Shown: positions 1 through 64,000 of the stretch, piece after piece
How the letters are laid out: every line of letters starts with the position of its first letter
How positions within the stretch are numbered: the first letter of the stretch is position 1
Source: a virus
Taxonomy: Duplodnaviria > Caudoviricetes
Virus record (IMG/VR): IMGVR_UViG_3300010429_001449
Length of the DNA stretch: 64,000 nt
Strand: one strand, 5' to 3'
Program-made: the position numbers and the translations under genes
Notes under the pieces: generated by a model
What the model was told of the DNA's origin: nothing
Seen by the model: only the letters and a program-made list of their open reading frames with translations
Databases searched by the model: none

Positions 1-23
1 AATCTTGCAATGGTGAATTGTGC

Positions 24-440
24 GGGGGGACGGGGACGGCGGGGACGATCCGGACAGGGGACGCCGTCATCGGGGACGGGGACAGCGACGTCGGCGGGGA
101 CGCCGGACGGGGACGGGGGGACGCCGTCAAGCGGGGGACGTTCCGGACGGGGGACGGGGACGCCGGACAGGGGGGACGGGGACGGGGACGCGAATAGGTA
201 ACGCTCCGTGCAGGGGGACGCCGTCGGCGGGGGACGGCGGGGACGGTCCGGACGGGGGGATCAACGGCGGGGACAATCGGCGGGGACGGGGACGCCGGAC
301 GGGGACACCGTCGGCGGGGACGGGGGGACAATCTGCAGGGGGACGCGGAGCAGTACGGACGGAGACGACGCCGTCGGGGGACGCGGGGGACGCCTGGCGA
401 AGACCGATTGATAATAGGAGCGGGGAGCGGGGGTGGGGAC
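24..440 (+). repeat. G-rich degenerate repeat block dominated by GGGGAC(G)
   Basis: Dozens of GGGGAC copies, all on the + strand; ORFs here translate to low-complexity G/R/T/D sequence. Confidence 0.85.
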
Positions 441-1049
441 TGGGCGGCGGGGGGCACGGGGGAGCGGGGCGGGGCGCGGGAGCGGGGAGCGGGGTCGACG
501 GCGCGGAGCGGGCGGAGCGGGCGACGCCAGCGACGGGGGCGTCAATGGTGAGCGCGTACTGCGGGGGCGCGGGTTACGGGCGGCGGGGCGGCTGCAGCGC
601 GGGGGTGACGCCAGCGGCGCGGGCGACGGGGCGGTCATCGGCGCGGCGCGGCCAGGCGGGGGGAGCGGGGCGACGGCGCGGAGCGCGAGCGCCGGGCGCG
701 GGGCGTATCACTGGGGCGGGCCTTGCGGGGTACGGGGCGGCGCTGGGCCTTGCGGCGGCACGTCAGGGGCGGCAATGGTGAGCGAGAGCGAGCAGGGCGG
801 GGCGTGAGCGGGCAACAACGGGGCGCGGCGGGGGCGACAGCGGCGCGGGCCGACGGGGGAGCGCGGCGGGTCGACGGCGAGACTGTTCCGCACGGCGGCG
901 CGGCGGAGCCGGGAACCGGAGTTCGTCCGCCGGGGCGCGGAGCCGGGGCCAGCGACGGGGCGACGCCGATTGATAATCGTGCGGGGCTGGGCGGGGGCGG
1001 GGATCGACGAGGGTCGTCGACCGACGGCGAGGACGTGCCGGAGTCGGCG

Positions 1050-1660
1050 CGGTCAGGGGAGCCTGCCGTTTGATAATCGTCGCCTCCGGTGGGGGCGTCT
1101 GCGCCGTGCGGGGCGGTCACGGCGCGGCGGGGTGCGGGGTCAGGGGTCGACGGTGCGGTGCGGGGGCGGTGCTGGGCAATGGTCAGGGGTCGACGGTGCG
1201 GCGGGTCAGGGTCAGGGGCGGCGGACTGGGCGCGGGTCAGGCTACACGGGGCGCGGCGGGGGTCAGGGGCGCGTACGCGGTCAGGCGGGGCAATAAGTCA
1301 GGGGTCAGGCGATACGCGGCGCGGCGGGGCGCGTACGCGGTCAGGCGGGGCAGTACGGGGCGGGTCAGGGAGCGGAGCGGGTCAGGGGTCAGGCGGACGA
1401 CGGGGTCGTCGGGGCGGGGGTCACGGGGCAAGAGCGAATAGGTAACGGGTCGACGCGGCGCGGGGTCAGGCGATACGCGGCGGCGGGGGTCAGGCGGTCA
1501 GGCGTGGTCACGCGGGGTCAGGGGGTCACGGGGTCACGGCGCGGGGCGGGGCGGCGGTCACGGGGTCACGGGGTCACGACCAGGGGCGGGGCGGCGCGGT
1601 CAGGGACGCGGGGCAATGGTCAACGGTTGACGGGGCGGTCAGGCGCGACGCGGTCACGTA
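1050..1660 (+). repeat. G-rich degenerate repeat block dominated by GGTCA(G/C)G
   Basis: Many copies of GGGTCAGG/GGGTCACG/CGGTCAGG on the + strand only; the same block type recurs at about 2540-2985. Confidence 0.8.
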
Positions 1661-1804
1661 AAAAAAAAGTTACGCGGCGCATAAAAAAACTTTCCGGCGC
1701 GGCGCGGGGCAATGGTCTACTTGTGCGCGAAAGTGCCGTTTTGCTGCATTATACAACGTAGAAAAGATTTCGCGCAAATAGTCCAGATTAGTGTAAAAAG
1801 ATAC

Positions 1805-1833
1805 TTGACATAGGGCAGAAAAGCGTATATACT
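1805..1833 (+). promoter_or_regulatory. Canonical sigma70-type promoter (17-nt spacer) of first sigma gene
   Basis: TTGACA 1805-1810, 17 nt, TATACT 1828-1833; RBS GGGAGA upstream of GTG 1885. Confidence 0.75.
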
Positions 1834-1884
1834 TACTTGTGTTGTGACGGTCAGACAGTCAAACACTTTTCAGGGAGAAACAAA

Positions 1885-2475
1885 GTGAAGAACGAAACAG
1901 TCAGGGAAGCGCAGAACGGGTCACGGACGGCGGTCGATGCGATAGTGGCGCAGTACGCGGATATGGCAAGCAATGCGGCGTACGGCGGTTTTGGGGCGGC
2001 GCGGTACGAAGACAAGCGCCAAGCGGCAATGGTCGGAATTCTGGAAGCTATCCAGACTTTCGACGCGGCGCGGGGCGCGGATTTTGGGACGCATGTCTAC
2101 TGGGCAATCAAGGGCGCGATCACGGTAGAATGCCGGGCGTACGCGGATAATATGCGCGACATGGTCGCTCGGGATGAAGACGGAGACGTCGCAACGGTCA
2201 CGGAAGTTAGCGCCGATCTCAATATGCTTTCACCGGACGCGGAAGCGGAAGCGAGAGAGACAAGCGCCGAAAATACAGTGAAGCTGCAGAACGCAATCGA
2301 CGCTATCAGGACGTTGAAAGATAGGGACGCGGAAGCGGTCACGCTCTATCTGGGTCTTGACTGCGGTCGGGCGCGGTCTTTCGCGGAAGTCGGGTCGATC
2401 ATGGGATTGACTCGGGAACGGGTCAGGCAGATTGTAGGACGCGGTCTGGAACAAATCAGGCAAGCTGCAGCGTGA
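1885..2475 (+). CDS. RNA polymerase sigma-70 family factor (sigma A of this window)
   Basis: Region 2-like QAAMVGILEAIQTFD..GADFGTHVYWAIKG; region 4 HTH SFAEVGSIMGLTRERVRQI; start placed at GTG after RBS. Confidence 0.9.
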   Translation: MKNETVREAQNGSRTAVDAIVAQYADMASNAAYGGFGAARYEDKRQAAMVGILEAIQTFDAARGADFGTHVYWAIKGAITVECRAYADNMRDMVARDEDGDVATVTEVSADLNMLSPDAEAEARETSAENTVKLQNAIDAIRTLKDRDAEAVTLYLGLDCGRARSFAEVGSIMGLTRERVRQIVGRGLEQIRQAAA

Positions 2476-2539
2476 CGCGGGGCAATGGTGAAGCGGCGCA
2501 AAAACGGGATGCTACGGAGCATCCCGTTTTTATGTACGG

Positions 2540-2985
2540 GTCAGGCGCGGAGCGGGTCACGGTCACGGCGGCGCGGGGCAATGGTCAGGCGGTCACGCGG
2601 GGCGGCGGTCAGGGGGTCAGGCAATCACGGAAGCGGGGCGGCGGCGGTCAGGCAATACGGGGCGCGGGGCGGGGTCAGGGGCAAACAAGCGGGGCGGGGC
2701 AATGGTTCAGGGTCAGGCGGCGCGGAACGGGTCACGGCGGGGCGCGTACGCGGTCAGGCGGTCAGGGTCAGGCGCGGGGCGGAACGGGGGGTCAGGGTCA
2801 GGCGGTCACGGCGGAACGGAAGCGGGGCGCGGTCAGTCAGGCGCGGCGGGGTCACGGAACGGACGGCGGCGGGGTCAGGCGCGGGGGTCAGGGAGACGGA
2901 GTCGAGCGGGTCACGCGGCGGGGCGGCGAGGGGCGGTCAGCCGAGCGAGAAGCGATTGATAATCGCCAGGAGGGGCCAGGTCAGC
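2540..2985 (+). repeat. Second GGTCA-rich, G-skewed repeat block
   Basis: Repeated GGTCAGG/GGTCACG and GCGGAACGG; no credible coding signal. Confidence 0.75.
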
Positions 2986-3376
2986 GGGGCGAGAGACGCC
3001 AGGACGCGGCGCGGGGGCGTTCGGGTCGGAACCAGGACGGGGGCCAGGACGGGATCAGCCGGAGGCATAATGCGATTGATAATCGTCACGCCGGACGGGG
3101 GCCGGGGCGGGTTCCAGGGGGCAGACTAGGTCGGCGGCAGAACGGGGCATACCGGCAGGGGCAATCCTAACGGACGGGGGCAAGCGGGGGCGGCAGAACG
3201 GCGGCGGGGCAAGTGGGGCGGGGTCAGGTGGCAGAACGGCAGGGGGCAATGGTACGTGGCGGGGCGGGGCATTGCAGGGCGGCGGGGGGCAGAATGCAGA
3301 ACGGGGCGCGGGCCGGGCGCGGGGGCGCAGTACAGGCCGTTGTCGACCGCCTGCAATGGTAGCCGATTAAAACAAC

Positions 3377-3404
3377 AAAGCCCCGTCCGCAGACAGGGCT
3401 TTGT
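3377..3404 (-). terminator. Intrinsic terminator
   Basis: AAAGCCC...GGGCTTT hairpin just downstream of minus-strand gene ending 3427. Confidence 0.65.
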
Positions 3405-3426
3405 TACTCCGCGCAGTTGCCAGCGG

Positions 3427-3795
3427 CTATTCCTCTTCGCGTTGCGCGGCGCATTCTTCGCAAGCGGCTTCAGCCGCTTCAACGCAATCGCCGAAACAAC
3501 CCAGGCGGAATTCGTTGTTTTCCGTATCGTAGACAATGGTCGTCTGGTACGTATCGCCGACGTTCAGCACAACCGCAACACAATCAAGCCAGTAGGAATC
3601 GACGTGACTGTGTTCGTGACGTACCGCGTCAGTCCCGTAGCAATGGGTGAGCGTAGCGATCTCGTTCATCACGGTATCCGGGCCGTTATGGCAACCCTTA
3701 ACCGCCTTGAGCATTGCCAGAACCTTATCCGCCTCTTCACTTGTCAGTTGAAGGGCCGTCATCAGTTCCGCCTTATCGATGCTTACCTTAGCCAC
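3427..3795 (-). CDS. Hypothetical phage protein
   Basis: GTG after GGGAGA RBS and own promoter cassette; LNVGDTYQTTIVYD motif. Confidence 0.8.
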   Translation of the reverse strand: MAKVSIDKAELMTALQLTSEEADKVLAMLKAVKGCHNGPDTVMNEIATLTHCYGTDAVRHEHSHVDSYWLDCVAVVLNVGDTYQTTIVYDTENNEFRLGCFGDCVEAAEAACEECAAQREEE

Positions 3796-4032
3796 TTTGC
3801 AATCTCCCTGAAAAGTAATGGTTGACTGTCCAGCACTATCCTTAATATAACAGAACATTAGGCTATGTCAAGAGACTTTCCAGAAATATTTTTACGCAAT
3901 AACAAGCGGCGCGGAACGGGACAGGTTAGACAACGGTAGGGCGGGGCGCGGAACAAGCGGCGGCGGGGCGGGGCTATAGCCTGGCGCGGCAAGACAACAG
4001 ACAGGTCCGTAGCGGGAGACGACAGACGTTGC

Positions 4033-4137
4033 GCGGAGCGGTAGCGGAGCGGTAGCGGAGCGGTAGCGGAGCGGTAGCGGAGCGGTAGCGGAGCGGTAGC
4101 GGAGCGGTAGCGGAGCGGTAGCGGAGCGGTAGCGGAG
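4033..4137 (+). repeat. Perfect tandem repeat (GCGGAGCGGTA) x9.5
   Basis: Nine identical 11-mers 4033-4131 plus a partial unit. Confidence 0.97.
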
Positions 4138-4446
4138 AACCGGACGCGGAACGGAGTCCGGCGGGGCGCGGGGACGCGGACGCCACGCCGATTGATAATC
4201 CCGTCGGATACGCCAGGAGGAGCCAGGAGGAGCTAGGCCAGGGAAGAGCCAGGAGGCAGGATTGATAATCGTCAGCCCTCTGGCGCGGTGCGGACGCGGC
4301 GGCCAGGGGGTCAAGCGTCGGCGGAATCGGCGGTCGGCGGGGCCGGGGCCGGGCTGTACGGGGTCGGGGGTAGGGTCGGGGCGTCCGTACAAAAAGAACC
4401 CCCGGCGGGGTTAGGGCCGGGGGTTTGTGGCCGTGCGAGTCAATGG

Positions 4447-4758
4447 TCAGGCCGTGACGCCAAACAACGTATCGACCAGCGTATCCGTTGCGGCGGACAG
4501 TGCGATGACGGCGGATTGCGCGTGACGCGCAATCCAGCGGCGGGCCGCGTCTTCACTCTCGAATTGCTTTTCAGCGGAGATTACGCGGCGGACGCGGCCA
4601 CGGTCAAAGTCGGCGGAATAACCGTAGCGTTGCGCCGTGATTGTGCGGTCATAGTTCAAGCGGAGTTCCCCGATAGAAACATCACCAGCGAAGCAATCCC
4701 GCGAATCACCAAGCCTAACAAGGGGTCTGTTGATCGACCACGAAAACGATACTGACAT
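4447..4758 (-). CDS. Hypothetical protein
   Basis: ATG with GAGGAG RBS; terminator-like hairpin at 4391-4428. Confidence 0.75.
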   Translation of the reverse strand: MSVSFSWSINRPLVRLGDSRDCFAGDVSIGELRLNYDRTITAQRYGYSADFDRGRVRRVISAEKQFESEDAARRWIARHAQSAVIALSAATDTLVDTLFGVTA

Positions 4759-4809
4759 GGTAAGCTCCTCGAAAAGAAACGGGGACCGGTCTCCCAGTCC
4801 CCTAGATGG

Positions 4810-5097
4810 TTAGCTAAGGCCACTGGCCACTTCAATGGCACGGCGGCCTTGTTCCTCAATGGCCTCGTCCAGCGGGTCATAGAGACTCCGCAGATAGGCG
4901 CGGGCCGCGTCCGGGTCTTCCCGCTCTAACAGACGGACGCGGCGCATAAGATCGTTGCGCCGTGACAGTGCGACGCCGACGTCGGCGTCTTCGGCCACAA
5001 TAGCCTGCAGCAGGGCGTTGTCGCGTCCACAGACAACGTCGTAACCGATTTCATGATCCAAGCGGTTAAGCTCATCGTAAAGGTCGAAAAGTTCCAC
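4810..5097 (-). CDS. Hypothetical protein (acidic, helical)
   Basis: GTG after cassette RBS TTTTTGGGAGA. Confidence 0.8.
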   Translation of the reverse strand: MELFDLYDELNRLDHEIGYDVVCGRDNALLQAIVAEDADVGVALSRRNDLMRRVRLLEREDPDAARAYLRSLYDPLDEAIEEQGRRAIEVASGLS

Positions 5098-5682
5098 GGT
5101 TATCTCCCAAAAAGGTTGTCTGTCCACTACACTTAATATAACAGCAATCAAGCCAATGTCAAGAGAGTTTCCGAGATTATTTCAGATATTTTTACGCAAT
5201 GGTTGATAGGCCGTTTCTCAGACTGGTCTCCGCGTGATAGTCGGTGTGTTGCGTTCCGCACTAACAGACCGCGCAGACGCGGTTGTCGACCGGAATCCGG
5301 TAGCCGCGTCAATAGAGATACAAGCGGTCATTACAAATCCGGTAGACGGCGGGGGAAGTCTTTTCGGGGTCGGCGCGGCCTGGGTGCGGCGGCGCGGCGG
5401 CCCGCTTCGACGTCGACGTCTATTGAAAATCGCGATCCCCAGCAGGGAGGGGGACGAGCAACGGGCTTGGACTCCGTCGCAGACTCAGTCAACAGCGGGG
5501 GCAGATTGAAAATCGCCACACCCCGCCAGGCAAGCGGACGAGCGGGGCGGCGCACTAGGGCGCAAGGGCGGGATACATCTAGGCGGGGCCGGGGTTAGGG
5601 TTCAAGCATTGCAAGGGACGGATAAACGGCCAATGTTGCGCGGGACGATATGTCCCGCGCAACAATGGTTGACGCGCAACGG

Positions 5683-5907
5683 CTACAGAACGAACGGCTG
5701 CAGCCGCGCACGGCGGACAATCCACGTCCTGACATATTGCGCGGGAAGGGCCGCGCCGGGGGTATGCTCGTCCTGATAGGCGGATAACGGTATCCATGTA
5801 TCATCCCGGCTATCGGCGGAAAATGCCAGCTTGATTGCCTTATCGCTGACTTCCAGTACTTCCGCGTATGCGCGTACCCGCGCCCAATCCTGAGTGATGG
5901 TAGTCAT
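5683..5907 (-). CDS. Hypothetical small protein
   Basis: ATG after GCCGGAG RBS of second-class leader; SDKAI..WIPLS pattern. Confidence 0.75.
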   Translation of the reverse strand: MTTITQDWARVRAYAEVLEVSDKAIKLAFSADSRDDTWIPLSAYQDEHTPGAALPAQYVRTWIVRRARLQPFVL

Positions 5908-5913
5908 AGTTGA

Positions 5914-5980
5914 CTCCGGCGGGGGGTTAATTTGTCCCGCTCTATAAGACGATACGGACGGCGGAAAAGAATCTGACAAG
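5914..5980 (-). promoter_or_regulatory. Second-class promoter/leader, copy 1
   Basis: CTTGTCAGATT-N8-CCGTCCGTAT..TATAGAG..CGGGA..TTAACCCCCCGCCGGAG; matches 7245-7313. Confidence 0.7.
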
Positions 5981-6120
5981 CGGCACGGAATTAAAATCCC
6001 CGTCGAGAACCGATAGGGGGCGCGTACAGACAACGAAGCTATAGCATACGCGGCGGAACATCAACGCGGCGGCGGACGCAATGCGGCGCACTGTACGCCG
6101 CGCAATGGTCGAGTTAAAAC

Positions 6121-6152
6121 AAAAAAGCCCTATCCAGCGGATAGGGCTTTTT
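6121..6152. terminator. Bidirectional intrinsic terminator
   Basis: AAAAAAGCCCTATCC-AGC-GGATAGGGCTTTTT. Confidence 0.85.
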
Positions 6153-6163
6153 GTATTCCGCCG

Positions 6164-6532
6164 TTATGGTTCGCGGGGGTCGACCGCTTCCATAACAAGT
6201 TCCTTGCCCAAGCTGACATAGTAGAGAACCGCCGTAGCTTCCGCGCCGTCAATCCACGCATAGTTACGCGGACGATACGTTACGGCGCGGCGGTTCAATG
6301 CCTTGCTGATAAGGCACAGAAGCAATCCCTTGCCATCATCCCGGAACGTAATGGTGCAGGGGATATGCCGCAGATAGAAACGGGGTCCGCGTCCGCGGTC
6401 CGCTTCCGTTGAAACGTCCAGCTTTTCCGCGTCCGCATGCGCTTCAAGCGCAGTTTCAACAGCGGCCACGACCTCGTCAATGGTCATGCTAGACGTTACG
6501 TTGACTTCGATGTTTTCCGTTGCAATCGTCAT
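6164..6532 (-). CDS. Hypothetical protein
   Basis: ATG after cassette RBS; terminator downstream. Confidence 0.8.
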   Translation of the reverse strand: MTIATENIEVNVTSSMTIDEVVAAVETALEAHADAEKLDVSTEADRGRGPRFYLRHIPCTITFRDDGKGLLLCLISKALNRRAVTYRPRNYAWIDGAEATAVLYYVSLGKELVMEAVDPREP

Positions 6533-6855
6533 TCTGACTTCTCCCGAAAAGAGGAATGTTGTCCGCGTCACTATCCTTAATATAACAGCACAGCGGCCTA
6601 TGTCAAGAGATTTTCCAGAAATATTTTTACGCAAAGACAAGCGGCGGCGGGACGGGGTCGGGACGGGAACGGACGGCGGGTATGCAGTTTGCGCGAAGGG
6701 CGGGACGGTTGCCTAGACAACGGCGGGGCGGCGGAGACTATCCCCCGGCGGAGCAACCGCAAGACGCAGTCGCGCCGCGACGCCGCCGGGGGTCGACCGC
6801 CTGGCGGGAGCCGATTGATAATCGCGCCCCACCTGGAGGGATCAGCCCACTCTGC

Positions 6856-6915
6856 GCAAAATATTATGCTTAAAAGTGTGTTAAACTTCGCACTGTTTTA
6901 AGCATAATATTTTGC
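6856..6915. repeat. 60-bp AT-rich inverted repeat element, copy 1
   Basis: GCAAAATATTATGCTTAAAA-N20-TTTTAAGCATAATATTTTGC, perfect 20-bp arms; second copy at 30575-30634. Confidence 0.92.
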
Positions 6916-6986
6916 TTAGCGACGAGGCGGGGGCTTGGAAATGTGCGGTCGGGGGCCGGGTCGTCTGCGCCAGGGCGGGGTCTGGC

Positions 6987-7238
6987 TTATTTGCGCCGTC
7001 GTTTCTTGTCGGCGGCGCATCGCTGGCAGTAATAATAACCGTCCGGGCCATACCAGACCATGTCGGGAGTTAAGTCCGGTTCTCCGCAATGGTCACAACT
7101 GAGACGTTGCGAAGCGCAACATTGCTCAACGCAACGCTCCGCTTGCCAGAACGTATCATACCGCGTTCCGCAATAGGAACACGTACAGACGCGCCCGTCA
7201 ACCGTTATCCTTCCGTCCTGAGTAACATAAGTCTTCAT
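6987..7238 (-). CDS. Small Cys-rich (zinc-finger-like) protein
   Basis: CSYC, CxxxC, CDHC, CQRC motifs; RBS GCCGGAG. Confidence 0.75.
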   Translation of the reverse strand: MKTYVTQDGRITVDGRVCTCSYCGTRYDTFWQAERCVEQCCASQRLSCDHCGEPDLTPDMVWYGPDGYYYCQRCAADKKRRRK

Positions 7239-7244
7239 CCGAAT

Positions 7245-7313
7245 CTCCGGCGGGGGTTAAGTTTTCCCGCGTCTCTATAGACCTATACGGACGGGCGCTA
7301 CAAATCTGACAAG
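7245..7313 (-). promoter_or_regulatory. Second-class promoter/leader, copy 2
   Basis: Shares all conserved blocks with 5914-5980. Confidence 0.7.
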
Positions 7314-7416
7314 AGAGTCACAGAATCTTTTTCGGGCCGCGCCGGGCGCAATGGTACACAAAAAAAAGCCCGCAACCCCTTGCGGGGTCTGCAGGCTTGT
7401 TTTGTTCGCTGTACGG

Positions 7417-7707
7417 CTACAGTTCCACCAACAGACAACCCTTGCCCGCTTGGGCGGGTAATGGTTCAACCGCCGCCCACAGTGCGCGGGCCGCACCGGG
7501 GTTGCGGGAGTCTGTTCCCGACCAGAACGTCACGACTTCCCGACGGTCATCATTGTAAATGGCGACTTCACCGTCCAGTTCCGGGCCGTTGCCTCTGACA
7601 GCAACCGTCGCCTTGCGAAACGCGGCTGCAGCGTCCACTTTCTCCGGGTGTTCCGTGCGCGAGACTACCGCGCCGAAACGGTCTTTTGTTTCAACTGAGT
7701 ACATCAT
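7417..7707 (-). CDS. Hypothetical protein
   Basis: ATG after AAGGGAGA; follows the 7715-7978 gene; terminator at about 7359-7404. Confidence 0.75.
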   Translation of the reverse strand: MMYSVETKDRFGAVVSRTEHPEKVDAAAAFRKATVAVRGNGPELDGEVAIYNDDRREVVTFWSGTDSRNPGAARALWAAVEPLPAQAGKGCLLVEL

Positions 7708-7714
7708 TTCTCCC

Positions 7715-7978
7715 TTAGACAATGGTAGCAATGAAACGGTCGATCTTGCTGTTCAATGCCGCGCTTCCGCAAGCAAGACAATGGTCCTCATCTTCCCACG
7801 CTTCCGCGAGTTCCCACGCATCCGCTTCCGTGAGTTCAACAACCCACGTGCCGTCTTCCGCGTCGCTCTCTCGCATGGCTTGCGAGAGTAAGTCCGACGT
7901 GAGATACCGTCCGCCGTGCCAGAAGATAGCTTCCGCTTCGCTGGCATCAAGAGTCAGGGTGTAAGCGTACCTTGCCAC
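7715..7978 (-). CDS. Hypothetical acidic protein
   Basis: GTG after cassette RBS. Confidence 0.8.
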   Translation of the reverse strand: MARYAYTLTLDASEAEAIFWHGGRYLTSDLLSQAMRESDAEDGTWVVELTEADAWELAEAWEDEDHCLACGSAALNSKIDRFIATIV

Positions 7979-8372
7979 GTTTCGATCTCCCAAAAAGAAT
8001 CTGGAATGTCCTGCACTACTGTTAATATAACAGCGGCGCAATCAATGTCAAGAGTATTTTCTGAAATATTTTGCGAGTGTGCGGGGCTTAGCGGAAAGTG
8101 TGCGGGCCTAGCCGTAAGAGTGTGCGCCGTGCGCGAAGACGTGCGCGGGGCCGGGCCTAGCCGAGCGGCGCAGAACGGGGGCCGGTTGGAAATCGCTACC
8201 CGGTACCGGGGGCGAGACGACGAGTCGCCGCGCCAGGATAATCGAGAGGGCGCGGGTCGGATTGGAAATCACGTGCCCTACCAGGCGGGGGCGGGGCCGC
8301 GACAACTGGATTTGTAACCCTGACAACCCGATTTGTAGAGCGGGGGGAATTGCCGGAGCAATGGTACAAGAG

Positions 8373-8400
8373 AAAAGCCCCGGAGAGTATCCGGGGCTTT
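8373..8400 (-). terminator. Intrinsic terminator
   Basis: AAAAGCCCCGGA-GAGTA-TCCGGGGCTTT. Confidence 0.8.
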
Positions 8401-8417
8401 GGGGAGTTGCGCCGCGA

Positions 8418-8708
8418 CTATCCGTCATAGTCGCCGCCGCCGTCCAGTTCCTCACCGAGCGGCGTTTCCCAGTCCCTGAAATCGTCATCGTGCGCGAAAT
8501 CCTGCCGTTCCTGCTCTTCCAGGATACGGTCGCGCTCAAGTTCGGCGTCCTCTTCGTACTTTTCCTCTTCCAACCGCTCCGACGCGGCATCATACTCGCG
8601 CTGTAACCGCGCTACGCGCTCATTGGCGCGACAAAGTTCTTGCCGGAGATTGTCGGCGTCACGCGACGCCTCCTCCAGTTCCCGTGCGATTGTGTCCAGA
8701 TCGGTCAT
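8418..8708 (-). CDS. Highly acidic coiled-coil protein
   Basis: Cassette promoter/RBS; E/D-rich heptad-like sequence. Confidence 0.8.
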   Translation of the reverse strand: MTDLDTIARELEEASRDADNLRQELCRANERVARLQREYDAASERLEEEKYEEDAELERDRILEEQERQDFAHDDDFRDWETPLGEELDGGGDYDG

Positions 8709-8895
8709 TGTCCAGTCTCCCGAAAAAAGGTTTGAAGTCCAGCACTACCGTTAATATAACAGCGGGCCGCGCAATGTCAAGAGTCTTTTTCCAGAATCTT
8801 AGAGATTTCTTTTTGAGCAATGGTCAAGGGCGTACAGCCGTTAAACGACAAAGCCCCGGTTTAGGGCCGGGGCTTTGCGTAGTGCTGTCTGTAGG

Positions 8896-9267
8896 TCATC
8901 CTACAGACTTCGGGAGAATGTTGTGTAGGGCAATGGTGTTAATGACGTTCGGGCGGGCCGGATCACGGCGGACCGTGATACGGACGGGAACGACCACGGT
9001 CGCGCCGCCCGGCGCAACCGCTTGATACTGAGCAATGCGCGTCAAAGCCAGCACGATACAGTCGATGGTTGACTCGCACGGCTCGTCCAGCACGATATCC
9101 GTATGCGTCTCGCGCTGGGCGTACGTTCCGGCGCTGGCGCAATAATGCAAGGGCGTAAGGCGCTCCCGCAACCGGACGACAAAGCGGTCGACCGTATCAA
9201 CGACGGTGTTTCCCCACTTGTGCCGAATCTCCGGCGTTGCCAGAAATGCAAGGGCGGCGTCTGTCAT
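8896..9267 (-). CDS. Hypothetical protein
   Basis: ATG after TTTTGTGGAGA; terminator at 8850-8877. Confidence 0.8.
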   Translation of the reverse strand: MTDAALAFLATPEIRHKWGNTVVDTVDRFVVRLRERLTPLHYCASAGTYAQRETHTDIVLDEPCESTIDCIVLALTRIAQYQAVAPGGATVVVPVRITVRRDPARPNVINTIALHNILPKSVG

Positions 9268-9633
9268 CGTTCCGTCTCCACAAAAGAAATGAATGTCTGT
9301 CACTACTGTTATTATAACAGCACGGCGTCCAGCGTCAAGAGAGTATTTCCGAAGATTCATCCTATTTCCGCGACGCCGGGAGACGGCCTGAGTTCGGGCA
9401 GCGAGACGGCGAGACGCTGACACCCAGTTGTCAGGGCCGGGCGGGGCCGAGGGCGGCGATTGATAATCGAGGCACTGAGGGCGGGTCGGGGGCGGAAATC
9501 CGGCGGCGTTGCTCGACGAAGAGCGGGGATTGATAATCGCGTCCCTCCCCCGGCGCGGGGCCGGGGCCGTTAAATGAACCCGGCCCGTCCGGAAAGTCCG
9601 GAGCGGGCCGGGAGAATGTCGTTACGCGGGCCG

Positions 9634-9909
9634 CTATGCGGGCCGCGTGTACTTGCGGAGCGTATTTTCCGATACGTCCAGCGCCTTTGACGTTGCGCGA
9701 TAGTTGCCGTTGCAAGCGGCAAGCGCCGCCGTCATATAGGCGCGAAGTACGGCGTCGACCGTCCGTACGCTGTTCGGGCCGTCAAGCGTTGTTTCGGGCT
9801 GCAGGTCCGTTGCCTTTGCAACCGGCGCAACCGTTGCCGTTGCCGTTGCAACCGGCGCGGTTGTTTCAACCGTTATCGTCACTCCGTTAACTTCAATGGT
9901 TTGCTTCAC
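9634..9909 (-). CDS. Fis-like helix-turn-helix DNA-binding protein
   Basis: C-terminal ALAACNGNYRATSKALDVSENTLRKY matches the Fis/NtrC-type HTH pattern. Confidence 0.8.
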   Translation of the reverse strand: MKQTIEVNGVTITVETTAPVATATATVAPVAKATDLQPETTLDGPNSVRTVDAVLRAYMTAALAACNGNYRATSKALDVSENTLRKYTRPA

Positions 9910-10268
9910 GGCGTCATTCTCCCAAAAAAGGTTGTCTGTCCTGCACTACCCTTAATATAACGGCGGGCCGTTCAATGTCAAGAGTCTTTTTTGTGTTGAC
10001 TGCGAAATACTTTTGACGGGCCGTATAAGGGCCGCGACGGGCCGCTATCCGGCAATGGTCCTGATATGCTCTAGCGGGCCGTTATGGGCCGTTATGGGCC
10101 GTTGCCGGGCCGCAAGGCGCAAGGCGCAATAAACGCCGCTATCGGGCCGCGCAACGGGCCGCTAAAAAAAAAATCCCGGAATTCCCGGAAAAGAGTCTTG
10201 ACATAGGCGGAATTGCTGTTATATTAAGGGTAGTGCTGGACAGACAACCTTTTTGGGAGAATGACAGA

Positions 10269-10832
10269 ATGACAGAGAACGAAACAATCAGGGCCGCGCA
10301 AAGCGGCGACAAAGGCGCAATGGACGCGCTGGTCGAAAAGTACACTCCGCTTGCAATGAGACTGGCGCTAGGCGGATTCGGCAAGGCGTCAAAGGCGGAC
10401 AAAAAGCAAGCCGCTTTGACGGGATTGCTTGACGCGATCCATACCTTTGACGAGACAAAGGCCAATGGCGGCGCATTCGGAACGCATGCGTACTGGACAA
10501 TCAAAGGCGCTGTTACGGTCGAATGCCGCAACTACGCCAAGCCGTTAGAGAACGCCGTTACGTCGGATGACGAATTGGCGACGGAAGTCTACGCCGATCC
10601 GGACGGGATATCTCCGGCGAAAAACGCCGAACGCAACGAAGATATCGCAAGGGCCGTTGCCAGCCTGGACAAGGCGACGGAACGGGAACGGGAAGCAACG
10701 CGCTTGTTCCTCGGGCTGGACAATGAGCTTGACCAAAGGTCATTGGTTGAAGTCGCCGGGATGATGAATGTTTCCCGGCAACGCGCAAAGCAACTGGTCG
10801 ACAAGGGCCTTGCGGCGATGCGGGCCGCGTAA
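10269..10832 (+). CDS. RNA polymerase sigma-70 family factor (sigma B; paralog of 1885-2475)
   Basis: FGTHAYWTIKGAVTVECRNYA aligns with sigma A; region 4 SLVEVAGMMNVSRQRAKQL. Confidence 0.9.
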   Translation: MTENETIRAAQSGDKGAMDALVEKYTPLAMRLALGGFGKASKADKKQAALTGLLDAIHTFDETKANGGAFGTHAYWTIKGAVTVECRNYAKPLENAVTSDDELATEVYADPDGISPAKNAERNEDIARAVASLDKATEREREATRLFLGLDNELDQRSLVEVAGMMNVSRQRAKQLVDKGLAAMRAA

Positions 10833-10842
10833 CAAACAACTA

Positions 10843-10875
10843 GGGGAGACCGGACGGTCCGGTCTCCCCGCTTTT
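10843..10875 (+). terminator. Intrinsic terminator/attenuator
   Basis: GGGGAGACCGGAC-G-GTCCGGTCTCCCC then CTTTT. Confidence 0.7.
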
Positions 10876-10891
10876 CTCTTTGGGAGTAACA

Positions 10892-11566
10892 ATGGTTGAC
10901 TTCAAAGACATAATCGAATGCGATTTGGTCAAGCGGGTGATGGAAGTTGCCGCAGTCGGCAATCACTCATTACTGTTGTTCGGGCCGCACGATTACGGCA
11001 AGACTCTTTGCCTGCAGGCAATGGCGGGCCTAACCGACGTCGACAACGTCGGGCCAGTGCAGGATATGACCGCCGCAAAGCAACGGGCCTTGCGGAATAG
11101 GCTTGACCGTCACGAACGGACAATAGTTGCGGAAATCGTGCCGTGCCCTTGCGGGAACTACTGCAACGCGCATGCGGTATGCCGTTGCTCCGCAGTAGCA
11201 ATCCAGCGATACCGCGCAAAGCTAATGGACACGGTGCGGAGTTTCGACGCCGTGGTCGGGATACGACGCCCTATGCCGGAAGCAATGGCGCGGGTCCGTT
11301 GGGATACAGAGGATACGGAAACCGTCAAGGCGCGGGTTATGGCCGCGAAGGGTATCCCGACGCCGTCGGGGTTGTCTCTTGACGCCAGCGATATCGTATC
11401 AATGGCGGTGCGCCAAGCGGGAATGACGCCGAAACAAGTTGTCATTGCCAAAGCAATCGGCGAAAGCGTTGCGCGGCTTGACGGCAAGGCGACGGTGGAA
11501 GTCTTCCATATGAGCGAAGCGATCCAGTACGTGCTCGGGTTCAACAACATATGGGGAAGTCTGTAG
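10892..11566 (+). CDS. Minimal ComM/YifB (Mg-chelatase-like AAA+) protein, internally deleted
   Basis: DFKDI..KRVMEVAAVGNHSLLLFGP..GKT, PCPCG..CRCS..IQRY, C-terminal VARLDG..HMSEAIQY; lacks N-terminal Lon-like domain and Walker B segment. Confidence 0.8.
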   Translation: MVDFKDIIECDLVKRVMEVAAVGNHSLLLFGPHDYGKTLCLQAMAGLTDVDNVGPVQDMTAAKQRALRNRLDRHERTIVAEIVPCPCGNYCNAHAVCRCSAVAIQRYRAKLMDTVRSFDAVVGIRRPMPEAMARVRWDTEDTETVKARVMAAKGIPTPSGLSLDASDIVSMAVRQAGMTPKQVVIAKAIGESVARLDGKATVEVFHMSEAIQYVLGFNNIWGSL

Positions 11567-11812
11567 CTTCCCCGTTCTCCCTGGAAACCGGAGCGATCCA
11601 AGCGGTCGCTCCGGTTTTTCTTTGTACGGATTTCCACTCCCGAACCGTTGCATTTTCTGCAACAGTTCGCGGGGATTGATAATCGCGTTTCGAGTTGTTG
11701 CATTTTCCGCAACAACTGCCCGCGCCGAGAGGGTTTTTCGAGGGAATGATAATCGCGTTCCGGAACGCCCGCGCCAGGGCGGGGGCGTTTCAACCGGGGT
11801 TGTAATCGGGGG

Positions 11813-12118
11813 TTAGAACAACTGGAACGCTTCAAACAATCCGGCGTTGCCAGTCAGGACGGGGGCCGCGTCCGCGTCGGTCAAGTAGATGAAGTCATTG
11901 CCTTGCACGGCGTTAATGTCCGCGTCGGGCGTTTTGTGCCAGCGGTACTCAAGTTCGTACGGGCACGTCAGGACGCGGCGCGTTCCGTTTTCCCAGTGGG
12001 GGATTTGATACGGTTCGTTCAGTTTCCGCAGTATCAACGTATTGACTCCCTTGCGGGCCGCACGGGCCGCGCCGGGGCACAAATCCGTAACGTCAAGTGT
12101 TTCTGTATCAACGGTCAC
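11813..12118 (-). CDS. Hypothetical protein
   Basis: ORF collinear with upstream cassette genes; weak RBS. Confidence 0.55.
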   Translation of the reverse strand: MTVDTETLDVTDLCPGAARAARKGVNTLILRKLNEPYQIPHWENGTRRVLTCPYELEYRWHKTPDADINAVQGNDFIYLTDADAAPVLTGNAGLFEAFQLF

Positions 12119-12177
12119 TTGTTTGCCTTAAACGCAAGCGGGGACGGCGCGGGCCGTCCCCTAGTAATGGTTGACTG

Positions 12178-12351
12178 TCACCGTTCAAGGGCCGCTTCGC
12201 GGAGTTCCGCAACGGCGGCGTCCCGCGCCAGCACCTTAGCGTAAAAGACTTTATGCGCATCCGCAAGGGCCGCTTTCGCGGTATCAAGTTCCGCTTGCGC
12301 GGTCTTGACCTTGTCATTGGCCTTGTCCACTTTGTTAAGGGCGGGTTTCAT
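12178..12351 (-). CDS. 57-aa coiled-coil protein (not in ORF track)
   Basis: CCTTTTCTGTGGAGA RBS then ATG; MKPALNKVDKANDKVKTAQAELDTAK... Confidence 0.75.
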   Translation of the reverse strand: MKPALNKVDKANDKVKTAQAELDTAKAALADAHKVFYAKVLARDAAVAELREAALER

Positions 12352-12408
12352 GGTTCTGAGTCTCCACAGAAAAGGTTGCAGGGGCCGGTTTCCCAGCCCC
12401 CAAAGAAA

Positions 12409-12594
12409 CTAACTGAGTCCGCTTGTCTTTTCGACAGCGTCGCGGCCTTGCTGCGCAATGGCGCGATCCAGCGGGGTCAAATCCTCATCCGCATCCTCAT
12501 CCACAACGACCGGGCCGCAAATCGGCTCGACCGCGTCCTTGCAGTCCGCGTAGTAACCGCAAGCCCTGCATCCGTATGGAAGGTCATTCGTCAT
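12409..12594 (-). CDS. Small Cys-rich protein
   Basis: CRAC..C..C; cassette promoter/RBS. Confidence 0.75.
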   Translation of the reverse strand: MTNDLPYGCRACGYYADCKDAVEPICGPVVVDEDADEDLTPLDRAIAQQGRDAVEKTSGLS

Positions 12595-12700
12595 TCTCGT
12601 CTCTCCACAAAAGGTTGTTTCTGTCCGCGTCACTACTGTTATTATAACAGCGGCGCGGCCACTGTCAAGAGTTTATTTCAGGAATTCTTGACGGGTGTAC

Positions 12701-12735
12701 AAAAAGAATCCCCCCGTAGCATTACGGGGGGATTC
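12701..12735 (-). terminator. Intrinsic terminator
   Basis: GAATCCCCCCGTA-GCAT-TACGGGGGGATTC with A-tract on plus strand. Confidence 0.8.
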
Positions 12736-12748
12736 AATGGTTGTTGCG

Positions 12749-13099
12749 TCAGGCGGGGCGCTTGGCGCGGCGCGTTTCGCGGGCGTCGACTTGCCAGGCG
12801 AATTCGACCGCCCGCTCATCACGCCAGCGGAGTTGCTCCGGGGTGTAATGGGCGAAATACTCCGGATCGACGTCGCCGTCCTGCAGCGTCAGAAAACCCA
12901 GCAGCGCAAGGGCCGCGTCGGGGGAGTTCCACTTGTGCATCGGCGAAACGGCGAGACCGTCGCCGGAAAACAGAACGGCGCAACCCTTCCAGTCCAGATC
13001 ACGGACTGAGTACGCGACAAGCGTATGCCATTCGCCCGCTTTCCGCCGGGGATTACTGAGCGTCACGCTCAAACTTCCAAGCCTGTAGGTGTACGTCAT
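12749..13099 (-). CDS. Hypothetical phage/MGE protein
   Basis: Cassette promoter/RBS; LLGFLTLQDGDVDPEYFAHYTPEQL motif. Confidence 0.85.
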   Translation of the reverse strand: MTYTYRLGSLSVTLSNPRRKAGEWHTLVAYSVRDLDWKGCAVLFSGDGLAVSPMHKWNSPDAALALLGFLTLQDGDVDPEYFAHYTPEQLRWRDERAVEFAWQVDARETRRAKRPA

Positions 13100-13499
13100 T
13101 TTCGTTTCTCCACAAAAGAAATGTCTGTCACTATCTCTAATATAACAGCGTCGCGGCCAATGTCAAGAGTCTTTCCAGAATATTTTTACGGATTTGTTTC
13201 ATCCCCCGGACGGCGGGTCGCGCAAGGCTAGGCGCGAACGGGCGGCGCGGGGTGGTAGTTTCCTGGCGGTGGTCCTGGCAGTGATCCTGGCGGTCGGGCG
13301 GCGCTCGGCGGAGCGATTGAAAATGTCGGGGGGACGGCGAACGAGGCGGTTTTCCGCGTCGGGGGCGCGGAGCGAGGGAAGGATTGGAAATCGGCGTCCC
13401 CCTGCCAGGCCAGGCCGCAACTTGGGTTGTAATCGTCGGGGGTTAAAGCAAAAAGCCCCGGCTTGTTAGGGCCGGGGCTTAGTGCCAGTGGCGGGACAA

Positions 13500-13955
13500 T
13501 CAGTCGGCTTTCAGTCGCCGACAGTGGAGAATGTCAGTATCGCGCCCGTAGCGGACGCCGTGCCAGCGTTTCCCGTCGGGGCCGATGAACCACAGATCAA
13601 GGCGCTCTCTTGCAATGTTGTGCTTTCCGTGAGTCCACGTCTTGACGCGGAACATAAGCGTGCCGGGCCAGTTCCCCACGCGGGAGACGGTCTTGTCGTT
13701 GTTGTCAGTTGCTCCGCAGACTACGCGCAAGCCGTCGGGGTTTGTGGGGGTGCGAGTTCCCGCAAAGTAGTAAAGCGTCGCCTTGCCGGTCTGACGCATA
13801 TCTTCAGCGTCACGCTTGCCGCAACACTCATAACAGACTTTCGCGCCGTCGCGGGCCACGCCGTAACCCGTGCCGCAAGAATTCGCGGGGGGTTCAATGG
13901 TCTTGCCGCAGTCCGCACAAACTACGGGGGTTGTTGTTGCCGTTGTCATGGTCAT
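13500..13955 (-). CDS. Hypothetical phage protein with Cys motifs
   Basis: CADC, CYECC, GNWPG; cassette promoter/RBS; terminator at 13450-13480. Confidence 0.85.
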   Translation of the reverse strand: MTMTTATTTPVVCADCGKTIEPPANSCGTGYGVARDGAKVCYECCGKRDAEDMRQTGKATLYYFAGTRTPTNPDGLRVVCGATDNNDKTVSRVGNWPGTLMFRVKTWTHGKHNIARERLDLWFIGPDGKRWHGVRYGRDTDILHCRRLKAD

Positions 13956-14092
13956 TGTCTCCACAAAAGGTTGATTGTCCACTATCCTTATTATAACAGT
14001 GGCCGCGCCAGCGTCAAGAGTCTTTTCAGGAATATTTCCTTAAACGCAAGCGGGGATAGTCCGCAAGGGACTATCCCCGACAATGGCCGCGC

Positions 14093-14485
14093 CTAGTCCT
14101 CGTCAGGGCGCATAAGGGTTATTACGGGTTCCCCGTTGTCGCCGGGGCCGATCATCATCTTGACCGTGTAATAGGTCTTGCGCCCGTTGTGCATGATGAG
14201 ATTGTAAAGGCGGGCGCTGTCATCGCCGCCGCGCCGCGCCGCAAGACGCCCCATATACAGAACATCCCAAAGACGCCCGTCATAGTCCTGAAAAGACTTG
14301 CTGGCGGGAATGTCTTTTATGTCCGCGTGAAGGGCCGCAGTAATGGCCACAGGAACGCGAAAGCCCGCTTCGCGGGCCGTTTCGGAAACGTCAATCAGCG
14401 TTCCGTCTTCAATGGCTTGTTCCCGCGAATAGCACGAAATCACTTCCCCGAACACGTCGCGCATTGCGTCATCATTTTCCGGCAT
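14093..14485 (-). CDS. DUF6573-like protein
   Basis: YSREQAIEDGTLIDVSETAREAGFRVPVAIT..GRLWDVL..PGDNGEPVITLMRPDED; family recalled from motif. Confidence 0.75.
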   Translation of the reverse strand: MPENDDAMRDVFGEVISCYSREQAIEDGTLIDVSETAREAGFRVPVAITAALHADIKDIPASKSFQDYDGRLWDVLYMGRLAARRGGDDSARLYNLIMHNGRKTYYTVKMMIGPGDNGEPVITLMRPDED

Positions 14486-14652
14486 GGTCTTTGTCTCCAC
14501 AAAAGGTTGATTGCCTGCCACTATCTCTATTATAACAATGGCCGCGCCAATGTCAAGAGTCTTTTTTATTTTCTATTTACGCTCTTGACACGGCCCGCGT
14601 CGCTGTTATATTAAGGGTAGTGGACAATCAACCTTTTTTGGAGAATGACGCA

Positions 14653-15018
14653 ATGACCAACAAAGAAACACAACGGGAAATACTCTGCTGTATATGGTAC
14701 GGCGAACACGCCGACCTGGACAGACTCCGCGCCGAAAAGGGCGTCGACGTCAAAGCGCCGGGATGGTGGAACATCACGCCGGGCGTCGACTTTGTTCACG
14801 CCGATATCCGCATAGGCGGGCGCGTACTCAAGACAGTCGGCGTTACGTTCTCTCTTGACGGCTACGCGCCAGCGGAACGGCCCGACGTGATAGTGTGCGC
14901 GGAAGACGGCGGTCGGACGGAATTCGAGGGTATCCCGGTTATCTGCCTGACGCCGTACATCGACAAAGACCTGGCAAGCCTGACGGACTGGGTCGGGAAG
15001 CAACCGGACAGGCCCTAG
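14653..15018 (+). CDS. Hypothetical protein
   Basis: Divergent cassette promoter at 14585 and RBS. Confidence 0.8.
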   Translation: MTNKETQREILCCIWYGEHADLDRLRAEKGVDVKAPGWWNITPGVDFVHADIRIGGRVLKTVGVTFSLDGYAPAERPDVIVCAEDGGRTEFEGIPVICLTPYIDKDLASLTDWVGKQPDRP

Positions 15019-15557
15019 TCCCCGACAGGGGGCGGCCCCGCCGAAGGGGGCGCGGGGCGAGGGGGCGATTGAAAATCGGCAGGGGGTCGGGATACGAGCG
15101 GGAACAGAGCAAACGAGAGCATCTCACGGCGTCGTTTCTCGGCTTCCTCCTGATAGCGACGAAAGCGGAGCGCGGTATCATCGTCGAGCTTAAGTTCGGG
15201 CCACTCAAGTTGCGTAGGCGTCTTTTGGGGTAGCGCGGCAGCCCCGTCTACGCGCATGAACAACGACATCGACGGCGGCAGTTCGGGCGGCGGGTGCAAG
15301 TACCACTCATGCTCCAGCCAGGCCGGGGCAGCGGCGGCAAGAGGGCTGGGGCCGTAAGTCGCACGACGGCGGCGCAAAGCCAAGTCCCGGCGAACCTCAA
15401 GGACGCCGTAGGCGTAGAACGCGAACGGCAGAGCGCACGACATAAGCGCGGCCTGCCACGAGACTTGACGGCGAAACGCCGACGCCGTCACCAAAAGCAC
15501 AGGGACGATAAGCAACACGAACAAAGAGAACTCAACGAAGAGTCGCTCGGCGAACAT
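15015..15557 (-). CDS. Possible membrane protein
   Basis: Two N-terminal hydrophobic stretches; no cassette RBS, start uncertain. Confidence 0.4.
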   Translation of the reverse strand: MFAERLFVEFSLFVLLIVPVLLVTASAFRRQVSWQAALMSCALPFAFYAYGVLEVRRDLALRRRRATYGPSPLAAAAPAWLEHEWYLHPPPELPPSMSLFMRVDGAAALPQKTPTQLEWPELKLDDDTALRFRRYQEEAEKRRREMLSFALFPLVSRPPADFQSPPRPAPPSAGPPPVGD

Positions 15558-15692
15558 CCGCGCTTTCCCGCTAGACAACATTGATAATCTTGCTCCTGTC
15601 TTGTGTTCGTTTGGAAATCGGTTTCGAGAACCCCGGCGTTTTTCGGTAAGACGCCAGGGTTGTTTTTCATTCTCCGCCGGAGCGACGCGGGG

Positions 15693-16346
15693 TTATACCG
15701 CGCCGCCCTTCTTGACGCCCTTCAACGCGGCGTCAATGGCGTCGAACAAGCCTATCGTGCGGTCGTCATTAACCAGCTTGTCGAGCGCGTCATTGAATGC
15801 CGTCCACTGAGCAACGGTCAGCTTGCTAAGTTTGTCGACGCGCCGCTCCAGAAATTCCGGCTTGTCGTCCCGAACATCATACCACTCGCTCCGCAGTTCG
15901 TCGTCACTGTCTGCGACGGCGAAGAGGGCGTCTTCCACTTCCTTCTCGTCGCGGGGGTTGTCCGGGCCGGGCAATGGCGGGAATTCGTCAAAGTATCCGG
16001 GGTCTTCAACAACGGTTCCCTTCTCTACGCAATCGTCGAGAAAGAGTCTTACGCAGTCCGCAACGCCGTCGCAACCTTCCGTATTAGCCCCGCAAGCGTT
16101 GTGCTGGCAGTCAATGTCTCTTGGCTCGTCATCAACGCCGGGGCAACGCCAGCCGAAAGACTCCGCAATAGACGGATAATCGTCGTCTGTCTGGATAAGA
16201 ACGGTGTTCTTTTCGTCGCGGGTGTTCCAGTCATAGTGCCCTTCCCCCGCTTCCGGGTTCGTTACCCTGCATATGAACAGACAGCAGGGCGCGTAGGACG
16301 GGTCACGGTCCAGCGCAATCAACGTCGTCGTCTTGGTCCTAGCCAT
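15693..16346 (-). CDS. Hypothetical acidic protein
   Basis: Cassette promoter/RBS. Confidence 0.85.
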   Translation of the reverse strand: MARTKTTTLIALDRDPSYAPCCLFICRVTNPEAGEGHYDWNTRDEKNTVLIQTDDDYPSIAESFGWRCPGVDDEPRDIDCQHNACGANTEGCDGVADCVRLFLDDCVEKGTVVEDPGYFDEFPPLPGPDNPRDEKEVEDALFAVADSDDELRSEWYDVRDDKPEFLERRVDKLSKLTVAQWTAFNDALDKLVNDDRTIGLFDAIDAALKGVKKGGAV

Positions 16347-16437
16347 GAGTCTATCTCCAAAAAAAAAGAGGTCTGTCACTACTGTTAATATAACAGCGGC
16401 CACGCCAATGTCAAGAGTCTTTTCTGTTTTTTCTGTC

Positions 16438-16585
16438 AAAAGAATAGGGGCCGGGCGGCAACCCGGCCCCAATGTCCAAGAGGACTGCCTGCAGGCTACA
16501 GGGACGGGAAACGTCCCGTTCAGAGATCAACGTACGCCGGGGAGAACCGGCCCTCTGCCCTGCCTGCGCCGTGACACTTGAGAAC
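16438..16585 (-). ncRNA. Candidate structured small RNA (about 150 nt)
   Basis: Own promoter TTGACA-N16-TATACT (16592-16619), no RBS, nested helices, ends in GGGGCCGGG/CCCGGCCCC hairpin plus TATTCTTTT. Confidence 0.6.
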
Positions 16586-16888
16586 AACCCCAGTATAACG
16601 AAGGTAAGCGGTCTGTCAAGGGGATTGGAAATCGCGCCCCCTGCCCCCGTAAACAAAAAGGGCCGCCCCGCGTCCGGAGCGGCCCTGTCCAGTCAATTAA
16701 TTTGAGACAAAAGAAAGTAAGTAGTATCACATGGTTTCCTCCCGGCAAGGCATTGTTGCCTAACAAGGCGCTGCTTGCTCCGCAACAAGGCGATCTGCTT
16801 CTCTCGCGTATTTCGAGGCGGTGCGAGTTCAACCGCCCTACTTTACACAATATCGCGCTTGTCTTGGGGTGCTTAACGCGCAGTCCTG

Positions 16889-17140
16889 TTATCTCGATTG
16901 GGGGGCTTCGCCGAAGTCCTCCACCAGGTGTTCCAACGCTCTAGCGTGATCCCACGCCAGATTGAAGGCGTGAACAAGGGTGTCATCGACGTCCCTATCC
17001 ATGTCCATGTACGACTTGGACGCGGCGTCCATAGCCTGCGAAAGGGCATCCGCCACGTCGTTAGCTACCTTAGCCTGTTCGGCAAGGCGCGTCTTGATGT
17101 CCGCTGTCTCTGGACGCTTCGGCGTCCGTACGTCCGTCAT
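16889..17140 (-). CDS. Hypothetical protein
   Basis: Cassette promoter/RBS TTTTGAGGAGA. Confidence 0.8.
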   Translation of the reverse strand: MTDVRTPKRPETADIKTRLAEQAKVANDVADALSQAMDAASKSYMDMDRDVDDTLVHAFNLAWDHARALEHLVEDFGEAPQSR

Positions 17141-17223
17141 TTTGTTCTCCTCAAAAGAAATTGGCCGTCCTACTGTTATTATAACAGCAAGACGGCCAGT
17201 GTCAAGGGAGAACCGAGAAAAGG

Positions 17224-17661
17224 TTAATCGCCGATGGCTTTGACGGTCACGATAAGCCGCTTGCCGTCGACCTTGACGGTATCCAGCACGACAGAGCCGG
17301 AGATTACCCAGTCGTTGCAACGCCGCCTATGGCACTCATCGCAGTCGCCGACGCAAGTGCGCTCGCTCAAGCCGACGCCGCCGAAGTCGGAACGGATTAC
17401 GTCCGCTTCATGCTCCGGGGTATTAGCGCTGCCGCTGACGTCGATGGCGACGGTCAGGTCCCCTTCCGCTTCCACGTAAGGGATATGGGTATGCCCCTCT
17501 TCGCTTCCGTAAGCGTAGGCAAAGCCCGAGTCCCCACTGTCCAGACTGAAGGCGTCCATGTTGTCTTCAATGGCCTGTTCCAGCGCGTAAATGGCCGCGC
17601 CGTCATCGCGGCGGTAGTCCGCCACAACTTCAACTATCTGATGGGTCTTGTTCATCGGCAT
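17224..17661 (-). CDS. Hypothetical acidic protein
   Basis: Cassette promoter/RBS. Confidence 0.8.
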   Translation of the reverse strand: MPMNKTHQIVEVVADYRRDDGAAIYALEQAIEDNMDAFSLDSGDSGFAYAYGSEEGHTHIPYVEAEGDLTVAIDVSGSANTPEHEADVIRSDFGGVGLSERTCVGDCDECHRRRCNDWVISGSVVLDTVKVDGKRLIVTVKAIGD

Positions 17662-17716
17662 GTCTCCAAAAAGGTTGACTGTCACTATCCTTAATATAAC
17701 AGCGCATTGGCCGATG

Positions 17717-18601
17717 TCAAGAGACTATTTCGGATTTCTTTTCTGAAAAGTCGTATTGCTGGAAGTCCGACGGGTTACGGTCGAGGGTGGCGGCTATACG
17801 GTTACGCGCCGCGCCTACGAATGCGGGGTCGATCTCAAAGCCGGTGAAGCTAACGCCGAGTTCGGAACACGCGAGAGCGGTTGAACCTATGCCGCAGAAG
17901 GGGTCAAGAACATGCTTGGTCTTGGCGAGGCCGTGCAACTTGATGCACGTTCGGGGCAAGGATATAGGGAACGACGCCGGATGCGGGCGGTCTTTGTCCT
18001 TTTCCTGGATCGTATCGTAGGGAAGGAACCAAGCGTTGCCCCGGCAATGCAACGGCTGTTTCGCGCCCCAGCGCTCGATGTTCGCGGGGTCGGCGTAGGG
18101 GACGCCGATTGATAATCTGTCTAGGGGCACTTCGCCCGTTTTCGTCAGGTGGAAGATGAACTCGTGGCAGGCGTTGAGGAACCGAGGGCTGTTGATTGGT
18201 TGGTAGTGGCCGTGTACGACTTCGGGAGACTTCTCGTTAGCGCCGGGGACGGCGATGGACTTCACCCACAGAATGAGGTTCTGCAACTTGAAGTACTGCC
18301 GGGCGACTTGCATGATCTCGAAGGGGCCGAGGGGACTGACGGGAACGCCGCCGATGTTGAGGAAGAAAGAGCCGTCGTCCGCTAGGCGCGAGGCCACGCA
18401 CGTCAACCAGCCGTGACACCAGTCGAGATAGTCTAGGCGGCTGATGCTGTCGTTGTAAGTGCGGTAGCCCGTTCCGACGTTGTACGGAGGGGATGTAACG
18501 ACTACGTCGTAGACCGCCGAGTCCTGTTTCATTCCGTCCACACAGTCGCCGACGATGAGGCGGTGCGTAACGCCGCCGTGCTGCAGTTCGTATGCGTTCA
18601 T
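17717..18601 (-). CDS. DNA methyltransferase, N4-C/N6-A, beta class (orphan)
   Basis: Catalytic VTSPPYN precedes SAM-binding VLDPFCGIGST; HPASFP motif. Confidence 0.93.
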   Translation of the reverse strand: MNAYELQHGGVTHRLIVGDCVDGMKQDSAVYDVVVTSPPYNVGTGYRTYNDSISRLDYLDWCHGWLTCVASRLADDGSFFLNIGGVPVSPLGPFEIMQVARQYFKLQNLILWVKSIAVPGANEKSPEVVHGHYQPINSPRFLNACHEFIFHLTKTGEVPLDRLSIGVPYADPANIERWGAKQPLHCRGNAWFLPYDTIQEKDKDRPHPASFPISLPRTCIKLHGLAKTKHVLDPFCGIGSTALACSELGVSFTGFEIDPAFVGAARNRIAATLDRNPSDFQQYDFSEKKSEIVS

Positions 18602-18615
18602 GCGCTTGGTAATCC

Positions 18616-19095
18616 TTACTTGGGGGTTGAAGTTCCAACTTTAGCGCGTCGCGCCAGTTGGCGCAACCGTTGTTTGAAAATGTCTGAGGGGGAGTCCGGG
18701 GATTTCGGCGGGCGTTCCTTTCGTTGTCGCGGGGTAGATGTTTCGCGGGTAGATGTCGAGTAATCCCAGGGCAGACAGAAGCGAGCAAAGCCGGTAATCC
18801 GTGCGCCGCGCCCGTCTTCAATGCGGTCGATCTCTTGCTTCAATGTCTTTTTCAGGGCGTCGGGAACTTTCCGGGCGCTGATATGCTCAATGGTCTCAGT
18901 GCGCCGCAAGGCGCGTAGTCCGGCCATATCGCTCTTGGTCAACTGTCCACGTATCACGTCGACGGGGCCGCAAGAACCGGTTTCCCGCGCCGCGCCCGTC
19001 TGGACCGGGACGTACACAATGTCGCCCTTGCCGACAAGTATTGCTTCAGTGGCAAGGGCGACATAGAACCGTAACCGTCCGCTGTTGTCGTTCAT
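18616..19095 (-). CDS. Hypothetical protein
   Basis: ATGA overlap with upstream sigma gene. Confidence 0.7.
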   Translation of the reverse strand: MNDNSGRLRFYVALATEAILVGKGDIVYVPVQTGAARETGSCGPVDVIRGQLTKSDMAGLRALRRTETIEHISARKVPDALKKTLKQEIDRIEDGRGARITGFARFCLPWDYSTSTRETSTPRQRKERPPKSPDSPSDIFKQRLRQLARRAKVGTSTPK

Positions 19096-19745
19096 GCTAT
19101 GGCAAGTCCGGCAACACCCTGCAGCTTGCGGAGTGCGCTTGTTTCGATCTGGCGTACCCGTTCCCGCGTAAGACCGCCTAGGGCGTTGCCTATTTCATCA
19201 AGAGTCGATGTTTGACCCCGATAGCCGTTAAGCCCGTAGCGTCGCTCCAGAACGTCCGCTTCGCGCTTAGTAAGCCGTTCCTTGATCGCGTTCGCAAGCA
19301 AGGTCGCGCTTTCGTTGAACAATGCAGACTTAGCCGGACTGCGATGGTCGACCGGGCCGTACGTATCAAACAGATAGTTGCTGATTTCACCGTGCGACAA
19401 GCCTATCTCGCTGACGGGGATTTCACAAACCCCGTCGTTTTCAGCGACGGCGCGACGTACCCGAGCAACAAGCCATTGCACGGCGTACGTCGTGAAACGC
19501 CCTTCCGCTTCATTGTACTCGCTTCCCTTGTCTCCGGGCGTAACGATATGGTCTATCGCTTCCGCCAAGCCAAGCAAAGCCGCCGCTTCGCGGTCCTCGT
19601 ACGCCAAACCGCTGTTGTTGAAACGATGCGCGACGCTTCGCGCAAGGTCATAGTAAGCTACAGCGATTTCGTTCCGCGCCGCCTTGTCGCCCGCACGTAT
19701 GCGAGCAATCAACGCCTGTTCCTGTTCAACTGTCAGTCGCGCCAT
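19092..19745 (-). CDS. RNA polymerase sigma-70 family factor (sigma C; RpoD/RpoS-like regions 2 and 4)
   Basis: GDKAARNEI..LARSVAHRF..GLAEAI..RFTTYAVQW; LTKREADVLERRYGL..TLDEIG..LTRERVRQIETSALRKL. Confidence 0.92.
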   Translation of the reverse strand: MARLTVEQEQALIARIRAGDKAARNEIAVAYYDLARSVAHRFNNSGLAYEDREAAALLGLAEAIDHIVTPGDKGSEYNEAEGRFTTYAVQWLVARVRRAVAENDGVCEIPVSEIGLSHGEISNYLFDTYGPVDHRSPAKSALFNESATLLANAIKERLTKREADVLERRYGLNGYRGQTSTLDEIGNALGGLTRERVRQIETSALRKLQGVAGLAIA

Positions 19746-19930
19746 TTTGTTCGTTCTCCACAAAAGAAGTGTTCCTGTCCTATCCCTAATATAACCGCGT
19801 CAACGCCTATGTCAAGGATTATTCCCGGAATTCCGTTTTTTTTTTCGCAGATATTTTTCCTCTTGACATTGGCCGTCGTGCCGTTATATTAAGGATAGTG
19901 ACAGACATTCCTTTTGTGGAGATAAGGACA

Positions 19931-20356
19931 ATGGACAGACCGCTACACCCGAAAGCCGCAGAACTGCGGTTGCCGCGCTTGTCAAAGCCTGGCAAGTGTT
20001 TTCTTGGCCCGGAACCCATTGGTTGTTTCAACACTGGGATGAGGCCGCGCATAATCCGTATGCACGACGGCTACTATGTCGGCTACGAAGTCGAGATAGA
20101 ACCCCTTGAGCGAGAGCGCTGGCGGGCGATTGCGCGGCACGAAAAGCCGCCAGTCAGTCGGAAGCGCATGGGCGGATTTGGCGCGAAGTGCTACAAGTCC
20201 GCCGGTCCGGCGCGGCAGAAGTTCATTGAACTGGTTTCCGACCGCCTGTACGAAAACGACGAAACCCGCGCCGAATACCGCAAGGCGCAAGCGGACGCCA
20301 GAAGCGCGGACCCCGCAACGGCCATTGCTGGAGCTTTGAGACTGAGCGACTTCTAA
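19931..20356 (+). CDS. Hypothetical protein
   Basis: Cassette promoter 19863 and RBS. Confidence 0.8.
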   Translation: MDRPLHPKAAELRLPRLSKPGKCFLGPEPIGCFNTGMRPRIIRMHDGYYVGYEVEIEPLERERWRAIARHEKPPVSRKRMGGFGAKCYKSAGPARQKFIELVSDRLYENDETRAEYRKAQADARSADPATAIAGALRLSDF

Positions 20357-20432
20357 GTCGCTCAGTCTTTTCCCCTTGACGTGGACGCCCTTGCCGTTAT
20401 AATAAGGGTAGTCCTTTTGCGGAGAACGGAAC

Positions 20433-20660
20433 GTGAAACGGAACGTGAAACTAAAGATAGAATTGACGCTGGACAATGCGGCTTTTGACATGCCGTACTC
20501 AGACAGCGACCTAGAGGAGAGAAGCGCTACGGAAGTCCGCCGGATACTATGGGAGATGAGTACCGGTCAAGCGAGAAGCGGCAACTTCCGCAAGGGCGAC
20601 AAGGGCGAACTGCGAGACTTCAACGGCCACAAGGTCGGGAAATGGAGCGTGACCGCATGA
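20433..20660 (+). CDS. Hypothetical phage protein
   Basis: Cassette promoter 20376; LDNAAF..LRDFNGHKVGKW. Confidence 0.8.
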   Translation: MKRNVKLKIELTLDNAAFDMPYSDSDLEERSATEVRRILWEMSTGQARSGNFRKGDKGELRDFNGHKVGKWSVTA

Positions 20661-21085
20661 TCGCGATTACACACAAGAACCGGGACGCATGGCTAGACCG
20701 CTTACGGGCGGAACCGTTCTTTCAGATAGGGAACAAGACACCCTACGATCCCGGCGCATGGTACAACCAGACGGTTGTTCTGGAAGTCCCGACCGGAGAA
20801 CTGGCGCGGGACGGGCTGACAACGATAGCGCTTATTGGCCGCAGTCCGCACGAAACGGCCCCGCTGACCGGGAAAGAGGGTTTCAACGCGCAAGGGTTGG
20901 AAGAGAAAGTCGTGATACACAAACCCCTTGTCAACGCCCTGCTCAATCTGGACATCATCCCGGAGAAGAGAGGGCGCGTCGTGATAGACGCGACCGCCGA
21001 AAAGAAGATTCGCGCAAAGATGCGCGATCAGTCCCTAAAGGTTGGAACGACAACAAAGTCAGGAAATGGATCGTGACCGCATGAT
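20630..21085 (+). repeat. 32-bp imperfect direct repeats (20630-20661 and 21054-21085) flanking one gene
   Basis: CAAGGTCGGGAAATGGAGCGTGACCGCATGAT vs CAAAGTCAGGAAATGGATCGTGACCGCATGAT (29/32). Confidence 0.85.
20657..21076 (+). CDS. Hypothetical protein
   Basis: ATGA overlap with previous stop. Confidence 0.75.
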   Translation: MIAITHKNRDAWLDRLRAEPFFQIGNKTPYDPGAWYNQTVVLEVPTGELARDGLTTIALIGRSPHETAPLTGKEGFNAQGLEEKVVIHKPLVNALLNLDIIPEKRGRVVIDATAEKKIRAKMRDQSLKVGTTTKSGNGS

Positions 21086-21335
21086 TACAGAAAAGCAAAT
21101 CAAAGACGCCAAAGCGAAAGACCCGGAAGCGGGTCTGCTGTTTGACGGGCCTTGGGCTGAACCGACCGACGATGGCGACGAAATCCCTGTCTGGTCTATC
21201 TCCCTAATAGACAGTGCGGGGGATGACTTCGGGCCGGTCGAAGAATATTACGACTATGAAGTCGCAAAAGACCGGGCGGAACAGTTGGCGAAACGCAGCG
21301 GGCTAGAATTCCTGTGCGAAGGAAGGCCCGCATAA
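21081..21335 (+). CDS. Small acidic protein
   Basis: ATG lies in second direct-repeat copy. Confidence 0.75.
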   Translation: MITEKQIKDAKAKDPEAGLLFDGPWAEPTDDGDEIPVWSISLIDSAGDDFGPVEEYYDYEVAKDRAEQLAKRSGLEFLCEGRPA

Positions 21336-21587
21336 GCAAGCAGGGCGGCAAGTAGCCTTGAAGGGGTTGGACAACACACCCGCCCCGCAAGACCGATAGC
21401 CCGTGAACTACCGACAACCTTGCGGGGCGAAGAGGCGTCAAGTCAAGACCCTGGAGCCAAAGCCGCTCCGCTCTTTTTATTGCTGGGGGGATTGATAATC
21501 CTGCGGAAACACACCACGAGATCAAAGAGGGTCGGAAAGGACTTACGACAAGCGGGGGTCGGAAAATATTGATAATCTTGCGCCGAA

Positions 21588-21620
21588 GCAAAGCGCAAAA
21601 GCAAAGCGCAAAAGCAAAGC
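21588..21620 (+). repeat. Short tandem repeat (GCAAAGCGCAAAA) x2.5
   Basis: Read directly; between convergent genes next to paired ATTGATAATC sites. Confidence 0.85.
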
Positions 21621-21635
21621 AACTGCCGCGCTGTT

Positions 21636-22007
21636 TTAGCCGTTCGGGACGCCCGCCCTAGCCTTTGCCTCGTCGGCCAGGTCGATCATCGCCGCCCACG
21701 TTACGGGCTTGCCGTCGCCGTCAACCAACCAACGGTAACGGAACTGTTCTTGATTCCGCGCCAAGTGCGCCAGCAAGTCCAGCAAGTGACACTCCACGCG
21801 CTCAAGAGGGAACTCCGGGCATAACCGGATATAATTGGCCACTTGACGAGCAATGCTCTTTGCCCGATATACGTCCGTAAAACAGCCGTAGCTTACGCTT
21901 TGATCCATCGCGTCAAAGTCGGGGCCGTCGGCTACCGCCACGTTGTACGTGCCGTCCTCATTGTCTTCAACGGCTACGGCGAACTTACCCGGAAATAGTA
22001 ACTCCAT
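21636..22007 (-). CDS. Hypothetical protein
   Basis: RBS GAGGG; collinear with upstream gene. Confidence 0.75.
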   Translation of the reverse strand: MELLFPGKFAVAVEDNEDGTYNVAVADGPDFDAMDQSVSYGCFTDVYRAKSIARQVANYIRLCPEFPLERVECHLLDLLAHLARNQEQFRYRWLVDGDGKPVTWAAMIDLADEAKARAGVPNG

Positions 22008-22018
22008 GTTTTACCCTC

Positions 22019-22237
22019 TCAGCAAAGGTCAGACGGATCAACAAGGTCAGAATAACCGATCAAACGGTAGTAATCTGTCCACTCCGCGCCGCAAGCCTCG
22101 CACACGCAAGACGCATAAGCGCTACCACCGCCGTCTGACTCCAGCGGCCCGCCGCTGACATTATCCGACTTGCACACGGGGCAAACAGAACCACCCCGCG
22201 CAACATACTCCGAATCTGTTAGGTAGTCTTTAGCCAT
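22019..22237 (-). CDS. Zinc-ribbon protein
   Basis: CPVC...CEAC; promoter 22280 and AGGAGA RBS. Confidence 0.8.
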   Translation of the reverse strand: MAKDYLTDSEYVARGGSVCPVCKSDNVSGGPLESDGGGSAYASCVCEACGAEWTDYYRLIGYSDLVDPSDLC

Positions 22238-22381
22238 CGCAAAATCTCCTTATCCTTATTATAACAGAATGTGGCACGGCGTCAAGTGACTTATTTATCT
22301 GAATTATATGTCTTGACACGACTGGCCGTGCTGTTATAATAACAGTAGTGACAGAACAACCCTTTTGTGGAGAACCAGACG

Positions 22382-22888
22382 GTGAAGAACACAATCACCC
22401 CCTTAGTTGTAAAAGACGTGACGGGCTTGCCGCGCATTCGCGTAACAATGCCCCGGCTGAACAAGAACGACACTCTTGACCAGAACCGCAAGGAAGTCGA
22501 CGCGGGCCATTACATCGAAGACGCCGCGATAGAGCGCGTCGTTGTTCTGAGCGACGCGGACTATCGCACATTCTGCAAGAGTCTGTTGACCGATCAGGAC
22601 TGGCTTAACGACAAGGGCGGATCAAACAGCGACTACGATTGTCCGGAAGGCGTTACGTCAATCTGGCAGTTGACGACGGAACAACTGAACTTGTGGCGGA
22701 GACAGGCGTACATCTTCGTCGTGGTTGTCGCCAAAGAATCCGATCCGCATCAACATCTTCTGGTCGACCCGCAAGGCTACGCCTATGCGCGGTACGCCGG
22801 AGAACCCACAGACACCGAAAGCCGCCAGATTGCGGCCAGCGCGGCCAGCGCGGCCCTGGCAGAGAAGGGAGCAGTAACATGTCAGTAA
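22382..22888 (+). CDS. DUF6329-like hypothetical protein
   Basis: LLTDQDWL..GG and LVDPQGYAYARYAG; family recalled from motif. Confidence 0.65.
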   Translation: MKNTITPLVVKDVTGLPRIRVTMPRLNKNDTLDQNRKEVDAGHYIEDAAIERVVVLSDADYRTFCKSLLTDQDWLNDKGGSNSDYDCPEGVTSIWQLTTEQLNLWRRQAYIFVVVVAKESDPHQHLLVDPQGYAYARYAGEPTDTESRQIAASAASAALAEKGAVTCQ

Positions 22889-23316
22889 TGACCATCAAAC
22901 AGTTTCAGAACGTCAACGGTTACACAGAATCCGCCGCGAGCGTAAAGGCGGATTTCCTTCGGACAGGGCGCAAGGTCCTGAAGGCCGTAGGCAAGGCGCT
23001 TGTCGCCAGAGGATTCACGGAGCAGGATATCAGGACAAACGCCGCTGGCGTCGCCGTCTCCGGCGACGTGTACGCGGACTACTTTAGGCCGGGCGAGCCT
23101 ATCGGCGTCTGGATCGAGTGGACGCAAAGCTGCGTAGGCGCGGGCGGCACGACGATCATGTACCGCTGGACGGAACGCCGCGAGCAGGGCAAGCACACCG
23201 ATACCGGGCCGAATCAATGGCTTGCCGTCAACGGGGCCGTTGACATCGACAAGCTGGCCGACAGCGCAGCGAAGCAAGCGAAACTGCGCCCGGCCTTCAC
23301 CGGGAAGATATGCTGA
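22879..23316 (+). CDS. Hypothetical protein
   Basis: AGGGAG RBS; DIRTNAAGVAVSGDV; terminator at 23322-23349. Confidence 0.8.
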   Translation: MSVMTIKQFQNVNGYTESAASVKADFLRTGRKVLKAVGKALVARGFTEQDIRTNAAGVAVSGDVYADYFRPGEPIGVWIEWTQSCVGAGGTTIMYRWTERREQGKHTDTGPNQWLAVNGAVDIDKLADSAAKQAKLRPAFTGKIC

Positions 23317-23455
23317 GAACGAAGGGAGCGCAGGACGCGCTCCCTTTTTCTTGCCCCGACTCTGATTGATAATCCTGAGTCGATAACCCCGCCAAGTTAC
23401 CCCTCAATACCGCCCTTATCACCCGATTGGTAATCTTGTTCCAGGACTCGCCGCG

Positions 23456-23686
23456 TCATACTCTCGGCGCGAGTCCCATTGCCGTAAGCGCGGCGATCAA
23501 CGCCCGCGCCTTCGGATTAGGTTTCAAGTCCTCACGCGGGACCGCGCTCCAGTCAACGACAAGATCGCCCTTCTTTGTCCGGCGGGCTTTGGCCCCTTCG
23601 GGGAAGGGCGGGCCTAGCTCTTGAAGCTCCCGCGACGTTACGCGGCGCAAGGCCGCAAGCATTTCGTTGTGGTTGTCCGTTGTCAC
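23456..23686 (-). CDS. Hypothetical protein
   Basis: Directly follows the 23689-24012 gene. Confidence 0.65.
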   Translation of the reverse strand: MTTDNHNEMLAALRRVTSRELQELGPPFPEGAKARRTKKGDLVVDWSAVPREDLKPNPKARALIAALTAMGLAPRV

Positions 23687-23688
23687 GG

Positions 23689-24012
23689 TCAGCCTTTCTG
23701 AAAGAAAGCCTCTCCGGTTTCAAGCAACCGCTCTTGAACCGAAATGACTTGATAGTCCATGAAGCCGTAGGCGTCAACGACGTTACCGTCCTCGTCCCTT
23801 GTCACAAGGATCGGGGCGGCGGTCAATGCGCCTATCTCCCGCGCCTCACCCCAACTGAACTCGTCGTTGCAAATGGCGGCGTCCAGGGCATCAAACATCA
23901 CGGCGTCCGCCTGAAAGGCGTCGGGATTGCCGTCGCGCAATTCGCGCAATGCGGCGCGGTCATCGGCGTCCGCAATCACCTTCAAACCATTTTCTACTTT
24001 CTGAAAGTGCAT
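23689..24012 (-). CDS. Hypothetical protein
   Basis: Cassette promoter/RBS. Confidence 0.8.
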   Translation of the reverse strand: MHFQKVENGLKVIADADDRAALRELRDGNPDAFQADAVMFDALDAAICNDEFSWGEAREIGALTAAPILVTRDEDGNVVDAYGFMDYQVISVQERLLETGEAFFQKG

Positions 24013-24186
24013 CGTTCTATCTCCACAAAAGGTTCGTATCAACTACCCTTATTATAACAGTGGGGTCGCCGCTGTCAAGACCTAATCTCCGTAAAATAAA
24101 CTGCATAATCTGTCTTGACGTAACCCGACGCTCTGTTATAATAATAGTAGTTACAAACAGCGGGCGAGTCCCGCGAGGAGATTACA

Positions 24187-24777
24187 ATGGGCTGGACATA
24201 CACCTACGGACAGGACAAGGCCGGGCTTGTTGCGGAGCGCACGAAGGCGCAAGAGAACGCAACGACGCGCTGGACGTGCCTGGCGCATTCAGTGCGCGGA
24301 AACGTGTTGTGGGCTGTTTGGGAGAGCGTGGACAAGGCAACCGGCGCGGTCAAGACGCGCTTTATCGGTTGTGACGTGATGGGAAGTCATAGGGGCTACG
24401 GATGGGGGTACAAGGACATGGAAGAATCCATGCACCCCTACTACTACTCATGCCCCGTCAAGTTTCTGGACATGGTTCCAATGGACCAGTACCCCGGTTC
24501 TGTCAACTGGGAATGGCGGGCGGAACTGTTTGTCAGACTCCGCAACGCGAAGGAACAGAACAAAAATAACGCGGCGGTTGCGGTCGGCAAGATCGTGACG
24601 CTGAAGGATACGTGCAAACCCCGGACGTTCGTCATTACGGACATCTACAAGGGCGGGCGGCGGGGCAACAGGACAAAGATCGCGGGTCGCGCCGACAACG
24701 GCAGAATCTACACGATCCCGAAGCGCTGGATCGAGAAGGTCGAAGACGCGCCCGTAGCAGAGGCCGTTACGGCCTAG
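24187..24777 (+). CDS. DUF6927-like protein
   Basis: MGWT..WGYKDMEESMHPYYYSCP..WR; family recalled from motif; GAGGAG RBS. Confidence 0.7.
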   Translation: MGWTYTYGQDKAGLVAERTKAQENATTRWTCLAHSVRGNVLWAVWESVDKATGAVKTRFIGCDVMGSHRGYGWGYKDMEESMHPYYYSCPVKFLDMVPMDQYPGSVNWEWRAELFVRLRNAKEQNKNNAAVAVGKIVTLKDTCKPRTFVITDIYKGGRRGNRTKIAGRADNGRIYTIPKRWIEKVEDAPVAEAVTA

Positions 24778-24789
24778 AAAGGACTGATC

Positions 24790-25173
24790 GTGAAACGCGA
24801 GACCAAACAGGAATTCATCAAGCGGCTCACAACGACTTGGCGGACGGAAGACGCCAAGACAGTCAATGAGTGCAAAGACAAGACCCTGGTCGGAAACGTC
24901 CTTTGGACGTGGTGGGAAGTTACGATTTACAACCCCCTGTTCCCAGACGGCATGAGCAAGCGTCGCATCATCTGCCGCGCCGAACTCCTCCGCATAGACA
25001 AGACGTGGCGTCACACCTGGCGGCGAGAGGCAGAGGGCTTCAACGACTACACGTGCCCGCAACGCTTCCTTGAACGTGTGCGCCCGAGCGACTTCACAAA
25101 CAAGTGTTGGCGCGAAGAGTGGCTGCGGGAACGCGAGCGGCGGACAGGACGGAAAATCTATCTCCCCGGATAA
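24790..25173 (+). CDS. Diverged paralog of the preceding gene
   Basis: GNVLWxxWE and YxCPxxFLxxV..WRxE shared with 24187-24777. Confidence 0.75.
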   Translation: MKRETKQEFIKRLTTTWRTEDAKTVNECKDKTLVGNVLWTWWEVTIYNPLFPDGMSKRRIICRAELLRIDKTWRHTWRREAEGFNDYTCPQRFLERVRPSDFTNKCWREEWLRERERRTGRKIYLPG

Positions 25174-25408
25174 CAGCCGGGGCGAGGGAATCGAGGGCGG
25201 GACGCTTTACCAAAGCGTCTCGCCCTTTTCCGTTGGCGCGAAAGGGATTGATAATCTTGGCGAGAGGGCGCGACGCCCCGACGGGGATTACCAACGAGAT
25301 CGTTGTTCCACAGGAATGATAATCCTGTCCCGGACTTAAACGGAACTGGCTGGCGGATTGTCGGGTCGCCCCAAAAGCGCCCATCGCGTCGCGCCAGCCG
25401 TCCGTTCT

Positions 25409-25609
25409 TTACATCGCCAGGAAAACATGCGCCTTCTGCCGGTAGGACTCCCCGGCCTCCAGCGCAAACTTCTTTGTCGCGTAGCCGCCCGCCTCGTACG
25501 AGAAGTGCCAGCAGACGGTAGGATGATTGTTTGAAAGGCGGAACGCCCAAACCTTACGGCCCATCTCGATGTACGACCATACGTCCAGTCTCAATCCGTA
25601 ATTGTCCAC
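25409..25609 (-). CDS. Hypothetical protein
   Basis: GTG after AGGGAGA. Confidence 0.65.
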   Translation of the reverse strand: MDNYGLRLDVWSYIEMGRKVWAFRLSNNHPTVCWHFSYEAGGYATKKFALEAGESYRQKAHVFLAM

Positions 25610-25668
25610 TGTCAATCTCCCTTCCTGAAAGGCGGCGGGCTGAATTGCCGCGCCGCAGCACAACCGCT

Positions 25669-25854
25669 TTATCTAACCTCAACACGCTTTCCTTTGCGCC
25701 GTTTCGTGATTCGCGGCTCCTTACGGACGTGGCCGCAGCTAGAACACGCCCACGTCTCGCGGCTTCCTTCTTGACCGTGAATCACGTTGCTCCAGAGAAA
25801 CGCGCCGCGCTTGCCGCAAAAGGGGCAGTCGCTTTCGTTTTGCCGCAGAAACAT
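25669..25854 (-). CDS. Zinc-ribbon protein
   Basis: CPFC...CSSC, basic tail. Confidence 0.7.
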   Translation of the reverse strand: MFLRQNESDCPFCGKRGAFLWSNVIHGQEGSRETWACSSCGHVRKEPRITKRRKGKRVEVR

Positions 25855-25867
25855 TCGTTGCCCCTTT

Positions 25868-26143
25868 CTACATGCTGAACAACACCCACGTCGGGGTAAA
25901 GTCGCTCAGGCCCAATTCCTTCTTGACCTCAGCAAACGCCGCCTCAGCGTCCGCCCCGATCTTCAGGTGGCACGGGTCAATGTCCAACGGCCCGTTGTCC
26001 GCCCACCAACACAAGCGAAGGTAGTACAGAACGCCGTCCTGAATGTCGAAGGCGCTTGGTAGCGCGTCTTCTTCCACCGCACCGTAGACCTTTTTAAGGT
26101 CTTCAACAGGCAGAGCGACGCCGTATGCTATCGCTGCGCTCAT
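25868..26143 (-). CDS. Hypothetical protein
   Basis: GAGGAG RBS. Confidence 0.75.
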   Translation of the reverse strand: MSAAIAYGVALPVEDLKKVYGAVEEDALPSAFDIQDGVLYYLRLCWWADNGPLDIDPCHLKIGADAEAAFAEVKKELGLSDFTPTWVLFSM

Positions 26144-26175
26144 GGTCTTGTCTCTCCTCTAATTGTTCCTAGACG

Positions 26176-26412
26176 TTAGTCGATGTCGTTCCCGTCAGCG
26201 TCCAGAGAAAAGAACTCAGGATCAGAACCTTGCGCTTCGCAAGCCGCCACGAAATCCTCGCGGGAAAGCTCGACGGACTCGCCGTCTTCGATCTTGCCGG
26301 AGCAATCGCCGTCTGTGATGTCGTCAACGACTTGCCGCAACGACACAAATTCGTACGGCCCTTCGCTCAGGACTTCCACCGTGATGACTGTCTTGTAGAA
26401 CTTGCGTTCCAT
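26176..26412 (-). CDS. Small acidic protein
   Basis: CCTTTTGTGGAGA RBS without its own promoter. Confidence 0.8.
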   Translation of the reverse strand: MERKFYKTVITVEVLSEGPYEFVSLRQVVDDITDGDCSGKIEDGESVELSREDFVAACEAQGSDPEFFSLDADGNDID

Positions 26413-26434
26413 CGTCCTGTCTCCACAAAAAGGT

Positions 26435-26611
26435 CTAGTCGGGCTGCGTCACGTCCTGCATAGCCTGTGTAATGTCAGCAAGACGCCCCGCGTTGTAGTT
26501 GATGAAGTTCTCCAGATCGGCAACGCGCCGCGAAAGGCGGTCTCGCTGCTCTTTGAGCGCGGCGATCTCCGCCGCCTGATCTGCACAACGACACTTCTTG
26601 TCTCGGCGCAT
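26435..26611 (-). CDS. Small coiled-coil protein
   Basis: Cassette promoter 26683. Confidence 0.7.
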   Translation of the reverse strand: MRRDKKCRCADQAAEIAALKEQRDRLSRRVADLENFINYNAGRLADITQAMQDVTQPD

Positions 26612-26753
26612 CGGAAACTCCACTTCTCCGAAAAAGGTTGTTGAATCCGTCTCTACTGTTATTATAACAGCAGAGCGGCCTATGTCAAGGGGGAGTTAAA
26701 GAAAGAAGGGGGGCGCTCTTCCTCTGAGAGCGTCCCCCTTGTCAGGGAGTTGT

Positions 26754-27734
26754 CTAGTCGTCGACCCGCTTGCCCGTCAGGGCGTCCACAACGCGCCAGC
26801 GCATAGCCGGGGCGGGCTTGTGCTTCTCCAGAAGTTCCTTGTACTTCTCTTGGCCGTACTCCTCTTTGACGATGTTCGGCCAGGAACGGTTGCCCGCTTC
26901 CTCTTGCTTCTGGATCGAGAGCGCTCCGGCCTCGATCACCGCGCCCTCAGAGGCCATTGCCGTTACAACCGTGAACGCCTCTTTCTTGGCGTCGTTGATG
27001 ACCTGCAGATACTTGTTGATCTCCACAAGCTCCGCCAGGTCTTCTTGCGTCACAACCGCCCGCCCGCCGTTCTCTTTGAGAGCGGCACGCTGGGCAACCA
27101 ACCTGTCACGAAGTTCCGTGACCCGCGTAACCAGCTTCTTGCGTCCGTTTCCGTTTCCGTTCGGCATCTTTCTCTCTCCACAAAGGTTAGCCGTCATTGG
27201 CTTGTCCTTTACTACTCTTATTATAACAGCGGGATTGCCGCTGTCAAGAGTCTTTTCCTGTTTCTTTGCCGAAGATTTCTTCGCTTGCCGTTGTAGCTTC
27301 AAGCACCGGGGGCAGTACACGCGCCCGTTGCGCTTGGCCCATCCCTTGCGGACAAACTCAGCAAGCCCGGCGTGTGTGAGACATTCCCGCGTACCGCAAC
27401 GGGAACACGTAAGGCGAGTATCTTTCACGTCAAGAACGGACAACTTGCCGTTCTTGCTTACCGTCTTGCGGACATCAGCGACAAACCCGCGCCAGTCGGC
27501 CTCGTCCTTTGCCTTGCGCTGTTGTTCGCGCTGCGCTTGCTTGCGGGCGTCGTACTCTCGCGCACAAACAAGACAGAAGACCCTACCGGCTATCTTGTAG
27601 TAGCCGCCCAAAAACGTCGCCGCGTCCGCGCCCTCATTGGTCGCGGGATAATGGGCCGTCGCCCCGCACTGGGAACAAACAATCTGTTCCCCGATAAGGT
27701 CGGCGGTACTTACGCAACCGTAGTCCAACATCAT
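26754..27734 (-). CDS. Cys-rich protein reading through an internal promoter cassette into a second gene (internal start 27167)
   Basis: Four CxxC pairs in N-terminal half; full promoter and RBS at 27175-27247 in frame with MPNGNG at 27167. Confidence 0.75.
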   Translation of the reverse strand: MMLDYGCVSTADLIGEQIVCSQCGATAHYPATNEGADAATFLGGYYKIAGRVFCLVCAREYDARKQAQREQQRKAKDEADWRGFVADVRKTVSKNGKLSVLDVKDTRLTCSRCGTRECLTHAGLAEFVRKGWAKRNGRVYCPRCLKLQRQAKKSSAKKQEKTLDSGNPAVIIRVVKDKPMTANLCGERKMPNGNGNGRKKLVTRVTELRDRLVAQRAALKENGGRAVVTQEDLAELVEINKYLQVINDAKKEAFTVVTAMASEGAVIEAGALSIQKQEEAGNRSWPNIVKEEYGQEKYKELLEKHKPAPAMRWRVVDALTGKRVDD

Positions 27735-27900
27735 CTTGTCTCCACAAAAGGTTGTCTAATCCTACTTTTATTATAACAGCGTCGCGGCCAATGTCAAGAC
27801 GTGTTTTTCCAGAAAAGAATCCCGATTTTCTCTTGACGTTCCGGGCCGCGCCGTTATAATAAGAGTAGTTGATACGAAACCCTTTTGTGGAGAACAGAAG

Positions 27901-28374
27901 ATGACAGAGACCAAACAGCGCGTAAGAGTAGCAAAGATCGAGATCGTCACGGCGGTCGACGAAATCAGTCAACCGGACTATCTAGGCGTCTATGACGCTG
28001 CGCCGGAAGCGGCTAACAAGCCGGGAGCAATCGAAGTCAACGACGCCGGAAAGCGTTATTGGTTCGTTCCAGAGAACCCCGAATACGCAAAAGAGGACTA
28101 TGAACGCCTGCTTGCGTTTGAGCGGGGGGACTGGCACTTTGTCGGCGTCTTCGCAAGGGCGACCCTAGAAGTCAACGTCGGGAACGTCATATGCCAGACG
28201 ATACAGTCGGGCGGCGTATGGGGTACGGAGTGCGATTCTGACCCCGACTACATTGAAGAGGAGCTTGGCGTCGACCAGTACGAAGAACTGGTCGACATCC
28301 TGAAGGCACTAGGCATCCCGGAAGACGACATCCCCGCGTGGGAAGACGTTGACCCCGCCAAACACGGCGAATAG
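27901..28374 (+). CDS. Hypothetical acidic phage protein
   Basis: Cassette promoter/RBS; GDWHFVGV..SGGVWGTECD. Confidence 0.85.
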   Translation: MTETKQRVRVAKIEIVTAVDEISQPDYLGVYDAAPEAANKPGAIEVNDAGKRYWFVPENPEYAKEDYERLLAFERGDWHFVGVFARATLEVNVGNVICQTIQSGGVWGTECDSDPDYIEEELGVDQYEELVDILKALGIPEDDIPAWEDVDPAKHGE

Positions 28375-28383
28375 GAGTAACCC

Positions 28384-28782
28384 ATGTCAACCGAAGACAA
28401 GGCCCTTGCAATCTACCGGATCAAGAAGACGGGCGGGCGCGTCGCGCTAATGCCAAACGTCTTTGGGCAGATTTTTATTGCACGTCTTGACCACGACGGC
28501 ATTCCGTCGGGGGCAACCGCCGACTTTACCCCTACGGCGCTCTCGTTGTTGAAGGAACAGCAAGCCAATGGGGGCATTGAATGGATCAAGACGCCGCAGA
28601 CACCATACGACGTATGGCATATCTGCACTTGCGAAGACTGTTGCCCGCCGTCCGCTGGCATTTACAAGGGTCGCTCGGGCGGCACAATCAAGACCCACTC
28701 GCAAGGCGACTGGGATTCACACTTGCGCGGCGTGGACAACAAAGACATAGGAACTTTCCCGACAATCCAGAATCGCACTTGA
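28384..28782 (+). CDS. Hypothetical protein
   Basis: AGGAG RBS; stop is the TGA of the next TTGACA. Confidence 0.75.
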   Translation: MSTEDKALAIYRIKKTGGRVALMPNVFGQIFIARLDHDGIPSGATADFTPTALSLLKEQQANGGIEWIKTPQTPYDVWHICTCEDCCPPSAGIYKGRSGGTIKTHSQGDWDSHLRGVDNKDIGTFPTIQNRT

Positions 28783-28847
28783 CATAACACGGCCTGCTGT
28801 TATAATAACAGTAGGAAGTCAACAGTCCTTTTGAGGAGAACAAGACC

Positions 28848-29018
28848 ATGAGACTCTTTGTTACGATTTCGCTGGACATTGCGGACGCGGACGATATTGA
28901 TCCGCAAGACATCGTGAACGAACTGGACTACGAAGTCAAACTTGCCGAAGGACACGGCGAGTTGCTCGATACAGAGATCACGGACTGGGCGAAAGACGAA
29001 CACGAGGACGAAAGATGA
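28848..29018 (+). CDS. 56-aa very acidic protein (not in ORF track)
   Basis: Cassette promoter 28779, TTTTGAGGAGA RBS; 19 of 56 residues are D/E. Confidence 0.8.
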   Translation: MRLFVTISLDIADADDIDPQDIVNELDYEVKLAEGHGELLDTEITDWAKDEHEDER

Positions 29019-29260
29019 GCTACAGAATCACCATCGGCGTCACAGAGGCGGGTACGCCGCTCTTCGGGGCGGATACCTGCCGCGCACACGGCGCGGTTAT
29101 GACGACCAAAGTCTACGGGAGCCAACTGGCGCACAGAGTCACCGTAAGGCTTCCCGACGGCGGCGTTGACATTGTGACGCCGACAGAGGCCGATAAACGC
29201 GGCCTGGCGGTTCTCGGAAGTTTCTACGCGCCGCCGGGGGCGCGAGGGAGATCGAGATGA
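29015..29260 (+). CDS. Hypothetical protein
   Basis: ATGA overlaps on both sides. Confidence 0.7.
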   Translation: MSYRITIGVTEAGTPLFGADTCRAHGAVMTTKVYGSQLAHRVTVRLPDGGVDIVTPTEADKRGLAVLGSFYAPPGARGRSR

Positions 29261-29619
29261 TGAAGTACTACGAAGGCTGGCGGACAGCACGCGATGAGGT
29301 AAAAGTCCGTGTTGTCTTGCTCTCTATGGAGCAAAAGACGCTGGAACGCAAGACGCTGCCCTTGCGCCTGGACTTGGTCAATCACAGCCCGACGGGCTTT
29401 GAGTGGGGCTACAACGGCAGCGGCCCGGCGCAACTCGCCATAGCGATACTAGCGGACGCTATTGGAGACGAGCAGGCTAAGGAATTTTACCAAGACTTCA
29501 AGAACCGCATCGTGGCTCGCCTGCCCCGCGACAAGTGGCAACTGACTGCGGCAGAAGTGATAGCGGACGTTGACGACATCAAGCAAGAACAGGCGTGGCA
29601 CGCCTGCACAGGAGACTAA
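29257..29619 (+). CDS. DUF6166-like protein
   Basis: LPLRLDLVNHSPTGFEWGYNGSGPAQLAIAILAD; family recalled from motif. Confidence 0.8.
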   Translation: MMKYYEGWRTARDEVKVRVVLLSMEQKTLERKTLPLRLDLVNHSPTGFEWGYNGSGPAQLAIAILADAIGDEQAKEFYQDFKNRIVARLPRDKWQLTAAEVIADVDDIKQEQAWHACTGD

Positions 29620-30555
29620 ATGCAGATCACCGAGAAAAATGTTTTTCCAATCTTCGAGGCAATCGCCGGGAGCAAGCTGTACGGAACGGACGGCCCGGAG
29701 AGCGACACCGACTGGCGCGGAGTGGTAATCCCGCCGGTTCAGGTCTATTTCGGCACACAGCGGTTCGAGCAGATCGAGACGAAGAAGCCCGACCGAGTCC
29801 TGTACGCGATTGATAAAGCCGTGAAGCTCGTCGAGGCATGCAACCCGAACATGATCGAACTGCTGTACACGCCGCCCCAGCATGTCAAGTTCTGTCATCC
29901 ACACTGGCAACGGATGATCGATAACCGTCATCTGTTCCTGAGCAAGAAGGCGCGGCACACATTCTCCGGCTACGCCTTCTCCCAACTCCAACGCATCAAG
30001 CTGCATCTGCGCTGGCTTGGGGGGCCGCCGACAAAGCCCGACCGCGCCGCTATGGGCCTCAACCCGCACGGCAGCGAGTTCCCCGAAGATCATCTCAAGG
30101 CTCTGAGCATCCTGCCGAGAGAACTAATCCGCGAGGAAGACCGGGAGCGCGTCCGCCAGGAACTTGCCTACAGCGCGGCAATCCGAGAGTGGCAGGACTA
30201 CCAGAAATGGTTGAAGGAGAGAAACCCGTCGCGCCTGAAACTCGAACAGGAGTACGGGTTCGACCTAAAACACGCCCTGCACCTCGTCCGGCTCTTGAGG
30301 ATGGGCGTAGAGATTCTGACCATAGGAGAAGTCATCGTTGACCGCCGAGGGCGGGACGCAGACGAACTGAAAGCCATCTTGCGCGGGTCAATGACCTACG
30401 ATCAGATCATCGCCTACGCACAAGATATGGACGCCAAGCTGGGAGAACTTTATGAAACCAGCACGTTGCGCCACGAGCCGGACCACGCGGGCATAGAAGC
30501 CCTGCTTCTGTCCGTGTTCGAGGAACACTACGGCATCCGCGTCAGACGCGATTGA
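29620..30555 (+). CDS. Pol-beta superfamily nucleotidyltransferase (RlaP/YcgL-like)
   Basis: GSKLYGTDGPESDTDWRG (GS..DxD), NPNMIELL, FDLKHALHLVRLL. Confidence 0.88.
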   Translation: MQITEKNVFPIFEAIAGSKLYGTDGPESDTDWRGVVIPPVQVYFGTQRFEQIETKKPDRVLYAIDKAVKLVEACNPNMIELLYTPPQHVKFCHPHWQRMIDNRHLFLSKKARHTFSGYAFSQLQRIKLHLRWLGGPPTKPDRAAMGLNPHGSEFPEDHLKALSILPRELIREEDRERVRQELAYSAAIREWQDYQKWLKERNPSRLKLEQEYGFDLKHALHLVRLLRMGVEILTIGEVIVDRRGRDADELKAILRGSMTYDQIIAYAQDMDAKLGELYETSTLRHEPDHAGIEALLLSVFEEHYGIRVRRD

Positions 30556-30574
30556 AAATCCGTCGAGTCGCTGC

Positions 30575-30634
30575 GCAAAAAATTATGCTTAAAAGTGTGT
30601 AAAGTTTCGCACACTTTTAAGCATATTTTTTTGC
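30575..30634. repeat. 60-bp AT-rich inverted repeat element, copy 2
   Basis: GCAAAAAATTATGCTTAAAAGTGTGT-N8-GCACACTTTTAAGCATATTTTTTTGC; same CTGC/TTAG flanks as copy 1. Confidence 0.92.
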
Positions 30635-30680
30635 TTAGGAAAGAAACGGGGGCGGGCCGCAATGGTCCGCCCCCTGTTTG

Positions 30681-31964
30681 TTACTCGCCGTCCAGCAGCT
30701 TGGCCAGCGCTGCGGCGTCGGGCGTCGCGCCCTTCAAGAAGTCCTTGTGGGCGTCTTGTCCGCCGCCCAAGACTCGTTGCAGCCAAGAGCCTACCTTAGC
30801 CTTCGGCTTGGCCGGGCGCGTTCCGTCATCGCTGGCCGTCCAGAATTCTTCCCACGCCAGCTTGACGGGCTTCTTCTCGTGGGCGGGGCAATCGGCGGCA
30901 GCCAGGCCAACCAGTACGTCGAGCGTCGTAGTGTCTACTACGACAGTTTGCAGCGTAATGGCGTTGCCTACCGTGCCGACGATCTCCCACATATCGTAAA
31001 GGTCGAGACGGTCATTGTCCGTCATCTGCGTCATGTAGGAAGCAAGTTCTCTCATTGTCGCGGACAAATGGGAGAGCCGTCCACACGCGCCTTGATCTAC
31101 CCGCGCCTGAAAAGAGTTCGTGCAGGCAAGCCACGTCTCCCCGACGTTCGGCAGACGGCGCGTTACGCCGTCGTCGTGGGTGCGGTCGTCGTCGTACTCA
31201 AGGACGCAAGCGCCTGTGCGCCCGGCGACGTGCAGGCTACTCCCGCGAATGGTCGGGTAGCGGCGCAGCGCGTCCGCCGCGTTAGCGGTGAAGCGCGGGC
31301 CGTTGTCCACGTCCTGCAGAAGGGCTTGGAACGCCACTTGGCGGGAAACGTACTGACGGTTCCGCTTCTGCTTACAAGCCCAAGCGTCGTGAACCATCGC
31401 GGCCACACCGTTCGCGGAGAACCCGGTATAACAACCCAGTGCGCCGGGCCAGCAGAAGCTAACCCACGCTGTTCCGTCCTTCGGCTTGCGGGCGATAACA
31501 ACATGATTCCGCGTGCAAGTGTCGAAAGGCATGTAGTCCAGATTCCGCGCAAGCAGAGTATGGCCGTCCCGCGTAATACTGCCCCACGCGGAGACGCTGG
31601 AACAACCCAGACCCGTCCACTCGCTGTAGGTGTTGACCGCCCACAAGTCGAGCAGGCCGATCTCCCGACCCAGCGCAGCGATCTTTCGCTTGGCGGGCGG
31701 GAGCGCGTCTTGCAATCCCTTAAGCAGTCCTACGGCCTCTGCCTTAGCCCAAGCAGGAGCTATCAACCGACGCTGGCAAGCCCGCAGCACGTTTTGGTAC
31801 TGCAAGCCCCCGACGCCGATAAGCTCGGACACGCCGTCCATTATCTCTTGGGCGAGCAGATAGCCGTGGGCGTAACCCATATCTTCCGGAGTGCCCCACA
31901 CCCGTAGGATGCGGATGCCCTTCCGGTGATAGATCACACCGTTGAGCTTCTTCTCGTCTGTCAT
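30681..31964 (-). CDS. Peptidase C45 family (Ntn-hydrolase; acyl-CoA:6-APA acyltransferase-like)
   Basis: GTPEDMGYAHG, autocleavage G|CSS, GHTLLARNLDY, ACTN. Confidence 0.85.
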   Translation of the reverse strand: MTDEKKLNGVIYHRKGIRILRVWGTPEDMGYAHGYLLAQEIMDGVSELIGVGGLQYQNVLRACQRRLIAPAWAKAEAVGLLKGLQDALPPAKRKIAALGREIGLLDLWAVNTYSEWTGLGCSSVSAWGSITRDGHTLLARNLDYMPFDTCTRNHVVIARKPKDGTAWVSFCWPGALGCYTGFSANGVAAMVHDAWACKQKRNRQYVSRQVAFQALLQDVDNGPRFTANAADALRRYPTIRGSSLHVAGRTGACVLEYDDDRTHDDGVTRRLPNVGETWLACTNSFQARVDQGACGRLSHLSATMRELASYMTQMTDNDRLDLYDMWEIVGTVGNAITLQTVVVDTTTLDVLVGLAAADCPAHEKKPVKLAWEEFWTASDDGTRPAKPKAKVGSWLQRVLGGGQDAHKDFLKGATPDAAALAKLLDGE

Positions 31965-32116
31965 CGTCTTGTCTCCAAAAAGGTTTGGTTCGATCTCCTA
32001 CTGTTATTATAACAGCAAGAACACGAGTGTCAAGAGTCTTTCGGGGATTAAATGGAAGCGGGCATTGTGCTGTCTAAAAGCACAATGCCCTAGTAGAGAA
32101 TGGGTTGTTGTTCGCC

Positions 32117-32392
32117 CTACGCCGGAAGCGGGGGCTTTGCCGCCGCCTGTTTCAAGACGGCGAGCAGCTTTTGCATGGTCTTGCGCGGGGCGCGGAGAAA
32201 CATGGGGGAGCCGTCCCGCGACTTTGCCGACCGCACGTGTATTGCGATCTCCGGCGAGTCGTGGTCATCAGGGTCGACGTAGACCTCGATATGATCCGCC
32301 TGGAAAAATCCGTTGCGACCCCAGCCTTCCACGCCAAGACCCTTTACGTCAATCCGCTTCGCGTCTTCGTGAAACCTGATTCTGTCAACCAT
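32117..32392 (-). CDS. Hypothetical protein
   Basis: Cassette promoter/RBS. Confidence 0.8.
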   Translation of the reverse strand: MVDRIRFHEDAKRIDVKGLGVEGWGRNGFFQADHIEVYVDPDDHDSPEIAIHVRSAKSRDGSPMFLRAPRKTMQKLLAVLKQAAAKPPLPA

Positions 32393-32464
32393 CTTTCTGT
32401 CTCCACAAAAGGTTTGTTGAACTGTCCTACTGTTATTATAACAGCAGGGCAGCCGATGTCAAGA

Positions 32465-32779
32465 CTACTTCCGTCTCTTTTTCCGTCCCCGCCAGTGTTT
32501 CTTTTTCTTGCTCCCGGCGAGACGGTCGATATCGTCGCGTATGCGGTCTTGGGTTGCGCCCTTCTGCGCGTCGTTCGCGCTTTGTCCGGCGGCTATCTCA
32601 TCTTGGAAGAGGCGTTGTTCTATCTGGAAGCAAGGGGAGCAGTAGCCTACCCAAACGACGTTATTGGGGGAGCTTCCCTCCACTACCTCACCCACAACGC
32701 GCCAATCCTGTTTGGCTTGGCCGATATGGGCGTAGTGGTCTTGTCGATCACAACGCATACAATGAATGACGACGCTCAT
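32465..32779 (-). CDS. Hypothetical protein with CxxC pairs and basic tail
   Basis: CMRC..CSPC; start uncertain. Confidence 0.55.
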   Translation of the reverse strand: MSVVIHCMRCDRQDHYAHIGQAKQDWRVVGEVVEGSSPNNVVWVGYCSPCFQIEQRLFQDEIAAGQSANDAQKGATQDRIRDDIDRLAGSKKKKHWRGRKKRRK

Positions 32780-32844
32780 GTTAATGGCAGACAGCCCGAC
32801 GGGGGAAGGTCCACCCCGCCGGGCGTCTGCACCTTTCGTGGAGA

Positions 32845-33447
32845 TCACTCCGAAAAATCCCAGCCGCAATTACGGCAGCGGTAATGAGTCACTTTGCCCA
32901 GCTTACCCAAGACGACGCCGGGGCCTCCGCACTTCGGGCAATCGGGCACAACGTCGTCGTCATCGTCGTCGTTCACGCCTTGCGGGGCGCAATCGTCACA
33001 GTAGCCGGTACACTTGTCTTCCTCTTCGTTTGTGAGATCGTTGCCGCAGACAATGCACCGCGCATCTTCCTCATCGTCATCCGTTCCGGCAAGGAAGTAT
33101 TCCCGGACAACTTTCGGGCCGGGACTCCCGCGATCCAAGTCGCGCAGAGCGCAAGCCGCCCGCGCATCGCCCGGCGTGTCGTACTGAGCAACGGCGTCGT
33201 TGCGCGTGTCTATGACCTGCACTTGAACCGCCGTAACACAGTGAACCGCCACGACTTCCCCACAGTCCGTAACGACTATGACGCGGGGTATTTCTCTGCC
33301 CTTGCAATCGCAAGGCCCGGCGTCTGTCACGGCGTCCAAAATGGTACTGATGTTGGAGCGCATTTCCTCCAGGCTCTCCGGAGAGCCGTCATACGCTTCC
33401 GTCCATTCCCTTATTTCCTTCAATGCTTCTTTCGCGGTCAGTTTCAT
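32845..33447 (-). CDS. Multi-zinc-ribbon protein
   Basis: CIVC, CDDC, CPKC, CRNC; cassette promoter/RBS. Confidence 0.8.
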   Translation of the reverse strand: MKLTAKEALKEIREWTEAYDGSPESLEEMRSNISTILDAVTDAGPCDCKGREIPRVIVVTDCGEVVAVHCVTAVQVQVIDTRNDAVAQYDTPGDARAACALRDLDRGSPGPKVVREYFLAGTDDDEEDARCIVCGNDLTNEEEDKCTGYCDDCAPQGVNDDDDDDVVPDCPKCGGPGVVLGKLGKVTHYRCRNCGWDFSE

Positions 33448-33521
33448 CTTTGTCTCTCCACAAAAGGCTGTCAGACTGTCCTACTGTTATTATAACAGCA
33501 GGACAGTCTATGTCAAGTCCT

Positions 33522-33890
33522 TTAATCCCACCACAGGCGCAACGCGCCGTTCTCTATGTCGGACTCGTCGGCGTGAAGCGCCTTAGCCTTGTCCGCAACC
33601 TTGCGGAGCAGGGCGGGGTTGCCGCGCCCGTAGAGAACAACCGAGAACTCGCGCCCGACGTGCCAGACAAGCTCGTCGTCGGGATCGAGGGCCACGATTT
33701 CGCGGGCAACGACTTCCGGATAGAATTCGTTGTAGCCGCCGATACGAGAAAGGACGCGCCCCAAACAACTTGTTGGAACGCCGCGCCTGACCGCCCACCC
33801 ATAGATCGGGAACTCCCGGCGGTCGCCGTAGTAACCGGCACTTACCACACGAACACCATCACGTAAAGCGTGACTTGCTACAGTAGGCAT
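33522..33890 (-). CDS. Hypothetical protein
   Basis: Cassette promoter/RBS; C-terminal ADE..LRLWWD. Confidence 0.8.
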   Translation of the reverse strand: MPTVASHALRDGVRVVSAGYYGDRREFPIYGWAVRRGVPTSCLGRVLSRIGGYNEFYPEVVAREIVALDPDDELVWHVGREFSVVLYGRGNPALLRKVADKAKALHADESDIENGALRLWWD

Positions 33891-33960
33891 CTTTCGAGTC
33901 TCCACAAAAGGTTTGTTCTGTCCTACCTTTATTATAACAGCACGACGGCCTATGTCAAGA

Positions 33961-34446
33961 CTATTTCTTGAGGCGTTGCTTGTGCAGAGCCATGAGATAG
34001 GCGCTCAGGAGAGGGCCGCGCACCACGTCGTCCAATTTAGCGCGGGTGAGGGAGCTTTCGACGGCTGATACAGGCAGACTCGCGTAGTCCCCTTCTCCGT
34101 TACCGTGGCGGGCGGCTACGCTCTGGTGGTCCGGGCTGATATAGAGATAGAGATCATACGCTTCTTTCGTACCGTCGCTGCGATAGTACGAAGAGTCTGT
34201 GCTGCCGAGATACACGAATCCAGTAGCCTTACAGCCGGGCGTCGCCCAACGAGGCGGGCGGTCAACAACCGCGTCGAGATGGGGCTGCGCCAACTCCACG
34301 AAATTGAGCATGTAAAACGTGCGGTGGATCGCGAGTACCGCGTCATCAACCGCTGCCGTCCCTTGATCATCATCTCTGGGAACTACCGCCCAGTAAATCG
34401 TCTCTACAGCCTTGAGGGCCTTCGTCAGTTCCTCTCTTACACCCAT
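33961..34446 (-). CDS. Hypothetical protein, paralog 1
   Basis: FVYLG..YDLYL..ARHGNGEGDYAS..GPLL. Confidence 0.85.
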   Translation of the reverse strand: MGVREELTKALKAVETIYWAVVPRDDDQGTAAVDDAVLAIHRTFYMLNFVELAQPHLDAVVDRPPRWATPGCKATGFVYLGSTDSSYYRSDGTKEAYDLYLYISPDHQSVAARHGNGEGDYASLPVSAVESSLTRAKLDDVVRGPLLSAYLMALHKQRLKK

Positions 34447-34505
34447 TGCCGTCTCTCCACAAAAGGGGTTGTTCTGTCCTACCTTTATTATAACGGCAGC
34501 AACGG

Positions 34506-34970
34506 CTATGTCAAGAGATTTCTTTCGAGAGCAACGAGAAAGGCGGTCAGCAAGGGGCCTTGCACGGCGTTTGCCAGATTGACTTCTGTAAGTGATCGCC
34601 GGATTATCTTGGCGGACATACTCTCGTACTCCCCCGCGCCATTACCGAAACGGGCAAAAATCGTTTGGTGGTCAGCGCCATTAACAAGGTACAGATCGTA
34701 AATGACTTGCGTCCTATAAAGGCCGCTACGCGCCCTACCGAGAAAAACGAACTGCTCCTCTCGTTCGGGACGCCAACGGAAACACTCGCCGGGCAGACGC
34801 GCAGCAAGAGCCGCGTCTCTCAACTCTCGCACATTGAGAGCAAAGAAAGCCTCCAGCATCGCGTTTTCCGCAACGTCAAGGGCCTTCTTCGCGTCTTCGT
34901 TCTGAGACAAATCAAGCGTCCAACGAACGCGCTCTAAAGTCTGTCGCGCCGCGCATAACTGTTCTCGCAT
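34506..34970 (-). CDS. Hypothetical protein, paralog 2
   Basis: FVFLG..YDLYL..ARFGNGAGEYES..GPLL. Confidence 0.85.
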   Translation of the reverse strand: MREQLCAARQTLERVRWTLDLSQNEDAKKALDVAENAMLEAFFALNVRELRDAALAARLPGECFRWRPEREEQFVFLGRARSGLYRTQVIYDLYLVNGADHQTIFARFGNGAGEYESMSAKIIRRSLTEVNLANAVQGPLLTAFLVALERNLLT

Positions 34971-35030
34971 GACATTCCTCCTTTGAACCTATCTGTATTA
35001 TAACAGCGGTGGAGAAAGTGTCAAGAGTCT

Positions 35031-35465
35031 TTATTCGACAGATTCGCCTTTTTCGTCAACGGCGGAGGTGATAGTCTGGCCGCGTCCTTGTCCTTTGCGC
35101 GAATCATAGAGAAATAGGACGGGCTTATGCACTTTGACGCACTCGGTAGCTAGGACGGCGAGCAGGAGGTTGACTAAGGTCGGTTTATCAAACGGCCCGC
35201 TGGGGAGATCGCGGCCACGCCGCCAGTCTTCACCGGCGCGGGGCTTGCGGGAGCGCACGGAGCAACTGATGCTACCCGTCTCGACCTGGCCGCACGGAGG
35301 TATTAGCGTGAACACGTACTCGTTAACATCGGTAAAGAGGTGGAAACGGATACGCCCGCGCCGCGAATCAACGTAGGAGAGATCGTTGGCGCGGCAACCG
35401 ACCCGATTGAAAAAGTCCGGGGGGAACCACGATAGGAAAAGTTCCAGGCTTTCGTCGAGAGTCAT
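35031..35465 (-). CDS. Hypothetical phage protein
   Basis: AGGAG RBS; RKPRAGEDWRRGRDLPSG. Confidence 0.75.
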   Translation of the reverse strand: MTLDESLELFLSWFPPDFFNRVGCRANDLSYVDSRRGRIRFHLFTDVNEYVFTLIPPCGQVETGSISCSVRSRKPRAGEDWRRGRDLPSGPFDKPTLVNLLLAVLATECVKVHKPVLFLYDSRKGQGRGQTITSAVDEKGESVE

Positions 35466-35603
35466 GGGAAATACTCCTTTTGGGCGTAACGCCGTATTGA
35501 AAATAATAGCCCAGGGCGGGGGCGGTGTCCAGTTAAACACCGAAAGCCCCGTCGGCGGGGCTTCGGTGGCCTTTGTGGAGGATTCTATACTCCCCCGGTA
35601 ATC

Positions 35604-36026
35604 TCAGAAAGGCGGCTCCTCACGAGCAACAGGCGGCGTCGCAACCGCAAGGCCGTGCCGGAGAAAGAGTTGATGCTTTTCCTCTGCCACGTCCAGACAC
35701 CCGTCGTAACGGGCGCGGATAAGCTCTGCCGCGACATGCCAGAGCGCGTCGGCCAGTCGCCAGAGCGTCCTTTCCTCAAGACTCGGGTCGATGTCAACCA
35801 GAGCAAGCGTCTCTCCCGCATGAACCACGCGCAGCGCGATTACAGGGGGCGTCTCGGAAGGCTCTTCGTCCCAAAACGGGCAGACAAACACAGCCTGAGA
35901 CAACTCGGCAACCGTCGGATGATCCGGCAGGTACGCAGAGTGCCAAACGCGCTCCTCGCCGTCCGCGCCAGGCGTGGTCACAACCACTTCCATGTTGAAG
36001 GTGTCAGCGATATGTACGTGCGGCAT
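35604..36026 (-). CDS. Hypothetical protein
   Basis: ATG overlaps the TAA of an 11-codon leader ORF (36026-36061). Confidence 0.7.
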   Translation of the reverse strand: MPHVHIADTFNMEVVVTTPGADGEERVWHSAYLPDHPTVAELSQAVFVCPFWDEEPSETPPVIALRVVHAGETLALVDIDPSLEERTLWRLADALWHVAAELIRARYDGCLDVAEEKHQLFLRHGLAVATPPVAREEPPF

Positions 36027-36136
36027 TAGTTGCCCCCTTCCTCTGTGAGCGTCTTGGTCATTTTCTGTCTCCACAAAAAGGTTTGTTCTATCCTACCTTT
36101 ATTATAACAGCAGGACAGCCAGTGTCAAGGGGAGGT

Positions 36137-36508
36137 TTAACCTAGTTCGGTTGCGTCCACGACACCATCAACCGACACTACAGCACTGCACAAGTGCCAT
36201 TGCAAAGTGCCCATCTTAATCTTGTAAGCCTTACAGAAGAGTTTGACACGATCATACACACCGGCGAGATCGCCCAAATCAAACACGGAAGGGTCAACGA
36301 CAGCGCTCTCCGACGTCGACACGCGGCAATGCGACTTGTCCAGCAAGACGCAGAGACGACCCACATGGTCGCTGTGCAAGATGCCCACACAGATATCATC
36401 CCCGACGGGATAACACCCTATATCCGACTGGTAGTAGTTCAGCGCTTTCACGCTGGCCGCGTCAGTCACAAAGAAACCAAAGAACAATGTCGCGTAACTT
36501 TTCTGCAT
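36137..36508 (-). CDS. Hypothetical protein
   Basis: Promoter 36552 and AGGAGA RBS. Confidence 0.75.
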   Translation of the reverse strand: MQKSYATLFFGFFVTDAASVKALNYYQSDIGCYPVGDDICVGILHSDHVGRLCVLLDKSHCRVSTSESAVVDPSVFDLGDLAGVYDRVKLFCKAYKIKMGTLQWHLCSAVVSVDGVVDATELG

Positions 36509-36651
36509 GGCTTTGTCTCTCCTACTGCTATTATAACCGCGCAACCGTCTATGTCAAGTCTTATTCAGAAAATATTTATCCCCTCTTGACAGAGGCCGCG
36601 CCGCCGTTATAATAAAAGTAGATTCAACTAACCTTTTGTGGAGACAGGACA

Positions 36652-36951
36652 ATGACGAAAGCGAAGCGACGCAAGACGGACCTCTTTCACACGCTCAAGG
36701 ACTACTACCTTGAGGGTCAGTGGTTCCTTGACCGCGTAGGCAATCTGTACATCGTGCCCGCAACCTACGCATCGTGCCAACCGATAATCGGCCCCGGCGA
36801 TGACGACGCCCGCGTCATCGAAGCCCTGGAAGAATCCCGCGCCGCCAATGACGGCGAAGTCACGGAAAGCGTCATGCTCGACTGGGATTTGCTCCCCATA
36901 GGACCAGACGTGCGCCGATTCTCCGAACAGCGGGGTTATTTCTATCTTTAA
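36652..36951 (+). CDS. Hypothetical protein
   Basis: Cassette promoter/RBS. Confidence 0.8.
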   Translation: MTKAKRRKTDLFHTLKDYYLEGQWFLDRVGNLYIVPATYASCQPIIGPGDDDARVIEALEESRAANDGEVTESVMLDWDLLPIGPDVRRFSEQRGYFYL

Positions 36952-37023
36952 CCCTTGACATAGGGCGTCCTGCTGTTATAATAACAGTAGGATAGAACAA
37001 ACCTTTTTGTGGAGAACAAAGCA

Positions 37024-37221
37024 ATGACGAAAGAAACGACCGTCAAAGAGACGACCGCCAACGACAGGCTGATAGCCGCCGCGCCGGACCTGCTGGAAGC
37101 GTGTAAGCTGGCTTACGCGGCGCTGAAGCCCGGTGATGTTCGCAAGGACTTCAGCGGACACGTTGCGAAAGCCGCTCTGGGCAATGCAATCTACAAGGCG
37201 GAAGGGAAAATACCTCAGTAA
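37024..37221 (+). CDS. Small phage protein (ANxRLIAAAPDLL motif)
   Basis: Motif common in small phage proteins; cassette promoter/RBS. Confidence 0.8.
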   Translation: MTKETTVKETTANDRLIAAAPDLLEACKLAYAALKPGDVRKDFSGHVAKAALGNAIYKAEGKIPQ

Positions 37222-37239
37222 CCTTTTTGGAGAGAGACA

Positions 37240-37593
37240 GTGATACACACAGACGACAAAGTAATAGTTACGAGCAGCGTACCGGATGGCTACGCTCGTT
37301 TCGTGAGTGAAGTCGGGATAGTCCTAGACGTTTCCGATGACGGGATTGCACTCGTGGAAGTGTACGACCCCGATTCGGATAACATCGAGGAAGTGCCTTT
37401 CGAGATCGAGCATCTGACCCTTGCCAGCGATGACGATGCAAGGCTGGCGATGTTCCGCCTGCTGGCTAACGCGGCGGCGGACGCGGCGGGCGTGGGCGAG
37501 TGTGACGCCGAGACGCTGGAGAAGATGCTCGACGCGATGCTGAACGTGTACAACAAATCCGATTACATCCTCACCGTCAAGAAAGGGGGCTAA
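37240..37593 (+). CDS. Hypothetical acidic protein
   Basis: CCTTTTTGGAGA RBS. Confidence 0.8.
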   Translation: MIHTDDKVIVTSSVPDGYARFVSEVGIVLDVSDDGIALVEVYDPDSDNIEEVPFEIEHLTLASDDDARLAMFRLLANAAADAAGVGECDAETLEKMLDAMLNVYNKSDYILTVKKGG

Positions 37594-37594
37594 C

Positions 37595-37831
37595 GTGCCG
37601 CCTACTGTTTTGGTACCCATACAAATGACTCCCGAAATGTGGGAGAGAGTCCGCGAGTCCGCCGACGCTTCCCGCGTAGGGAGCGTGGACGCTGACGACA
37701 AGGCGTACAACGCGAAGCTGGTCGATGACGCGGAGAACTTCCGGCTGACGAGAGCCGTCCGTATGGAAGTCTGCGACTTGGTCTATCTCGCTCTGTTCGG
37801 CGCAAGCCCTCAGCCTGGAGCAAAGATATGA
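37595..37831 (+). CDS. Hypothetical protein
   Basis: Tight operon spacing. Confidence 0.65.
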   Translation: MPPTVLVPIQMTPEMWERVRESADASRVGSVDADDKAYNAKLVDDAENFRLTRAVRMEVCDLVYLALFGASPQPGAKI

Positions 37832-38028
37832 ACCCGAAATACCCGGAAATTGAAGTAGAGTTGACGGGGCGGGACAGCAACGCCTACGCCATACTAGGCG
37901 GCGTGACCCGCGCCCTACGCCTGGCCGGAGTCTCGAAAGAGGAACAGGAAGCGTTCTGCGCCGAAGCCACAAGCGGCGACTACGATCATCTGCTGCAGAC
38001 AGCTATGCGGTGGGTAACAATCACCTGA
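37828..38028 (+). CDS. Small conserved-type phage protein
   Basis: LTGRDSNAYAILG..ALRLAG..EATSGDYDHLL. Confidence 0.8.
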   Translation: MNPKYPEIEVELTGRDSNAYAILGGVTRALRLAGVSKEEQEAFCAEATSGDYDHLLQTAMRWVTIT

Positions 38029-38044
38029 AAAGAGGAATCTTCCC

Positions 38045-38833
38045 GTGACATGGAATCCTGAAAGTCTGAAACATCTGAACTCGCTAACCAAGTTTCCGTC
38101 GATTTTCCAACCGTGGGCGGCGGTACAGCAAGACAAGCGACCGTGCTACGTCGGCGACATCATTTCCAACAAGTTCAGCCAATCTGTGTTCCGCGTCACC
38201 GAGAAGGTGGACGGAACCAATGCGCGGCTGATCGTTACGGACGATGGATGGTTCATCGGCGCTAGAGAAGAACTGCTGGCCTACAGCTACGACTTGCTGG
38301 TCCACGAACAGAACTTCATCGTGGAGACCTTGCGGCCTATCGCCGAAGTCGTTGCCCACGGCATTGCCGAAGGCTTGCGGAACGAACCGTTTGGCGCGGT
38401 CGTGCTTTACGGAGAGGTGTTCGGCGACGGTATCCAGAAACGGTACCGTGGACAGCCACGCGGTTTCCGCGTGTTCGCAACCCGACGTTGCATGTGGGAA
38501 GTCTCGCCGAATCCCCAAGTCTGGCGGCAAACCAGCACGGGCTTCGACTTTCGAGGCAGTCTCAATGCGGCGCAAGAATTCGTTGACGCCTACGGGCGCG
38601 GCGTGTTGACTACCGTACCCGACCTAGGTTGGGTTTCCGGCGACGTTCTCGCCGATCCCCGCGCTGCGCTGGCGTGGCTAAGACGGTTTTCCGACTCCCG
38701 CGCCGTGCCGGGCGCTCAGTGCGAAGGCGTAGTGTTACTGAGCGACGGCGACTACACGAAGGCGGACGACGGCAGTCTTCAACGGAACATCCACAAGATC
38801 AAGTTTGAGGATTTTCCGAGGGAGTGGCTATGA
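38045..38833 (+). CDS. ATP-dependent RNA ligase (Rnl2-like adenylation domain)
   Basis: Motif I TEKVDGTN, III LYGEVFG, IIIa FRVF, IV EGVVL, V KIK. Confidence 0.85.
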   Translation: MTWNPESLKHLNSLTKFPSIFQPWAAVQQDKRPCYVGDIISNKFSQSVFRVTEKVDGTNARLIVTDDGWFIGAREELLAYSYDLLVHEQNFIVETLRPIAEVVAHGIAEGLRNEPFGAVVLYGEVFGDGIQKRYRGQPRGFRVFATRRCMWEVSPNPQVWRQTSTGFDFRGSLNAAQEFVDAYGRGVLTTVPDLGWVSGDVLADPRAALAWLRRFSDSRAVPGAQCEGVVLLSDGDYTKADDGSLQRNIHKIKFEDFPREWL

Positions 38834-39045
38834 AACCGTGTAATCGCTGCGGCAAGTGCTGTAAGGGAAGTCCCTGCGGTCTCGCCGAGAAGCACGGCAT
38901 GGTTCAACCCCCGAACCGTCCTTGCGTCGCCCTAGTAAGGATCGGCGGCTATTATAGCTGCGGTCTGCTTGTGAACGCGAAGCCCCGCGAGGCCGCCGAG
39001 ATCAGGAAGGCCCTGAAGATTGGGGAAGGCTGTCATTTGTGGTGA
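38830..39045 (+). CDS. Small CxxCxxCC (YkgJ-like Fe-S/Zn) protein
   Basis: CNRCGKCC..C..C..C. Confidence 0.7.
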   Translation: MKPCNRCGKCCKGSPCGLAEKHGMVQPPNRPCVALVRIGGYYSCGLLVNAKPREAAEIRKALKIGEGCHLW

Positions 39046-39313
39046 CGCCGAGAGCAGCCTTGAGGCCGTCCGATGGAGGCACTTGATGCACGAATCGGGC
39101 GGCCTCTTTTCCATTCAGGAAAACGATGGTAGTCGGGATTTCCAATACGTCATAGAATGCGGCCCGAGCGCGGCCTTGCGGATCGTCGGTATTGAAAAAC
39201 GTAACGTCCGCCGCGACGCCCCATTTGGGGAGTTTGACCGCCATCATGCTTTTGGTACTGGCGCACTTGGGGCAGCCGGGTTTGCCGAAAATGAAAATCT
39301 CTTTGTCGTTCAT
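39002..39313 (-). CDS. Glutaredoxin/thioredoxin-like protein (NrdH-like)
   Basis: GCPKC active site, IPT cis-Pro motif; overlaps nrdD stop. Confidence 0.85.
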   Translation of the reverse strand: MNDKEIFIFGKPGCPKCASTKSMMAVKLPKWGVAADVTFFNTDDPQGRARAAFYDVLEIPTTIVFLNGKEAARFVHQVPPSDGLKAALGVTTNDSLPQSSGPS

Positions 39314-41418
39314 GCGTGAACCCCTACGTGATACTGTCCTCGCCTGCGAGCGTGAAGCTCTCCAATCTTCGACTGGTTCCACTTGCTCGTGCGGCTGAAG
39401 TAGCCGACGATACGCGACATTCCGTCAACTTCTGTGCAACCACAAAACAGGCACTTCTCGTGGACGCCCACAGACTTACGATGACAGGAGTGGCAGATCG
39501 TGAACTCAGGCGAGATGGTTAGTTGCGCGGTGTTGGTTTTGGCTAACGTCAGATCAACTAGGCGATAGAGACTCTGCGCATCGGGAAGTTTCTCACCAAC
39601 GAAGGCGTGGGTGATTGCGCCCGCGTCGATCATGCCGTGGAACTTGGCCTGCAGCTTGATGCGCGTTACGAGGTCCACGTCGGCGTCGGCGCGGACATGG
39701 ACACTGTTGGTGTAATAGATATCGTCGTTCTCCAGACTGCCGCGTACAACGGACTTGGCCTCCTGGTAACGCGCAACATCCAGCTTGGCGAGCCGCCGAG
39801 TAGCGCTTTCCGCCGGGGATTCCTCTAATGAAAATCCGTAGCCGGTAGCTGCGGTCTCCTTGACACACCGATCCTGCATGTGGGACACGATGTCCAGACC
39901 GAGCATCAGTGCCTCGTTGGACTCGTGCAACTCCTTACCCGTGCAGTGTTTAACGCACTCGTTCAAACCGAGCAGCCCTACGATGTACGTAGCCTTCTTG
40001 AGATCGATGTAAGGCGATCCGTCCGGCGTCTCGCGGCCAACTTGCCAGAGCGGAAGACCCGCGCCCATCAAGGATTGGACGAAGTCGCGCTTGACGCTGT
40101 GCGCCTCGAACGCCAGCGACATGGCGGTATCGATGTGGTGATAAAGCGCTCCCACATCCCCTCCCGCCCGATACGCGGCCTGTGGGAGATTAATCGTGAC
40201 GTTCTGGAAGCCGCAGAAGCGCAGGCGTTCCGGGTGCTTGATCATCTCGATGTCGGTAATGATCGTTTTGAGACGGCAGCAGGCAGCCACGGTCATGGCG
40301 TTGCGGTCGAACACGAAGTACGGAGAGCCGTTCTCGCTGGCGACTTGGCAAGCGTATTCGAGCAGCTTGCGCTGTCTGGCCCGCTTGAACGTCATCTTGT
40401 CGATGTGAATGTCGCATTTCGGGAACGGGAAGATGTTGCCGTCGGCGTCGCCTTCGCGGTACACGTCGAGCAGGGCTTTAGCGAAGCGTTGTACCTCGCG
40501 CTCGTACTCGCCGTAGGTTTTGCCTGTCGGCTTGCCGCCCGGCCCTATAGCCGGAATATTGCGAAGATAAGAAGGGACGCCTAGATGGATGTTGAAGTCC
40601 AAGAAGAGCGTCTGGCCGCCCCGCGAGAAGGCGTTTTGGGAACAGGAGTAGATGAGGTACTGGGCTTCCTGCTTCACTTCCTTGTCGGAAAGGCCGACGA
40701 GGTAAGGGGCATAGAAGATGTTGAGGTAGGCCAACCCGAGCGCCCCGGCGTAGTAAGCCTGCATTGAGGCTAGGAAGGTGTTGAGGTGTCCTGTCAGAAC
40801 GCGGGCGTGTTTGGCGGGGGAACTGGCCGTGGCCAGGTTGTCCAGGCGCAGCCCAAACATCTTCAGCCATTCGAGCGAATGACCCGAGCAGTAGACGCGG
40901 ATGGGGTAGCCGAGATCGTGGAGATAGATACGTCCTTCGCGGTGGGCGTCTGCTATGTGTCGCGGGAAGACGCACTCAAGGGCGTACTGTTTGAAGATGA
41001 TCTCGTTGACCGTCTGCGCCACGGCTTCTGGACTGTTAGCAACGATGTTGCTGTTCTCTTTGTTGGGAGTGCGAATGATGTTGTCCAGGTCGTACTTCGG
41101 AATGCCTATGACGGTCTGCTGGCGCAACTGAGTCGTCAGGCCGCGCTCGAACAACTCGTTGTTGACCAGCGAACGAACGAGAGTCGTGTCTACACGGGCC
41201 ATACCACTTTTGATAATCCGTTCCTCCACGACGCGGGCGATATCAAAAGCGGTCTCGTGGGGCACTCCGGCTTCGCGGCTCAGGGCGTCTGCGATCTTGT
41301 CCCTATCCCAGGGATGGTACTCTTCCGCAGTTGCGCCGTTGACGAGAAGGGAAAGGTCTGTAGCGGACGTTTTGACACGGGTTTTACGGACGGTTATACC
41401 CGCAGCTTGTGGGTTCAT
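39310..41418 (-). CDS. nrdD: Anaerobic (class III) ribonucleoside-triphosphate reductase with ATP cone
   Basis: ATP cone, IYLHDL, ACCRL, VTINLP, ESPAES, YYTNS, CxxC..CxxC, glycyl-radical RIVGYF. Confidence 0.96.
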   Translation of the reverse strand: MNPQAAGITVRKTRVKTSATDLSLLVNGATAEEYHPWDRDKIADALSREAGVPHETAFDIARVVEERIIKSGMARVDTTLVRSLVNNELFERGLTTQLRQQTVIGIPKYDLDNIIRTPNKENSNIVANSPEAVAQTVNEIIFKQYALECVFPRHIADAHREGRIYLHDLGYPIRVYCSGHSLEWLKMFGLRLDNLATASSPAKHARVLTGHLNTFLASMQAYYAGALGLAYLNIFYAPYLVGLSDKEVKQEAQYLIYSCSQNAFSRGGQTLFLDFNIHLGVPSYLRNIPAIGPGGKPTGKTYGEYEREVQRFAKALLDVYREGDADGNIFPFPKCDIHIDKMTFKRARQRKLLEYACQVASENGSPYFVFDRNAMTVAACCRLKTIITDIEMIKHPERLRFCGFQNVTINLPQAAYRAGGDVGALYHHIDTAMSLAFEAHSVKRDFVQSLMGAGLPLWQVGRETPDGSPYIDLKKATYIVGLLGLNECVKHCTGKELHESNEALMLGLDIVSHMQDRCVKETAATGYGFSLEESPAESATRRLAKLDVARYQEAKSVVRGSLENDDIYYTNSVHVRADADVDLVTRIKLQAKFHGMIDAGAITHAFVGEKLPDAQSLYRLVDLTLAKTNTAQLTISPEFTICHSCHRKSVGVHEKCLFCGCTEVDGMSRIVGYFSRTSKWNQSKIGELHARRRGQYHVGVHA

Positions 41419-41476
41419 CGCGGCCTCCTATTTGTCCCGGTAAGCCATAAAAAGAAGTACGGTTCGGTAGATTTAT

Positions 41477-41505
41477 ACTATACAGCCACGATGTCAAAAA
41501 GTCAA
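41477..41505 (-). promoter_or_regulatory. Putative nrdD promoter (17-nt spacer)
   Basis: TTGACT-N17-TATAGT. Confidence 0.5.
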
Positions 41506-41813
41506 GCGACGCTCTCAGAATTCGCTTGCTGTCGCTCCAATTCTTCCGGCGTTATTCCCATGAAGGTGGATAGAGACACGAGCATACGGGTCTTATGGAT
41601 AGTTTCCACGGCGATAGCGGTCTCGAACCACAGACGGCCACGGTAAAGAATGGTCGGCATTCGAGCGAAGTACCGGCACTTCGGGCAGACGACAAGAGAG
41701 TCGTCGCCCAAGCGATCTGCAATGTTGGCGACCAATTCTTCCTGGCACATTTTGCAGAAAGCGCCCGTGCGCCGGAAAGAAGTCAGGTTGCCGGAATACA
41801 AGGCGTACGGCAT
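41502..41813 (-). CDS. Zinc-ribbon protein
   Basis: CKMC..CPKC. Confidence 0.7.
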   Translation of the reverse strand: MPYALYSGNLTSFRRTGAFCKMCQEELVANIADRLGDDSLVVCPKCRYFARMPTILYRGRLWFETAIAVETIHKTRMLVSLSTFMGITPEELERQQANSESVA

Positions 41814-42307
41814 TAGCCAGCCTCCTGCAAGGCGATGCGAAGAAGTTCTTCGGGCGGCGCGTCAGGATGCTCCGCCTTAACCCTGGCAGCCACGTTCTCC
41901 GCTTCCCTAGTCGCAAACCCCATCTTTTTCAGCGCCGCCACGATGTCAGCAGGCGCTTCCGGGGCCGCTGGCGGGCCTACAGGCGTAGAAACGTTGTTAG
42001 AGGTGTCAGAAGCCCTCTTCGAGGGCTTTCGCTCCCTGGCGGGTCGTTGCGCGGCGTTGTTCACGGCTTTCAGCGAGTCGCAACCGCACTGGAAGCACAG
42101 ATACTGCTTAATGGGGACGCCCTGTTCGAGAGAAAGCCAGCAACCGTCGGGCTGTCCCCAGCCACAGTTCGTGCAAACGCACCGCACCGAGTACTTTTCA
42201 GGTTGAAGGGGCACGTGGTGTTCTCTCTGGATCGGCGGGGGTGTCCGACTTCGATCCAACACCCACGCGGCAGTGAATGCACTCAAGATTTTTTGGATCG
42301 GATTCAA
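41813..42307 (-). CDS. Zn-ribbon plus RuvA C-terminal (domain III)/UBA-like protein
   Basis: CTNC..CFQC, Pro-rich linker, DIVAALKKMGFATREA..EELLRIAL. Confidence 0.7.
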   Translation of the reverse strand: MNPIQKILSAFTAAWVLDRSRTPPPIQREHHVPLQPEKYSVRCVCTNCGWGQPDGCWLSLEQGVPIKQYLCFQCGCDSLKAVNNAAQRPARERKPSKRASDTSNNVSTPVGPPAAPEAPADIVAALKKMGFATREAENVAARVKAEHPDAPPEELLRIALQEAG

Positions 42308-42402
42308 CGGGTTCCTCCCACGGATACGCCCACAGCTTGCGCCCGCACTTGCGGCACTTCCCTACGACAACCATCTCGTCCCAAGCATCAAATGCCGCCA
42401 TA

Positions 42403-42714
42403 TCACTCTCCTTGCGCGTCGGGAGTAACCACGCCGAGACGGTCGTTGACCGCTTCCACCTTGTCCATATCTACCGTCCGAACCCGGCGCTTGCGGGATA
42501 CGCCGCCAACCACCGTCTTCAATTGCACAAGACGGTTGTTACGCCGCCCGCTGAGCCGCCAGACGGGTTCTCCGGAAAACCGGTCGTCCGGGATGATCTC
42601 GATTGCCGTGACCGTACGCCCGCGACAATCCGAAAGATTCTCTCTGATGTTGATGATGCCACCGTCAACTTCAATGTGCGTCCAACCCAACACGTTTTTC
42701 GAGACCTTAGCCAT
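42403..42714 (-). CDS. Hypothetical protein
   Basis: Cassette promoter/RBS. Confidence 0.8.
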   Translation of the reverse strand: MAKVSKNVLGWTHIEVDGGIINIRENLSDCRGRTVTAIEIIPDDRFSGEPVWRLSGRRNNRLVQLKTVVGGVSRKRRVRTVDMDKVEAVNDRLGVVTPDAQGE

Positions 42715-42803
42715 GTCCGTATCCTCCGTAAAAAAGGTTTCTGTCCTACTGTTATTATAACAGCAGGACAGCGTATGTCAAGAGAGTTAACAGAGAAAGA
42801 AGC

Positions 42804-43184
42804 TTATCCAGCCGCCTTGATCAACCGCTGGATTTTCGGCGTGACGCATTCCGGCGCGGCGTCCGCCCACTCGATCACGTCATCTAGCGTAACGGTGTCA
42901 GTGCCGGGAACCGTGTAGTCCCAGCCCGCACTTTTGCACATGCGCTTGCACAGGGCAATAATACGGTCCTCTCGATCCAACCACGGCACATTGCCGTATT
43001 GGTCATCCGTCATTATCGCCACCGTATGTCCGGACGATTGGACCTCCCGGATTTCGTAGGTGCGATTCTTTAACACTCTCTCCCACACATGCACCGTCAG
43101 GTTGTTCAGCTTGCCCAGTTCAAACAAACGGGCCGCCGCATTGCTCTGCTGGCGAAATGCTATCGCTGCAAAATCTGTAGACAC
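42804..43184 (-). CDS. Hypothetical protein
   Basis: GTG after GGAGG; cassette promoter. Confidence 0.8.
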   Translation of the reverse strand: MSTDFAAIAFRQQSNAAARLFELGKLNNLTVHVWERVLKNRTYEIREVQSSGHTVAIMTDDQYGNVPWLDREDRIIALCKRMCKSAGWDYTVPGTDTVTLDDVIEWADAAPECVTPKIQRLIKAAG

Positions 43185-43255
43185 GTTCGTATCCTCCGAA
43201 AAAGGTTTCTCTACCTTTATTATAACAGCGGAAACATCTATGTCAAGACGCATTA

Positions 43256-43287
43256 AAAGAAAAGGGGCCGGGATTTCTCCCGGCCCC
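43256..43287 (-). terminator. Intrinsic terminator (near-identical copy at 44396-44422)
   Basis: GGGGCCGGGA-TTTC-TCCCGGCCCC with A-tract on plus strand. Confidence 0.8.
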
Positions 43288-43301
43288 AATCAGGACGGCG
43301 G

Positions 43302-43883
43302 TTAGGCCGCTTTGCGAGCGGCGGCGTTGATGACTTTTTCGCCGAAGGCGGCGACGAAGGCGGCCCGCAGCTTGGGATCGTTGTGGTACGGATCGCCCTT
43401 CGTAGGCTTGCCCAAGAAGCTGCCGAGCAGAAACATATCGCCAGCGGCGAGACACTTGCCGATTTCCTCTTTGATCCACTTGTCGCGGAGCAGAGCTTCC
43501 CACACCGCGCCGCTCACGTCCTCGAAGTGGCGCTCCGCGACTTGATGAAGGTTGTAGCCGTCCTTGCAGTAGCCGCCCGCCTTGTCTTTGGCGTCCAGGT
43601 GGTCGGGACCGGCTAAATCGGGCGGAACGAACTTGCCGGGATCGGAGTAATCACCGGATATGACGATTTGATCCCCAGCCCAACTGCCGACGACCGGAAG
43701 ATCGTCGACGCCCATAAGATCACCGCCGCCGCGCCCGTTGCCGTCCGCCAGAAGAATGGCGAGACCGAGCATAGTGGCGTTGCCGCTGGAACCGAACTCC
43801 AGCAACTTCAAGCCGTCGCTGAACTTGTGCGGATGAATGAACTGACGCTTGGTCACGTTCACCGGAAAGTAGTACTGACCCAT
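43302..43883 (-). CDS. Hypothetical phage protein (MGQYY type)
   Basis: MGQYYFPVN..GLKLLEF..GSWAGD..GDY. Confidence 0.85.
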   Translation of the reverse strand: MGQYYFPVNVTKRQFIHPHKFSDGLKLLEFGSSGNATMLGLAILLADGNGRGGGDLMGVDDLPVVGSWAGDQIVISGDYSDPGKFVPPDLAGPDHLDAKDKAGGYCKDGYNLHQVAERHFEDVSGAVWEALLRDKWIKEEIGKCLAAGDMFLLGSFLGKPTKGDPYHNDPKLRAAFVAAFGEKVINAAARKAA

Positions 43884-43962
43884 CGTTCTGACCTCCACAA
43901 AAGGGAAAAGGTTTGTTCTGTCCTACCTTTATTATAACAGCAGGACAGCCAATGTCAAGGGA

Positions 43963-44316
43963 TCAACTGGCCGCAAGGCCGAAAAAGACGAAAGGCTTTC
44001 CGCCCTTCTTGGCAAGCTGTTCCAGCAGCCAGCGGGATGTTCCGCAACCGGCTTCCGCGAGCTTCTTGATGCGCGGCACGGAAAGAGGAATGCAGCCGCA
44101 CTCTCCCCACTTATCGAAATCGAAGCCGTGCCTCTCCGCATACTCGAAGGGGTCTTCGCCCGCCGGAACGCGCACGATAGTAAAGCCGTCCGTCGTACTG
44201 ATCGTGCCGTTGTAAAGATCATGCCCGTAATCGTACACAGCGGCACGAACAGCAGCCTTGTAAGCGGCCTCTGCCGTCTTACCCACAGCAGCTTGAACGA
44301 ACTTCTCAGCACCCAT
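43963..44316 (-). CDS. Hypothetical phage protein
   Basis: MGA..AY..AV..YGH..YNGTI..DKW. Confidence 0.85.
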   Translation of the reverse strand: MGAEKFVQAAVGKTAEAAYKAAVRAAVYDYGHDLYNGTISTTDGFTIVRVPAGEDPFEYAERHGFDFDKWGECGCIPLSVPRIKKLAEAGCGTSRWLLEQLAKKGGKPFVFFGLAAS

Positions 44317-44428
44317 CTTTGTTCTCCACAAAAAGGTTTGTTCTGTCCTACCTTTATTATAACAGCAGGACAGGCTATGTCAAGAGCAGGAAACGAAAAG
44401 GGCCGGGATTTCTCCCGGCCCTGGTTGA

Positions 44429-44902
44429 CTACTCGACGCGGGCGGCGACGAGTTTCTTCTGTTCCTTGATCTTGCCGTTGACCCACTTGGCGAAAGCGGG
44501 GCCGTCGCCCTTGAACAGCACCTTCTTACCGGACTCCATGACGGTGACAGTGACGGTGCGAGATACAACGCCACCCGGCTCTCCACAGTACGATCCTCTG
44601 TTGATGACGTACTGGTAGGACGTGTCTTTCCAGTCCTTCTTGGGCCAACGGCCTTCGACGTAAACGTTGCCGACGCAGTCCTTGAGCCGCGCCACAAGCT
44701 GCGCCGCCAAACAGCCCATGCCGTTGGCGACCTTGCCCAACCGGTCACTGTCGCCGCTGCCAAGTCCGTTGATGATCTGCACCTTCCCCAGCAACGCGGC
44801 AAGGTCTTCGCCGTGCCTTTCGGGATTACCGTCAAACTGACGGTAGAGCGTCATCACGTGCCGCTTGCCGTCCATCACAACTGTCAGTGATCGCGTTCCC
44901 AT
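44429..44902 (-). CDS. Hypothetical phage protein (MGTR type)
   Basis: MGTRS..YRQFDGNP..G..NGMGCLAAQLV; tandem promoters at 44974 and 45004. Confidence 0.85.
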   Translation of the reverse strand: MGTRSLTVVMDGKRHVMTLYRQFDGNPERHGEDLAALLGKVQIINGLGSGDSDRLGKVANGMGCLAAQLVARLKDCVGNVYVEGRWPKKDWKDTSYQYVINRGSYCGEPGGVVSRTVTVTVMESGKKVLFKGDGPAFAKWVNGKIKEQKKLVAARVE

Positions 44903-45018
44903 CTTTACGACCTCCACAAAAAGGTTTGTTTTGTCCATCCGTCCTACCTCTATTATAACAGCAGGACGGCCTATGTCAAGTATTATAACAGCGAAACCGC
45001 CGTTGTCAATACAGAAAA

Positions 45019-45105
45019 TGGTAGGGATGGGGGGATTCGCACCCCCAAGGGCATTGCGCCCACGGCGTCTTAAGCGCCGTGCGTTTGCTGTTTCGCCACA
45101 TCCCC
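45019..45105 (-). tRNA. tRNA-Leu(TAA)
   Basis: Cloverleaf, CGGCG-CTTAAGA-CGCCG, long variable arm, CCA; T-loop TGCGAAT. Confidence 0.9.
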
Positions 45106-45450
45106 AGCGGACGCCAGCGGCGCGAACTTTAAGTCCGGTATGAGACCTTTGGCCGCGTGATAGGCGAACGACATAAGTTCCGGAGGCATGTCTTCGCCTG
45201 GATGCCCCGTGTTGATGATATCGAAACCAAACCCGCGCACGAGATAAACGAAGCGGCGCGTTTCCTCGGCGGTCAACCACTCGGTCTTCTCGTCGAACGC
45301 GACCATGATCCGTGCGCCCTTGTCCACAGAGGAGGCTTGATAGTCCCTCCACAGGTCAAGGAGCCACTGTCGATGCTTTTTGGAGAGCTTAGGACGGAGT
45401 TCGTCCAGCATCTCGGCGTAACGCTTGGCAGTATGCTTTGGTTCGTGCAT
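45070..45450 (-). CDS. Hypothetical protein (3' end overlaps tRNA-Leu)
   Basis: Plausible ORF; weak RBS. Confidence 0.55.
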   Translation of the reverse strand: MHEPKHTAKRYAEMLDELRPKLSKKHRQWLLDLWRDYQASSVDKGARIMVAFDEKTEWLTAEETRRFVYLVRGFGFDIINTGHPGEDMPPELMSFAYHAAKGLIPDLKFAPLASAGDVAKQQTHGA

Positions 45451-45527
45451 GTGAAAGACGGGGGCGCGGACAGCCGTCGGGTAGGTCTCGGGAATGACTT
45501 GTTAACTTTTGCCCGCGCCCCACGAAA

Positions 45528-46067
45528 CTAAACTGACGCTTCTATCGCGTCGCTGCACTTGGGCGAAGAAGGCGGCGGCTCTGGCGGTTCTGCCGGAGGC
45601 AACTCCGCGAGGGGCACTACGGCTGGCGCGGGCTTCGGCTCTTCCAGGCCAACAACCACGCCGCTGACAGAGAACACGGCGGCGGGCTGCGATAAGACGA
45701 ACTTGGGGTCTTTCCGCGCCGCTTTGATCTCCTCGGCGAGCACGGCGCGAGGATCGGTCGTTTGATAAAACTTGGGGTTGACGCTGTACTCGACGTTGAA
45801 TGTCAGTGTGAGACGAAGAGGCACTCCGCCGCCGTCCTCCGTGACGCGAGTGATAATCGCTTCCGGAACGAGACTGGCAATGGGGAGCGAGAGCGCCTGA
45901 ACAAACTGGCCCTGGATACTGAGAGGCCGTTCCAATGCCACGATGCAAATGCCCTGCGACACCTGCTGCGGGTTCTGCGTGTGGATCGTTGCCGCCGCGC
46001 CGTGCCACGGCTGGTAAGGGTCGTTGATCGTAACCCTTGCGCCCATCTGAACTTGTTCTTGAAGCAT
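45528..46067 (-). CDS. Hypothetical protein
   Basis: AAGGA RBS; Pro-rich tail. Confidence 0.7.
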   Translation of the reverse strand: MLQEQVQMGARVTINDPYQPWHGAAATIHTQNPQQVSQGICIVALERPLSIQGQFVQALSLPIASLVPEAIITRVTEDGGGVPLRLTLTFNVEYSVNPKFYQTTDPRAVLAEEIKAARKDPKFVLSQPAAVFSVSGVVVGLEEPKPAPAVVPLAELPPAEPPEPPPSSPKCSDAIEASV

Positions 46068-46091
46068 AACGCATTCCTTTCTGTCGAGAAA

Positions 46092-46167
46092 TGGTACTCG
46101 CGCCGGGACTTGAACCCGGAATCTCCGGTTTAGGAAACCGACGCCTTGTCCGTTGGGCTACGCGAGT
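46092..46167 (-). tRNA. tRNA-Arg(CCT)
   Basis: Loop TTCCTAA, GGTTCAAGTCC, CCA. Confidence 0.92.
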
Positions 46168-46179
46168 TTGGTAATCTTG

Positions 46180-46256
46180 TGGTACCCCGGACGGGATTCG
46201 GACCCGTAGTCTCGGCCTTGAGAGGGCCGCGTCTTAGCCAACTAGACCACCGGGGC
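46180..46256 (-). tRNA. tRNA-Glu(CTC)
   Basis: CGGCC-CTCTCAA-GGCCG, T-loop TCCGAAT, CCA. Confidence 0.9.
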
Positions 46257-46257
46257 A

Positions 46258-46545
46258 TCATGGATGTTGTCCATCGTACTTCGCCAAAAACTCGGTCAAC
46301 CAATCGGGCGGCATGTTCATCGTAGCCATGAACTCCTGTAAGTCCTTAACTTCAACACGCCGCGCCCGCCGCGAGCCACGCGGCAGGTAGTGAAACTTCA
46401 ACAGGCCGTTGTTTGTCCAGCCATGTACTGTCGGAATGGTCGTGCGGCAGATGTCGGCAACTTGACCCGTCGAAAGGATTCCGCGCCGCACCTGCCGAGT
46501 AAACCGCTTCAAACAATCCGTCGCTTCCGCACGTTCATTCGCCAT
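46258..46545 (-). CDS. Excisionase/MerR-like (HTH_17) DNA-binding protein
   Basis: LSTGQVADICRTTIPTVHGWTNNGLLK..P.GS..RRV...DL.EFM...NMP. Confidence 0.85.
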   Translation of the reverse strand: MANERAEATDCLKRFTRQVRRGILSTGQVADICRTTIPTVHGWTNNGLLKFHYLPRGSRRARRVEVKDLQEFMATMNMPPDWLTEFLAKYDGQHP

Positions 46546-46569
46546 AACAGCGTCTCCTCAACCTCGAAA

Positions 46570-46646
46570 TGGTAGGCCCGTCCGGCTACGATCCGGAAAC
46601 CTCCTGCTTGTAGGGCAGGCGCTCTAGCCAATTGAGCTACGGGCCT
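46570..46646 (-). tRNA. tRNA-Val(TAC), atypical
   Basis: CCTGC-CCTACAA-GCAGG (C33), T-loop ATCGTAG, CCA. Confidence 0.75.
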
Positions 46647-46648
46647 AC

Positions 46649-46723
46649 TGGAGAGCGCGGAGGGAATTCCACCCTCGTAAAACAGCTTTGCAGGCTGTTG
46701 CAATAGTGCTCTGCCACGCGCTC
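46649..46723 (-). tRNA. tRNA-Cys(GCA)
   Basis: ACAGC-CTGCAAA-GCTGT, U73 discriminator, T-loop TGGAATT, CCA. Confidence 0.8.
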
Positions 46724-46739
46724 ATTATCACCGCAAGGA

Positions 46740-46829
46740 TGGTGGAACGGGGAGGACTCGAACCTCCAGTTGGCCCTTTCGGTACCGCCAGATTTACAGT
46801 CTGGTCCGCTGCCATTGCGGGACCGTTCC
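46740..46829 (-). tRNA. tRNA-Tyr(GTA)
   Basis: CCAGA-CTGTAAA-TCTGG, long variable arm, CCA. Confidence 0.92.
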
Positions 46830-46832
46830 ACA

Positions 46833-47054
46833 TCAACGACGAACCACGCTTGCAGCACGACAAGCTGGACAAATCCACTTGATCCCGACCTTCACCCACT
46901 TCCCCTTCTCGGCGTCCTGAACGGCTTGTTCCGGCGTCGGGCGCATAGGCGTGTACTCAAGGCAGTCTTCCGCGCCCGTATGTGAACACTGAATATAGTA
47001 TCCGCACTCACTGATGTGCTCGACGCCCAACTGCTGTACGTCATGCTCGTTCAT
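46833..47054 (-). CDS. Small Cys-containing protein within tRNA cluster
   Basis: GGAGG RBS; GKW..WICPAC. Confidence 0.7.
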   Translation of the reverse strand: MNEHDVQQLGVEHISECGYYIQCSHTGAEDCLEYTPMRPTPEQAVQDAEKGKWVKVGIKWICPACRAASVVRR

Positions 47055-47073
47055 CACAACCTCCGAGAGGAAG

Positions 47074-47163
47074 TGGCGGACGGAGGGGGACTTGAACCCC
47101 CAGAACCGTGTTAGGGTTCTCCAGATTTCGAGGCTGGTGCCTTGCCAATTAGGCTACCCGTCC
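47074..47163 (-). tRNA. tRNA-Ser(CGA)
   Basis: Loop CTCGAAA, long variable arm, G73, CCA. Confidence 0.9.
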
Positions 47164-47175
47164 GTACGAAAAGAG

Positions 47176-47266
47176 TGGCGGAAGGAGGGGGACTCGAACC
47201 CCCAAGAGAGCTTTTGGCCCTCCGACGGTTTAGCAAACCGTTGCCTTGCCATTAGGCAATCCTTCC
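47176..47266 (-). tRNA. tRNA-Ser(GCT)
   Basis: ACGGT-TTGCTAA-ACCGT, long variable arm, G73, CCA. Confidence 0.92.
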
Positions 47267-47267
47267 G

Positions 47268-47343
47268 TGGCGGTCTGTAGGGGAACTCGAACCCCTTCCT
47301 TCTGGTTGACAACCAGACATGCAATCCTTTACACCAACAGACC
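47268..47343 (-). tRNA. tRNA-Asp(GTC)
   Basis: TCTGG-TTGTCAA-CCAGA, G73, CCA. Confidence 0.88.
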
Positions 47344-47349
47344 AGAAAC

Positions 47350-47460
47350 TGGTGGGCGGCTGGCCGGATTCACACCGACATTCTCACCGAGAAGGATCGT
47401 TGTTGCAGACCACTTCCTTCTAATTGTGAGACCTTACCAGGCTGCAAAATGCAGCCGCCC
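47350..47460 (-). ncRNA. Enlarged tRNA-like RNA 1 (111 nt)
   Basis: GGGCGGCTG/CAGCCGCCC-A-CCA closing stem, T-arm GTCGG-TGTGAAT-CCGGC, elongated middle arm. Confidence 0.7.
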
Positions 47461-47470
47461 GAAAACTGTT

Positions 47471-47585
47471 CGCGGCTGGCCGGGTTCATCCGTTCCGCCT
47501 TTGGGTTTGTGGCGGGTAGCTACTCCCGCTCTCACGCGCCCTGGTACGCTCCGTAGGGCATACGATCCCAAGATTACGCAGCCGC
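47471..47585 (-). ncRNA. Enlarged tRNA-like RNA 2 (about 115 nt)
   Basis: GCGGCTG/CAGCCGC stem; 3' GAACCCGGCCAGCCG junction; no encoded CCA. Confidence 0.6.
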
Positions 47586-47596
47586 TAAAGATTGCG

Positions 47597-47759
47597 TGGC
47601 GACTGGCCGGTTTCCTCACCCGGCTCCCATTTGGTCACGGACGGCCCAATGTTGGCTTCACAGAAGCTCCGAACCAAGAGCAATATGTTCACAGCTTCTC
47701 AGCAACTCTGACGCGCCGCGTTGAATTGCAACCAGACGATTGCTTCGTCTCAGTCGCCA
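47597..47759 (-). ncRNA. Enlarged tRNA-like RNA 3 (about 163 nt)
   Basis: TGGCGACTG/CAGTCGCCA stem; GCCGG-GTGAGGAAA-CCGGC arm; internal hairpins. Confidence 0.65.
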
Positions 47760-47767
47760 AAAATGAC

Positions 47768-47842
47768 TGGCCAAACGGGGAGGAGTCGAACCCCCCTCTC
47801 CCGTTGTACATCGGGTGTTCTGCCATCTGAACTACCGTTTGG
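47768..47842 (-). tRNA. Atypical tRNA, 8-nt anticodon loop (identity undetermined)
   Basis: D arm GTTC/GAAC, CCCG-ATGTACAA-CGGG, GGTTCGACTCC, CCA. Confidence 0.6.
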
Positions 47843-47850
47843 TCGAAACC

Positions 47851-48020
47851 GCTGACTGGCAGGATTCCCCACCCTGCTCCGCACGGAAGCATTGCGCGTT
47901 ATTCCGTGGCATCGGGCCGTCTCACTGTCCCCCGGCTTCCACCGAGTCGCGGCTCGTCTCTGAACTAACGGTTCTCGTCGTCCAGACTCTTACCCGACCA
48001 GCGCACTGGCCGCAGTCAGC
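47851..48020 (-). ncRNA. Enlarged tRNA-like RNA 4 (about 170 nt)
   Basis: GCTGACTG/CAGTCAGC stem; GCAGG-GTGGGGAAT-CCTGC arm; internal hairpins. Confidence 0.65.
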
Positions 48021-48026
48021 AGAAAC

Positions 48027-48171
48027 TGGCTGCTCGCGGGGAGGATTTGAACCCCCGTCCACAGACCCAAGCGTCTGGCGACGCTTGTTCGCGGCGCGGC
48101 CTACCCCGCCAGAGGCATGACCGCTTAGCCCGCAGCCTGCGTGTTTTAAGCCAGACCTAAACTACGCGAGC
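48027..48171 (-). ncRNA. tRNA-like RNA with about 70-nt structured insertion in place of the anticodon loop
   Basis: GCTCGCG/CGCGAGC acceptor, D arm GTTT/AAAC, CGCAGGC/GTCTGTG stem, GGTTCAAATCC, CCA. Confidence 0.7.
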
Positions 48172-48178
48172 GCAGCAA

Positions 48179-48190
48179 TGTCAAAGAGCG
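48179..48190 (-). promoter_or_regulatory. boxA-like antitermination element
   Basis: CGCTCTTTGACA vs rrn boxA TGCTCTTTAACA, between promoter 48277-48304 and the first RNA gene. Confidence 0.55.
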
Positions 48191-48317
48191 GTACGACAAC
48201 TCAGGTCATCTTACCATCCTCCGCAAGAAATGTCTCGGCGAAACAGCAAAGACAATCACTCACGTCTGACACTGTTATTATAACAGCGGGGAGGAAGATG
48301 TCAAGAGATTTTTCCGA

Positions 48318-48665
48318 TTAATCGTTGGTTCCTTCAATGATAGTTACGCGCTTCTTGCGGACACCGGCTGCTTCCTCTTGGAGTTTGCGGTGGAGGTCGC
48401 CCTGTTTGCCGTCGAGACGGTACTCGAAGCCGACGACGTTCATGCAGTTGGAGTTGGTACACATCCAGATGTTCCGCTTGACGGGGATTAGGTTCTTACG
48501 CTTGTCGCGTGAGAGACCTGGAACAGTCCTGGCGAAGACCATGTTCGCGTGGCAAAGGGGGCAGGCCACGCCCTTGCGCAAATTGAAGTTGACGCGCTTA
48601 ACCGCCGAGTTGGTCTTCGGCGGGGCGTCCGTTTTGCCCTTGCTCAGACGGCCTTTGTGACTCAT
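48318..48665 (-). CDS. Basic zinc-ribbon protein
   Basis: CPLC..CTNSNC. Confidence 0.7.
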   Translation of the reverse strand: MSHKGRLSKGKTDAPPKTNSAVKRVNFNLRKGVACPLCHANMVFARTVPGLSRDKRKNLIPVKRNIWMCTNSNCMNVVGFEYRLDGKQGDLHRKLQEEAAGVRKKRVTIIEGTND

Positions 48666-48867
48666 CAGAAAGCTCCACGCCCATTTCTTGCGCGGCATCC
48701 TTCACCGCGTGGGCGAATTCTTCAGATGTGAAAACGCCTTTTTCTATCAACAGGGACACGAGAGCAACGCGACTGACCACATTGACATTGGTAATGCGTG
48801 CAGTCGTCGCCAGAGTTCTACGAACTTCTGTGTCGGAGGCCAGCAGCCGCTGGAGCAACTGGGCCAC
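48598..48867 (-). CDS. Hypothetical protein
   Basis: LLIEKGVFTSEEF; start uncertain. Confidence 0.5.
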   Translation of the reverse strand: MAQLLQRLLASDTEVRRTLATTARITNVNVVSRVALVSLLIEKGVFTSEEFAHAVKDAAQEMGVELSDESQRPSEQGQNGRPAEDQLGG

Positions 48868-48869
48868 CG

Positions 48870-49283
48870 CTACAGACGGGCGGCCACCGCTGCGGCCAAC
48901 TCCTCCCGGCTCATTTTGATCACACATCGTTCGCACGCCACCAGAACATGGTCCTTTGTCCAGACGGCCTTGTCGCTATCCTTACGCGGCTTCCTGTGAC
49001 AGAAAGGACAGGTCTTAGACGGATCGTTGTCATCAATAGCTTGGAGAGCCAGCTTGGCCGCCTCCACGTGGGGGCCTTCAACGCCCAAGTTGACCAGCGT
49101 TTGAAGAATCTCCACCCCCGCCACAAATAGGCCCAAGCCGGTTTTGACTTCTGTCGGCGAGAAGACTACGCGGGCGGATACTTCGCCGTCCGGGTTGTTA
49201 GACACGGTAACAGCCGTTACGAAGTCGCCCTCATAACTGCGTTCGGTCCTACGATCTTTGAGAGTTACCTTAACAGAACTCAT
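48870..49283 (-). CDS. Hypothetical protein with ClpX-type-like Zn motif
   Basis: CPFC..ACERCV; AGGAGA RBS. Confidence 0.7.
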   Translation of the reverse strand: MSSVKVTLKDRRTERSYEGDFVTAVTVSNNPDGEVSARVVFSPTEVKTGLGLFVAGVEILQTLVNLGVEGPHVEAAKLALQAIDDNDPSKTCPFCHRKPRKDSDKAVWTKDHVLVACERCVIKMSREELAAAVAARL

Positions 49284-49738
49284 CAGCTTTCTCCTATGCC
49301 TAGCGAAACTGTAGCCCCACACGAGGGACAACGCAAGAAAACACCATCTCCAATCTGGGTCAGAGGAATGTTCTCCGGCCACAGTTCAGAGCACGACGAA
49401 CAGCCAGCGGAGATCGCCCCGACCTTCTCCATGCGCTCGGATTGGAAATCCCGCAGGGATTCCAGCAAGCCGGGCGAGATGGGTCGACGCTCCGATTCTT
49501 CCTCTTTGATGCGACTGATCAGATCGATGGCCTCCCTGCGCGAGAGCGACGCCAGCCAGAACACGGGAGCCATACGAGAAAGCTCCAGGAAGCTGATGAT
49601 GCTCGGCGCGAACAGACCCTTCGTGATTTGCCAGTGATTGTACAGGAAGAAGAACTGCTTGTAAGTGATTCCCTGCGCGGGGAACCCGCCGGAAAACCAC
49701 GAGTCGTTTCGTTTGTTTCTGTGAACTCGCGCCATCAC
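49283..49738 (-). CDS. Hypothetical protein with C-terminal Zn ribbon
   Basis: CSSC..CPSC. Confidence 0.7.
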   Translation of the reverse strand: MMARVHRNKRNDSWFSGGFPAQGITYKQFFFLYNHWQITKGLFAPSIISFLELSRMAPVFWLASLSRREAIDLISRIKEEESERRPISPGLLESLRDFQSERMEKVGAISAGCSSCSELWPENIPLTQIGDGVFLRCPSCGATVSLGIGES

Positions 49739-50331
49739 GCGATCCCCCGATAATAAGGCGGCGGTGCGGCGTTGCGGAAGCCGTGTAACTCGACGATGTG
49801 AACCATGATCTTGAAGCCGGTCTTAGGCATGTAGATGCGCCAGACGCCCTCTTTGGGGAACGGGCAAACAATGCGCTTGTCCACCCCAGTGGCCTTGATG
49901 TGTGCGCCGATAATGCTCTGGCCGCTCATGTCGTAAGGATCGTCCTTCGGCAGATCAATGAAAATGTAGTACGTGTGCAACCACAGACCCAGACGGCTGA
50001 TTTCGCGTCGAGCCTCGGAAAGTGTAACAACAGTGCCTGGCCGATCATCCGTCGTCATGTCCACGTGCTTGCAGCGGTGACGGTACGCGTTGCCCTGGCA
50101 CGAACACTCACCCGTCGATTGGACGGTGTAGGTCGCGTCATGGACGAGTTTCGTTCCGTCAGGAGAGATGTTGAACTTCAACACGTGCGCCACGCCATCC
50201 CGGAAACCGGTAGGCTCGAAGTACACGTGCTGCGGCTCAACCTTCTTCCGCTTCGCCTTCTTCGGACTCTTCTCCGTCGTCTGCGGCGGCGAAGGCTGCG
50301 AGGGCGTTTTCTCCGTAGAGGACACGGACAT
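49735..50331 (-). CDS. SWIM-type zinc-finger protein
   Basis: CSC-x8-CKH. Confidence 0.7.
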   Translation of the reverse strand: MSVSSTEKTPSQPSPPQTTEKSPKKAKRKKVEPQHVYFEPTGFRDGVAHVLKFNISPDGTKLVHDATYTVQSTGECSCQGNAYRHRCKHVDMTTDDRPGTVVTLSEARREISRLGLWLHTYYIFIDLPKDDPYDMSGQSIIGAHIKATGVDKRIVCPFPKEGVWRIYMPKTGFKIMVHIVELHGFRNAAPPPYYRGIA

Positions 50332-51085
50332 CGTCTCCGGGTTCGAGAGCAATGACTTTGACACCAAACGTGCGCTCCAAACTGAGGCACAGTTTGCTAA
50401 GAGATTCCTTACGCCCATCCCATGCCTCAGCGTTGAAAGCAGTACAAATGCAAGCCAGGAGATGACCAGGTTTGTCGGACTCGGCTATGGTACGAGCACG
50501 CGCTTCTGCCTCCTGCCAGACAGCAAGCTGCTCCGCAAACAATGGAAAACGCAGAATCTTGACAGGATGATCCGGCGTCGGCCTTTCCGTCTTCTTGTCT
50601 GCCACGGCTGTCTCCAGCGCTTGGTTCACTTGCTCCTTGACCTGTTCCAGAGAAAGGTCTTGCGCCGTCTCCAACCACTCCTTTGCCGTATCTTCGTCCT
50701 TCAACAAACCGGCGTCGGCGAGTTTGCGCAGGCTGTTGGCCTTCGTCGTCGAGATAGTGCCCATCTCCTCTTTCGTGAGAGGGGTATTGTCTCGCAGCGA
50801 CCGGAATATCTGGACGTAGGTGTAACCCTGTCGTCCAGGCATTCCCAGTTCTTTCTCGCAGTACTCGTCGAAGGAGTTCCAACCATAGTCGTTGTAGAAC
50901 GACTTCTTGATAATGTGATCCAGCGTCTCCGCCAACGCCACATTCAGAACTCTCGAAGCGAAATACAAGGCGCGGGCGCGATCACGCACCTCCTCGGACG
51001 ACAACGACTCCAGGTCAACCTCGTCGGGAACACCGGGCACCAACTCTTTCTTCTGGACTGCTGGTAACATCTTTTCGTCTGGCAT
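50237..51085 (-). CDS. Hypothetical protein (possible DNA-binding)
   Basis: YGWNSFDEYCEKELG; acidic tail. Confidence 0.75.
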   Translation of the reverse strand: MPDEKMLPAVQKKELVPGVPDEVDLESLSSEEVRDRARALYFASRVLNVALAETLDHIIKKSFYNDYGWNSFDEYCEKELGMPGRQGYTYVQIFRSLRDNTPLTKEEMGTISTTKANSLRKLADAGLLKDEDTAKEWLETAQDLSLEQVKEQVNQALETAVADKKTERPTPDHPVKILRFPLFAEQLAVWQEAEARARTIAESDKPGHLLACICTAFNAEAWDGRKESLSKLCLSLERTFGVKVIALEPGDDVRVLYGENALAAFAAADDGEESEEGEAEEG

Positions 51086-51487
51086 TTACACCGCTCCCAC
51101 AGATCGCCCCTCGCGGAGAGCAGTTCTGACATCGTTCCAATGGACCCACACGGTGTGTAGTGAATGTCCTGTCATCTTCGCAACCTCGGCGTGCGGCTTT
51201 CGAGCAATCCTCGGACTTAAGAAAAAGTCCGGAATGGACTTGTAGCCTAGACCCTTCACTACTTCCGCGAAAGTAGGCTGCCGAGGCTTCACGTCCAGCT
51301 TTTTGATCACCCTTCTCACCGTTTCAGCCGAGAACTTCTTGTCGTCGCCTGCCAACAGCATCGCAATCTCCGGGGCCGTCTTTCGCTGCTCCACCGCTAG
51401 GTGTTTCAGAACGGCTCCTAACTCACTTGTTCCCAGATGACGCTCCCCCCAAGTCTGAGCCGCGATCACAAACGCTGTGCGTCTCAT
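51086..51487 (-). CDS. Hypothetical protein with HTH-like segments
   Basis: AGGAGA RBS; APEIAMLL..SAETVRRV and HAEVAKMTGHSLHTV. Confidence 0.65.
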   Translation of the reverse strand: MRRTAFVIAAQTWGERHLGTSELGAVLKHLAVEQRKTAPEIAMLLAGDDKKFSAETVRRVIKKLDVKPRQPTFAEVVKGLGYKSIPDFFLSPRIARKPHAEVAKMTGHSLHTVWVHWNDVRTALREGRSVGAV

Positions 51488-52073
51488 GCACGGTCTCCTT
51501 TTCTGAAAGGGACTTGGGAGCACCCAAAGCTTCCGGGTTGTCACACCAACCCAGAAAATCACGAAATACGCAGATGAATAGCGAACTCGCGCCATCCTCC
51601 TGCGTAACATCACGCCCGTCATCAAAACGCATGACCGGGAGCGCGGGCTTGCCCACACGATCACACAACCACCGCCATTCTCTGCGGCCCATCACCAGGA
51701 GGTGCTTGCCGCTCCTTACGGAAATGACCAGCCATCGCATTTTGCGTCCGCTGAGAACAACCTCGACTTGACCGAGTTCATTCCACCACCGGACAATCGG
51801 ATGATTGCCGGGCGATGCTACCAGCAGTCCAAACAAATCCTCTCGGTCGAACTCGCTGGGGCGACACTTGGCGTCCACCGCGAATGGAAATCCTTCCGCA
51901 GCCGGTTTGGCCGCCACAATATCGGCCTCAGCTTTTGCGCGAGGGAATGCGCCGGAGCAGGCGATGCGGGCGAATGCGTCTCGGTCTCCGCACCACCACT
52001 CGCCCAGTTCGTGGGCGAGCTTTAGCTCGAACGCTTTCCAAGTACCAGTGCCTTGATTACCCTTGCGCGACAT
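51423..52073 (-). CDS. Holliday-junction-resolvase-like PD-(D/E)xK nuclease
   Basis: KAFELKLA..FAR..SGA..ADI..AVDAK. Confidence 0.7.
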   Translation of the reverse strand: MSRKGNQGTGTWKAFELKLAHELGEWWCGDRDAFARIACSGAFPRAKAEADIVAAKPAAEGFPFAVDAKCRPSEFDREDLFGLLVASPGNHPIVRWWNELGQVEVVLSGRKMRWLVISVRSGKHLLVMGRREWRWLCDRVGKPALPVMRFDDGRDVTQEDGASSLFICVFRDFLGWCDNPEALGAPKSLSEKETVHETHSVCDRGSDLGGASSGNK

Positions 52074-52995
52074 CTTTCTGCCACTCCTCTACCAACTCAT
52101 CGACGTAATCATCGTCAAAACAACGAGACGCCCAAGGGCAGGAGCGCGTGTCGCACCCCAACAGTCTGGGCGGGAAATTTCTGTTCTTTTCGGCGGCGCG
52201 ATACTGACGGAGCAGAGCGAGCGTGCGCTCGACCAGGGCTTCGTCGTAGTCGATGACGAACTCCTTGACGAGCGCGGGGTCTTCGTTGCCTTTGTCGATG
52301 TAAACGATCCGCGCCTGCGTCAGCTTGAGCGGACGCATGTAAAGATTGGCCTGGAGCACGTGCGCGTCATACGGCTTCTTGAGAAACTGGTACGACTTGG
52401 GACCGGCAGACTTCAATTCGAGGATTGAAAAAGGCGAAGTGGCCAATACGCCGTCTGTGTGCCCGATATAGCCGGTATCCTCGTCCTTCACTCCCATCTC
52501 GACGTAATGCCAGTAACCGCCTCTCGGACACAACTGGCAGTGCCGCTCAACAACACTGTCGTCCGGCCAAATGCACTTGCACGTCTTGACATCCGCGCAC
52601 TTCTCGCACGGGCCGGAAGGCATCTTGACCCACAGGTCGCGGTCGAAACCGCCTACCCTGTGGCCGCACCGCTTGCATTCCCAGACACCGAGCAGGAGTC
52701 CTGCGGGGCCAAGATACTGATTCTGAAACAGATCGTGCAACGCCGAGCCGAAGTTGAACCGCGCCATCGTCAACGCATCAACGTCCTTGACGCCATCTAT
52801 AGGGTCAAGCAGCGAGAACAACTTTTTGCGCGGACAAAAGCCGTAGAGTTCAGAACAATGCAGCCCCGGCGCACGATTAGTAGGAACCCAGTTCAGCGTA
52901 CGAAGCACTTGCTTCAGGGCGTCAGATATCAACGAGGACGGTTCAGGGGTTGTACTTTCAACGAGGTCGCCTAGCACATCTGTCACGTCGGACAT
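52057..52995 (-). CDS. Cas4-like PD-(D/E)xK exonuclease with Cys-rich insertion
   Basis: CPRK, GSALH, GHTDG, LELKS, QANLY, C-terminal Cys cluster. Confidence 0.85.
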   Translation of the reverse strand: MSDVTDVLGDLVESTTPEPSSLISDALKQVLRTLNWVPTNRAPGLHCSELYGFCPRKKLFSLLDPIDGVKDVDALTMARFNFGSALHDLFQNQYLGPAGLLLGVWECKRCGHRVGGFDRDLWVKMPSGPCEKCADVKTCKCIWPDDSVVERHCQLCPRGGYWHYVEMGVKDEDTGYIGHTDGVLATSPFSILELKSAGPKSYQFLKKPYDAHVLQANLYMRPLKLTQARIVYIDKGNEDPALVKEFVIDYDEALVERTLALLRQYRAAEKNRNFPPRLLGCDTRSCPWASRCFDDDYVDELVEEWQKDVAQG

Positions 52996-53040
52996 TCATG
53001 TTTCCTTTCACAAGATATTATATCCGAGGTATTGGTAATG

Positions 53041-53493
53041 TCAAGACTGTTTTGCGCAGTCTTGTTTTTCTTGCTGGTCTTCCCACGAGAGAAGTAGCCG
53101 GGTTAGGACGGGGAGGGGAATCATTACCCACTGTTTGCCGACGGCTACGGGAAGCTGTTGAAACTCGACGGCCAACGCGGGAAGCTGGCTCTCGCGCTCC
53201 GCCTCGATGAACAGCTTGGTGAGCCAGTCGGACTTGACGCTGAGCGAGCGGAACTGAGTAGTTTTGCACTCAAGCTTGAAAAAGCGGGTGATGACATCGC
53301 CTTTGTGTCCGTCGAACGCGCCGGAGGCTGGCTGGACGCGCCCGACCATTGCCTCGGCGACGCGCTCCTGGTGACGGCGGGCGGCCTCGTTGTTACGGAA
53401 CTGCTTGGCGTGAGAGCGTTTGTTGGACGATTTATCGCGGTCACGCTTGTCTCCGGTGTGTTCCAACAGCTTGCTCTGATCAATGGGAGGCAT
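53041..53493 (-). CDS. Holliday-junction-resolvase-like PD-(D/E)xK nuclease
   Basis: QPASGA..KGDV..LECKTT..DWL. Confidence 0.75.
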   Translation of the reverse strand: MPPIDQSKLLEHTGDKRDRDKSSNKRSHAKQFRNNEAARRHQERVAEAMVGRVQPASGAFDGHKGDVITRFFKLECKTTQFRSLSVKSDWLTKLFIEAERESQLPALAVEFQQLPVAVGKQWVMIPLPVLTRLLLSWEDQQEKQDCAKQS

Positions 53494-54817
53494 CTTCCAA
53501 CTCCTCTTCTACTTTGCCTAAGCGCTCCTGGAACAAGGTCGTACGGACCTTCCACCAGAGTTGCAGGTCTTTCTCGATGCGGGCTGCTACGTCGGAAGAC
53601 GAAAGGATCAAGCCCTTCTTGAGGCAGGCTTCGTGAGCAGTAGCTACGTCCGTCAGCGCGGCGTCATTGAGAAGCTCCTGGCCGAGAGGAAGAGTCTCTA
53701 TGAGTTTGCCGTCCTCGTTGGCGGACAACGCCCATCCGGACTTCTGCATGGCTTTGGCGACCACCATCGGCTCGTTAGTCCAACCGGGAGGATGACCGTC
53801 GTAATTGTCGTGCCAGAGACGGAAGCTGCCTACGCGCTTGGGCGGCATCCCCGTTTTGTTCTTGGTGACGACGAACGAGAAGAGGGAGAGTACGGGATCG
53901 TCGTTGGGAGAGTACGTCTTGTTGCGCCGCATCCTGAGTTCGGCGCTCGACACGAACTCCTGGCCGCGCCCGCCCGGACGGACGATAGGATCGCCGAACA
54001 TCAGACCGACCTTCTCTCGAACTTGATTAATGAAAATCTGTGTCAGCACGCGACCGTCCTTACGGAGGTCGTCACTGTTCTGGAGACTGACAGCCTGGCG
54101 CATTAACCGGTTGACCAGGCGGGCCTGAACGCCTACCTGCATCTTCTCGGCGGTGTCCTGAATCTCGCCTAGAGGCGTCAGGGCCGCTATAGAGTCAATT
54201 ACGGAGATGTCGACGTCCAACTCCCTCAATGTCAGTTCGTAAGCGTCTATGGCCTGCTCAGCATACTCAGGACGCGAAACGTCAACGTACTCAGCGTCCA
54301 CCCCCAGCAAGGCTGCCCATGTGTTGGAGTAAACGCCCTCCATGTCGACCCAGAACGCCCGGTGAGGATTGAAAAAGCCGCACACAGGGCAGGACATCTC
54401 GAAGTCGCCGCAGTTCTCCCGCATCACCTTGATCTTCTTGTCGCTGCACTTTTCGCAGACTTCCTTCTTGGAACGAGAGCCGCACGTGGGGCAGCGCAGC
54501 AACGGCTTGGACAGGTCTTGCAACATCAAGGTGTTGTGGACACGGCAAATCATCTGCGACATAGCCACCAGCTTCAACAGCAGGAGAGTCTTGCTGCTTG
54601 AGTACTCGCCAAAACAACTGCCTATGCGCCCCTTTGGAAATCCTCCGCCAAGGGCGTAGTCCACGGCGAATATCCCGGTAGGCAACCACGGAATGTCGGA
54701 GTAAGGATTCTCGTCGGCAGGCATCAGTATGTTCTTGCCGTGCTTCCGAGCCAACTTCGTGGCGAGAGCCTTTAGCCGCTCCCGGTGCGTATCATGTCTG
54801 TTTTCTTCCTTGGCCAT
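53480..54817 (-). CDS. recA: RecA/UvsX-like recombinase with zinc-binding insertion
   Basis: TGIFAVDYALGGGFPKGRI, GEYSSSKT, VDME, VIDSIAAL, FINQVREKVG, PGGRG. Confidence 0.92.
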   Translation of the reverse strand: MAKEENRHDTHRERLKALATKLARKHGKNILMPADENPYSDIPWLPTGIFAVDYALGGGFPKGRIGSCFGEYSSSKTLLLLKLVAMSQMICRVHNTLMLQDLSKPLLRCPTCGSRSKKEVCEKCSDKKIKVMRENCGDFEMSCPVCGFFNPHRAFWVDMEGVYSNTWAALLGVDAEYVDVSRPEYAEQAIDAYELTLRELDVDISVIDSIAALTPLGEIQDTAEKMQVGVQARLVNRLMRQAVSLQNSDDLRKDGRVLTQIFINQVREKVGLMFGDPIVRPGGRGQEFVSSAELRMRRNKTYSPNDDPVLSLFSFVVTKNKTGMPPKRVGSFRLWHDNYDGHPPGWTNEPMVVAKAMQKSGWALSANEDGKLIETLPLGQELLNDAALTDVATAHEACLKKGLILSSSDVAARIEKDLQLWWKVRTTLFQERLGKVEEELEDASH

Positions 54818-55460
54818 CCGTTAGCTCCGCACATTCAAAGCCCGGCAAGGGCGGTGTCTGTTGAAGATTGTAGAAACGCCCGGCAGCCACTCTGTACCGC
54901 TTGGGCGTCAAAGGCTCCCGCGTCTCCGCTAACACGGCTTTGTGTACCTCTCCGTAATAGTTCATCCAAGCATCATACAACTGCTTGTAGGGAGCAAACA
55001 TTTCGGGCGTATAGGTTGTGCTTTGGAGGACGTTCCTAGCTCCTTCCAACATAGCCAGGATTTGCTCTCCGATACAATCGGGGACGCCGCGAGAGGTGCG
55101 GTATTGAGCAAGTCCGATGCAATCGGGGACGCAGTAAGAGGCGCGATAGCGAGCAAGCTTGGCGCACAACGGAGGAAACTCGGCGTTCAGACGATCCTGG
55201 ATGAGCGCGTCAATCGCCGGGTCGCTGAGGGGATGAACATAGGTAATGAAAATCTTTACGGCGTCTCTGTAACGGCGCAACCCGCAGAGGATGCGCTCCT
55301 GCAAGTCCGGCACGGAACTGCGAGGAACCAGGTAGACCTGTGGGCGGATCGGGATGCCGCACGGCTTGAGGCGGCTGTTCATACGATGCGCCGTCCAAGG
55401 CCGTTTGGCCGGATAGGAGTACGTCACCAGCGCCCACCGCGTGTCGCCAAGATCAGTCAT
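54792..55460 (-). CDS. Hypothetical protein
   Basis: Overlapping operon spacing. Confidence 0.65.
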   Translation of the reverse strand: MTDLGDTRWALVTYSYPAKRPWTAHRMNSRLKPCGIPIRPQVYLVPRSSVPDLQERILCGLRRYRDAVKIFITYVHPLSDPAIDALIQDRLNAEFPPLCAKLARYRASYCVPDCIGLAQYRTSRGVPDCIGEQILAMLEGARNVLQSTTYTPEMFAPYKQLYDAWMNYYGEVHKAVLAETREPLTPKRYRVAAGRFYNLQQTPPLPGFECAELTDGQGRKQT

Positions 55461-55701
55461 CGCCGTTCTCTCTCTTTTGGAGGGCGCGAACCTTTTCTTT
55501 TACCGCGTCAATCTCGCTGCGCACGCGGTCGAAACAGAATTCCTTGCCAGCCAAGAAAGCAGCGTCTCGCGCCTCCGGCGTGTCCGCGCAGGGCATCCTA
55601 ACGCTCACGTCAACACGAAAAGAGTTGAAGTTAGGAAGTCCCAAAGTCCTTCCAATCGCCACTTCCACGTGAGAACTTTTGGGGTCTGACGGCTCGGCCA
55701 T
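55453..55701 (-). CDS. Hypothetical phage protein
   Basis: GRTLGLPNFNSFRVDV. Confidence 0.7.
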   Translation of the reverse strand: MAEPSDPKSSHVEVAIGRTLGLPNFNSFRVDVSVRMPCADTPEARDAAFLAGKEFCFDRVRSEIDAVKEKVRALQKRENGDD

Positions 55702-55852
55702 CTTCCAATTCTCCCGATTCAATTGACTCGAAAACCACGCGCTTGCCTTCACCGAACCCCACTGGCTCCGTGATCGTCACCGAAACGGCGTAAACAGGGT
55801 TCTGAGCGTGAATGATAATGTTGCCGGGACGTAAGAGGGAGCTACCCGCCAT
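55631..55852 (-). CDS. Hypothetical protein
   Basis: TAATG coupling to upstream gene. Confidence 0.5.
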   Translation of the reverse strand: MAGSSLLRPGNIIIHAQNPVYAVSVTITEPVGFGEGKRVVFESIESGELEDGRAVRPQKFSRGSGDWKDFGTS

Positions 55853-56439
55853 TACGCACCCCGTTCCTTCGCCCGATCTCTCGATTCCCGTACGCGGTCG
55901 CGGACAAACTCCTTCTTGAACTCTTTCTTGACGGCGTCGAAGAAGGCGGCTCGCCCAAGACACAGGTAAGGACGTAGACGATACATTCGCTGAACGTAGT
56001 CAGGAGTAAACCACCGGCGCACAAGCGGAGCACCCGGATAATTGGCCTCCGTCAAAAAGTCGGGACCGGGTATCAAGCCGTCCGTCGCCCATCCAGCTAC
56101 CGTACGTGGAGCTACGTCCAGCGCCGCAGCTACCGCCGCCGGGGAGACCAGTAACTTCGCCTCACCCTGGAGCTTGACCACGATCTCGCGGTGCTGACAC
56201 GTGCTTAGGTCGAAATTGGGCGTGGCAGCTATCTCAGCCTGCGCGGCCTCAAACAACTTCCGCTTCTTGCCCTCGCGCCACTCGCGCTCCCGGCGCAACA
56301 CCGCCTTGCGGTAGTCGTCGCTCTTCCAGTAACGATCCTTGCGATGCTGCGATATCTCGGCCTTGTGCTCAGAGTAGTAACTCGCGTTATACTCGGGGGT
56401 GTTACGGCTCTTGTTTGCAGACTTACTTTTTCTTCCCAT
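55852..56439 (-). CDS. Basic protein with MerR-like HTH
   Basis: PAAVAAALDVAPRTVAGWATDGLIP..RRWF; own promoter 56481. Confidence 0.75.
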   Translation of the reverse strand: MGRKSKSANKSRNTPEYNASYYSEHKAEISQHRKDRYWKSDDYRKAVLRREREWREGKKRKLFEAAQAEIAATPNFDLSTCQHREIVVKLQGEAKLLVSPAAVAAALDVAPRTVAGWATDGLIPGPDFLTEANYPGAPLVRRWFTPDYVQRMYRLRPYLCLGRAAFFDAVKKEFKKEFVRDRVRESRDRAKERGA

Positions 56440-56469
56440 CTTGGAGTCTCCTAGTCCTAGTATAACAGA

Positions 56470-56709
56470 TTATACGGATTTGTCAAGACCCGGCACGGGG
56501 AATTCCGCGAACTCGGCGGTATCTCCGGCTTCGAGCCTGCGCTGAAGGTCGTCGGTGAGGACGAAGGTGAAGTTGATGGGGATTTTCGCATTTGGCGGCC
56601 CATTCAGGAAGGCGCGGATGTTCTCATCCACCTTCGAGCCGCGCACGAAACGAGAGAACTGCCAAGCCATCCAGCGCTTGACCAGATCAACCTGTTCTTG
56701 CTTTGCCAT
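56470..56709 (-). CDS. Hypothetical protein
   Basis: TAATG coupling to helicase. Confidence 0.7.
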   Translation of the reverse strand: MAKQEQVDLVKRWMAWQFSRFVRGSKVDENIRAFLNGPPNAKIPINFTFVLTDDLQRRLEAGDTAEFAEFPVPGLDKSV

Positions 56710-58148
56710 TAGAAGTCTCCTTCGAGAGAAACAGAAGCGTAGTCGGGGGCGACCTTGACGTTGTAGCCCAGCCGCTCGTACTGCTTGAGGCGCTTTTTGC
56801 CCCAATCAAGACAAAGAGGTATGTCGTCTACGGGGTCCACGACCACGGGCGTCTTCTTGCCGTCGTGGTTGCGGAGAATACGACCTGTCGCCTGCTCAAC
56901 GTCAGCCATCGGCGTTGCGAGGTACAGCGTGTCCATAGCGGGGATGTCCAAGCCCTCGGCGGCCATCGAGTACGTGCCGAAGATGGCGTCGCACTGTGCG
57001 CTGGCATCCAGGTCCGCCTGCTTCATCTGGCCGACGTAAAAGCCGGAGGTGTAACGCCCACTGCACCCGGAATGGAACATGGAGCGGAGAATGTCGAGGT
57101 GTTCCCGCCTAGCGGACAGAATGAAAATCTTGCGACCCTTGGCGCAGGCAGCCAACATCTCGGAAACGAGCCATTCGTTGCGCGGCTCGACCTTCACGAG
57201 CAGGTTGAGGAACGTGGCGAGGAAGGTTGTCTCTTCTCGACCCCCGGCAGCCTTGCGATGATACCGCGCTTCAGGGACGTAAGTGTGTCGCTGCACCTGA
57301 TAGACGTTCGGCACCAGCCCGTAAGACCACCCTTTGGCAAGGACATCGCCTATCGTCAGGGACAAAACCTTGGTCAGGCCATCCTTGCGACGCGGCGTCG
57401 CGCTGACGCCGATTCTGTACGCGGCGGGGAACAACGCGGAAACGCGGCACCACTTCTCGGCAGCAAGACGATGCACCTCGTCCGCCAAAATGACGCCGGG
57501 CCACGTAAACAATTCGGGGGGATACTCGCGGGACAACAACGACTGGATCATGGCGACTACGACCTTCTTGCCCTCGAACTGACACTTCTTCTGCTGCACG
57601 AGACCGATGTCGCCCTTCTCCATATCCGTGAACTTGAGAAGCTCCCGCACCCACTGCTTTTGAAGAAAACCCTTGTTCACAAGCACCAGGGTTGATAATC
57701 CGAGCCGCGAGGCAATCTTCAAGGACATGCACGTCTTTCCGCTCCCGCACGGGGCGCTGAGGATGCCGCCCTTCATGCTGCCCGGCTGCGACGCCAACCT
57801 CGCCAGAAACGTCTCGATAAGGCCATCTTGGAACTTTTTCTTAGAAGTTTCTTGAGACTGAACGTCCTCGCGGAAGGAAAAGGCGACCGGCTGACCGAGA
57901 GACGGGGCTTGTCGAATTTCGACGCGACCGCTGTTCGTCCAGGCGGAAAGGTCGTAGCCGCGAGGAAGCAGCAGCCCTCCGTCCTCGGATTCCTCATACA
58001 GACGGACCGGCGCTTTCTTGCCGAAGCCATAATCTTTCTTGAAATAGGTACGAAAAGTAAGGTCGTCCTCAATCCGACAAGCGTCTAGGGGCGTAACAGC
58101 CTCGGCAGGCACGCGAGCGACGGAGTCTATGATGATGGTGGGCGTCAT
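56709..58148 (-). CDS. Superfamily 2 DExH helicase
   Basis: APCGSGKT, DEVH, SAT, EGLDIP, QATGRILR. Confidence 0.93.
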   Translation of the reverse strand: MTPTIIIDSVARVPAEAVTPLDACRIEDDLTFRTYFKKDYGFGKKAPVRLYEESEDGGLLLPRGYDLSAWTNSGRVEIRQAPSLGQPVAFSFREDVQSQETSKKKFQDGLIETFLARLASQPGSMKGGILSAPCGSGKTCMSLKIASRLGLSTLVLVNKGFLQKQWVRELLKFTDMEKGDIGLVQQKKCQFEGKKVVVAMIQSLLSREYPPELFTWPGVILADEVHRLAAEKWCRVSALFPAAYRIGVSATPRRKDGLTKVLSLTIGDVLAKGWSYGLVPNVYQVQRHTYVPEARYHRKAAGGREETTFLATFLNLLVKVEPRNEWLVSEMLAACAKGRKIFILSARREHLDILRSMFHSGCSGRYTSGFYVGQMKQADLDASAQCDAIFGTYSMAAEGLDIPAMDTLYLATPMADVEQATGRILRNHDGKKTPVVVDPVDDIPLCLDWGKKRLKQYERLGYNVKVAPDYASVSLEGDF

Positions 58149-60115
58149 TTCTTCTTTGCCGCCTCCTCTCTGTCCTCAGCATCCTTCTTGGCTTTGAGCC
58201 AGTCAAGACCCACGCCGCCCCCGGCAACCAGCGGAACAGACAAAGGTAACGCACTACACATCTCGTGAGAGATCATCGCGCAGACTTCCTCGGCGGCCTC
58301 AGCTACGCACTCCGTCACCAATTCATCATGCACTTGATTGACAATGTGTATGTCGCACTTGGCCCACGCTCGTTCAGCACGCACGCGCCGACGAATGTTC
58401 CGCATGGCGAGCTTGATCATGTCGGCGGCACTGCCTTGAACGGTGAAGTTAACCCCAATCCGGAACGCCGACCCTGGATTCTGACTGAACAAATACGCCA
58501 AGTCCCGCACCCGACCAGTCAAACTCAACACGTAACCTTTGTCCCGAATCTGTTTGAAAATCTTCTCGTGATACTCCGCAATGCCAGGATACTTCTCAAA
58601 AAACGCTGTGTGCCAGTCAATACACTCCTCCACAGGACGCTCAATACGCGCCTTCAACCACAAGAAGTCTTTAAGTCCTTGTGGCGTCTGACCATACAAC
58701 AAACCGAAGTTTACGTTCTTGGCTATCGTCCGAGGAAACTTGGGATCACCGCTCTTTTCCGCCAGGGCGAGGCGTGTGGTTTCGTGGAGATCAATGGCGT
58801 TGGGGTTCGTCGCGGCGTCGATGTAGACCTTGCGCATGGATGGATCATTGCATTGATGGGCCATTATGCGCAGTTCGAGTTGGCTATAGTCGTGGACGAG
58901 AAGGACTTTGCCGGGTGGCGCGACGAACGCGGCTTTGATTGGATATGTGTACTGCCATTTGAAACCGCCCGCTCTCGGTATGTTTTCGATGTTAGGGTGC
59001 CTGCTGCTGAAACGGCCTGTAGCAGTGCCCGCCTGCCAGAAGTCGGAGTGGATGCGCCCCGTGCCGGAGTTCATGGCCTGCTTGCGCAAACCACGGACAT
59101 ACGTCCCAATCATCTTCTCGCGGCCCTTCCAGGCAAGATATTTGTCTACAAAGTTCGGCTTGTCGGGGTCTTTGGAAACCAATGTGGCCAACAAACCTTT
59201 GTCTACAGGGTAAGTCCCGGCCTTCGTCCGCTCCGTACCGGGAGGCGGAGACATTCCGAACTTGTCGTAAACGATGTAGGCGACCTGCTGAGGACTGCCT
59301 AAGTTGAACGGCTCGCCCGCTATCTCGTGTAGCTCGGCCTTGAGCGCGTCCATCTCGTCAACAATCTCGTCCTCGGCTTTGTTCAGGAAGTTGACGTCGA
59401 TGCCAATGCCGTGATACTCCATCTCAGCAATCAGCCGCGTGATCTCCATCTCAACGGCCCAGAACCATCTCAGGGTGCGCGGCTTCTTCTCCAGGGCGGG
59501 CAGTAACTTCTCACGCCAGACGCGCAGCGTCCAACGAGCATCGTCTGCGGCATACTCGTCTTCGCTTTTGATAATGTGCTCCATCCCCGGCAACGCCTCG
59601 CCCGCGAGAGCAGTCTGACGGTATTCGGGAAGAATCACGTCATAGAGGTCGTAAATGAGACCGCCCTTGCCCTTCAAACGCAGACGAGACGTTCCGGCGC
59701 GAGTCTCATCAACCATGTAGGCCGCTACCCAGGTGTCAGCATACTTGCAGAGAACCTCTATCCCCATCCGCATAAGAAACTGCAAGTCGAACGCCCCATT
59801 GTGCATAACAACAAGCTTGTCGCGCAGCGAGAGTATCCCCTTGACGTAACGCATTACGTCATCAAAGCGATACGCCCGGCTGCTGAGAACCGGGATATAC
59901 CACGCCCGATCCCCAGCAGCCAAGGCAACGCCGCGTATCGAGTCCTTGTGAGGACTCAGACCGGTGGTCTCCAAGTCGAATGAAAATACGCCATGTCGAG
60001 CAAGGACATCATCGATCTCGGACGTTAGCAGGGCGAAATTATTCGTCGTAATCAACGATGCCGCCGTCGTCATCGGCACCCTTATCCTTACCAGCACCGG
60101 CCTTCTTCTTGTCAC
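58145..60115 (-). CDS. polA: DNA polymerase, family A, with 3'-5' exonuclease
   Basis: FDLETTG, HNGAFD, YAADD, DYSQLELR, RTIAKNVNFGLLYG, VHDE; alternative start ATG 60073. Confidence 0.96.
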   Translation of the reverse strand: MTRRRPVLVRIRVPMTTAASLITTNNFALLTSEIDDVLARHGVFSFDLETTGLSPHKDSIRGVALAAGDRAWYIPVLSSRAYRFDDVMRYVKGILSLRDKLVVMHNGAFDLQFLMRMGIEVLCKYADTWVAAYMVDETRAGTSRLRLKGKGGLIYDLYDVILPEYRQTALAGEALPGMEHIIKSEDEYAADDARWTLRVWREKLLPALEKKPRTLRWFWAVEMEITRLIAEMEYHGIGIDVNFLNKAEDEIVDEMDALKAELHEIAGEPFNLGSPQQVAYIVYDKFGMSPPPGTERTKAGTYPVDKGLLATLVSKDPDKPNFVDKYLAWKGREKMIGTYVRGLRKQAMNSGTGRIHSDFWQAGTATGRFSSRHPNIENIPRAGGFKWQYTYPIKAAFVAPPGKVLLVHDYSQLELRIMAHQCNDPSMRKVYIDAATNPNAIDLHETTRLALAEKSGDPKFPRTIAKNVNFGLLYGQTPQGLKDFLWLKARIERPVEECIDWHTAFFEKYPGIAEYHEKIFKQIRDKGYVLSLTGRVRDLAYLFSQNPGSAFRIGVNFTVQGSAADMIKLAMRNIRRRVRAERAWAKCDIHIVNQVHDELVTECVAEAAEEVCAMISHEMCSALPLSVPLVAGGGVGLDWLKAKKDAEDREEAAKKK

Positions 60116-60875
60116 GGTACCACGTCAGGCCGTCCGAACACTTGACCGAGGACAACATCTTGCGGAGAACGTCCGGCTCCTTCGGCTTGAACATCTCGCG
60201 GTAGAAAGCCAACGCCTCGTCCGCCCTCATGCCGAAAGGCCGCAAGTCCAACGGATACTTGCTGTCAGCCTCCGGCCACAACCCCTTCTCCCGAAGATAG
60301 CCTTCAATGCTCTCCAACTTCTGCTCAGGCATGAAGTCAGAACCAGCACGCGCCGCCTTCATGTCGTGGCGGGCAACGCTGAACAACCAACCTTGAAGGT
60401 TGTTCAACCGCTTGTAGCGGGATTGAATAACGTTCAGGGCTTCGTTCACGGCAGGCAGAATGCTTACCTGCGGACGAATCACTTCCTTGCCGGTCTCAGG
60501 ATCGCGCCACCGCGCTATGTCGATGACGGAAAAGATGCCGACAAACTGGGACGTGAATCCGTTGGCGCACAAGACACACCCGCCACGCTGCGATACGCAA
60601 GGCTCGTGAACAGGATGCTTCCAGTCACCGTCCTTAACGATGTTGTGGAAACGCAAACAGAACGGAATCACGTCGTTCCCGTTCTCCGTCTTCCACGTAA
60701 AGTCGTCAAGGAAAATGATCTGCCGGGACTTGTCCTCCTCCGGCGACGATACGCCTACCCAAAACCAGCGACGCTTACCGTCCTGCGCCCGCCTCTCCTC
60801 CTGCCGAGCCTGCTCGGCCTCCTTCGCCCCCCAACCAGACGAATACCAGTGCCCGTCTACCTTGTCCGTACTCAT
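60039..60875 (-). CDS. Probable single-stranded DNA-binding protein (gp32-like)
   Basis: RRWFW..IIFLDD..H..C..CVLC, acidic tail, located between primase and polymerase. Confidence 0.65.
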   Translation of the reverse strand: MSTDKVDGHWYSSGWGAKEAEQARQEERRAQDGKRRWFWVGVSSPEEDKSRQIIFLDDFTWKTENGNDVIPFCLRFHNIVKDGDWKHPVHEPCVSQRGGCVLCANGFTSQFVGIFSVIDIARWRDPETGKEVIRPQVSILPAVNEALNVIQSRYKRLNNLQGWLFSVARHDMKAARAGSDFMPEQKLESIEGYLREKGLWPEADSKYPLDLRPFGMRADEALAFYREMFKPKEPDVLRKMLSSVKCSDGLTWYRDKKKAGAGKDKGADDDGGIVDYDE

Positions 60876-61118
60876 GAGTTACTCCTAGTGGCTTAAGCCA
60901 CACAAAAACGTGCCTGCGGCACAAAAGAAGTTGCGGCAACGTTGCCGCACACCAAACGAAAATGCTCGGGTTTTGTAGAGTTTGGAAATCCGTATTGCGG
61001 CAATTTCGAGAAAAATTGCCGTATCCCACTTGAGCGTCCTATACGCATCGGCTAAAGACCTCGAAAAGAACCTCGGCTGCCATCGATATGCCTTAGTATA
61101 ACAGCAGCGAGGCGAGTG

Positions 61119-62114
61119 TCAAGCCTTTTTTGGGCGAATGTAGGTGGATTTGGACAAAACGGACTGAAATTCGTCGGCACTAACACAGTCGCCGGGGTCT
61201 TTGCGGCCAGGGATGTGGGGTACGTCGAAGAGCTTCAGGCGGCGACCGAGGGCGTGGCTCAACAACAAACGGGCGTCGTTACCGGCCTTGTCGCGGTCTG
61301 TAGAGATGTAAACGGGCTTGTCCCAGAAAGCCAGCTTCTCGACGCGAACCTGAGTGACAGACGTGCCCATCATGCCCAAGACGTTCCGGAAACCTAACGA
61401 CCATAGCTTCAAAACGTCCATAGGCCCTTCAACAAGAATGATGCGCGGCTTGTCCAAGTCCAACAGATGCTCGCCAAAAAAGAAACGGCCTTTGTTGAAC
61501 CCGGAATAGTCCCGATACTTGGGAACACAATCCGCCTCCCAATCCCCTAAGTAACGACCTAGTACACCGACCAACGCCTTGTCCTTCTGCCGTCGTACTG
61601 GAAATACGACCCGCCGCTGAAATTCGTCGTAAAGAGCCGAGAACAACCGACATGTGGCCTCGTCTATCCCACGATCCTTTATGAGATACGGGTGGATGGC
61701 GCGGCGAAAATTGGCCAAAAACTCCTCCGGCCAGACAGAGTCGTCACTAACACCAGGCTGCGTCGCCTCCAGCGAGGCTACGTGCTTCCTGCCTGCGCGA
61801 AGCCACATCCCCGGAAGGTTCTCCGCCTCAGCCAACCGAACTTGCTCCACGAGACCTTCGGGTACAGAACCCTTAATCTTTTTTTCCAGTTCGGCAAGAA
61901 CGCTCACGAGGACCCCGTCGGTATGGCAGGTGAAGCATTGGACGAGGGAGCGGTCTGAGTCGGAGAAGGAGATGGACATTGACGGGTTATCGTCTTTGCC
62001 GGAGGCGTGGTGTATGGGGGCGAAGGGGCAGGGGATGGAGATATTTCCGTTGGATTCGGAGATTTTGGTGATGCCTAGGGTATGGACGAGTTCTAGGAGG
62101 GATGTTTTGTTCAT
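61119..62114 (-). CDS. DNA primase (Zn finger + Toprim)
   Basis: CPF..H..DDNPS..CFTC, RVVFPV, LVEGPMD, DRDKAG, KDPGD. Confidence 0.93.
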   Translation of the reverse strand: MNKTSLLELVHTLGITKISESNGNISIPCPFAPIHHASGKDDNPSMSISFSDSDRSLVQCFTCHTDGVLVSVLAELEKKIKGSVPEGLVEQVRLAEAENLPGMWLRAGRKHVASLEATQPGVSDDSVWPEEFLANFRRAIHPYLIKDRGIDEATCRLFSALYDEFQRRVVFPVRRQKDKALVGVLGRYLGDWEADCVPKYRDYSGFNKGRFFFGEHLLDLDKPRIILVEGPMDVLKLWSLGFRNVLGMMGTSVTQVRVEKLAFWDKPVYISTDRDKAGNDARLLLSHALGRRLKLFDVPHIPGRKDPGDCVSADEFQSVLSKSTYIRPKKA

Positions 62115-62140
62115 GGTAGTGGGGTGCGCCGCACGAGGTC

Positions 62141-63832
62141 TTAGCGGACTATTTCGGGGTCATCGGGGCTGTTGTCGTTGTCGTTGTCGTTTTGGTTTGG
62201 GTTGAGGGGGCGTTTTTTGTTTTTGAGAGGGGGGCGCGGCTCGTGATCCTCTGTTGGTGGGGGTGGCGGCGCGGGGGCGTCGTCGTTCTCGATTTCTCCG
62301 TCGTCCTCTACGTCGGTGGTATCTGGTTCCGGAGTAGAGGGGGCGTTTTCTTGAGACCCGCTAGAGGGGGCGTCCGCGCCCGGGTCGCCGTCTGGCTTGG
62401 GAGTTTCGTCGCTCCCGGAAACGTCCTTTTGGGCGTCTGAAGGAGTTGCGCCGCCGGAGACAACGTACAGATTCAGGTTGCCTTGATCCGATGACTTGGC
62501 GGCATCGGGCGATCTGGGGGGTACTAGGCCGGAAACGGTTGGCGAGGAGGGCGCGTGTGACGTGATCTTGGTGCCGGGCTGGGGGGCGTTGTTGACGAGG
62601 TGGCCGTCTTTCATGTAGCCGATTTCGTCGAAGTTCACCGTCACAAGATTCCAGTGGATCATAATGTCCTTGTAGTCGGCGGCGTCGCGGCCTTCCATCA
62701 TACTTATCAGGCAGCGGTTCTGCCCGCGAAGGTCGGGCGGACGAAGAATGCCCAGAACCATGTCCGCGTTCTGCGGAATTTCGTAGGCCAGGCCGATGTT
62801 GGCGGTGTCGCCCGCCGTAGCATCCTTCTTCTGCTTTCGGTTGAATTGCGTAGAGCAAACGATGGGGATGTTCCTGCGGATGGCGAGCTTTTGGAGTTCG
62901 TCGATGACCGCCGCCATACTTTCCCACCGGGATTGCTTGGAAGACCCTTCGTTTGGCTTCATTCTGTAGATGGCGTCGATGATGACGATATCCGGCTTGA
63001 CCTCGCTCATCATCAGTTCCACGTCACAGGGGCGCGAGACGCAGCCTGTCCCCGCGAGGTGCGGGCTTTTGTCGTCACACTTCAAGGATTTGATCTGAGA
63101 CGTGTAACTATCCACGTCGTCCTGAGTCAGCCGCCCCTTCAAGATTCCTTCGTACGGAACACGGAAATGAATGGCGTCGAAGCGGGCCGCGATGCGCTCT
63201 ATGCGCATCTCCATACTGACGAACAGGACTTTGAGATTCATGCGATAGAAGTGTGACATCAAATAGGTCATTATGAACGTCTTGCCCATTTTGAGTGCGC
63301 CAGCGAAAACCCACAGTTCTCCCGGACGAACGCCGTTGCAACAGGCGTTCAACGTCGCCCACGGCATGAGGTATCCAGGAACCTCTCCATTTCTACGCAT
63401 CTCCATAACGGCTTCGTAACGAGCGTCCGCCGTGGCGATAAGATCGATGAAGTCGCGTTCGATGATGCGAGTCGTCTCTGCCTTGGTCAGCGCGGCTTTT
63501 ATCTTGTCGATGCAGTCGTCGAGTTTGCCTTGCCCCAAGTCTTCGGAAGCGACGGAGAGTTCTTCGGAAAGGGTGTTCGTTATGAACCGCTCCTTGATGA
63601 GCTTCGCGTAGTAAGCGAAAGGTTCGGGGGCCGGGACGAGAAACTCTTCTCCGAACTTTTCTTGAATAGTTTGTTTCGCCGGAACAACGTCGTGTTCGCG
63701 GACGTGGGTCAGAATGAACGTTATGGCTTCTCGTTCCTTGCCGTAGAACATTTCGACGCGCAAGTTGTGCTTGTGGAACTCCGCCAAGCCGTGTTCCAAG
63801 GTTTTCGAGATGATGCTATGACCCATTCCCAT
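62141..63832 (-). CDS. dnaB: DnaB-like replicative helicase with long disordered acidic/Pro-rich tail
   Basis: GALKMGKT, VSMEM, IIDAI, TQFNR, QNADMV. Confidence 0.9.
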   Translation of the reverse strand: MGMGHSIISKTLEHGLAEFHKHNLRVEMFYGKEREAITFILTHVREHDVVPAKQTIQEKFGEEFLVPAPEPFAYYAKLIKERFITNTLSEELSVASEDLGQGKLDDCIDKIKAALTKAETTRIIERDFIDLIATADARYEAVMEMRRNGEVPGYLMPWATLNACCNGVRPGELWVFAGALKMGKTFIMTYLMSHFYRMNLKVLFVSMEMRIERIAARFDAIHFRVPYEGILKGRLTQDDVDSYTSQIKSLKCDDKSPHLAGTGCVSRPCDVELMMSEVKPDIVIIDAIYRMKPNEGSSKQSRWESMAAVIDELQKLAIRRNIPIVCSTQFNRKQKKDATAGDTANIGLAYEIPQNADMVLGILRPPDLRGQNRCLISMMEGRDAADYKDIMIHWNLVTVNFDEIGYMKDGHLVNNAPQPGTKITSHAPSSPTVSGLVPPRSPDAAKSSDQGNLNLYVVSGGATPSDAQKDVSGSDETPKPDGDPGADAPSSGSQENAPSTPEPDTTDVEDDGEIENDDAPAPPPPPTEDHEPRPPLKNKKRPLNPNQNDNDNDNSPDDPEIVR

Positions 63833-64000
63833 CGGAGTCTCCCTTCGTCCAATCTTGTCCCGACACCAGCAACAACGAACCGGCGTTCATCAGCATCGAC
63901 CACACAGAGGGGTAGAGTTCACTGAATTTTACGGGAGCCAGAGGGGTTGTTACGACTGTAGAGAGCATCTTGTTGTAGCGGCGGCGCACCATGTTCTCGA
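63816..64000 (-). CDS. DnaC/IstB-like helicase loader, C-terminal fragment (runs off window)
   Basis: Translated by hand: ENMVRRRYNKMLSTVVTT..YPSVWSML..LLVSGQDW; overlaps dnaB start. Confidence 0.65.
   Translation of the reverse strand, partial: ENMVRRRYNKMLSTVVTTPLAPVKFSELYPSVWSMLMNAGSLLLVSGQDWTKGDSDGNGS

Follow-up and report, generated by a model that had tools for sequence, protein, structure and literature searches.

Early-gene domain and G-rich arrays

The window analyzed here, a 64-kb stretch of DNA, belongs to a 268,817-bp contig of a giant uncultured phage, of which it covers bases 1158-65157. Its left part contains an immediate-early domain built of small cassettes that have consensus sigma-70 promoters and spacers rich in G, which adjoins near gene-free G-rich arrays with a GC content of 0.64-0.73 and a GC skew of +0.2 to +0.35 (Table 1). 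The cassette module is stereotyped and consists of paired CGATTGATAATCG sites, the CAATGG motif, a terminator, a gene, and a promoter, with the paired CGATTGATAATCG sites likewise sharing one orientation throughout. The phage encodes several sigma factors and a RecA-like protein, and palindromes are avoided in its genome to an extreme degree, which suggests that its DNA is unmodified and open to attack by nucleases of the host. In one metatranscriptome, RNA contigs were found on gene bodies and not on spacers, where contigs cannot prove absence of transcripts.

Contig depth was doubled over genome positions 5.3-34.7 kb, and this block, to which the early domain belongs, is probably a long terminal repeat. 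Because the left end of the contig is an assembly break inside low-coverage G-rich arrays, we can only infer that the cluster lies, as the first-pass annotation supposed, at the first-entering end.

Table 1. CAATGG copies and associated features of the early domain (window coordinates unless stated otherwise)
Feature	Position	Strand	Remarks
Motif-rich domain	1..15977	+	44 CAATGG, all +, ~1 per 370 bp; immediate-early cassette region
Extra CAATGG left of the window	genome base 954	+	
G-rich arrays, near gene-free	1..3350	+	GGGGAC, GGTCAGG, GGTCACG units
Intergenic copies in arrays (n=10)	8, 543, 773, 1177, 1614, 1710, 2483, 2579, 2700, 3247	+	
GCAATGGTC in sigma factor gene (sigma A) 1885-2475 (+)	2027..2032	+	codes A-M-V; gene embedded in arrays
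GCAATGGTG 8 nt 3' of stop of sigma gene 1885-2475 (+)	2483..2488	+	ahead of its terminator hairpin
GCAATGGTA 67 nt past stop of - gene 3427-3858	3354..3359	+	just outside terminator
Two copies (3534, 3641) in - gene 3427-3858	3534..3646	+	antisense
TCAATGGTC at - gene 4447-4758	4441..4446	+	abuts stop codon
Two CAATGGC copies in - gene 4810-5097	4833..4862	+	code A-I-E
GCAATGGTT ~35 nt upstream of - promoter 5162-5135	5197..5202	+	
ACAATGGTT 14 nt past stop of - gene 5683-5907	5663..5668	+	
GCAATGGTC 55 nt past stop of - gene 6164-6532	6103..6108	+	beside terminator 6122-6152
Copy in - gene 6164-6532	6478..6483	+	codes M-T-I-D
Copy in - gene 6987-7238	7087..7092	+	zinc-ribbon-like gene
GCAATGGTA 62 nt past stop of - gene 7417-7704	7349..7354	+	beside terminator 7369-7386
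Two copies (7720, 7779) in - gene 7715-7978	7720..7784	+	one in last codons
GCAATGGTA 53 nt past stop of - gene 8418-8708	8359..8364	+	beside terminator 8374-8400
GCAATGGTC 72 nt past stop of - gene 8896-9267	8818..8823	+	
Copy in - gene 8896-9267	8931..8936	+	
Copy in - gene 9634-9909	9894..9899	+	codes Q-T-I-E
GCAATGGTC in spacer	10053..10058	+	divergent promoters 9981 (-) and 10198 (+)
Two copies (10318, 10463) in + sigma factor gene 10269-10832	10318..10468	+	
Four copies (10890, 11019, 11283, 11400) in + ComM-like AAA+ gene 10892-11566	10890..11405	+	start and interior of gene
Copy in - gene 12409-12594	12456	+	
Copy 8 nt past stop of - gene 12749-13099	12735..12740	+	touches hairpin 12706-12735
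Copy in - gene 13500-13949	13895	+	
Copy 6 nt past stop of - gene 14093-14485	14081	+	
Copy in - gene 14093-14485	14410	+	
Copy inside - promoter 14556-14529	14536..14541	+	
Two CAATGGC copies in - gene 15693-16346	15734..15977	+	last of dense domain
Sparse tail (17568, 18888, 19929)	17568..19934	+	

A one-strand word confined to the early domain

In the first 16 kb of the contig, CAATGG occurred 43 times on the + strand, for which Markov models of orders 1 and 2 predicted about 4.5 copies, and never on the - strand, a zero that is not significant by itself because just 1.5-2.4 copies were expected there. The excess over a Markov background persisted for longer forms in the same region, with 31 copies of CAATGGT against 0.7 expected and 19 copies of GCAATGGT against 0.2-0.3 expected. 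The first-pass annotation had reported about 30 one-strand copies in the first 10 kb and no CCATTG there, and we counted exactly 30 on the + strand and none on the - strand between positions 1 and 10060, with every copy that it had located present to within 1 base. Across the whole window the word was found 67 times (57 on + and 10 on -), a total reached by none of 100 dinucleotide shuffles of the window, which yielded 26 ± 5 copies.

The earliest - strand CAATGG in the window lies at 19473, and from 17 kb to the genome end the frequency of the word matches the Markov expectation on either strand. Counts of CAATGGT per 2 kb, moving from the left, were 4, 7, 4, 4, 6, 3, 2, 1, 0, and 0, indicating that the fading away from the left end described earlier is real. 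CAATGGT also ranked first among the over-represented 7-mers of window positions 3300-17000. The copies conform to the consensus D-CAATGG-Y, in most cases GCAATGGT(C), and CAATGGTC is the commonest extended form; only 7-8 positions are informative, and no conserved partner element was detected within 15 nt on either side of the copies. The strict form is densest near the array end and in gene-free DNA, and the motif as a whole is confined to the immediate-early domain adjoining the arrays. We did not find a reversed cluster at the other end of the contig, which is neutral for entry from an end if the region represents a collapsed terminal repeat, neither supporting nor refuting that idea.

Selection acts on the DNA word

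Copies were located in spacers and inside genes of both orientations, as previously noted, with 23 within genes and 11 in the gene-free arrays. Synonymous-codon shuffling predicted only 3.95 ± 1.8 in-gene copies, and none of 1,000 shuffles matched the observed number, so that the excess outlived codon as well as Markov models. Furthermore, the same genomic orientation was enriched in both + genes (6 versus 1.1 expected) and - genes (15 versus 3.5 expected), and the polarity of the word thus does not merely track gene orientation. One orientation in genes of both strands is predicted by a translocase that reads one strand and not by gene-relative signals.

A divergent relative of the phage, L009, with a ComM-like protein 62% identical to that of this phage and proteins about 60% identical overall, contains 20 CAATGG copies on the + strand and none on the - strand in 13 kb, and the same absolute orientation is significantly enriched in its + and - genes too. 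Between the two phages, lineage-specific in-gene sites arise via amino acid changes, such as A-M-V encoded from GCAATGGTC versus AALT, RAVA, or AAMR. Gain and loss of sites at the expense of the protein sequence indicate that selection targets the DNA word itself. The word is conserved with turnover of its sites between two divergent lineages, selection clearly maintains its copies in the early domain, and the motif is a polar signal acting at the DNA level.

The setting of the motif has counterparts in other phages. The host-takeover module of SPO1 and the first-step-transfer region of T5 are terminal repeats carrying early genes. XacN1 possesses 66-kb terminal repeats (PMC5852040). The domain described here resembles these three in its small early genes, strong host-type promoters and terminators, repeat-rich noncoding surroundings, and probable long terminal repeat. 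A one-strand array of a 7-8-mer has, to our knowledge, been described for none of them. Early cassettes of T4-type phages, the PeSL (promoter-early stem-loop) cassettes of Arbiol et al. 2010, reportedly also combine small early open reading frames with flanking repeated promoter and hairpin units; those repeats are ~50 bp and act by homology, whereas the motif here is a 7-8-mer with unrelated flanks that is enriched in genes too.

A Chi-like array as the main reading

Our main reading, to which we assign a probability of roughly 0.35, is that the copies make up a dense array of Chi-like sites, read by a helicase-nuclease that enters from a genome end. Such an enzyme, most likely host RecBCD or AddAB, would load at a free end, track inward, and read the polar signal on one strand. 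The ~45 co-oriented copies in 17 kb would then switch it from degradation to recombination before the early genes are destroyed, and the near gene-free G-rich arrays closest to the end could serve as expendable buffer DNA. Were the region a long direct terminal repeat, the 3' tail so produced might also drive repeat-by-repeat recombination with the phage RecA-like protein to give circles or concatemers. Entry from the left would require RCCATTG to be read on the - strand, and entry from the right DCAATGGY on the + strand; the co-orientation of 43 versus 0 fits a reading of either strand. That an end-entering nuclease reads the signal, that the word equals the Chi of the host, and which physical end takes part are inferences.

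Phage Chi arrays that cluster terminally and share one orientation have been described by Zheng, Casjens, Davidson, Amundsen, and Smith in 2025, including those of Escherichia coli phage LLS, with 20 of 23 Chi sites in one orientation and clustered at one end, and Pseudomonas phage MD8, with its Chi GCTGGCGC split 32 versus 0 by orientation; P1 has 50 Chi sites, and no octamer is more frequent than Chi in either LLS or P1 (PMC12315714). Chi words are short (5-8 nt) and asymmetric and have no partner element. As in these phages, the word here is a short, asymmetric, top-ranking over-represented oligomer with near-uniform orientation. In contrast, its density of one per 370 bp is ~5 times that in LLS or P1 (one per 1.9 kb), its enrichment is restricted to 17 kb whereas LLS, MD8, and P1 hold scattered Chi sites too, and its intergenic copies are tied to gene 3' ends. 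Chi-rich lambdoid phages lack Rec modules, unlike this phage with its own RecA-like gene. (G)CAATGG(T) matches no Chi sequence known to us.

Searches of the phage for RecB/PDDEXK_1, a UvrD-type helicase, RecT, ERF, and AAA_24 returned nothing at E≤0.001; with none of the first four detected, end resection would fall to the host. The type I-C CRISPR repeat of the phage found its nearest match in a Comamonadaceae genome, a weak lead to the host, and this genome contains only 56 GCAATGGT in 5 Mb. The word was also counted in 5 + 401 arbitrary genomes.

The high density counts against Chi, as do two further observations. The word is enriched nowhere else in a genome that has its own RecA-like gene, and 9 of 14 intergenic copies lie near stops of - genes. 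Chi function does not require proximity to stop codons, so that on the Chi-like reading this placement must reflect constraint on the remaining spacer. The first-pass annotation had proposed mimicry of a host Chi-like or translocase signal; its polar, DNA-level component holds under codon and Markov models, in absolute orientation, and by conservation in the relative, but Chi does not explain why intergenic copies lie close to stop codons and terminators.

Alternative readers of the motif

A tentative possibility is that the word is not a copy of a host signal but a phage-specific polar code limited to the first-expressed, probably terminally repeated 17 kb, which a factor that tracks along DNA, either phage-encoded or co-opted, would read. 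Such a code might control stepwise genome entry, silence the entire early domain directionally whichever way its genes run, or mark phage ends as self. We know of no domain-wide polar signal of this kind in phages.

The main rival, possible if rather doubtful, is an asymmetric binding site for a phage or host DNA-binding protein that forms part of each early cassette and would serve as a polar roadblock or an aid to termination where transcription units end, on their 3' side, in the manner of a stoperator, for instance in early shut-off. The placement that Chi leaves unexplained favors this idea, as the 9 intergenic copies are no more than 80 nt from the stop of a - gene and flank the terminator hairpin on one side or the other (P~3e-4). 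In the relative, one copy occupies the loop of a terminator, and another separates a hairpin from the stop codon. The stereotyped cassette with its paired CGATTGATAATCG sites in one orientation and the restriction of the signal to the domain with sigma-70-type promoters are also consistent with it. Stoperators of cluster A mycobacteriophages, bound by the L5 repressor, are similarly asymmetric, numerous, orientation dependent, and found in short intergenic spaces near stops, but they are 13 bp long, genome-wide, and oriented with transcription, whereas the motif here has a 7-8-bp core in absolute orientation (PMC9283540). Orientation follows transcription in neither phage lineage, and + genes are enriched for the same absolute orientation. 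Moreover, against the 9 of 14 intergenic copies near stops stand the 23 copies in genes and the 11 in arrays without genes to silence. Stoperators, at ~13 bp, serve a phage-encoded monomeric repressor; no repressor or other candidate binding protein was found here. A host genome would hold hundreds of chance matches to 7-8 informative bases with no partner, which therefore offer little to a duplex-binding protein.

We consider it unlikely that another DNA-tracking machine reads the motif, whether an entry translocase (as in a T5-like second step), a KOPS-like loading system, a polar fork or packaging signal, or one-strand priming. Absolute polarity, confinement to the first-expressed domain, and a density that drops away from the array end are what such a machine might produce. 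KOPS (GGGNAGGG, read by FtsK) and SRS (read by SpoIIIE) are likewise polar 8-mers on the G-rich strand that are read by translocases, but they differ in sequence and work chromosome-wide from origin to terminus, whereas 17 of 269 kb are enriched here. We know of no KOPS or SRS motifs in phage terminal regions and of no earlier case in which a signal of this type is restricted to 17 kb of a phage genome. TGGTC within CAATGGTC and GGGTC in the adjoining arrays match the T7 primase sites 5'-TGGTC and 5'-GGGTC, which we take to be a resemblance only; primases need mere trinucleotides, which would not account for an excess limited to 6% of the genome.

Strand-specific nick sites of a phage nicking endonuclease, as in T5, phiKMV-like phages, and phage tf, would suit a short, one-strand motif, and a layout like that of T5, with the early genes inside what is probably a terminal repeat, hints in this direction. 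The nick sets known so far comprise few sites dispersed over the whole genome, in contrast to 45 copies in 17 kb, and we regard this explanation as improbable; the public-run data used here were assembled contigs, in which nicks would not show. Highly improbable is a single-element promoter for one of the phage sigma factors, directed leftward into spacers or rightward antisense. T4 late promoters are 8 bp and, as with this motif, have no partner element, but the orientation of the motif ignores gene direction, many copies face terminators 5-30 nt away or sit antisense in genes, and the metatranscriptome contigs do not fall on spacers. Finally, a functionless leftover of duplicated cassettes, or a side effect of base composition or codon usage, is hardly credible. 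Although the cassettes recur as modules whose promoters are very similar, this explanation is contradicted by non-homologous flanks, an excess that stands under Markov and codon-shuffle models, in-gene sites that arose independently in two lineages, and a word at expectation in the rest of the genome.

Implications

Should the array be Chi-like, the phage sequence would by itself predict the Chi word used by an uncultured host lineage, whose chromosome would show an excess and replichore skew of GCAATGGT or ACCATTGC, a prediction open to k-mer skew analysis of genomes from the same samples. The strategy of clustering Chi terminally, recently described for small lambdoid phages, would then also be that of a jumbo phage, with sites packed far more densely. 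Should the word instead not be a host signal, it would represent a domain-wide directional code in phage DNA that is kept despite its amino acid cost, and its reader would be a target for work on genome entry, end protection, and early-gene shut-off. Because two divergent lineages share the word while its sites turn over, the motif is among the cleaner cases of selection on a short DNA word in coding sequence.

A one-strand word in the immediate-early region

The first-pass annotation had listed CAATGG(T) as over-represented on one strand near the left end, and its coordinates were right: the first 10,060 bases contain 30 copies of CAATGG on the + strand and none on the − strand, against 57 and 10 copies, respectively, in the whole window. 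The window corresponds to bases 1158-65157 of a 268,817-bp IMG/VR phage contig, whose initial 16 kb hold 43 + and 0 − copies, with approximately 4.5 expected under Markov models of order 1 and 2 trained on these same G-rich 16 kb. The corresponding counts were 31 for CAATGGT (0.7 expected) and 19 for GCAATGGT, the commonest extended form (0.2 to 0.3 expected). Even an order-3 model, whose sub-words are the motif itself and so take up some of the signal, predicted only 18, 7, and 3 copies of the three forms. Taken alone, the absence of − strand copies from the first 16 kb is not significant, as only about 2 were expected. Beyond 17 kb, the word occurred at expectation on both strands through to the genome end.

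The informative positions form D-CAATGG-Y, mostly GCAATGGT(C), with C nearly excluded at position −1 and Y strongly preferred at position +7. No partner element was found within 15 nt of the word, and a longer repeat unit containing it was ruled out since the flanks carry no information. Single-mismatch variants showed little or no strand bias, the same lean appearing only in TAATGG (7 versus 0) and CAATGT (8 versus 1). Spacing averaged 368 bp and was not significantly regular (coefficient of variation of 0.78 versus 0.96 for random placement; P = 0.06). The two leftmost copies (window 8 and genome 954) differ from the others in sitting in a small inverted repeat, CAAT-GGTGA-ATTG. The literature that we searched contained no description of the 8-mer.

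The word domain is the immediate-early region of the phage. It holds about 14 near-consensus promoters (TTGACA-16/17-TATAAT/TATATT, with a TG extension in 12), mostly on the − strand, each with one or two small genes and a hairpin terminator at the end; all open reading frames of at least 450 aa lie on the − strand. On the + strand the spacers are rich in G, and nearly every one contains a pair of near-palindromic CGATTGATAATCG sites 70 to 120 bp apart, which are retained in a related phage. These sites likewise have one orientation (GATAATC, 10 versus 0 in window 3300-17000 and 14 versus 0 in L045, which is contig L009 of that relative) and are probably operators of some regulator. To the left of the domain, about 3.3 kb of the window and the preceding 1.2 kb are nearly gene-free arrays of GGGGAC, GGTCAGG, and GGTCACG that could form G-quadruplexes and that hold 11 copies of the word. 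One spacer also carries about 10 tandem copies of an 11-nt unit, GCGGAGCGGTA, at which assembled contigs of public runs (Logan) break, and the genome contains five diverged, scattered copies of a perfect hairpin, AT-rich and about 60 nt long, with a stem of about 25 bp. An activated-sludge metatranscriptome (run X4) yielded RNA contigs that match early-gene bodies at 99% or higher; hence activated sludge, like the digesters, contains this phage or a near-identical one, which is probably transcribed there.

Positions of the features and transcript matches discussed in the text
Feature	Position	Remarks
Paired CGATTGATAATCG sites (putative operators)	window 2953, 3072, 4188, 4260, 5433, 5507, 6813, 8186, 8260, 9458, 9528	
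CGATTGATAATCG sites in the relative	L009 90, 127, 787, 1318, 1388 and others	
One-strand G-rich arrays	window 1-3350; genome 1-1157; genome 268,500-268,817	GC up to 0.73, GC skew +0.35
Tandem 11-nt unit	window 4030-4135	
Hairpin of ~60 nt	window 6852-6919; genome 31,728, 66,808, 153,020, 206,574	
RecA-like gene	window 53831-54769	− strand
X4 RNA-contig matches	window 4873-5063, 6319-6516, 8536-8729, 10334-10837, 10977-11317, 12170-12550, 16701-16916, 17200-17504	

Polarity is independent of gene orientation

Called genes contain 23 copies of the word. When we shuffled synonymous codons 1,000 times with every protein sequence preserved, we obtained 3.95 ± 1.8 copies and at most 14, so that 23 was never reached; a codon model thus does not remove the excess. 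Genes on the − strand carry 17 copies in antisense, usually coding [T/A]-I-[E/D], and + strand genes carry 6 in sense, coding A-M-x, in two sigma factors and a ComM-like gene. Both classes were enriched separately (6 versus 1.1 in + genes and 15 versus 3.5 in − genes; 0 of 1,000 shuffles each) for one absolute orientation. Therefore, the word has an absolute polarity at the DNA level, whichever way the genes run. We rejected an RNA-level role, in which early mRNAs would be cleaved or bound at the word, because the words in + and − genes would then be complementary to each other and because half of the copies between genes are located past terminators.

Contigs L009-L012 of the related phage came to light through a homologue 62% identical to the ComM-like protein, and they repeat the layout: G-rich spacers, paired GATTGATAATC sites, and the same promoter cassette. 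The relative has 20 + and 0 − copies in 13 kb, with enrichment in both its + genes (8 versus 2.5; 1 of 1,000 shuffles) and its − genes (5 versus 1.7; 11 of 1,000). Codon alignments identified only two in-gene sites common to both phages. The others are lineage specific and made by amino-acid differences, such as GCAATGGTC (A-M-V) versus AALT, RAVA, and AAMR, a pattern characteristic of selection on a DNA word with site turnover. IMG/VR queries with the sigma factor, the DNA polymerase, the promoter-cassette DNA pattern, and the ComM-like alignment returned no relatives, and a metagenome scan returned only the known one and bacterial ComM genes. Two weaker partial matches (L078 and L090) lacked a polar word. 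No close cultured phage was found, with DNA polymerase identities of 33% or less and no megablast match.

Contig ends and a probable terminal repeat

The contig occurs in runs that are digester metagenomes. Each of its two ends falls within GGGGAC arrays, which have one polarity at both ends. The Logan contig over genome 1-395 has a depth of 5.8 versus 36 to 56 for its neighbours, so the break resembles a loss of coverage in G-rich repeats rather than a proven terminus; depth collapse in such arrays probably explains the assembly breaks there. In the same run (X1), contigs covering genome 5,265-34,662 (window ~4,100-33,500) had depths of 55.6, 55.5, and 53.5, versus 30, 28, and 26.9 for contigs placed elsewhere by their copies of the 60-nt hairpin (e.g., ~45.5-149.8 kb). 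This flat two-fold step, seen in contig means of one sample, points to a probable collapsed long direct terminal repeat of about 35 to 45 kb, which would end on its right side between 34.7 and 45.5 kb. A block common to two co-existing strains is a less likely explanation. Among jumbo phages, terminal repeats can reach 66 kb, as in XacN1 (PMC5852040). The Pfam models Terminase_6N and Terminase_6C had no match.

Candidate readers of the word

Several properties require a process that acts on DNA with a direction of its own: the polarity is absolute in genes of both directions, the word is short, asymmetric, and partnerless with selection acting against protein sequence, it is limited to one domain beside a probable end, and its strict form is densest in gene-free DNA. 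In phages, the best-documented process of this kind is the recognition of Chi when RecBCD or AddAB enters at the end of a DNA molecule. The array may thus be a Chi-like signal for end protection and recombination, read by RecBCD/AddAB entering from the genome end. The attacked end would set the signal strand: an enzyme entering on the left would read RCCATTG, and one entering on the right would read DCAATGGY. Comparable arrays are described in phage LLS, where 20 of 23 Chi sites are in active orientation and clustered at one end, in Pseudomonas phage MD8 (32 versus 0), and in P1, which has 50 Chi sites and whose terminal-repeat recombination requires RecBCD and RecA; Chi is the commonest octamer of LLS and P1, and individual sites are believed to be gained and lost with time (PMC12315714).

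We tentatively rank this Chi-like reading first, at a probability of about 0.35, because several results agree with the Chi picture, among them the set of recombination genes and an avoidance of palindromes. The gene (446-aa frame) matched Pfam RecA with 111 and 40 bits, and the genome showed no match to RecT, ERF, AAA_24, PDDEXK_1 (RecB-type nuclease), or a UvrD-type helicase. Among the 64 palindromic hexamers, 16 are wholly absent from the genome, including CGCGCG (262 expected), GCGCGC (230), CGGCCG (219), GCCGGC (193), CGATCG (116), GGATCC (87), and CCATGG (43), and about a dozen more have at most 8 copies. This is massive restriction-site avoidance, and its extremity suggests unmodified DNA exposed to host nucleases.

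The Chi-like reading leaves unexplained the tie of copies to stop codons and terminators and has to assume constraint on the rest of each spacer. Nine of 14 intergenic copies lie within 80 nt of the stop codon of a − gene (3.4 expected; P ~ 3e-4), on either side of the terminator, and in the one clear + strand case, the sigma A gene (window 1885-2475), a copy in the same absolute orientation lies between stop and terminator. Such placement would be natural for a protein-binding site belonging to the cassette, for example a polar roadblock like the stoperators of phage L5 (PMC9283540); we rank this reading second and consider it somewhat doubtful. The orientation of stoperators tracks transcription, whereas that of the word proved independent of it when tested; moreover, 7 to 8 bp is short for a duplex-binding protein, and where copies lie in gene-free arrays, there is nothing for them to silence. 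Another tracking machine, such as an entry translocase, or a fork, packaging, or priming signal, is improbable. Nick sites and single-element promoters are each very unlikely, and a non-functional relic is more unlikely still.

Host comparisons covered arbitrary genome sets. The lone type I-C CRISPR repeat of the phage had no exact match; a degenerate pattern of it found 30 arrays from many phyla, with none of their 324 spacers matching the phage. NrdD taxa in a protein atlas were scattered. The word was not in excess in five candidate genomes, an arbitrary choice with no bearing on the real host, and its ratio to the control word reached at most about 5 across 401 genomes of one phylum, an equally arbitrary set with no such bearing. 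The best of the 401 had 13 + and 15 − copies in its first 614 kb, the part covered for both strands.

The one-strand word reported in the first-pass annotation is real and robust, and the Chi-like or translocase signal proposed there stands as the leading, unproven hypothesis, with the link to stops and terminators outside its reach. There is a considerable chance that the reader of the word is something not yet described. We would class the finding as an array of a polar word, very dense and restricted to one domain of a jumbo phage.

Follow-up and report, generated by a model that had tools for sequence, protein, structure and literature searches.

The window, by which we mean the whole stretch of 64,000 nt analysed, is part of a phage contig of 268.8 kb that is classed as linear and estimated to be 77% complete. 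It holds a G-rich non-coding block at its left, early units separated by spacers and, further right, replication genes, with leftward being the direction of ~90% of the genome's genes. An exact scan of both strands for the 11-nt word GATTGRWAATC returned 21 matches in the window, all 21 on the + strand; shuffled sequences gave an expectation of 0.14 and a maximum of 1. Over the whole contig the exact count was 23 on + and 0 on -, with two further sites outside the window at contig positions 268624 and 268693, confirming the original observation of an asymmetric core that keeps one polarity regardless of gene direction. Since a scan with GATTNNNAATC recovered the identical 21 sites, the core of the exact word is only ever GAT, GAA, GGA or GGT. 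Core length is strictly 3, position 5 is G in every site and position 7 is C in none, so that the perfect palindrome GATTGNCAATC never occurs.

With a weight matrix at a threshold of at least 14 bits, 36 sites were tallied on the + strand of the whole contig and none on the - strand, and 30 of the 36 fall within 12.6% of the contig (Table 1). The roughly 30 same-strand sites first noticed by eye were all recovered, 21 of them as exact copies at the expected positions and the remaining ten (406, 1068, 5421, 8184, 11744, 13315, 15579, 15609, 21567 and 25314) as + strand variants with one or two mismatches. A separate listing holds two - strand matrix matches that score ~14.0, at the cut-off.

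Table 1. Copies of the word in the window and their surroundings
Site or zone	Position	Strand	Spacing and setting
Single site GATTGATAATA	406..416	+	15.7 bits; G-rich non-coding left block
Pair GATTGATAATC / GTTTGATAATC	968..1078	+	100 bp apart; G-rich non-coding block
Exact pair	2954..3084	+	120 bp apart; gap on which the sigma gene (1885-2475 +) and gene 3427-3858 (-) converge
Exact pair	4190..4270	+	70 bp apart; between leftward terminator 4412-4397 and next leftward promoter 3871-3844
Pair TATTGAAAATC / GATTGAAAATC	5421..5514	+	83 bp apart; tandem (-) spacer
Single exact site	6813..6823	+	AT-rich palindrome (~70 bp) ~27 bp later
Pair GGTTGGAAATC / GATTGGAAATC	8184..8270	+	76 bp apart; between terminator 8400-8374 and promoter 8051-8024
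Exact pair	9458..9538	+	70 bp apart; tandem (-) spacer
Pair GATTGATAATC / GAATGATAATC	11674..11754	+	70 bp apart; convergent gap
Pair GATTGAAAATG / GATTGGAAATC	13315..13392	+	67 bp apart; between terminator 13480-13453 and promoter 13166-13139
Single site GATTGAAAATC	15067..15077	+	Where 14638-15018 (+) and 15015-15581 (-) converge; within the latter's called 3' end
Close pair CATTGATAATC / GTTTGGAAATC	15579..15619	+	30 bp apart; first member aligns with a site in the relative
Single site GATTGGAAATC	16623..16633	+	26 nt past leftward terminator 16686-16659
Exact site	18107..18117	+	Inside N6/N4 DNA methylase gene (17717-18601, -)
Pair GATTGATAATC / TATTGATAATC	21490..21577	+	77 bp apart; convergent gap, 20 nt after rightward terminator
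Pair GATTGATAATC / GATTGGTAATC	23364..23435	+	61 bp apart; convergent gap
Pair GATTGATAATC / GAATGATAATC	25246..25324	+	68 bp apart; convergent gap
Last strong site	30550..30560	+	Overlaps stop codon of RlaP-like gene (29620-30555 +), left of gene 30681-31964 (-)
Second, weaker zone of degenerate copies	39826..60990	+	Includes exact copy at 49440

Placement, gradient and conservation of the sites

The spacing of the sites is bimodal, with 30-120 bp within pairs and 0.5-4.4 kb between clusters; together with their occurrence on one strand, this is the opposite of the even strand distribution and random spacing that would have spoken against a signal. Pairs consist of sites in the same direction, mostly 61-83 bp apart (within-pair spacings of 69, 100, 120, 70, 83, 76, 70, 70, 67, 30, 68, 77, 61 and 68 bp), and a distance of exactly 70 bp does occur three times, as had been claimed. 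The intergenic location proposed for most sites was also correct: 27 of the 30 strong sites lie in non-coding DNA, which makes up 35% of the region (binomial p = 6e-10). The description of these spacers as GC-rich applies left of ~14 kb, where they are also G-skewed, but not further right.

Sites are present at all six convergent junctions and in every long (at least 270 bp) tandem leftward gap, and at none of the seven divergent promoter regions (Fisher p = 6e-4). None overlaps a promoter; they stand after terminators in long gaps, the order in tandem gaps being terminator, sites and next promoter. Compact terminator-promoter junctions have no site at all, including the whole cassette array at 32-45 kb, which uses the same promoter type. 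The proposed independence from gene direction is true of the local direction, but nearly all strong sites come just after a leftward unit's 3' end, and they face leftward transcription in a single orientation. The exceptions, at 406, 968 and 1068 and the two sites outside the window, are found further along the same leftward path, past the sigma gene.

From left to right the density of strong sites per 10 kb is 9, 8, 6 and 1, followed by degenerate copies within genes up to ~61 kb and then by background for 200 kb, with a stretch at 32-40 kb that has no sites. The second zone contains 23 degenerate + strand copies against 1.3 expected (for the core TGRWAATC, 14 on + vs 1 on -), mostly inside leftward replication genes and in all three reading frames. 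Two other words share the polarity of the 11-mer and fade with distance as it does: CAATGG, at 46:0 over the first 20 kb, and GGGGAC, at 82:2 in a stretch of 9.5 kb that spans the contig junction. G skew likewise declines with distance from the left, and spacers become shorter.

A relative with ~64-70% protein identity keeps the word, its polarity, its pairing and the zone boundary, with 22 copies on + vs 2 on - (at least 10.5 bits), and a distant relative (PolA 47%) has a weaker same-strand bias of ~20 vs 1 (at least 9 bits, 40 kb). In the close relative the word is identical although the spacers are otherwise unalignable; for the pair at 11674..11754, both sites are kept in the orthologous gap while the flanks have diverged. 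The exact site in the methylase gene lies 484 nt into the gene in both phages, and the rightward RlaP gene carries exact in-gene sites here and in the relative. Positions of degenerate in-gene copies vary between relatives while density and strand are kept, and same-direction pairing is the rule in three lineages. Gene content between the sites differs between relatives, with two cassettes inverted. What the relatives preserve is the sequence and not a structure. The 11-mer is thus a genuine conserved signal, read at the DNA level and with fixed polarity.

A proposed polar barrier and other possible readings of one strand

The reading that we tentatively favour, as possible rather than probable, is that the words are asymmetric protein-binding sites serving as orientation-dependent barriers to the dominant leftward transcription, similar to stoperators; protein binding, the block to polymerase and its leftward direction are what we infer. 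The 11-mer would be recognised on double-stranded DNA by an intrinsically asymmetric reader of phage or host origin, perhaps a monomeric protein that combines two DNA-binding modules, as the L5-type repressor does, and two bound copies ~60-80 bp apart would form a barrier that depends on orientation. Leftward RNA polymerase that has run past a unit's own terminator would be halted there, which would seal each early unit from the next promoter and keep antisense read-through out of rightward operons. C-rich leftward RNA, as expected from the G-rich left spacers, might add Rho-type release. Under this model the in-gene sites of RlaP have a non-blocking orientation for that rightward gene. However, the degenerate copies in replication genes and the exact methylase-gene copy would stand in the way of necessary transcripts, and the sites follow terminators, where elongation should already have ceased, instead of lying within operons or at promoters. 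As compact junctions work without sites, an insulator is not generally needed, and genome position matters. The original view of a polar DNA-level site distinct from an ordinary operator or promoter holds in that no partner element accompanies the word, none of the seven divergent promoter regions has it and relatives conserve it; the binder proposed with it fares worse. This Fis-like protein (9634-9909) gave only sub-threshold HTH matches, and the relative encodes no homologue of it within the 25.6 kb that keep the word, an absence that is weak evidence given that the relative's contig is incomplete. Family searches of the early proteins, which are orphans, yielded no candidate binder.

Stoperators are, to our knowledge, alone among polar protein sites in being well understood. 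The monomeric L5-type repressor binds over 20 asymmetric 13-mers, and a site that is reversed no longer blocks (PMC9283540). Like the operators and stoperators of Cluster A mycobacteriophages (L5 gp71-type, PMC9283540), the word is a short asymmetric site of about a dozen bp (11 bp here, 13 bp there) in tens of dispersed, mostly intergenic copies with clade-wide conservation, and the orientation-dependent action seen there is what we propose here. L5 sites, in contrast, are oriented by local transcription and are found at promoters or within operons, whereas here the six rightward operons are without an opposite-strand site and the copies stay on one strand, after terminators. They are also paired ~70 bp apart and confined to part of the genome of an apparently lytic giant phage, and family searches of the early proteins identified no gp71-like protein. 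Paired short protein-binding words have also been discussed for the T5 injection-stop region, where a hypothesis paper (bioRxiv 10.1101/866236) describes paired DnaA boxes in the first-entering DNA; the setting is similar, a large non-coding, repeat-rich stretch beside pre-early genes driven by host promoters. The T5 elements are, however, clustered in one ~1.6-kb region and include inverted repeats, whereas the word here extends over 30-60 kb and, read directly against TTWTNCACA, has three mismatches to a DnaA box.

Strand-locked short words have been known in phages for 50 years as nick sites, their function unexplained. Nicking of the + strand at the word by a phage nickase, with exact copies as major and degenerate copies as minor, less often used sites, strikes us as rather unlikely here but is, like the guide signal discussed below, a serious rival of the barrier; its precedents are T5/BF23, phiKMV-like phages, tf and Rembedalsseter. 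Absolute one-strand occurrence that includes near-matches and ignores gene direction is the published hallmark of such sites: in tf, all 14 nick-word sites are on the top strand, as are variants with a single substitution, and the bottom strand has 0 (PMC3517423); the 13 sites of Rembedalsseter are all on one strand, its word being enriched in 60 relatives that share little similarity in DNA (PMC11780129). The 11-mer shares with the motifs of tf (5'-TACT/RTGMC-3'), Rembedalsseter (WACTRTGAC), phiKMV-like phages and T5/BF23 (PMC3517423, PMC11780129) this strand lock, also for near-matches, as well as conservation across relatives whose DNA is hardly similar and an uneven distribution (in tf, too, sites cluster toward one part of the genome); its exact and degenerate tiers resemble the major and minor nicks of T5. 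Nick motifs, however, are unpaired and occur freely inside and outside genes, as only the degenerate copies do here, while the strong ones avoid coding and transcribed DNA, and pairs ~70 nt apart have neither precedent nor rationale. The + strand is the template in leftward units, which might explain why strong sites are excluded from them; consistent with this, exact in-gene copies occur in a rightward gene, whose template is the other strand, but the exact methylase-gene copy and those of the second zone are on template strands. Two HNH nucleases are encoded on the contig, but phages commonly carry such genes and these two are distant from the zone, and no DNA ligase gene was found on the contig. 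Unlikely as well, in our estimation, is a distributed polar guide signal in the manner of Chi, KOPS or SRS for a machine that tracks DNA or a strand from the G-rich left block, whether in genome entry, in end-initiated replication or resection or in packaging, with the consensus exact in free spacer sequence and approximate under coding constraint. The one-strand gradient from strong to degenerate to background would suit it, as would the conservation of density and strand but not of in-gene positions, the fading co-polar words, G skew and spacer length, the compact junctions further right that would need no sites, and the fact that this contig and that of the relative both break in the G-rich block. 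Chi (RecBCD/AddAB), KOPS (FtsK) and SRS (SpoIIIE) are similarly over-represented, strand-polar and domain-wide, with approximate in-gene forms tolerated, but they are unpaired, G-rich 5-8-mers of host chromosomes, the known guide words being 8-mers spread evenly through genes, whereas we see an AT-rich phage 11-mer, paired in gaps, with a steep gradient and a site-free interval at 32-40 kb. By the established polarity rule of Chi, a RecBCD/AddAB-type reader that enters at the left end would need the word on the other strand; no FtsK/SpoIIIE-like motor is encoded on the contig, and the record is perhaps only 77% complete.

More broadly, the word, its two co-polar companions and the G-rich gaps could mark one strand of the leading ~60 kb for an undescribed directional DNA transaction, to which we would likewise give little credence. 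Nicks in pairs on the same strand might, for instance, release ~70-nt gaps from which replication or recombination starts. Alternatively, genome entry might proceed stepwise under the control of a protein ratchet, with early gene units delivered or activated one after another. New beyond the original observation are the same-strand degenerate copies in replication genes and the conservation of word, polarity, pairing and boundary in relatives. The word is an exact 11-mer with an asymmetric core, a fixed pair geometry and a sharp, conserved zone boundary, found across a clade of giant phages from anaerobic digesters; its strong copies strictly avoid transcribed DNA, and degenerate ones are written through replication genes. 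We believe that these properties open to direct test which reader uses a single strand of phage DNA, and to what end.

Promoter, hairpin and recombination readings

The word contains GATAAT and the zone encodes three phage sigma factors, so we also considered a stand-alone promoter element for one of these, with rightward non-coding or antisense transcripts helping to shut early genes off; antisense because the copies are co-directional and most genes to their right are leftward. This is very improbable. A -10 element depends on an A where the word has its position 6, and 7 of 47 sites have G there; the +-50 bp around the sites conserve neither a -35 nor any other partner element, and on inspection of the letters themselves the TG is in the wrong register for an extended -10. 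The genome's promoters elsewhere consist of TTGACA plus TGTTATACT, unlike the word. No conserved sequence follows the sites, Rfam families gave no match in the zone, and the sites point into gene 3' ends, so that a sigma-70-family promoter was rejected. The arms GATT and AATC, complementary around a 3-nt core, and the direct-repeat arrangement of all sites, as in attC, together with the variable and partly inverted gene content between them, could point to crossover sites (integron attC-like or another recombinase target) or to a hairpin or cruciform signal like N4 virion-polymerase promoters or REP elements, a reading we regard as the least probable of all. Arm variants (TATTG.., GAATG.., GTTTG..) break the pairing without compensation, with mispairs TC, GG, TT and AA. 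The first flanking position pairs no more than by chance (22/53 vs 17.7, p = 0.12), and the second does so above chance (p = 0.004) but not contiguously; folding energies are ~-2.6 to -6.3 kcal/mol, with z-scores of -0.3 to -2.4. As the largest protein has 1133 aa, there is no N4-like virion polymerase. No match to the tyrosine or serine recombinase families (PF00589, PF00239) was found on the contig and, at the single junction analysed, homology extends ~55 bp past the site before it breaks off; repeated promoter-leader segments of ~70 bp are the likelier crossover points.

Strand, spacing and placement of the word

The 11-mer GATTGRWAATC (hereafter the word) occurs 21 times in the window, always on the + strand, where 0.14 copies are expected, and the whole contig (268,817 bp, 55.5% G+C; linear in the IMG/VR classification, with a CheckV completeness estimate of 77%) holds 23 copies on the + strand and none on the - strand. 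The strand-polar sites of the original prediction are thus real. The window corresponds to contig positions 1158-65157. A looser pattern, GATTNNNAATC, returned no site beyond these 21, which limits the core, i.e. the three bases between the GATT and AATC arms (a core-mutated form would be GATTGNCAATC), to G-R-W; its length is strictly three bases. Scanning both strands and plotting a spacing histogram revealed neither strand parity nor random spacing: the distances are bimodal, with 29-120 bp inside pairs (mode 61-83 bp, and exactly 70 bp three times, as predicted) and 0.5-4.4 kb between clusters. The individual coordinates that had been proposed held in part, 21 being exact + matches and the other ten being variants with one or two mismatches on the same strand. 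Using a weight matrix derived from the sites, we found 36 strong sites (at least 14 bits) on the + strand and essentially none on the - strand, 30 of them within 12.6% of the contig. Conservation is limited to the 11 positions, with nothing further within 50 bp on either side, no helical phasing of the pairs was found, and a shorter variant, TTGTAATC, is seen in just two or three gaps. Two of the contig copies are found at its far end, at a distance of 69 bp from each other, indicating that the zone continues across the contig junction.

Genes were called with a heuristic of our own, a self-trained codon model, the weak calls of which in the G-rich left block are to be disregarded. Nearly all genes from ~40 to 260 kb point leftward (- strand), and the first ~32 kb, the early zone, is occupied by small genes in both directions, with strong host-type promoters (TTGACA, 16 bp, TGnTATAAT/TATATT) and units ending in hairpin terminators. 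Among the products of this zone are three sigma factors, an N6/N4 DNA methylase, an AAA+ protein and an RlaP-like protein; in Pfam and PHROGs searches of ~30 early proteins, the further matches were DUF6573 and a sub-threshold Fis-type HTH, and the remaining proteins had no family match.

Non-coding DNA holds 27 of the 30 strong sites, though it makes up only 35% of the zone (p = 6e-10). Sites are found at all six convergent junctions and in every tandem leftward gap of at least 270 bp, and at none of the seven divergent promoter regions (Fisher p = 6e-4). Sites are lacking from nearly every compact terminator-promoter junction, with a single exception, and the cassette array, with the same promoter type, has none. 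In leftward order, the tandem gaps run from gene to terminator, site 2, site 1 and, after 120-320 bp, the next promoter, which places nearly all strong sites beyond a leftward unit, on its 3' side, where little transcription is to be expected. The sites at 406, 968 and 1068 and the two off-window copies lie farther along the same leftward path.

Degenerate + copies, none of which fall in 32-40 kb, run on through the leftward replication genes (NrdD, PolA, up to DnaB). This second zone is new relative to the original prediction. It contains 23 matches of at least 9 bits in ~25 kb, compared with 1.3 predicted from late genes in the same orientation, and the strand count of TGRWAATC is 14:1, as against 11:7 across the next 196 kb. 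The matches occur in all three reading frames and thus spell no single peptide.

Coordinates of the features discussed (window positions unless marked otherwise)
Feature	Position	Remark
G-rich block	1-3350 (contig 268300-268817 and contig 1-4500)	~4.5 kb, almost gene-free, 70-73% G+C
CAATGG strand bias	1-20000	46 on +, 0 on -; parity further on
Paralogous sigma factors	1885-2475; 10269-10832
GCGGAGCGGTA array	4033-4137	perfect tandem array of an 11-mer, 9.5 copies, G-rich strand; immediately left of pair 4190/4260
AT-rich palindrome, copy 1	6850-6920	right of site 6813
AT-rich palindrome, copy 2	30575-30635	right of site 30550
Convergent gap with hairpins	11620-11730	L018 (relative) 12990-13110
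Compact gap with a site	15582-15692	111 bp
Third sigma factor	19092-19745	adjoins methylase gene
Early genes inverted in relative	22367-22888; 23689-24012	in the relative 15729-16696, reverse-complemented coordinates
Cassette array	32-45 kb
Second zone	~40 to ~61 kb (61,000)
PolA of a relative	L033 15-3017	1000 aa
CRISPR array	L014 1-700	IMG/VR 3300015376_001068

The word in related phages

Our comparison covers three lineages, two of them fragmentary. The main relative, ENA k141_1043913, comes from a digester-type metagenome, and the same lineage is present in two JGI samples and one SRA run; its proteins are ~48-81% identical to those of the phage, and its genes are the same but partly rearranged in order. 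Early proteins common to both include those of 87, 130, 141, 143 and 159 aa, the AAA+ protein and the methylase. The word is unchanged in this relative, with 22 sites on the syntenic strand and 2 on the opposite one (at least 10.5 bits). They are likewise paired (29-111 bp) and occupy convergent gaps as well as long tandem ones, and the run of sites also ends at the boundary between the RlaP and 427-aa genes. In a third, closer lineage (76% identity), a 3-kb contig bears two sites, again with this polarity. A distant relative (PolA 47% identical) has ~20 word-like matches on the corresponding strand versus 1 on the other over 40 kb; among them are two pairs whose members point the same way at a distance of 63 bp, and one of these pairs occupies a convergent junction. 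Between lineages, the strand and density of the copies inside genes are kept, but not their positions.

The gaps themselves cannot be aligned between phage and relative; what aligns is the genes and, throughout both genomes, ~70-bp promoter-leader repeats, which look like crossover points of cassette shuffling. Many cassettes are lineage-specific, two early genes are inverted in the relative, and the two paralogous sigma factors both match one single gene in its available part (48-51% identity). Both sites of one convergent gap persist in its orthologue, where the flanks have diverged. In the convergent gap listed in the table, the first site lies between hairpins (GTTGCA..TGCAAC), the left one being GTCGC..GCGAC in the relative, and these compensatory substitutions suggest additional structured elements in this gap. 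The 217-aa early protein has distant homologues in unrelated, densely packed contexts. The PolA of one relative (L033; 57% identical) bears a LAGLIDADG intein-type insert, and another homologue an HNH_3 insert.

No phage record matched the first 20 kb by megablast, three single proteins used as queries retrieved no related loci from IMG/VR, and a metagenome scan for related loci returned only the lineage of ENA k141_1043913. Scanning IMG/VR for the paired pattern yielded 17 chance matches with no relatives among them; the sole multi-match locus is a CRISPR array, unrelated to the phage, with the exact 11-mer in its repeat, GTTTCAGTCCCTTACAGGGATTGATAATCAGTGATCC. Another of these matches is an unrelated phage (L001) with palindromic TTGATAATCAA sites. 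A literature search for the word found primers only.

Possible readers of the word

These observations require a reader that tells apart both orientations of the 11-bp word and that matters over a domain of 30-60 kb. Among the ~30 early proteins, Pfam and PHROGs revealed no clear DNA-binding candidate. Several identities were rejected. As a hairpin, the word would have recurrent arm variants (TATTG.., GAATG.., GTTTG..) that mispair without compensation, its first flanking position pairs at chance level and predicted stabilities are low. As a sigma-70-family promoter, it has no conserved partner element, 7 of 47 sites carry a G where the -10 element needs its A, the orientation is into gene 3' ends and promoters elsewhere in the genome differ. 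A recombinase target is at odds with the lack of any tyrosine or serine recombinase on the contig and with the only examined breakpoint, ~55 bp off a site. Even taken jointly, we regard the promoter, recombination and hairpin readings as quite improbable. A symmetric dimer operator does not fit sites that are never perfect palindromes and never reversed, the sequences between sites are unrelated, which argues against target-site duplications of a small element, and scans of 1-33 kb found no Rfam family or tRNA, i.e. no known RNA. Judged from the sequence, an IHF site (TTR part missing), a DnaA box (three mismatches), a Fur box (half a box only), a Fis site (wrong length) and CcrM (GANTC absent) were discarded as well.

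It is possible, if tentatively so, that an asymmetric DNA-binding protein uses the sites to block the dominant leftward transcription in an orientation-dependent manner, in the way of stoperators, for which there is precedent (PMC9283540). The intergenic placement past leftward units, the pairing and the absence from promoter regions would fit, and the copies in the rightward RlaP gene would be in the harmless orientation; however, rightward operons lack any opposite-strand site, the sites come after terminators, compact junctions are site-free and copies occur within replication genes. Published nick words are strand-locked, with same-strand near-matches, clade-wide conservation and an uneven distribution (PMC3517423, PMC11780129), and the word shows exactly this hallmark. 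That it marks one-strand nick sites is nevertheless doubtful: its placement would be explicable if the template strand of early units were avoided, but published nick words disregard coding sequence, the copies in the methylase gene and second zone are on template strands, and the pairs are left without explanation. If the word were instead a polar guide, read during entry, replication, resection or packaging by a machine that sets out from the G-rich left block, this would best account for the gradient and the co-polar words described below, and for exact copies in free DNA and approximate ones in genes. We consider this reading rather unlikely. There is no candidate machine, an FtsK-like gene is absent from the contig, and a Chi-type reader coming in from the left would need the word on the other strand. 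Stoperators and nick words are the nearest functional likeness; as the word fails one defining feature of each, we place it in neither family and class it as a new variant among strand-locked phage DNA words. Strand-fixed words in the early regions of giant phages may be a common phenomenon.

The left block and neighbouring repeats

Away from the left block, gap length declines (2346, 951, 588, 531 ... 139-300 bp), as does G skew per 2 kb (0.35, 0.21, 0.12, then ~0). The polarity and fading of the word are shared by two others: GGGGAC, with a strand count of 82:2 across 9.5 kb spanning the contig junction, and CAATGG, confined to the + strand over the first 20 kb. CAATGG often lies near leftward terminators or stop codons. 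The G-rich block carries degenerate GGGGAC, GGTCAG and GGGACGGC repeats and contains both contig ends; the relative's contig ends there too, pointing to either a repeat left unresolved or a physical end.

The GCGGAGCGGTA array includes GCGGTAGCG, a nine-base stretch of the E. coli ops/RfaH element, and repeats AGCGG, the B. subtilis Chi word; either may be coincidence. Finally, the AT-rich palindrome (TATGCTTAAAAGTGTG...CACACTTTTAAGCATA, ~60-70 bp) occurs in two copies, each beginning ~25-30 bp from its neighbouring site, and the second copy, at the zone boundary, was scored as a rightward terminator.

What the first reader, a model, noticed from the sequence alone, without database searches (positions are those of the whole stretch)
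1805..19745. Three phage sigma factors and a possible 17-to-16-nt spacer switch
Seen: three compact (about 190-220 aa) sigma70-family genes. A (1885) and B (10269) are paralogs. A and C keep the RpoD-like recognition helix TRERVRQI, while B has SRQRAKQL. Sigma A is driven by a canonical 17-nt promoter; apart from the tentative nrdD promoter, every other TTGAC promoter I measured is 16 nt. Known: the TRERIRQI helix reads TTGACA. Inference: host RNAP first makes sigma A, whose short region 2-4 linker favours 16-nt spacing and redirects polymerase to phage cassettes; B may read a different class.
Basis: inference. Interest (0 to 1): 0.72.

Follow-up and report, generated by a model that had tools for sequence, protein, structure and literature searches.

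The report
Jumbo phage sigmas, two promoter spacings
An uncultured 269-kb phage from anaerobic digesters carries three small sigma factors and about 86 near-identical promoters with a strict 16-bp spacer; one sigma gene keeps a 17-bp promoter, also in related phages, so the spacing difference is real, but which sigma reads which class is unknown.

Summary
Three compact sigma-70-family genes exist: A 1885-2475(+), B 10269-10832(+), C 19092-19745(-). A and B are paralogs (44% identity).

TTGACA-N16-TAnnnT occurs 43 times in the window and 80 times in the genome, against 0-5 at any other spacing. These "class I" promoters share a long consensus with an extended -10 (G-14/T-13) and sit a median 42 nt before genes or tRNAs.

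Sigma A is a monocistronic unit with a TTGACA-17-TATACT promoter lacking the TG. The same exception precedes A-type sigma genes in two other metagenomic lineages whose neighbouring genes use 16 bp. The 80-kb structural block has no class I promoter inside it, only looser 17-bp sites.

A-type sigmas in the relatives have lost the RpoD-like -35 helix while the class I TTGACA stays invariant. None of the phage sigmas has the sigma-3 residues that read TG. A published short-linker ECF sigma prefers 17 bp.

My best reading (about 0.45) is that host primary sigma fires class I, including sigma B and C, and that sigma A and the late genes are scheduled separately. This is a new variant of phage sigma cascades and needs in vitro transcription.

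The parts
1805..1833 (+). Sigma A promoter (class II): TTGACA, 17-nt spacer, TATACT, no TG before the -10
   Evidence: The same architecture precedes A-type sigma genes in L006-L012.
1885..2475 (+). Sigma A gene, 196 aa, GTG start after GGGAGA. Two-domain sigma (sigma-2, about 27-aa linker, sigma-4). Helix LTRERVRQI.
2503..2533 (+). Intrinsic terminator-like hairpin plus T-run just after sigma A, making it a monocistronic unit
   Evidence: read directly from the sequence
1051..1652 (+). Array of same-orientation GGTCA-containing repeats upstream of sigma A. A second array lies downstream at 2547-2923.
10198..10225 (+). Class I promoter of sigma B: TTGACA-16-TATATT with TGT before the -10
10269..10832 (+). 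Sigma B gene, 187 aa, paralog of A (44% identity). Helix VSRQRAKQL. Followed by a Mg-chelatase-like ATPase gene at 10892-11566, as in relative L005.
19788..19815 (-). Class I promoter of sigma C: TTGACA-16-TATATT
19092..19745 (-). Sigma C gene, 217 aa. RpoD/RpoS-like regions 2 and 4 with sigma-3 deleted. Helix LTRERVRQIE. Its ortholog P0158 (51% identity) is in relative L014.
3844..3871 (-). Class I promoter (16 nt)
5135..5162 (-). Class I promoter (16 nt)
6579..6606 (-). Class I promoter (16 nt)
8024..8051 (-). Class I promoter (16 nt)
8753..8780 (-). Class I promoter (16 nt)
9311..9338 (-). Class I promoter (16 nt, TTGACG)
9954..9981 (-). Class I promoter (16 nt)
12641..12668 (-). Class I promoter (16 nt)
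13139..13166 (-). Class I promoter (16 nt)
13990..14017 (-). Class I promoter (16 nt, TTGACG)
14529..14556 (-). Class I promoter (16 nt)
14585..14612 (+). Class I promoter (16 nt), divergent from the one at 14556
16387..16414 (-). Class I promoter (16 nt)
16592..16619 (-). 16-nt TTGACA...TATACT site without TG; atypical flanks
17178..17205 (-). Class I promoter (16 nt) inside a 17-bp-stem palindrome centred on the -10
17693..17720 (-). Class I promoter (16 nt)
19863..19890 (+). Class I promoter (16 nt), divergent from sigma C's
20376..61122 (.). Thirty further class I promoters in the rest of the window (49 in the window in all). Their -10 is TATAAT between about 20 and 46 kb.
41477..41505 (-). 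Tentative class II site before nrdD: TTGACT-17-TATAGT

Best explanation
The window is the left arm of a 269-kb myovirus-type jumbo phage from anaerobic digesters. The phage has no RNA polymerase genes among the proteins I scanned and encodes three compact sigma-70-family proteins that lack sigma-3.

Its genome uses two sigma-70-like promoter architectures:
- Class I (about 86 copies): C-TTGACA-t, exactly 16 bp including gc-T-G-T, then TATA(A/T/C)T, then AA..GTAG. It lies a median 42 nt in front of small early-type genes, replication genes, tRNA genes and the sigma B and sigma C genes.
- Class II (about a dozen): TTGaca, 17 bp, TAnAnT, without TG and more degenerate. It lies in front of sigma A, inside the structural block, and before nrdD and an IS605 TnpB gene.

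Most likely mechanism:
1. The host primary-sigma holoenzyme fires the class I promoters on entry. They match every element a primary sigma reads.
2. Sigma B and sigma C are therefore early products.
3. The sigma A unit is deliberately kept out of class I by one extra base between G-14 and the -10. This destroys the extended -10 and resets the spacer, giving sigma A a different strength or schedule.
4. The phage sigmas then take core polymerase to the weaker 17-bp or late promoters.

Shown: the genes, the two architectures, their positions, and their conservation in relatives. Inferred: which sigma reads which class, and the timing.
For: Placement: 70 of 86 promoters lie within 60 nt of the next same-strand gene or tRNA, nine of them 13-54 nt before a tRNA gene. 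No class I promoter lies between genome 68.5 and 148.7 kb, the block that holds the tail sheath and tape measure genes. In that block TTGnnn-N17-TAnnnT occurs 6 times, against a mean of about 1 at the other spacings (range 0-4, the 4 at 22 nt), in 4.1 kb of gaps.

Class I matches all the primary-sigma elements: -35 TTGACA; G-14 in 86 of 87; T-15 in 64 of 87; the -10; T-1/A+1.

The phage sigmas lack sigma-3. The AlphaFold model of A shows sigma-2 (residues 1-89), a low-confidence linker and sigma-4. The PDB alignments skip SigA residues of about 208-282 for A and 214-269 for C. C has Ser and Gly where sigma-70 has His455 and Glu458.

The class I -35 is invariant in three lineages, while the A/B-type recognition helices diverge.

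Precedent, from my own knowledge: T4, T5 and SPO1 early promoters are near-consensus host promoters, and E. coli rrnB P1 is a very strong 16-bp-spacer promoter.
Against: Class I conserves positions that primary sigmas are not known to read: C just upstream of the -35 (85/87), C-16, T-13 and A-6. Its spacer length is essentially invariant. Published work attributes such rigidity to alternative or ECF sigmas rather than primary sigmas (10.1101/534826).

Class II looks like an ordinary degenerate host promoter. It accompanies nrdD and TnpB, genes that may have been acquired from cells (my inference, not tested), which fits the opposite assignment.

No separate promoter consensus for the phage sigmas was found, so their targets remain unidentified. 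The host is unknown, so its own spacer preference could not be checked.
Confidence: 0.45

Rival explanations
1. Host holoenzyme reads only the 17-bp class, making sigma A first. Sigma A, with its RpoD-like helix, then reads the 16-bp class I promoters and so turns on the early and middle genes, the tRNAs, and sigma B and C.
For: Sigma A's 17-bp TG-less promoter is a conserved exception in three lineages. Sigma A is an insulated monocistronic unit. In this phage sigma A keeps TRERVRQI. Class I has a rigid spacer and extra conserved positions, which is typical of alternative-sigma promoters. 17-bp sites accompany nrdD and TnpB, genes that may have been acquired from cells.
Against: The A-type orthologs have SFQRVEQ and APGSAKY in the recognition helix, while class I keeps cTTGACAt in those phages. 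Sigma A has no sigma-3 to read the invariant G-14. A short-linker ECF sigma prefers 17 bp, so linker length does not predict 16 bp. The whole programme would hang on one or a few host-readable promoters. 17-bp sites are also the only sigma-70-like sites in the structural block.
Confidence: 0.22
2. Sigma C is a sigma-3-less copy of a primary sigma, and it is the phage reader of TTGACA promoters. Host sigma starts class I transcription. Sigma C then amplifies or maintains it, or reads the 17-bp class including sigma A's promoter, once host sigma is limiting or inactivated.
For: Sigma C aligns to SigA/RpoS across region 2 and region 4 with only sigma-3 missing. Of the three types, only the C-type keeps a near-RpoD helix in both lineages where it is known: TRERVRQIE here and SHERVRQIE in the relative. 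It is itself under a class I promoter in both lineages.
Against: Only two C-type sequences are known. Region 2.3-2.4 is altered (W433 is replaced; Q437 and T440 are replaced). There is no sigma-3.0 His/Glu for the TG. There is no direct evidence of any kind.
Confidence: 0.12
3. The 16/17 difference has no regulatory meaning. Class I promoters are copies spread by cassette duplication, so their spacing is inherited, and sigma A's promoter merely carries a neutral 1-bp insertion.
For: Class I promoters come with a conserved 5' leader and small ORFs. They show regional homogenisation of the -10 variant: TATATT at 0-21 kb, TATAAT at 21-47 kb, TATACT at 148-268 kb. This suggests spread by duplication or recombination.
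Against: Class I spacer sequences vary freely at about 8 positions while the length stays fixed. The 17-bp, TG-less form before the A-type sigma recurs in three lineages whose sigma proteins are only 37-42% identical and whose spacer sequences differ. The B-type and C-type genes keep 16 bp.
Confidence: 0.06

Closest known systems
Bacillus phage SPO1 sigma cascade (host sigma-A early, gp28 middle, gp33/34 late)
   Same: The phage has no RNA polymerase genes among the proteins scanned. It carries several compact phage sigma genes in the early region, strong host-like early promoters, and a separate structural block without them (PMC13401047 abstract).
   Different: As I recall it, SPO1 middle and late promoters have consensus sequences quite unlike TTGACA/TATAAT. 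Here only two architectures are visible. Both are sigma-70-like and differ by 1 bp of spacer and the TG. Two of the three phage sigmas keep the RpoD -35 helix. The proteins are not detectably closer to SPO1 sigmas than to any other sigma.
T4-type early promoters and their promoter/stem-loop cassettes (PeSL); from my own knowledge
   Same: There are many near-identical early promoters that are stronger than typical host promoters. Each serves a small ORF. Conservation extends beyond the hexamers. Some are coupled to hairpins.
   Different: T4 uses gp55/gp33 and MotA/AsiA rather than two-domain sigma-70 proteins with region 4. As I recall, its early promoters have 17-bp spacing. No sequence relationship was tested.
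ECF (group 4) sigma factors
   Same: Sigma A and B share the two-domain sigma-2/sigma-4 build with a short linker. ECF promoters have strict spacer and sequence requirements (10.1101/534826).
   Different: Sigma70_ECF scores below its cut-off. Region 4 is closest to primary SigA. No AAC/CGT-type promoters were seen. The one ECF sigma documented in the paper I read prefers 17 bp.
Sigma factors of 'group 2' jumbo phages (Iyer et al. 2021, PMC7824862)
   Same: These jumbo phages lack their own RNA polymerase but have RpoD-like or minimal sigma factors that recruit host core.
   Different: This phage has a family A DNA polymerase, not the family B polymerase that defines that group. Its A/B sigma family has only six 50%-identity clusters among 1.8 billion proteins. 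There are no DNA-level or close protein matches in the phage collections searched.

Membership tests
Sigma-70 family (Pfam Sigma70_r2 + Sigma70_r4; NCBIfam TIGR02937) | Region 4 (helix-turn-helix that reads the -35) scores above the curated cut-off | tested here: met
   A 42.7, B 26.8 and C 47.3 bits against a cut-off of 24.1
Sigma-70 family (Pfam Sigma70_r2 + Sigma70_r4; NCBIfam TIGR02937) | Region 2 (core binding and -10 reading) scores above the curated cut-off | tested here: met
   A 29.9 and C 24.1 bits against a cut-off of 24. B scores 21.6, just below. All three pass TIGR02937 (53.2, 53.7, 56.8 against 42.9).
Primary (group 1) sigma, RpoD/SigA | Regions 1.2, 3 and 3.2 are present and the equivalog score is reached | tested here: not met
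   The proteins are 187-217 aa. RpoD/SigA equivalog models score 34-80 bits against cut-offs of 354-711. Sigma-3 is absent in the alignments and in the model.
Primary (group 1) sigma, RpoD/SigA | Region 4.2 recognition helix has the TRERIRQIE type | tested here: met
   Met for A and C (LTRERVRQI). Not met for B (SRQRAKQL) or for the A-type orthologs P0010 and P0011.
ECF (group 4) sigma | Two-domain sigma-2/sigma-4 architecture | tested here: met
   AlphaFold model of sigma A: helices 2-89, a low-confidence linker at 90-116, helices 117-195
ECF (group 4) sigma | Match to the Sigma70_ECF family model | tested here: not met
   Only C matches, at 19.7 bits against a cut-off of 21.1. A and B give no hit.
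Extended -10 promoters | TG one base upstream of the -10 hexamer | tested here: met
   Class I has TGT in 62 of 86 and CGT in 18 of 86, so G-14 is nearly invariant. The TG is absent from sigma A's promoter and from its counterparts in the relatives.
SPO1-type phage sigma cascade | Each phage sigma has its own distinct promoter consensus | tested here: inconclusive
   Only two sigma-70-like architectures were found. K-mer and dyad searches of the other upstream regions gave nothing beyond tRNA, ribosome-binding-site and GC-repeat signals.
SPO1-type phage sigma cascade | Temporal order of transcription depends on the phage sigmas | not testable with these tools
   This needs time-resolved RNA data or in vitro transcription. 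The only RNA library available is held as contigs.

The most novel reading that the evidence does not exclude
A one-base-pair 'spacer code' divides the transcription of a jumbo phage between two holoenzymes. Host sigma reads TTGACA-17-TATACT at one conserved entry point, the sigma A gene. A compact sigma-3-less phage sigma (A, or C) that keeps the RpoD -35 helix is a spacing-specific reader of the 86 rigid 16-bp promoters. The phage would then redirect polymerase without changing the hexamers at all.
Probability: 0.2. Interest if true: 0.85.

Novelty: new variant of a known kind. Interest (0 to 1): 0.6.

Why it matters
Phage sigma cascades normally work by changing the promoter hexamers. Here the hexamers stay at the universal TTGACA/TATAAT consensus. 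The only consistent differences between the two classes are one base pair of spacer and the extended -10.

The exception sits before one particular sigma gene in three diverged phage lineages. If spacing alone sorts promoters between holoenzymes, that would be a new and very economical takeover mechanism. It would also give a clean system for studying how sigma-2 to sigma-4 geometry sets spacer preference.

Even if host sigma reads everything, the system is useful. It offers about 86 natural, near-identical, insulated promoter cassettes and a rare family of minimal sigmas (six clusters among 1.8 billion proteins) for in vitro work.

Tried and rejected
- Close relatives in phage collections: megablast found none. 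tblastn gave only hits at or below 28% identity over the full length.
- IMG/VR scans with sigma A and with the family alignment found no relative.
- A scan of IMG/VR with the class I promoter pattern gave 33 single, scattered matches and no multi-copy relative.
- Host identification through the IS605 TnpB gene: the best genome match is only 34% identical, a Clostridium MAG, so there is no host call.
- The maximum-likelihood tree of the eight sigmas separates the C-type (100/100) but does not resolve A-type from B-type. The A/B orthology therefore rests on a shared 7-residue insertion, synteny for B, and promoter type.
- The search for a third promoter consensus by k-mers and gapped dyads gave only tRNA, ribosome-binding-site and GC-repeat signals.
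- The Foldseek search with the sigma A model returned only generic sigma chains at low TM-scores, so no class could be assigned.
- The fourth weak region-4 hit (genome 151.9 kb) is a generic HTH protein, not a sigma.
- Rfam found only tRNAs in the window and in the 105-125 kb locus, and nothing for the putative small RNA.
- RNA-library contigs (run X4) cover the sigma B gene and several class I units. None lie over sigma A. Being contigs, they give no starts, strands or levels, and nothing is concluded from the lack of cover.
- Three -10 variants as three sigma specificities: rejected. The variant is regional and is not kept at orthologous promoters in the relative.

Full report
**What the window is**

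The window is bases 1158-65157 of a 268,817-bp IMG/VR virus record. The record is linear and CheckV estimates it 77% complete. GC content is about 57%.

The same DNA occurs in three anaerobic-digester metagenomes. The genome carries 45 tRNA genes. The window holds nrdD, a family A DNA polymerase, a DnaB-type helicase, a primase, a RecA-like protein and an N6/N4 methyltransferase. A tail sheath gene and a tape measure gene lie at 93-102 kb, so this is a jumbo myovirus of an anaerobe.

Nothing similar exists at the DNA level in the phage collection. My own gene calls (382 genes, a dicodon model) show that almost everything from 22 to 263 kb is on the minus strand.

**The three sigma genes**

| Gene | Window coordinates | Length | Recognition helix |
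|---|---|---|---|
| Sigma A | 1885-2475 (+) | 196 aa | LTRERVRQI |
| Sigma B | 10269-10832 (+) | 187 aa | VSRQRAKQL |
| Sigma C | 19092-19745 (-) | 217 aa | LTRERVRQI |

- All three are sigma-70-family proteins. They hit Pfam regions 2 and 4, phrog_351 and NCBIfam TIGR02937.
- None reaches any specific equivalog model.
- A and B are 44% identical. C resembles them only in region 4.
- Against solved structures, region 4 of A and C is closest to primary SigA. The alignments skip sigma-3.
- The AlphaFold model of A (pLDDT 79) has sigma-2 at residues 1-89, a low-confidence linker at about 90-116, and helices at 117-195.
- C keeps the 'IPV' start of region 3.0. It has Ser and Gly where sigma-70 has the His and Glu that read the extended -10 (residue roles from my own knowledge).

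**The promoters: class I**

- TTGACA-N16-TAnnnT occurs 43 times in the window and 80 times in the genome, against 0-5 at any spacing from 13 to 21.
- In intergenic DNA the exact -35 gives 72 sites at 16, 4 at 17 and 2 at 18.
- The independent consensus scanner finds 19 sixteen-nt sites and one seventeen-nt site (sigma A's) among the 20 strong sites of window 1-20000.
- The consensus is long. It has an A-rich stretch upstream, then C (85/87), TTGACA, t, a variable region, G-C-T-G-T (G-14 in 86/87, T-13 in 83/87), TATA(A/C/T)T, A-A and then G-T-A-G.
- It is therefore a consensus -35, plus an extended -10, plus a consensus -10, with a pyrimidine/purine start 7 nt downstream.
- Of 86 class I sites, 70 have the next same-strand gene or tRNA within 60 nt (median 42). 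Nine directly precede tRNA genes.
- None lies between 68.5 and 148.7 kb, the structural block.

**The promoters: class II**

- Sigma A's promoter is TTGACA-17-TATACT with no TG. A hairpin plus T-run follows the gene at 2503-2533, so sigma A is a monocistronic unit.
- Measured from the -35, the conserved G sits at the same distance as in class I. The sigma A promoter therefore reads as a class I promoter with one extra base between that G and the -10.
- The other intergenic TTGACA-17 sites precede three things: an IS605 TnpB gene (genome 249,067); an 828-aa gene in the late block (140,677); and an apparent small RNA that ends in a terminator (106,832).
- In the late block's 4.1 kb of gaps, TTGnnn-N17-TAnnnT occurs 6 times, against a mean of about 1 at the other spacings (range 0-4, the 4 at 22 nt). 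One of these sites, TTGCAC-17-TAACAT, heads the block.
- nrdD has TTGACT-17-TATAGT.

**Relatives**

An exhaustive profile search of 1.84 billion representatives finds only four other clusters of the A/B family. Sigma C has one close relative. Their contigs come from Baltic subsurface sediment (lineage 1) and hypersaline sediment (lineage 2) and show the same system.

- In lineage 1, a 20-kb syntenic contig has 21 sixteen-nt TTGAC sites out of 25.
- Lineage 1 holds orthologs of all three sigmas: P0010, P0009 and P0158.
- The genes for P0010 (lineage 1) and P0011 (lineage 2) share a 7-residue insertion with sigma A. Both are preceded by TTGACAtagg...TATACT at 17 nt without TG, while their neighbours use 16 nt.
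- The genes for P0009 and P0012 lack the insertion, like sigma B, and have 16-nt promoters. P0009 is followed by the same Mg-chelatase-like gene as sigma B.
- The sigma proteins are only 37-48% identical, and the three 17-nt spacers differ in sequence. The length difference therefore looks selected rather than merely inherited.
- The tree does not resolve A-type from B-type, so orthology rests on the indel, synteny and promoter type.

**Who reads what**

This cannot be settled in silico. The evidence against sigma A as the class I reader is specific.

- The recognition helix of the A-type proteins is TRERVRQ here, SFQRVEQ in lineage 1 and APGSAKY in lineage 2. B-type proteins also vary: SRQRAKQ, SRERARQ and TSARIGQ.
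- The class I -35 and its flanks are identical in all three lineages.
- An invariant element needs a conserved reader. The candidates are the host primary sigma, or the C-type sigma (TRERVRQIE here, SHERVRQIE in the relative).
- The nearly invariant G-14 calls for a sigma-3.0-type contact that none of the phage sigmas visibly has.
- The proposed link between a short linker and a 16-bp preference is not supported. The short-linker ECF sigma-H is most active at 17 bp (10.1101/534826).

- Class I has a rigid spacer. That paper notes this is typical of ECF-type rather than primary sigmas.
- Class I has extra conserved positions outside known primary-sigma contacts.
- 17-bp sites sit next to nrdD and TnpB, genes that may have been acquired from cells (my inference, not tested).

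I weight the alternatives as follows:

| Reading | Weight |
|---|---|
| Host sigma reads class I; sigma A is scheduled separately | 0.45 |
| Sigma C is the phage reader of TTGACA | 0.12 |
| The spacing difference has no function | 0.06 |
| Something not considered | the remainder |

**Comparison and novelty**

Phage sigma cascades (SPO1) and arrays of strong early promoters (T4-type) are known kinds. Three things appear new:

- the rare two-domain A/B sigma family;
- the use of two architectures that share the universal hexamers and differ by one base pair and the TG;
- the conservation of that difference at one sigma gene across lineages.

I rate this a new variant of a known kind, with interest 0.6. 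It would be higher if spacing alone proves to sort promoters between holoenzymes.

Noticed in passing
window 1-530 and 1051-1652, 2547-2923 (also genome 1-1157, left of the window): The left end is 73% GC and made of same-orientation short repeats. CGGGGAC-type arrays lie at the extreme left. GGTCA(C/G)G arrays (32 GGTCA in about 600 nt) lie just upstream of sigma A and again just downstream. The A-type sigma genes of the relatives are also flanked by G-rich repeats, though not by GGTCA. The function is unknown; possibilities are protein-binding arrays, an origin or a packaging region.
   Followed up: partly
genome 2126-31708 (window about 970-30550) and genome 268625, 268694: The motif cgATTGATAATCg (arms CGATT/AATCG around an asymmetric GAT) occurs 27 times, 26 of them on the + strand whatever the gene orientation. 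It sits mostly in G-rich intergenic islands of the left 30 kb and at the right end. It is also present in the related contigs (L006, L010, L022). It looks like an oriented protein-binding site. It also suggests that the record's two ends are contiguous.
   Followed up: partly
window 17162-17198(-), and promoters at window 32033, 33516, 36128, 36955, 42781, 43958, 44383, 44979: About ten class I promoters lie inside long palindromes centred on the -10, in which the spacer pairs with the initial transcribed region. These palindromes are followed by a T-run and are flagged as terminator-like. Self-pairing exceeds cross-pairing between promoters (permutation 0/2000). They could be combined terminator-promoter insulators or operators.
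   Followed up: partly
downstream of most class I promoters, e.g. window 10226-10268, 19746-19787: There is a conserved 5' leader of about 25-35 nt (GTGACAGACAACC-TTTTGT-GGAGA type) between the start site and the start codon, shared with the relatives. Sigma A's leader carries a related GTGACGGTCAGACAGTCAAAC.
   Followed up: no
whole genome: The -10 variant is regional: TATATT at 0-21 kb, TATAAT at 21-47 kb and mostly TATACT at 148-268 kb. The variant is not kept at orthologous promoters in the relative, so this looks like local homogenisation rather than separate classes.
   Followed up: partly
genome 247934-249031(-), outside the window (L061:1934-3031): An IS605-family TnpB gene (OrfB_IS605, Cas12f1-like TNB and HTH domains) sits inside the phage genome in an AT-richer patch, with its own TTGACA-17-TATACT promoter. 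The nearest genome copy found is only 34% identical.
   Followed up: partly
genome about 106632-106832(-), outside the window (L058): TTGACA-17-TAGACT is followed by about 110 nt with no ORF, ending in a strong hairpin plus T-run. This is a putative small RNA inside the structural block. It has no Rfam match.
   Followed up: partly
window 47768-47841(-): ARAGORN calls a tRNA-like gene with a four-base anticodon (gtac) next to the nine-tRNA cluster. Rfam's tRNA model does not report it at the gathering score.
   Followed up: no
genome 138110-148664(-), outside the window: Four consecutive ORFs of 825-851 aa head the structural block. The three scanned (828, 825 and 851 aa) have no Pfam or PHROG match; the 849-aa ORF was not scanned.
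   Followed up: no
window 16701-16916: In a metatranscriptome library the deepest contig on this window (word depth about 40, against 3-7 elsewhere) covers the 3' end and trailer of the 83-aa gene at 16889-17140(-), which is served by the palindromic class I promoter at 17205. Because these are contigs, this is only a hint of high expression.
   Followed up: no
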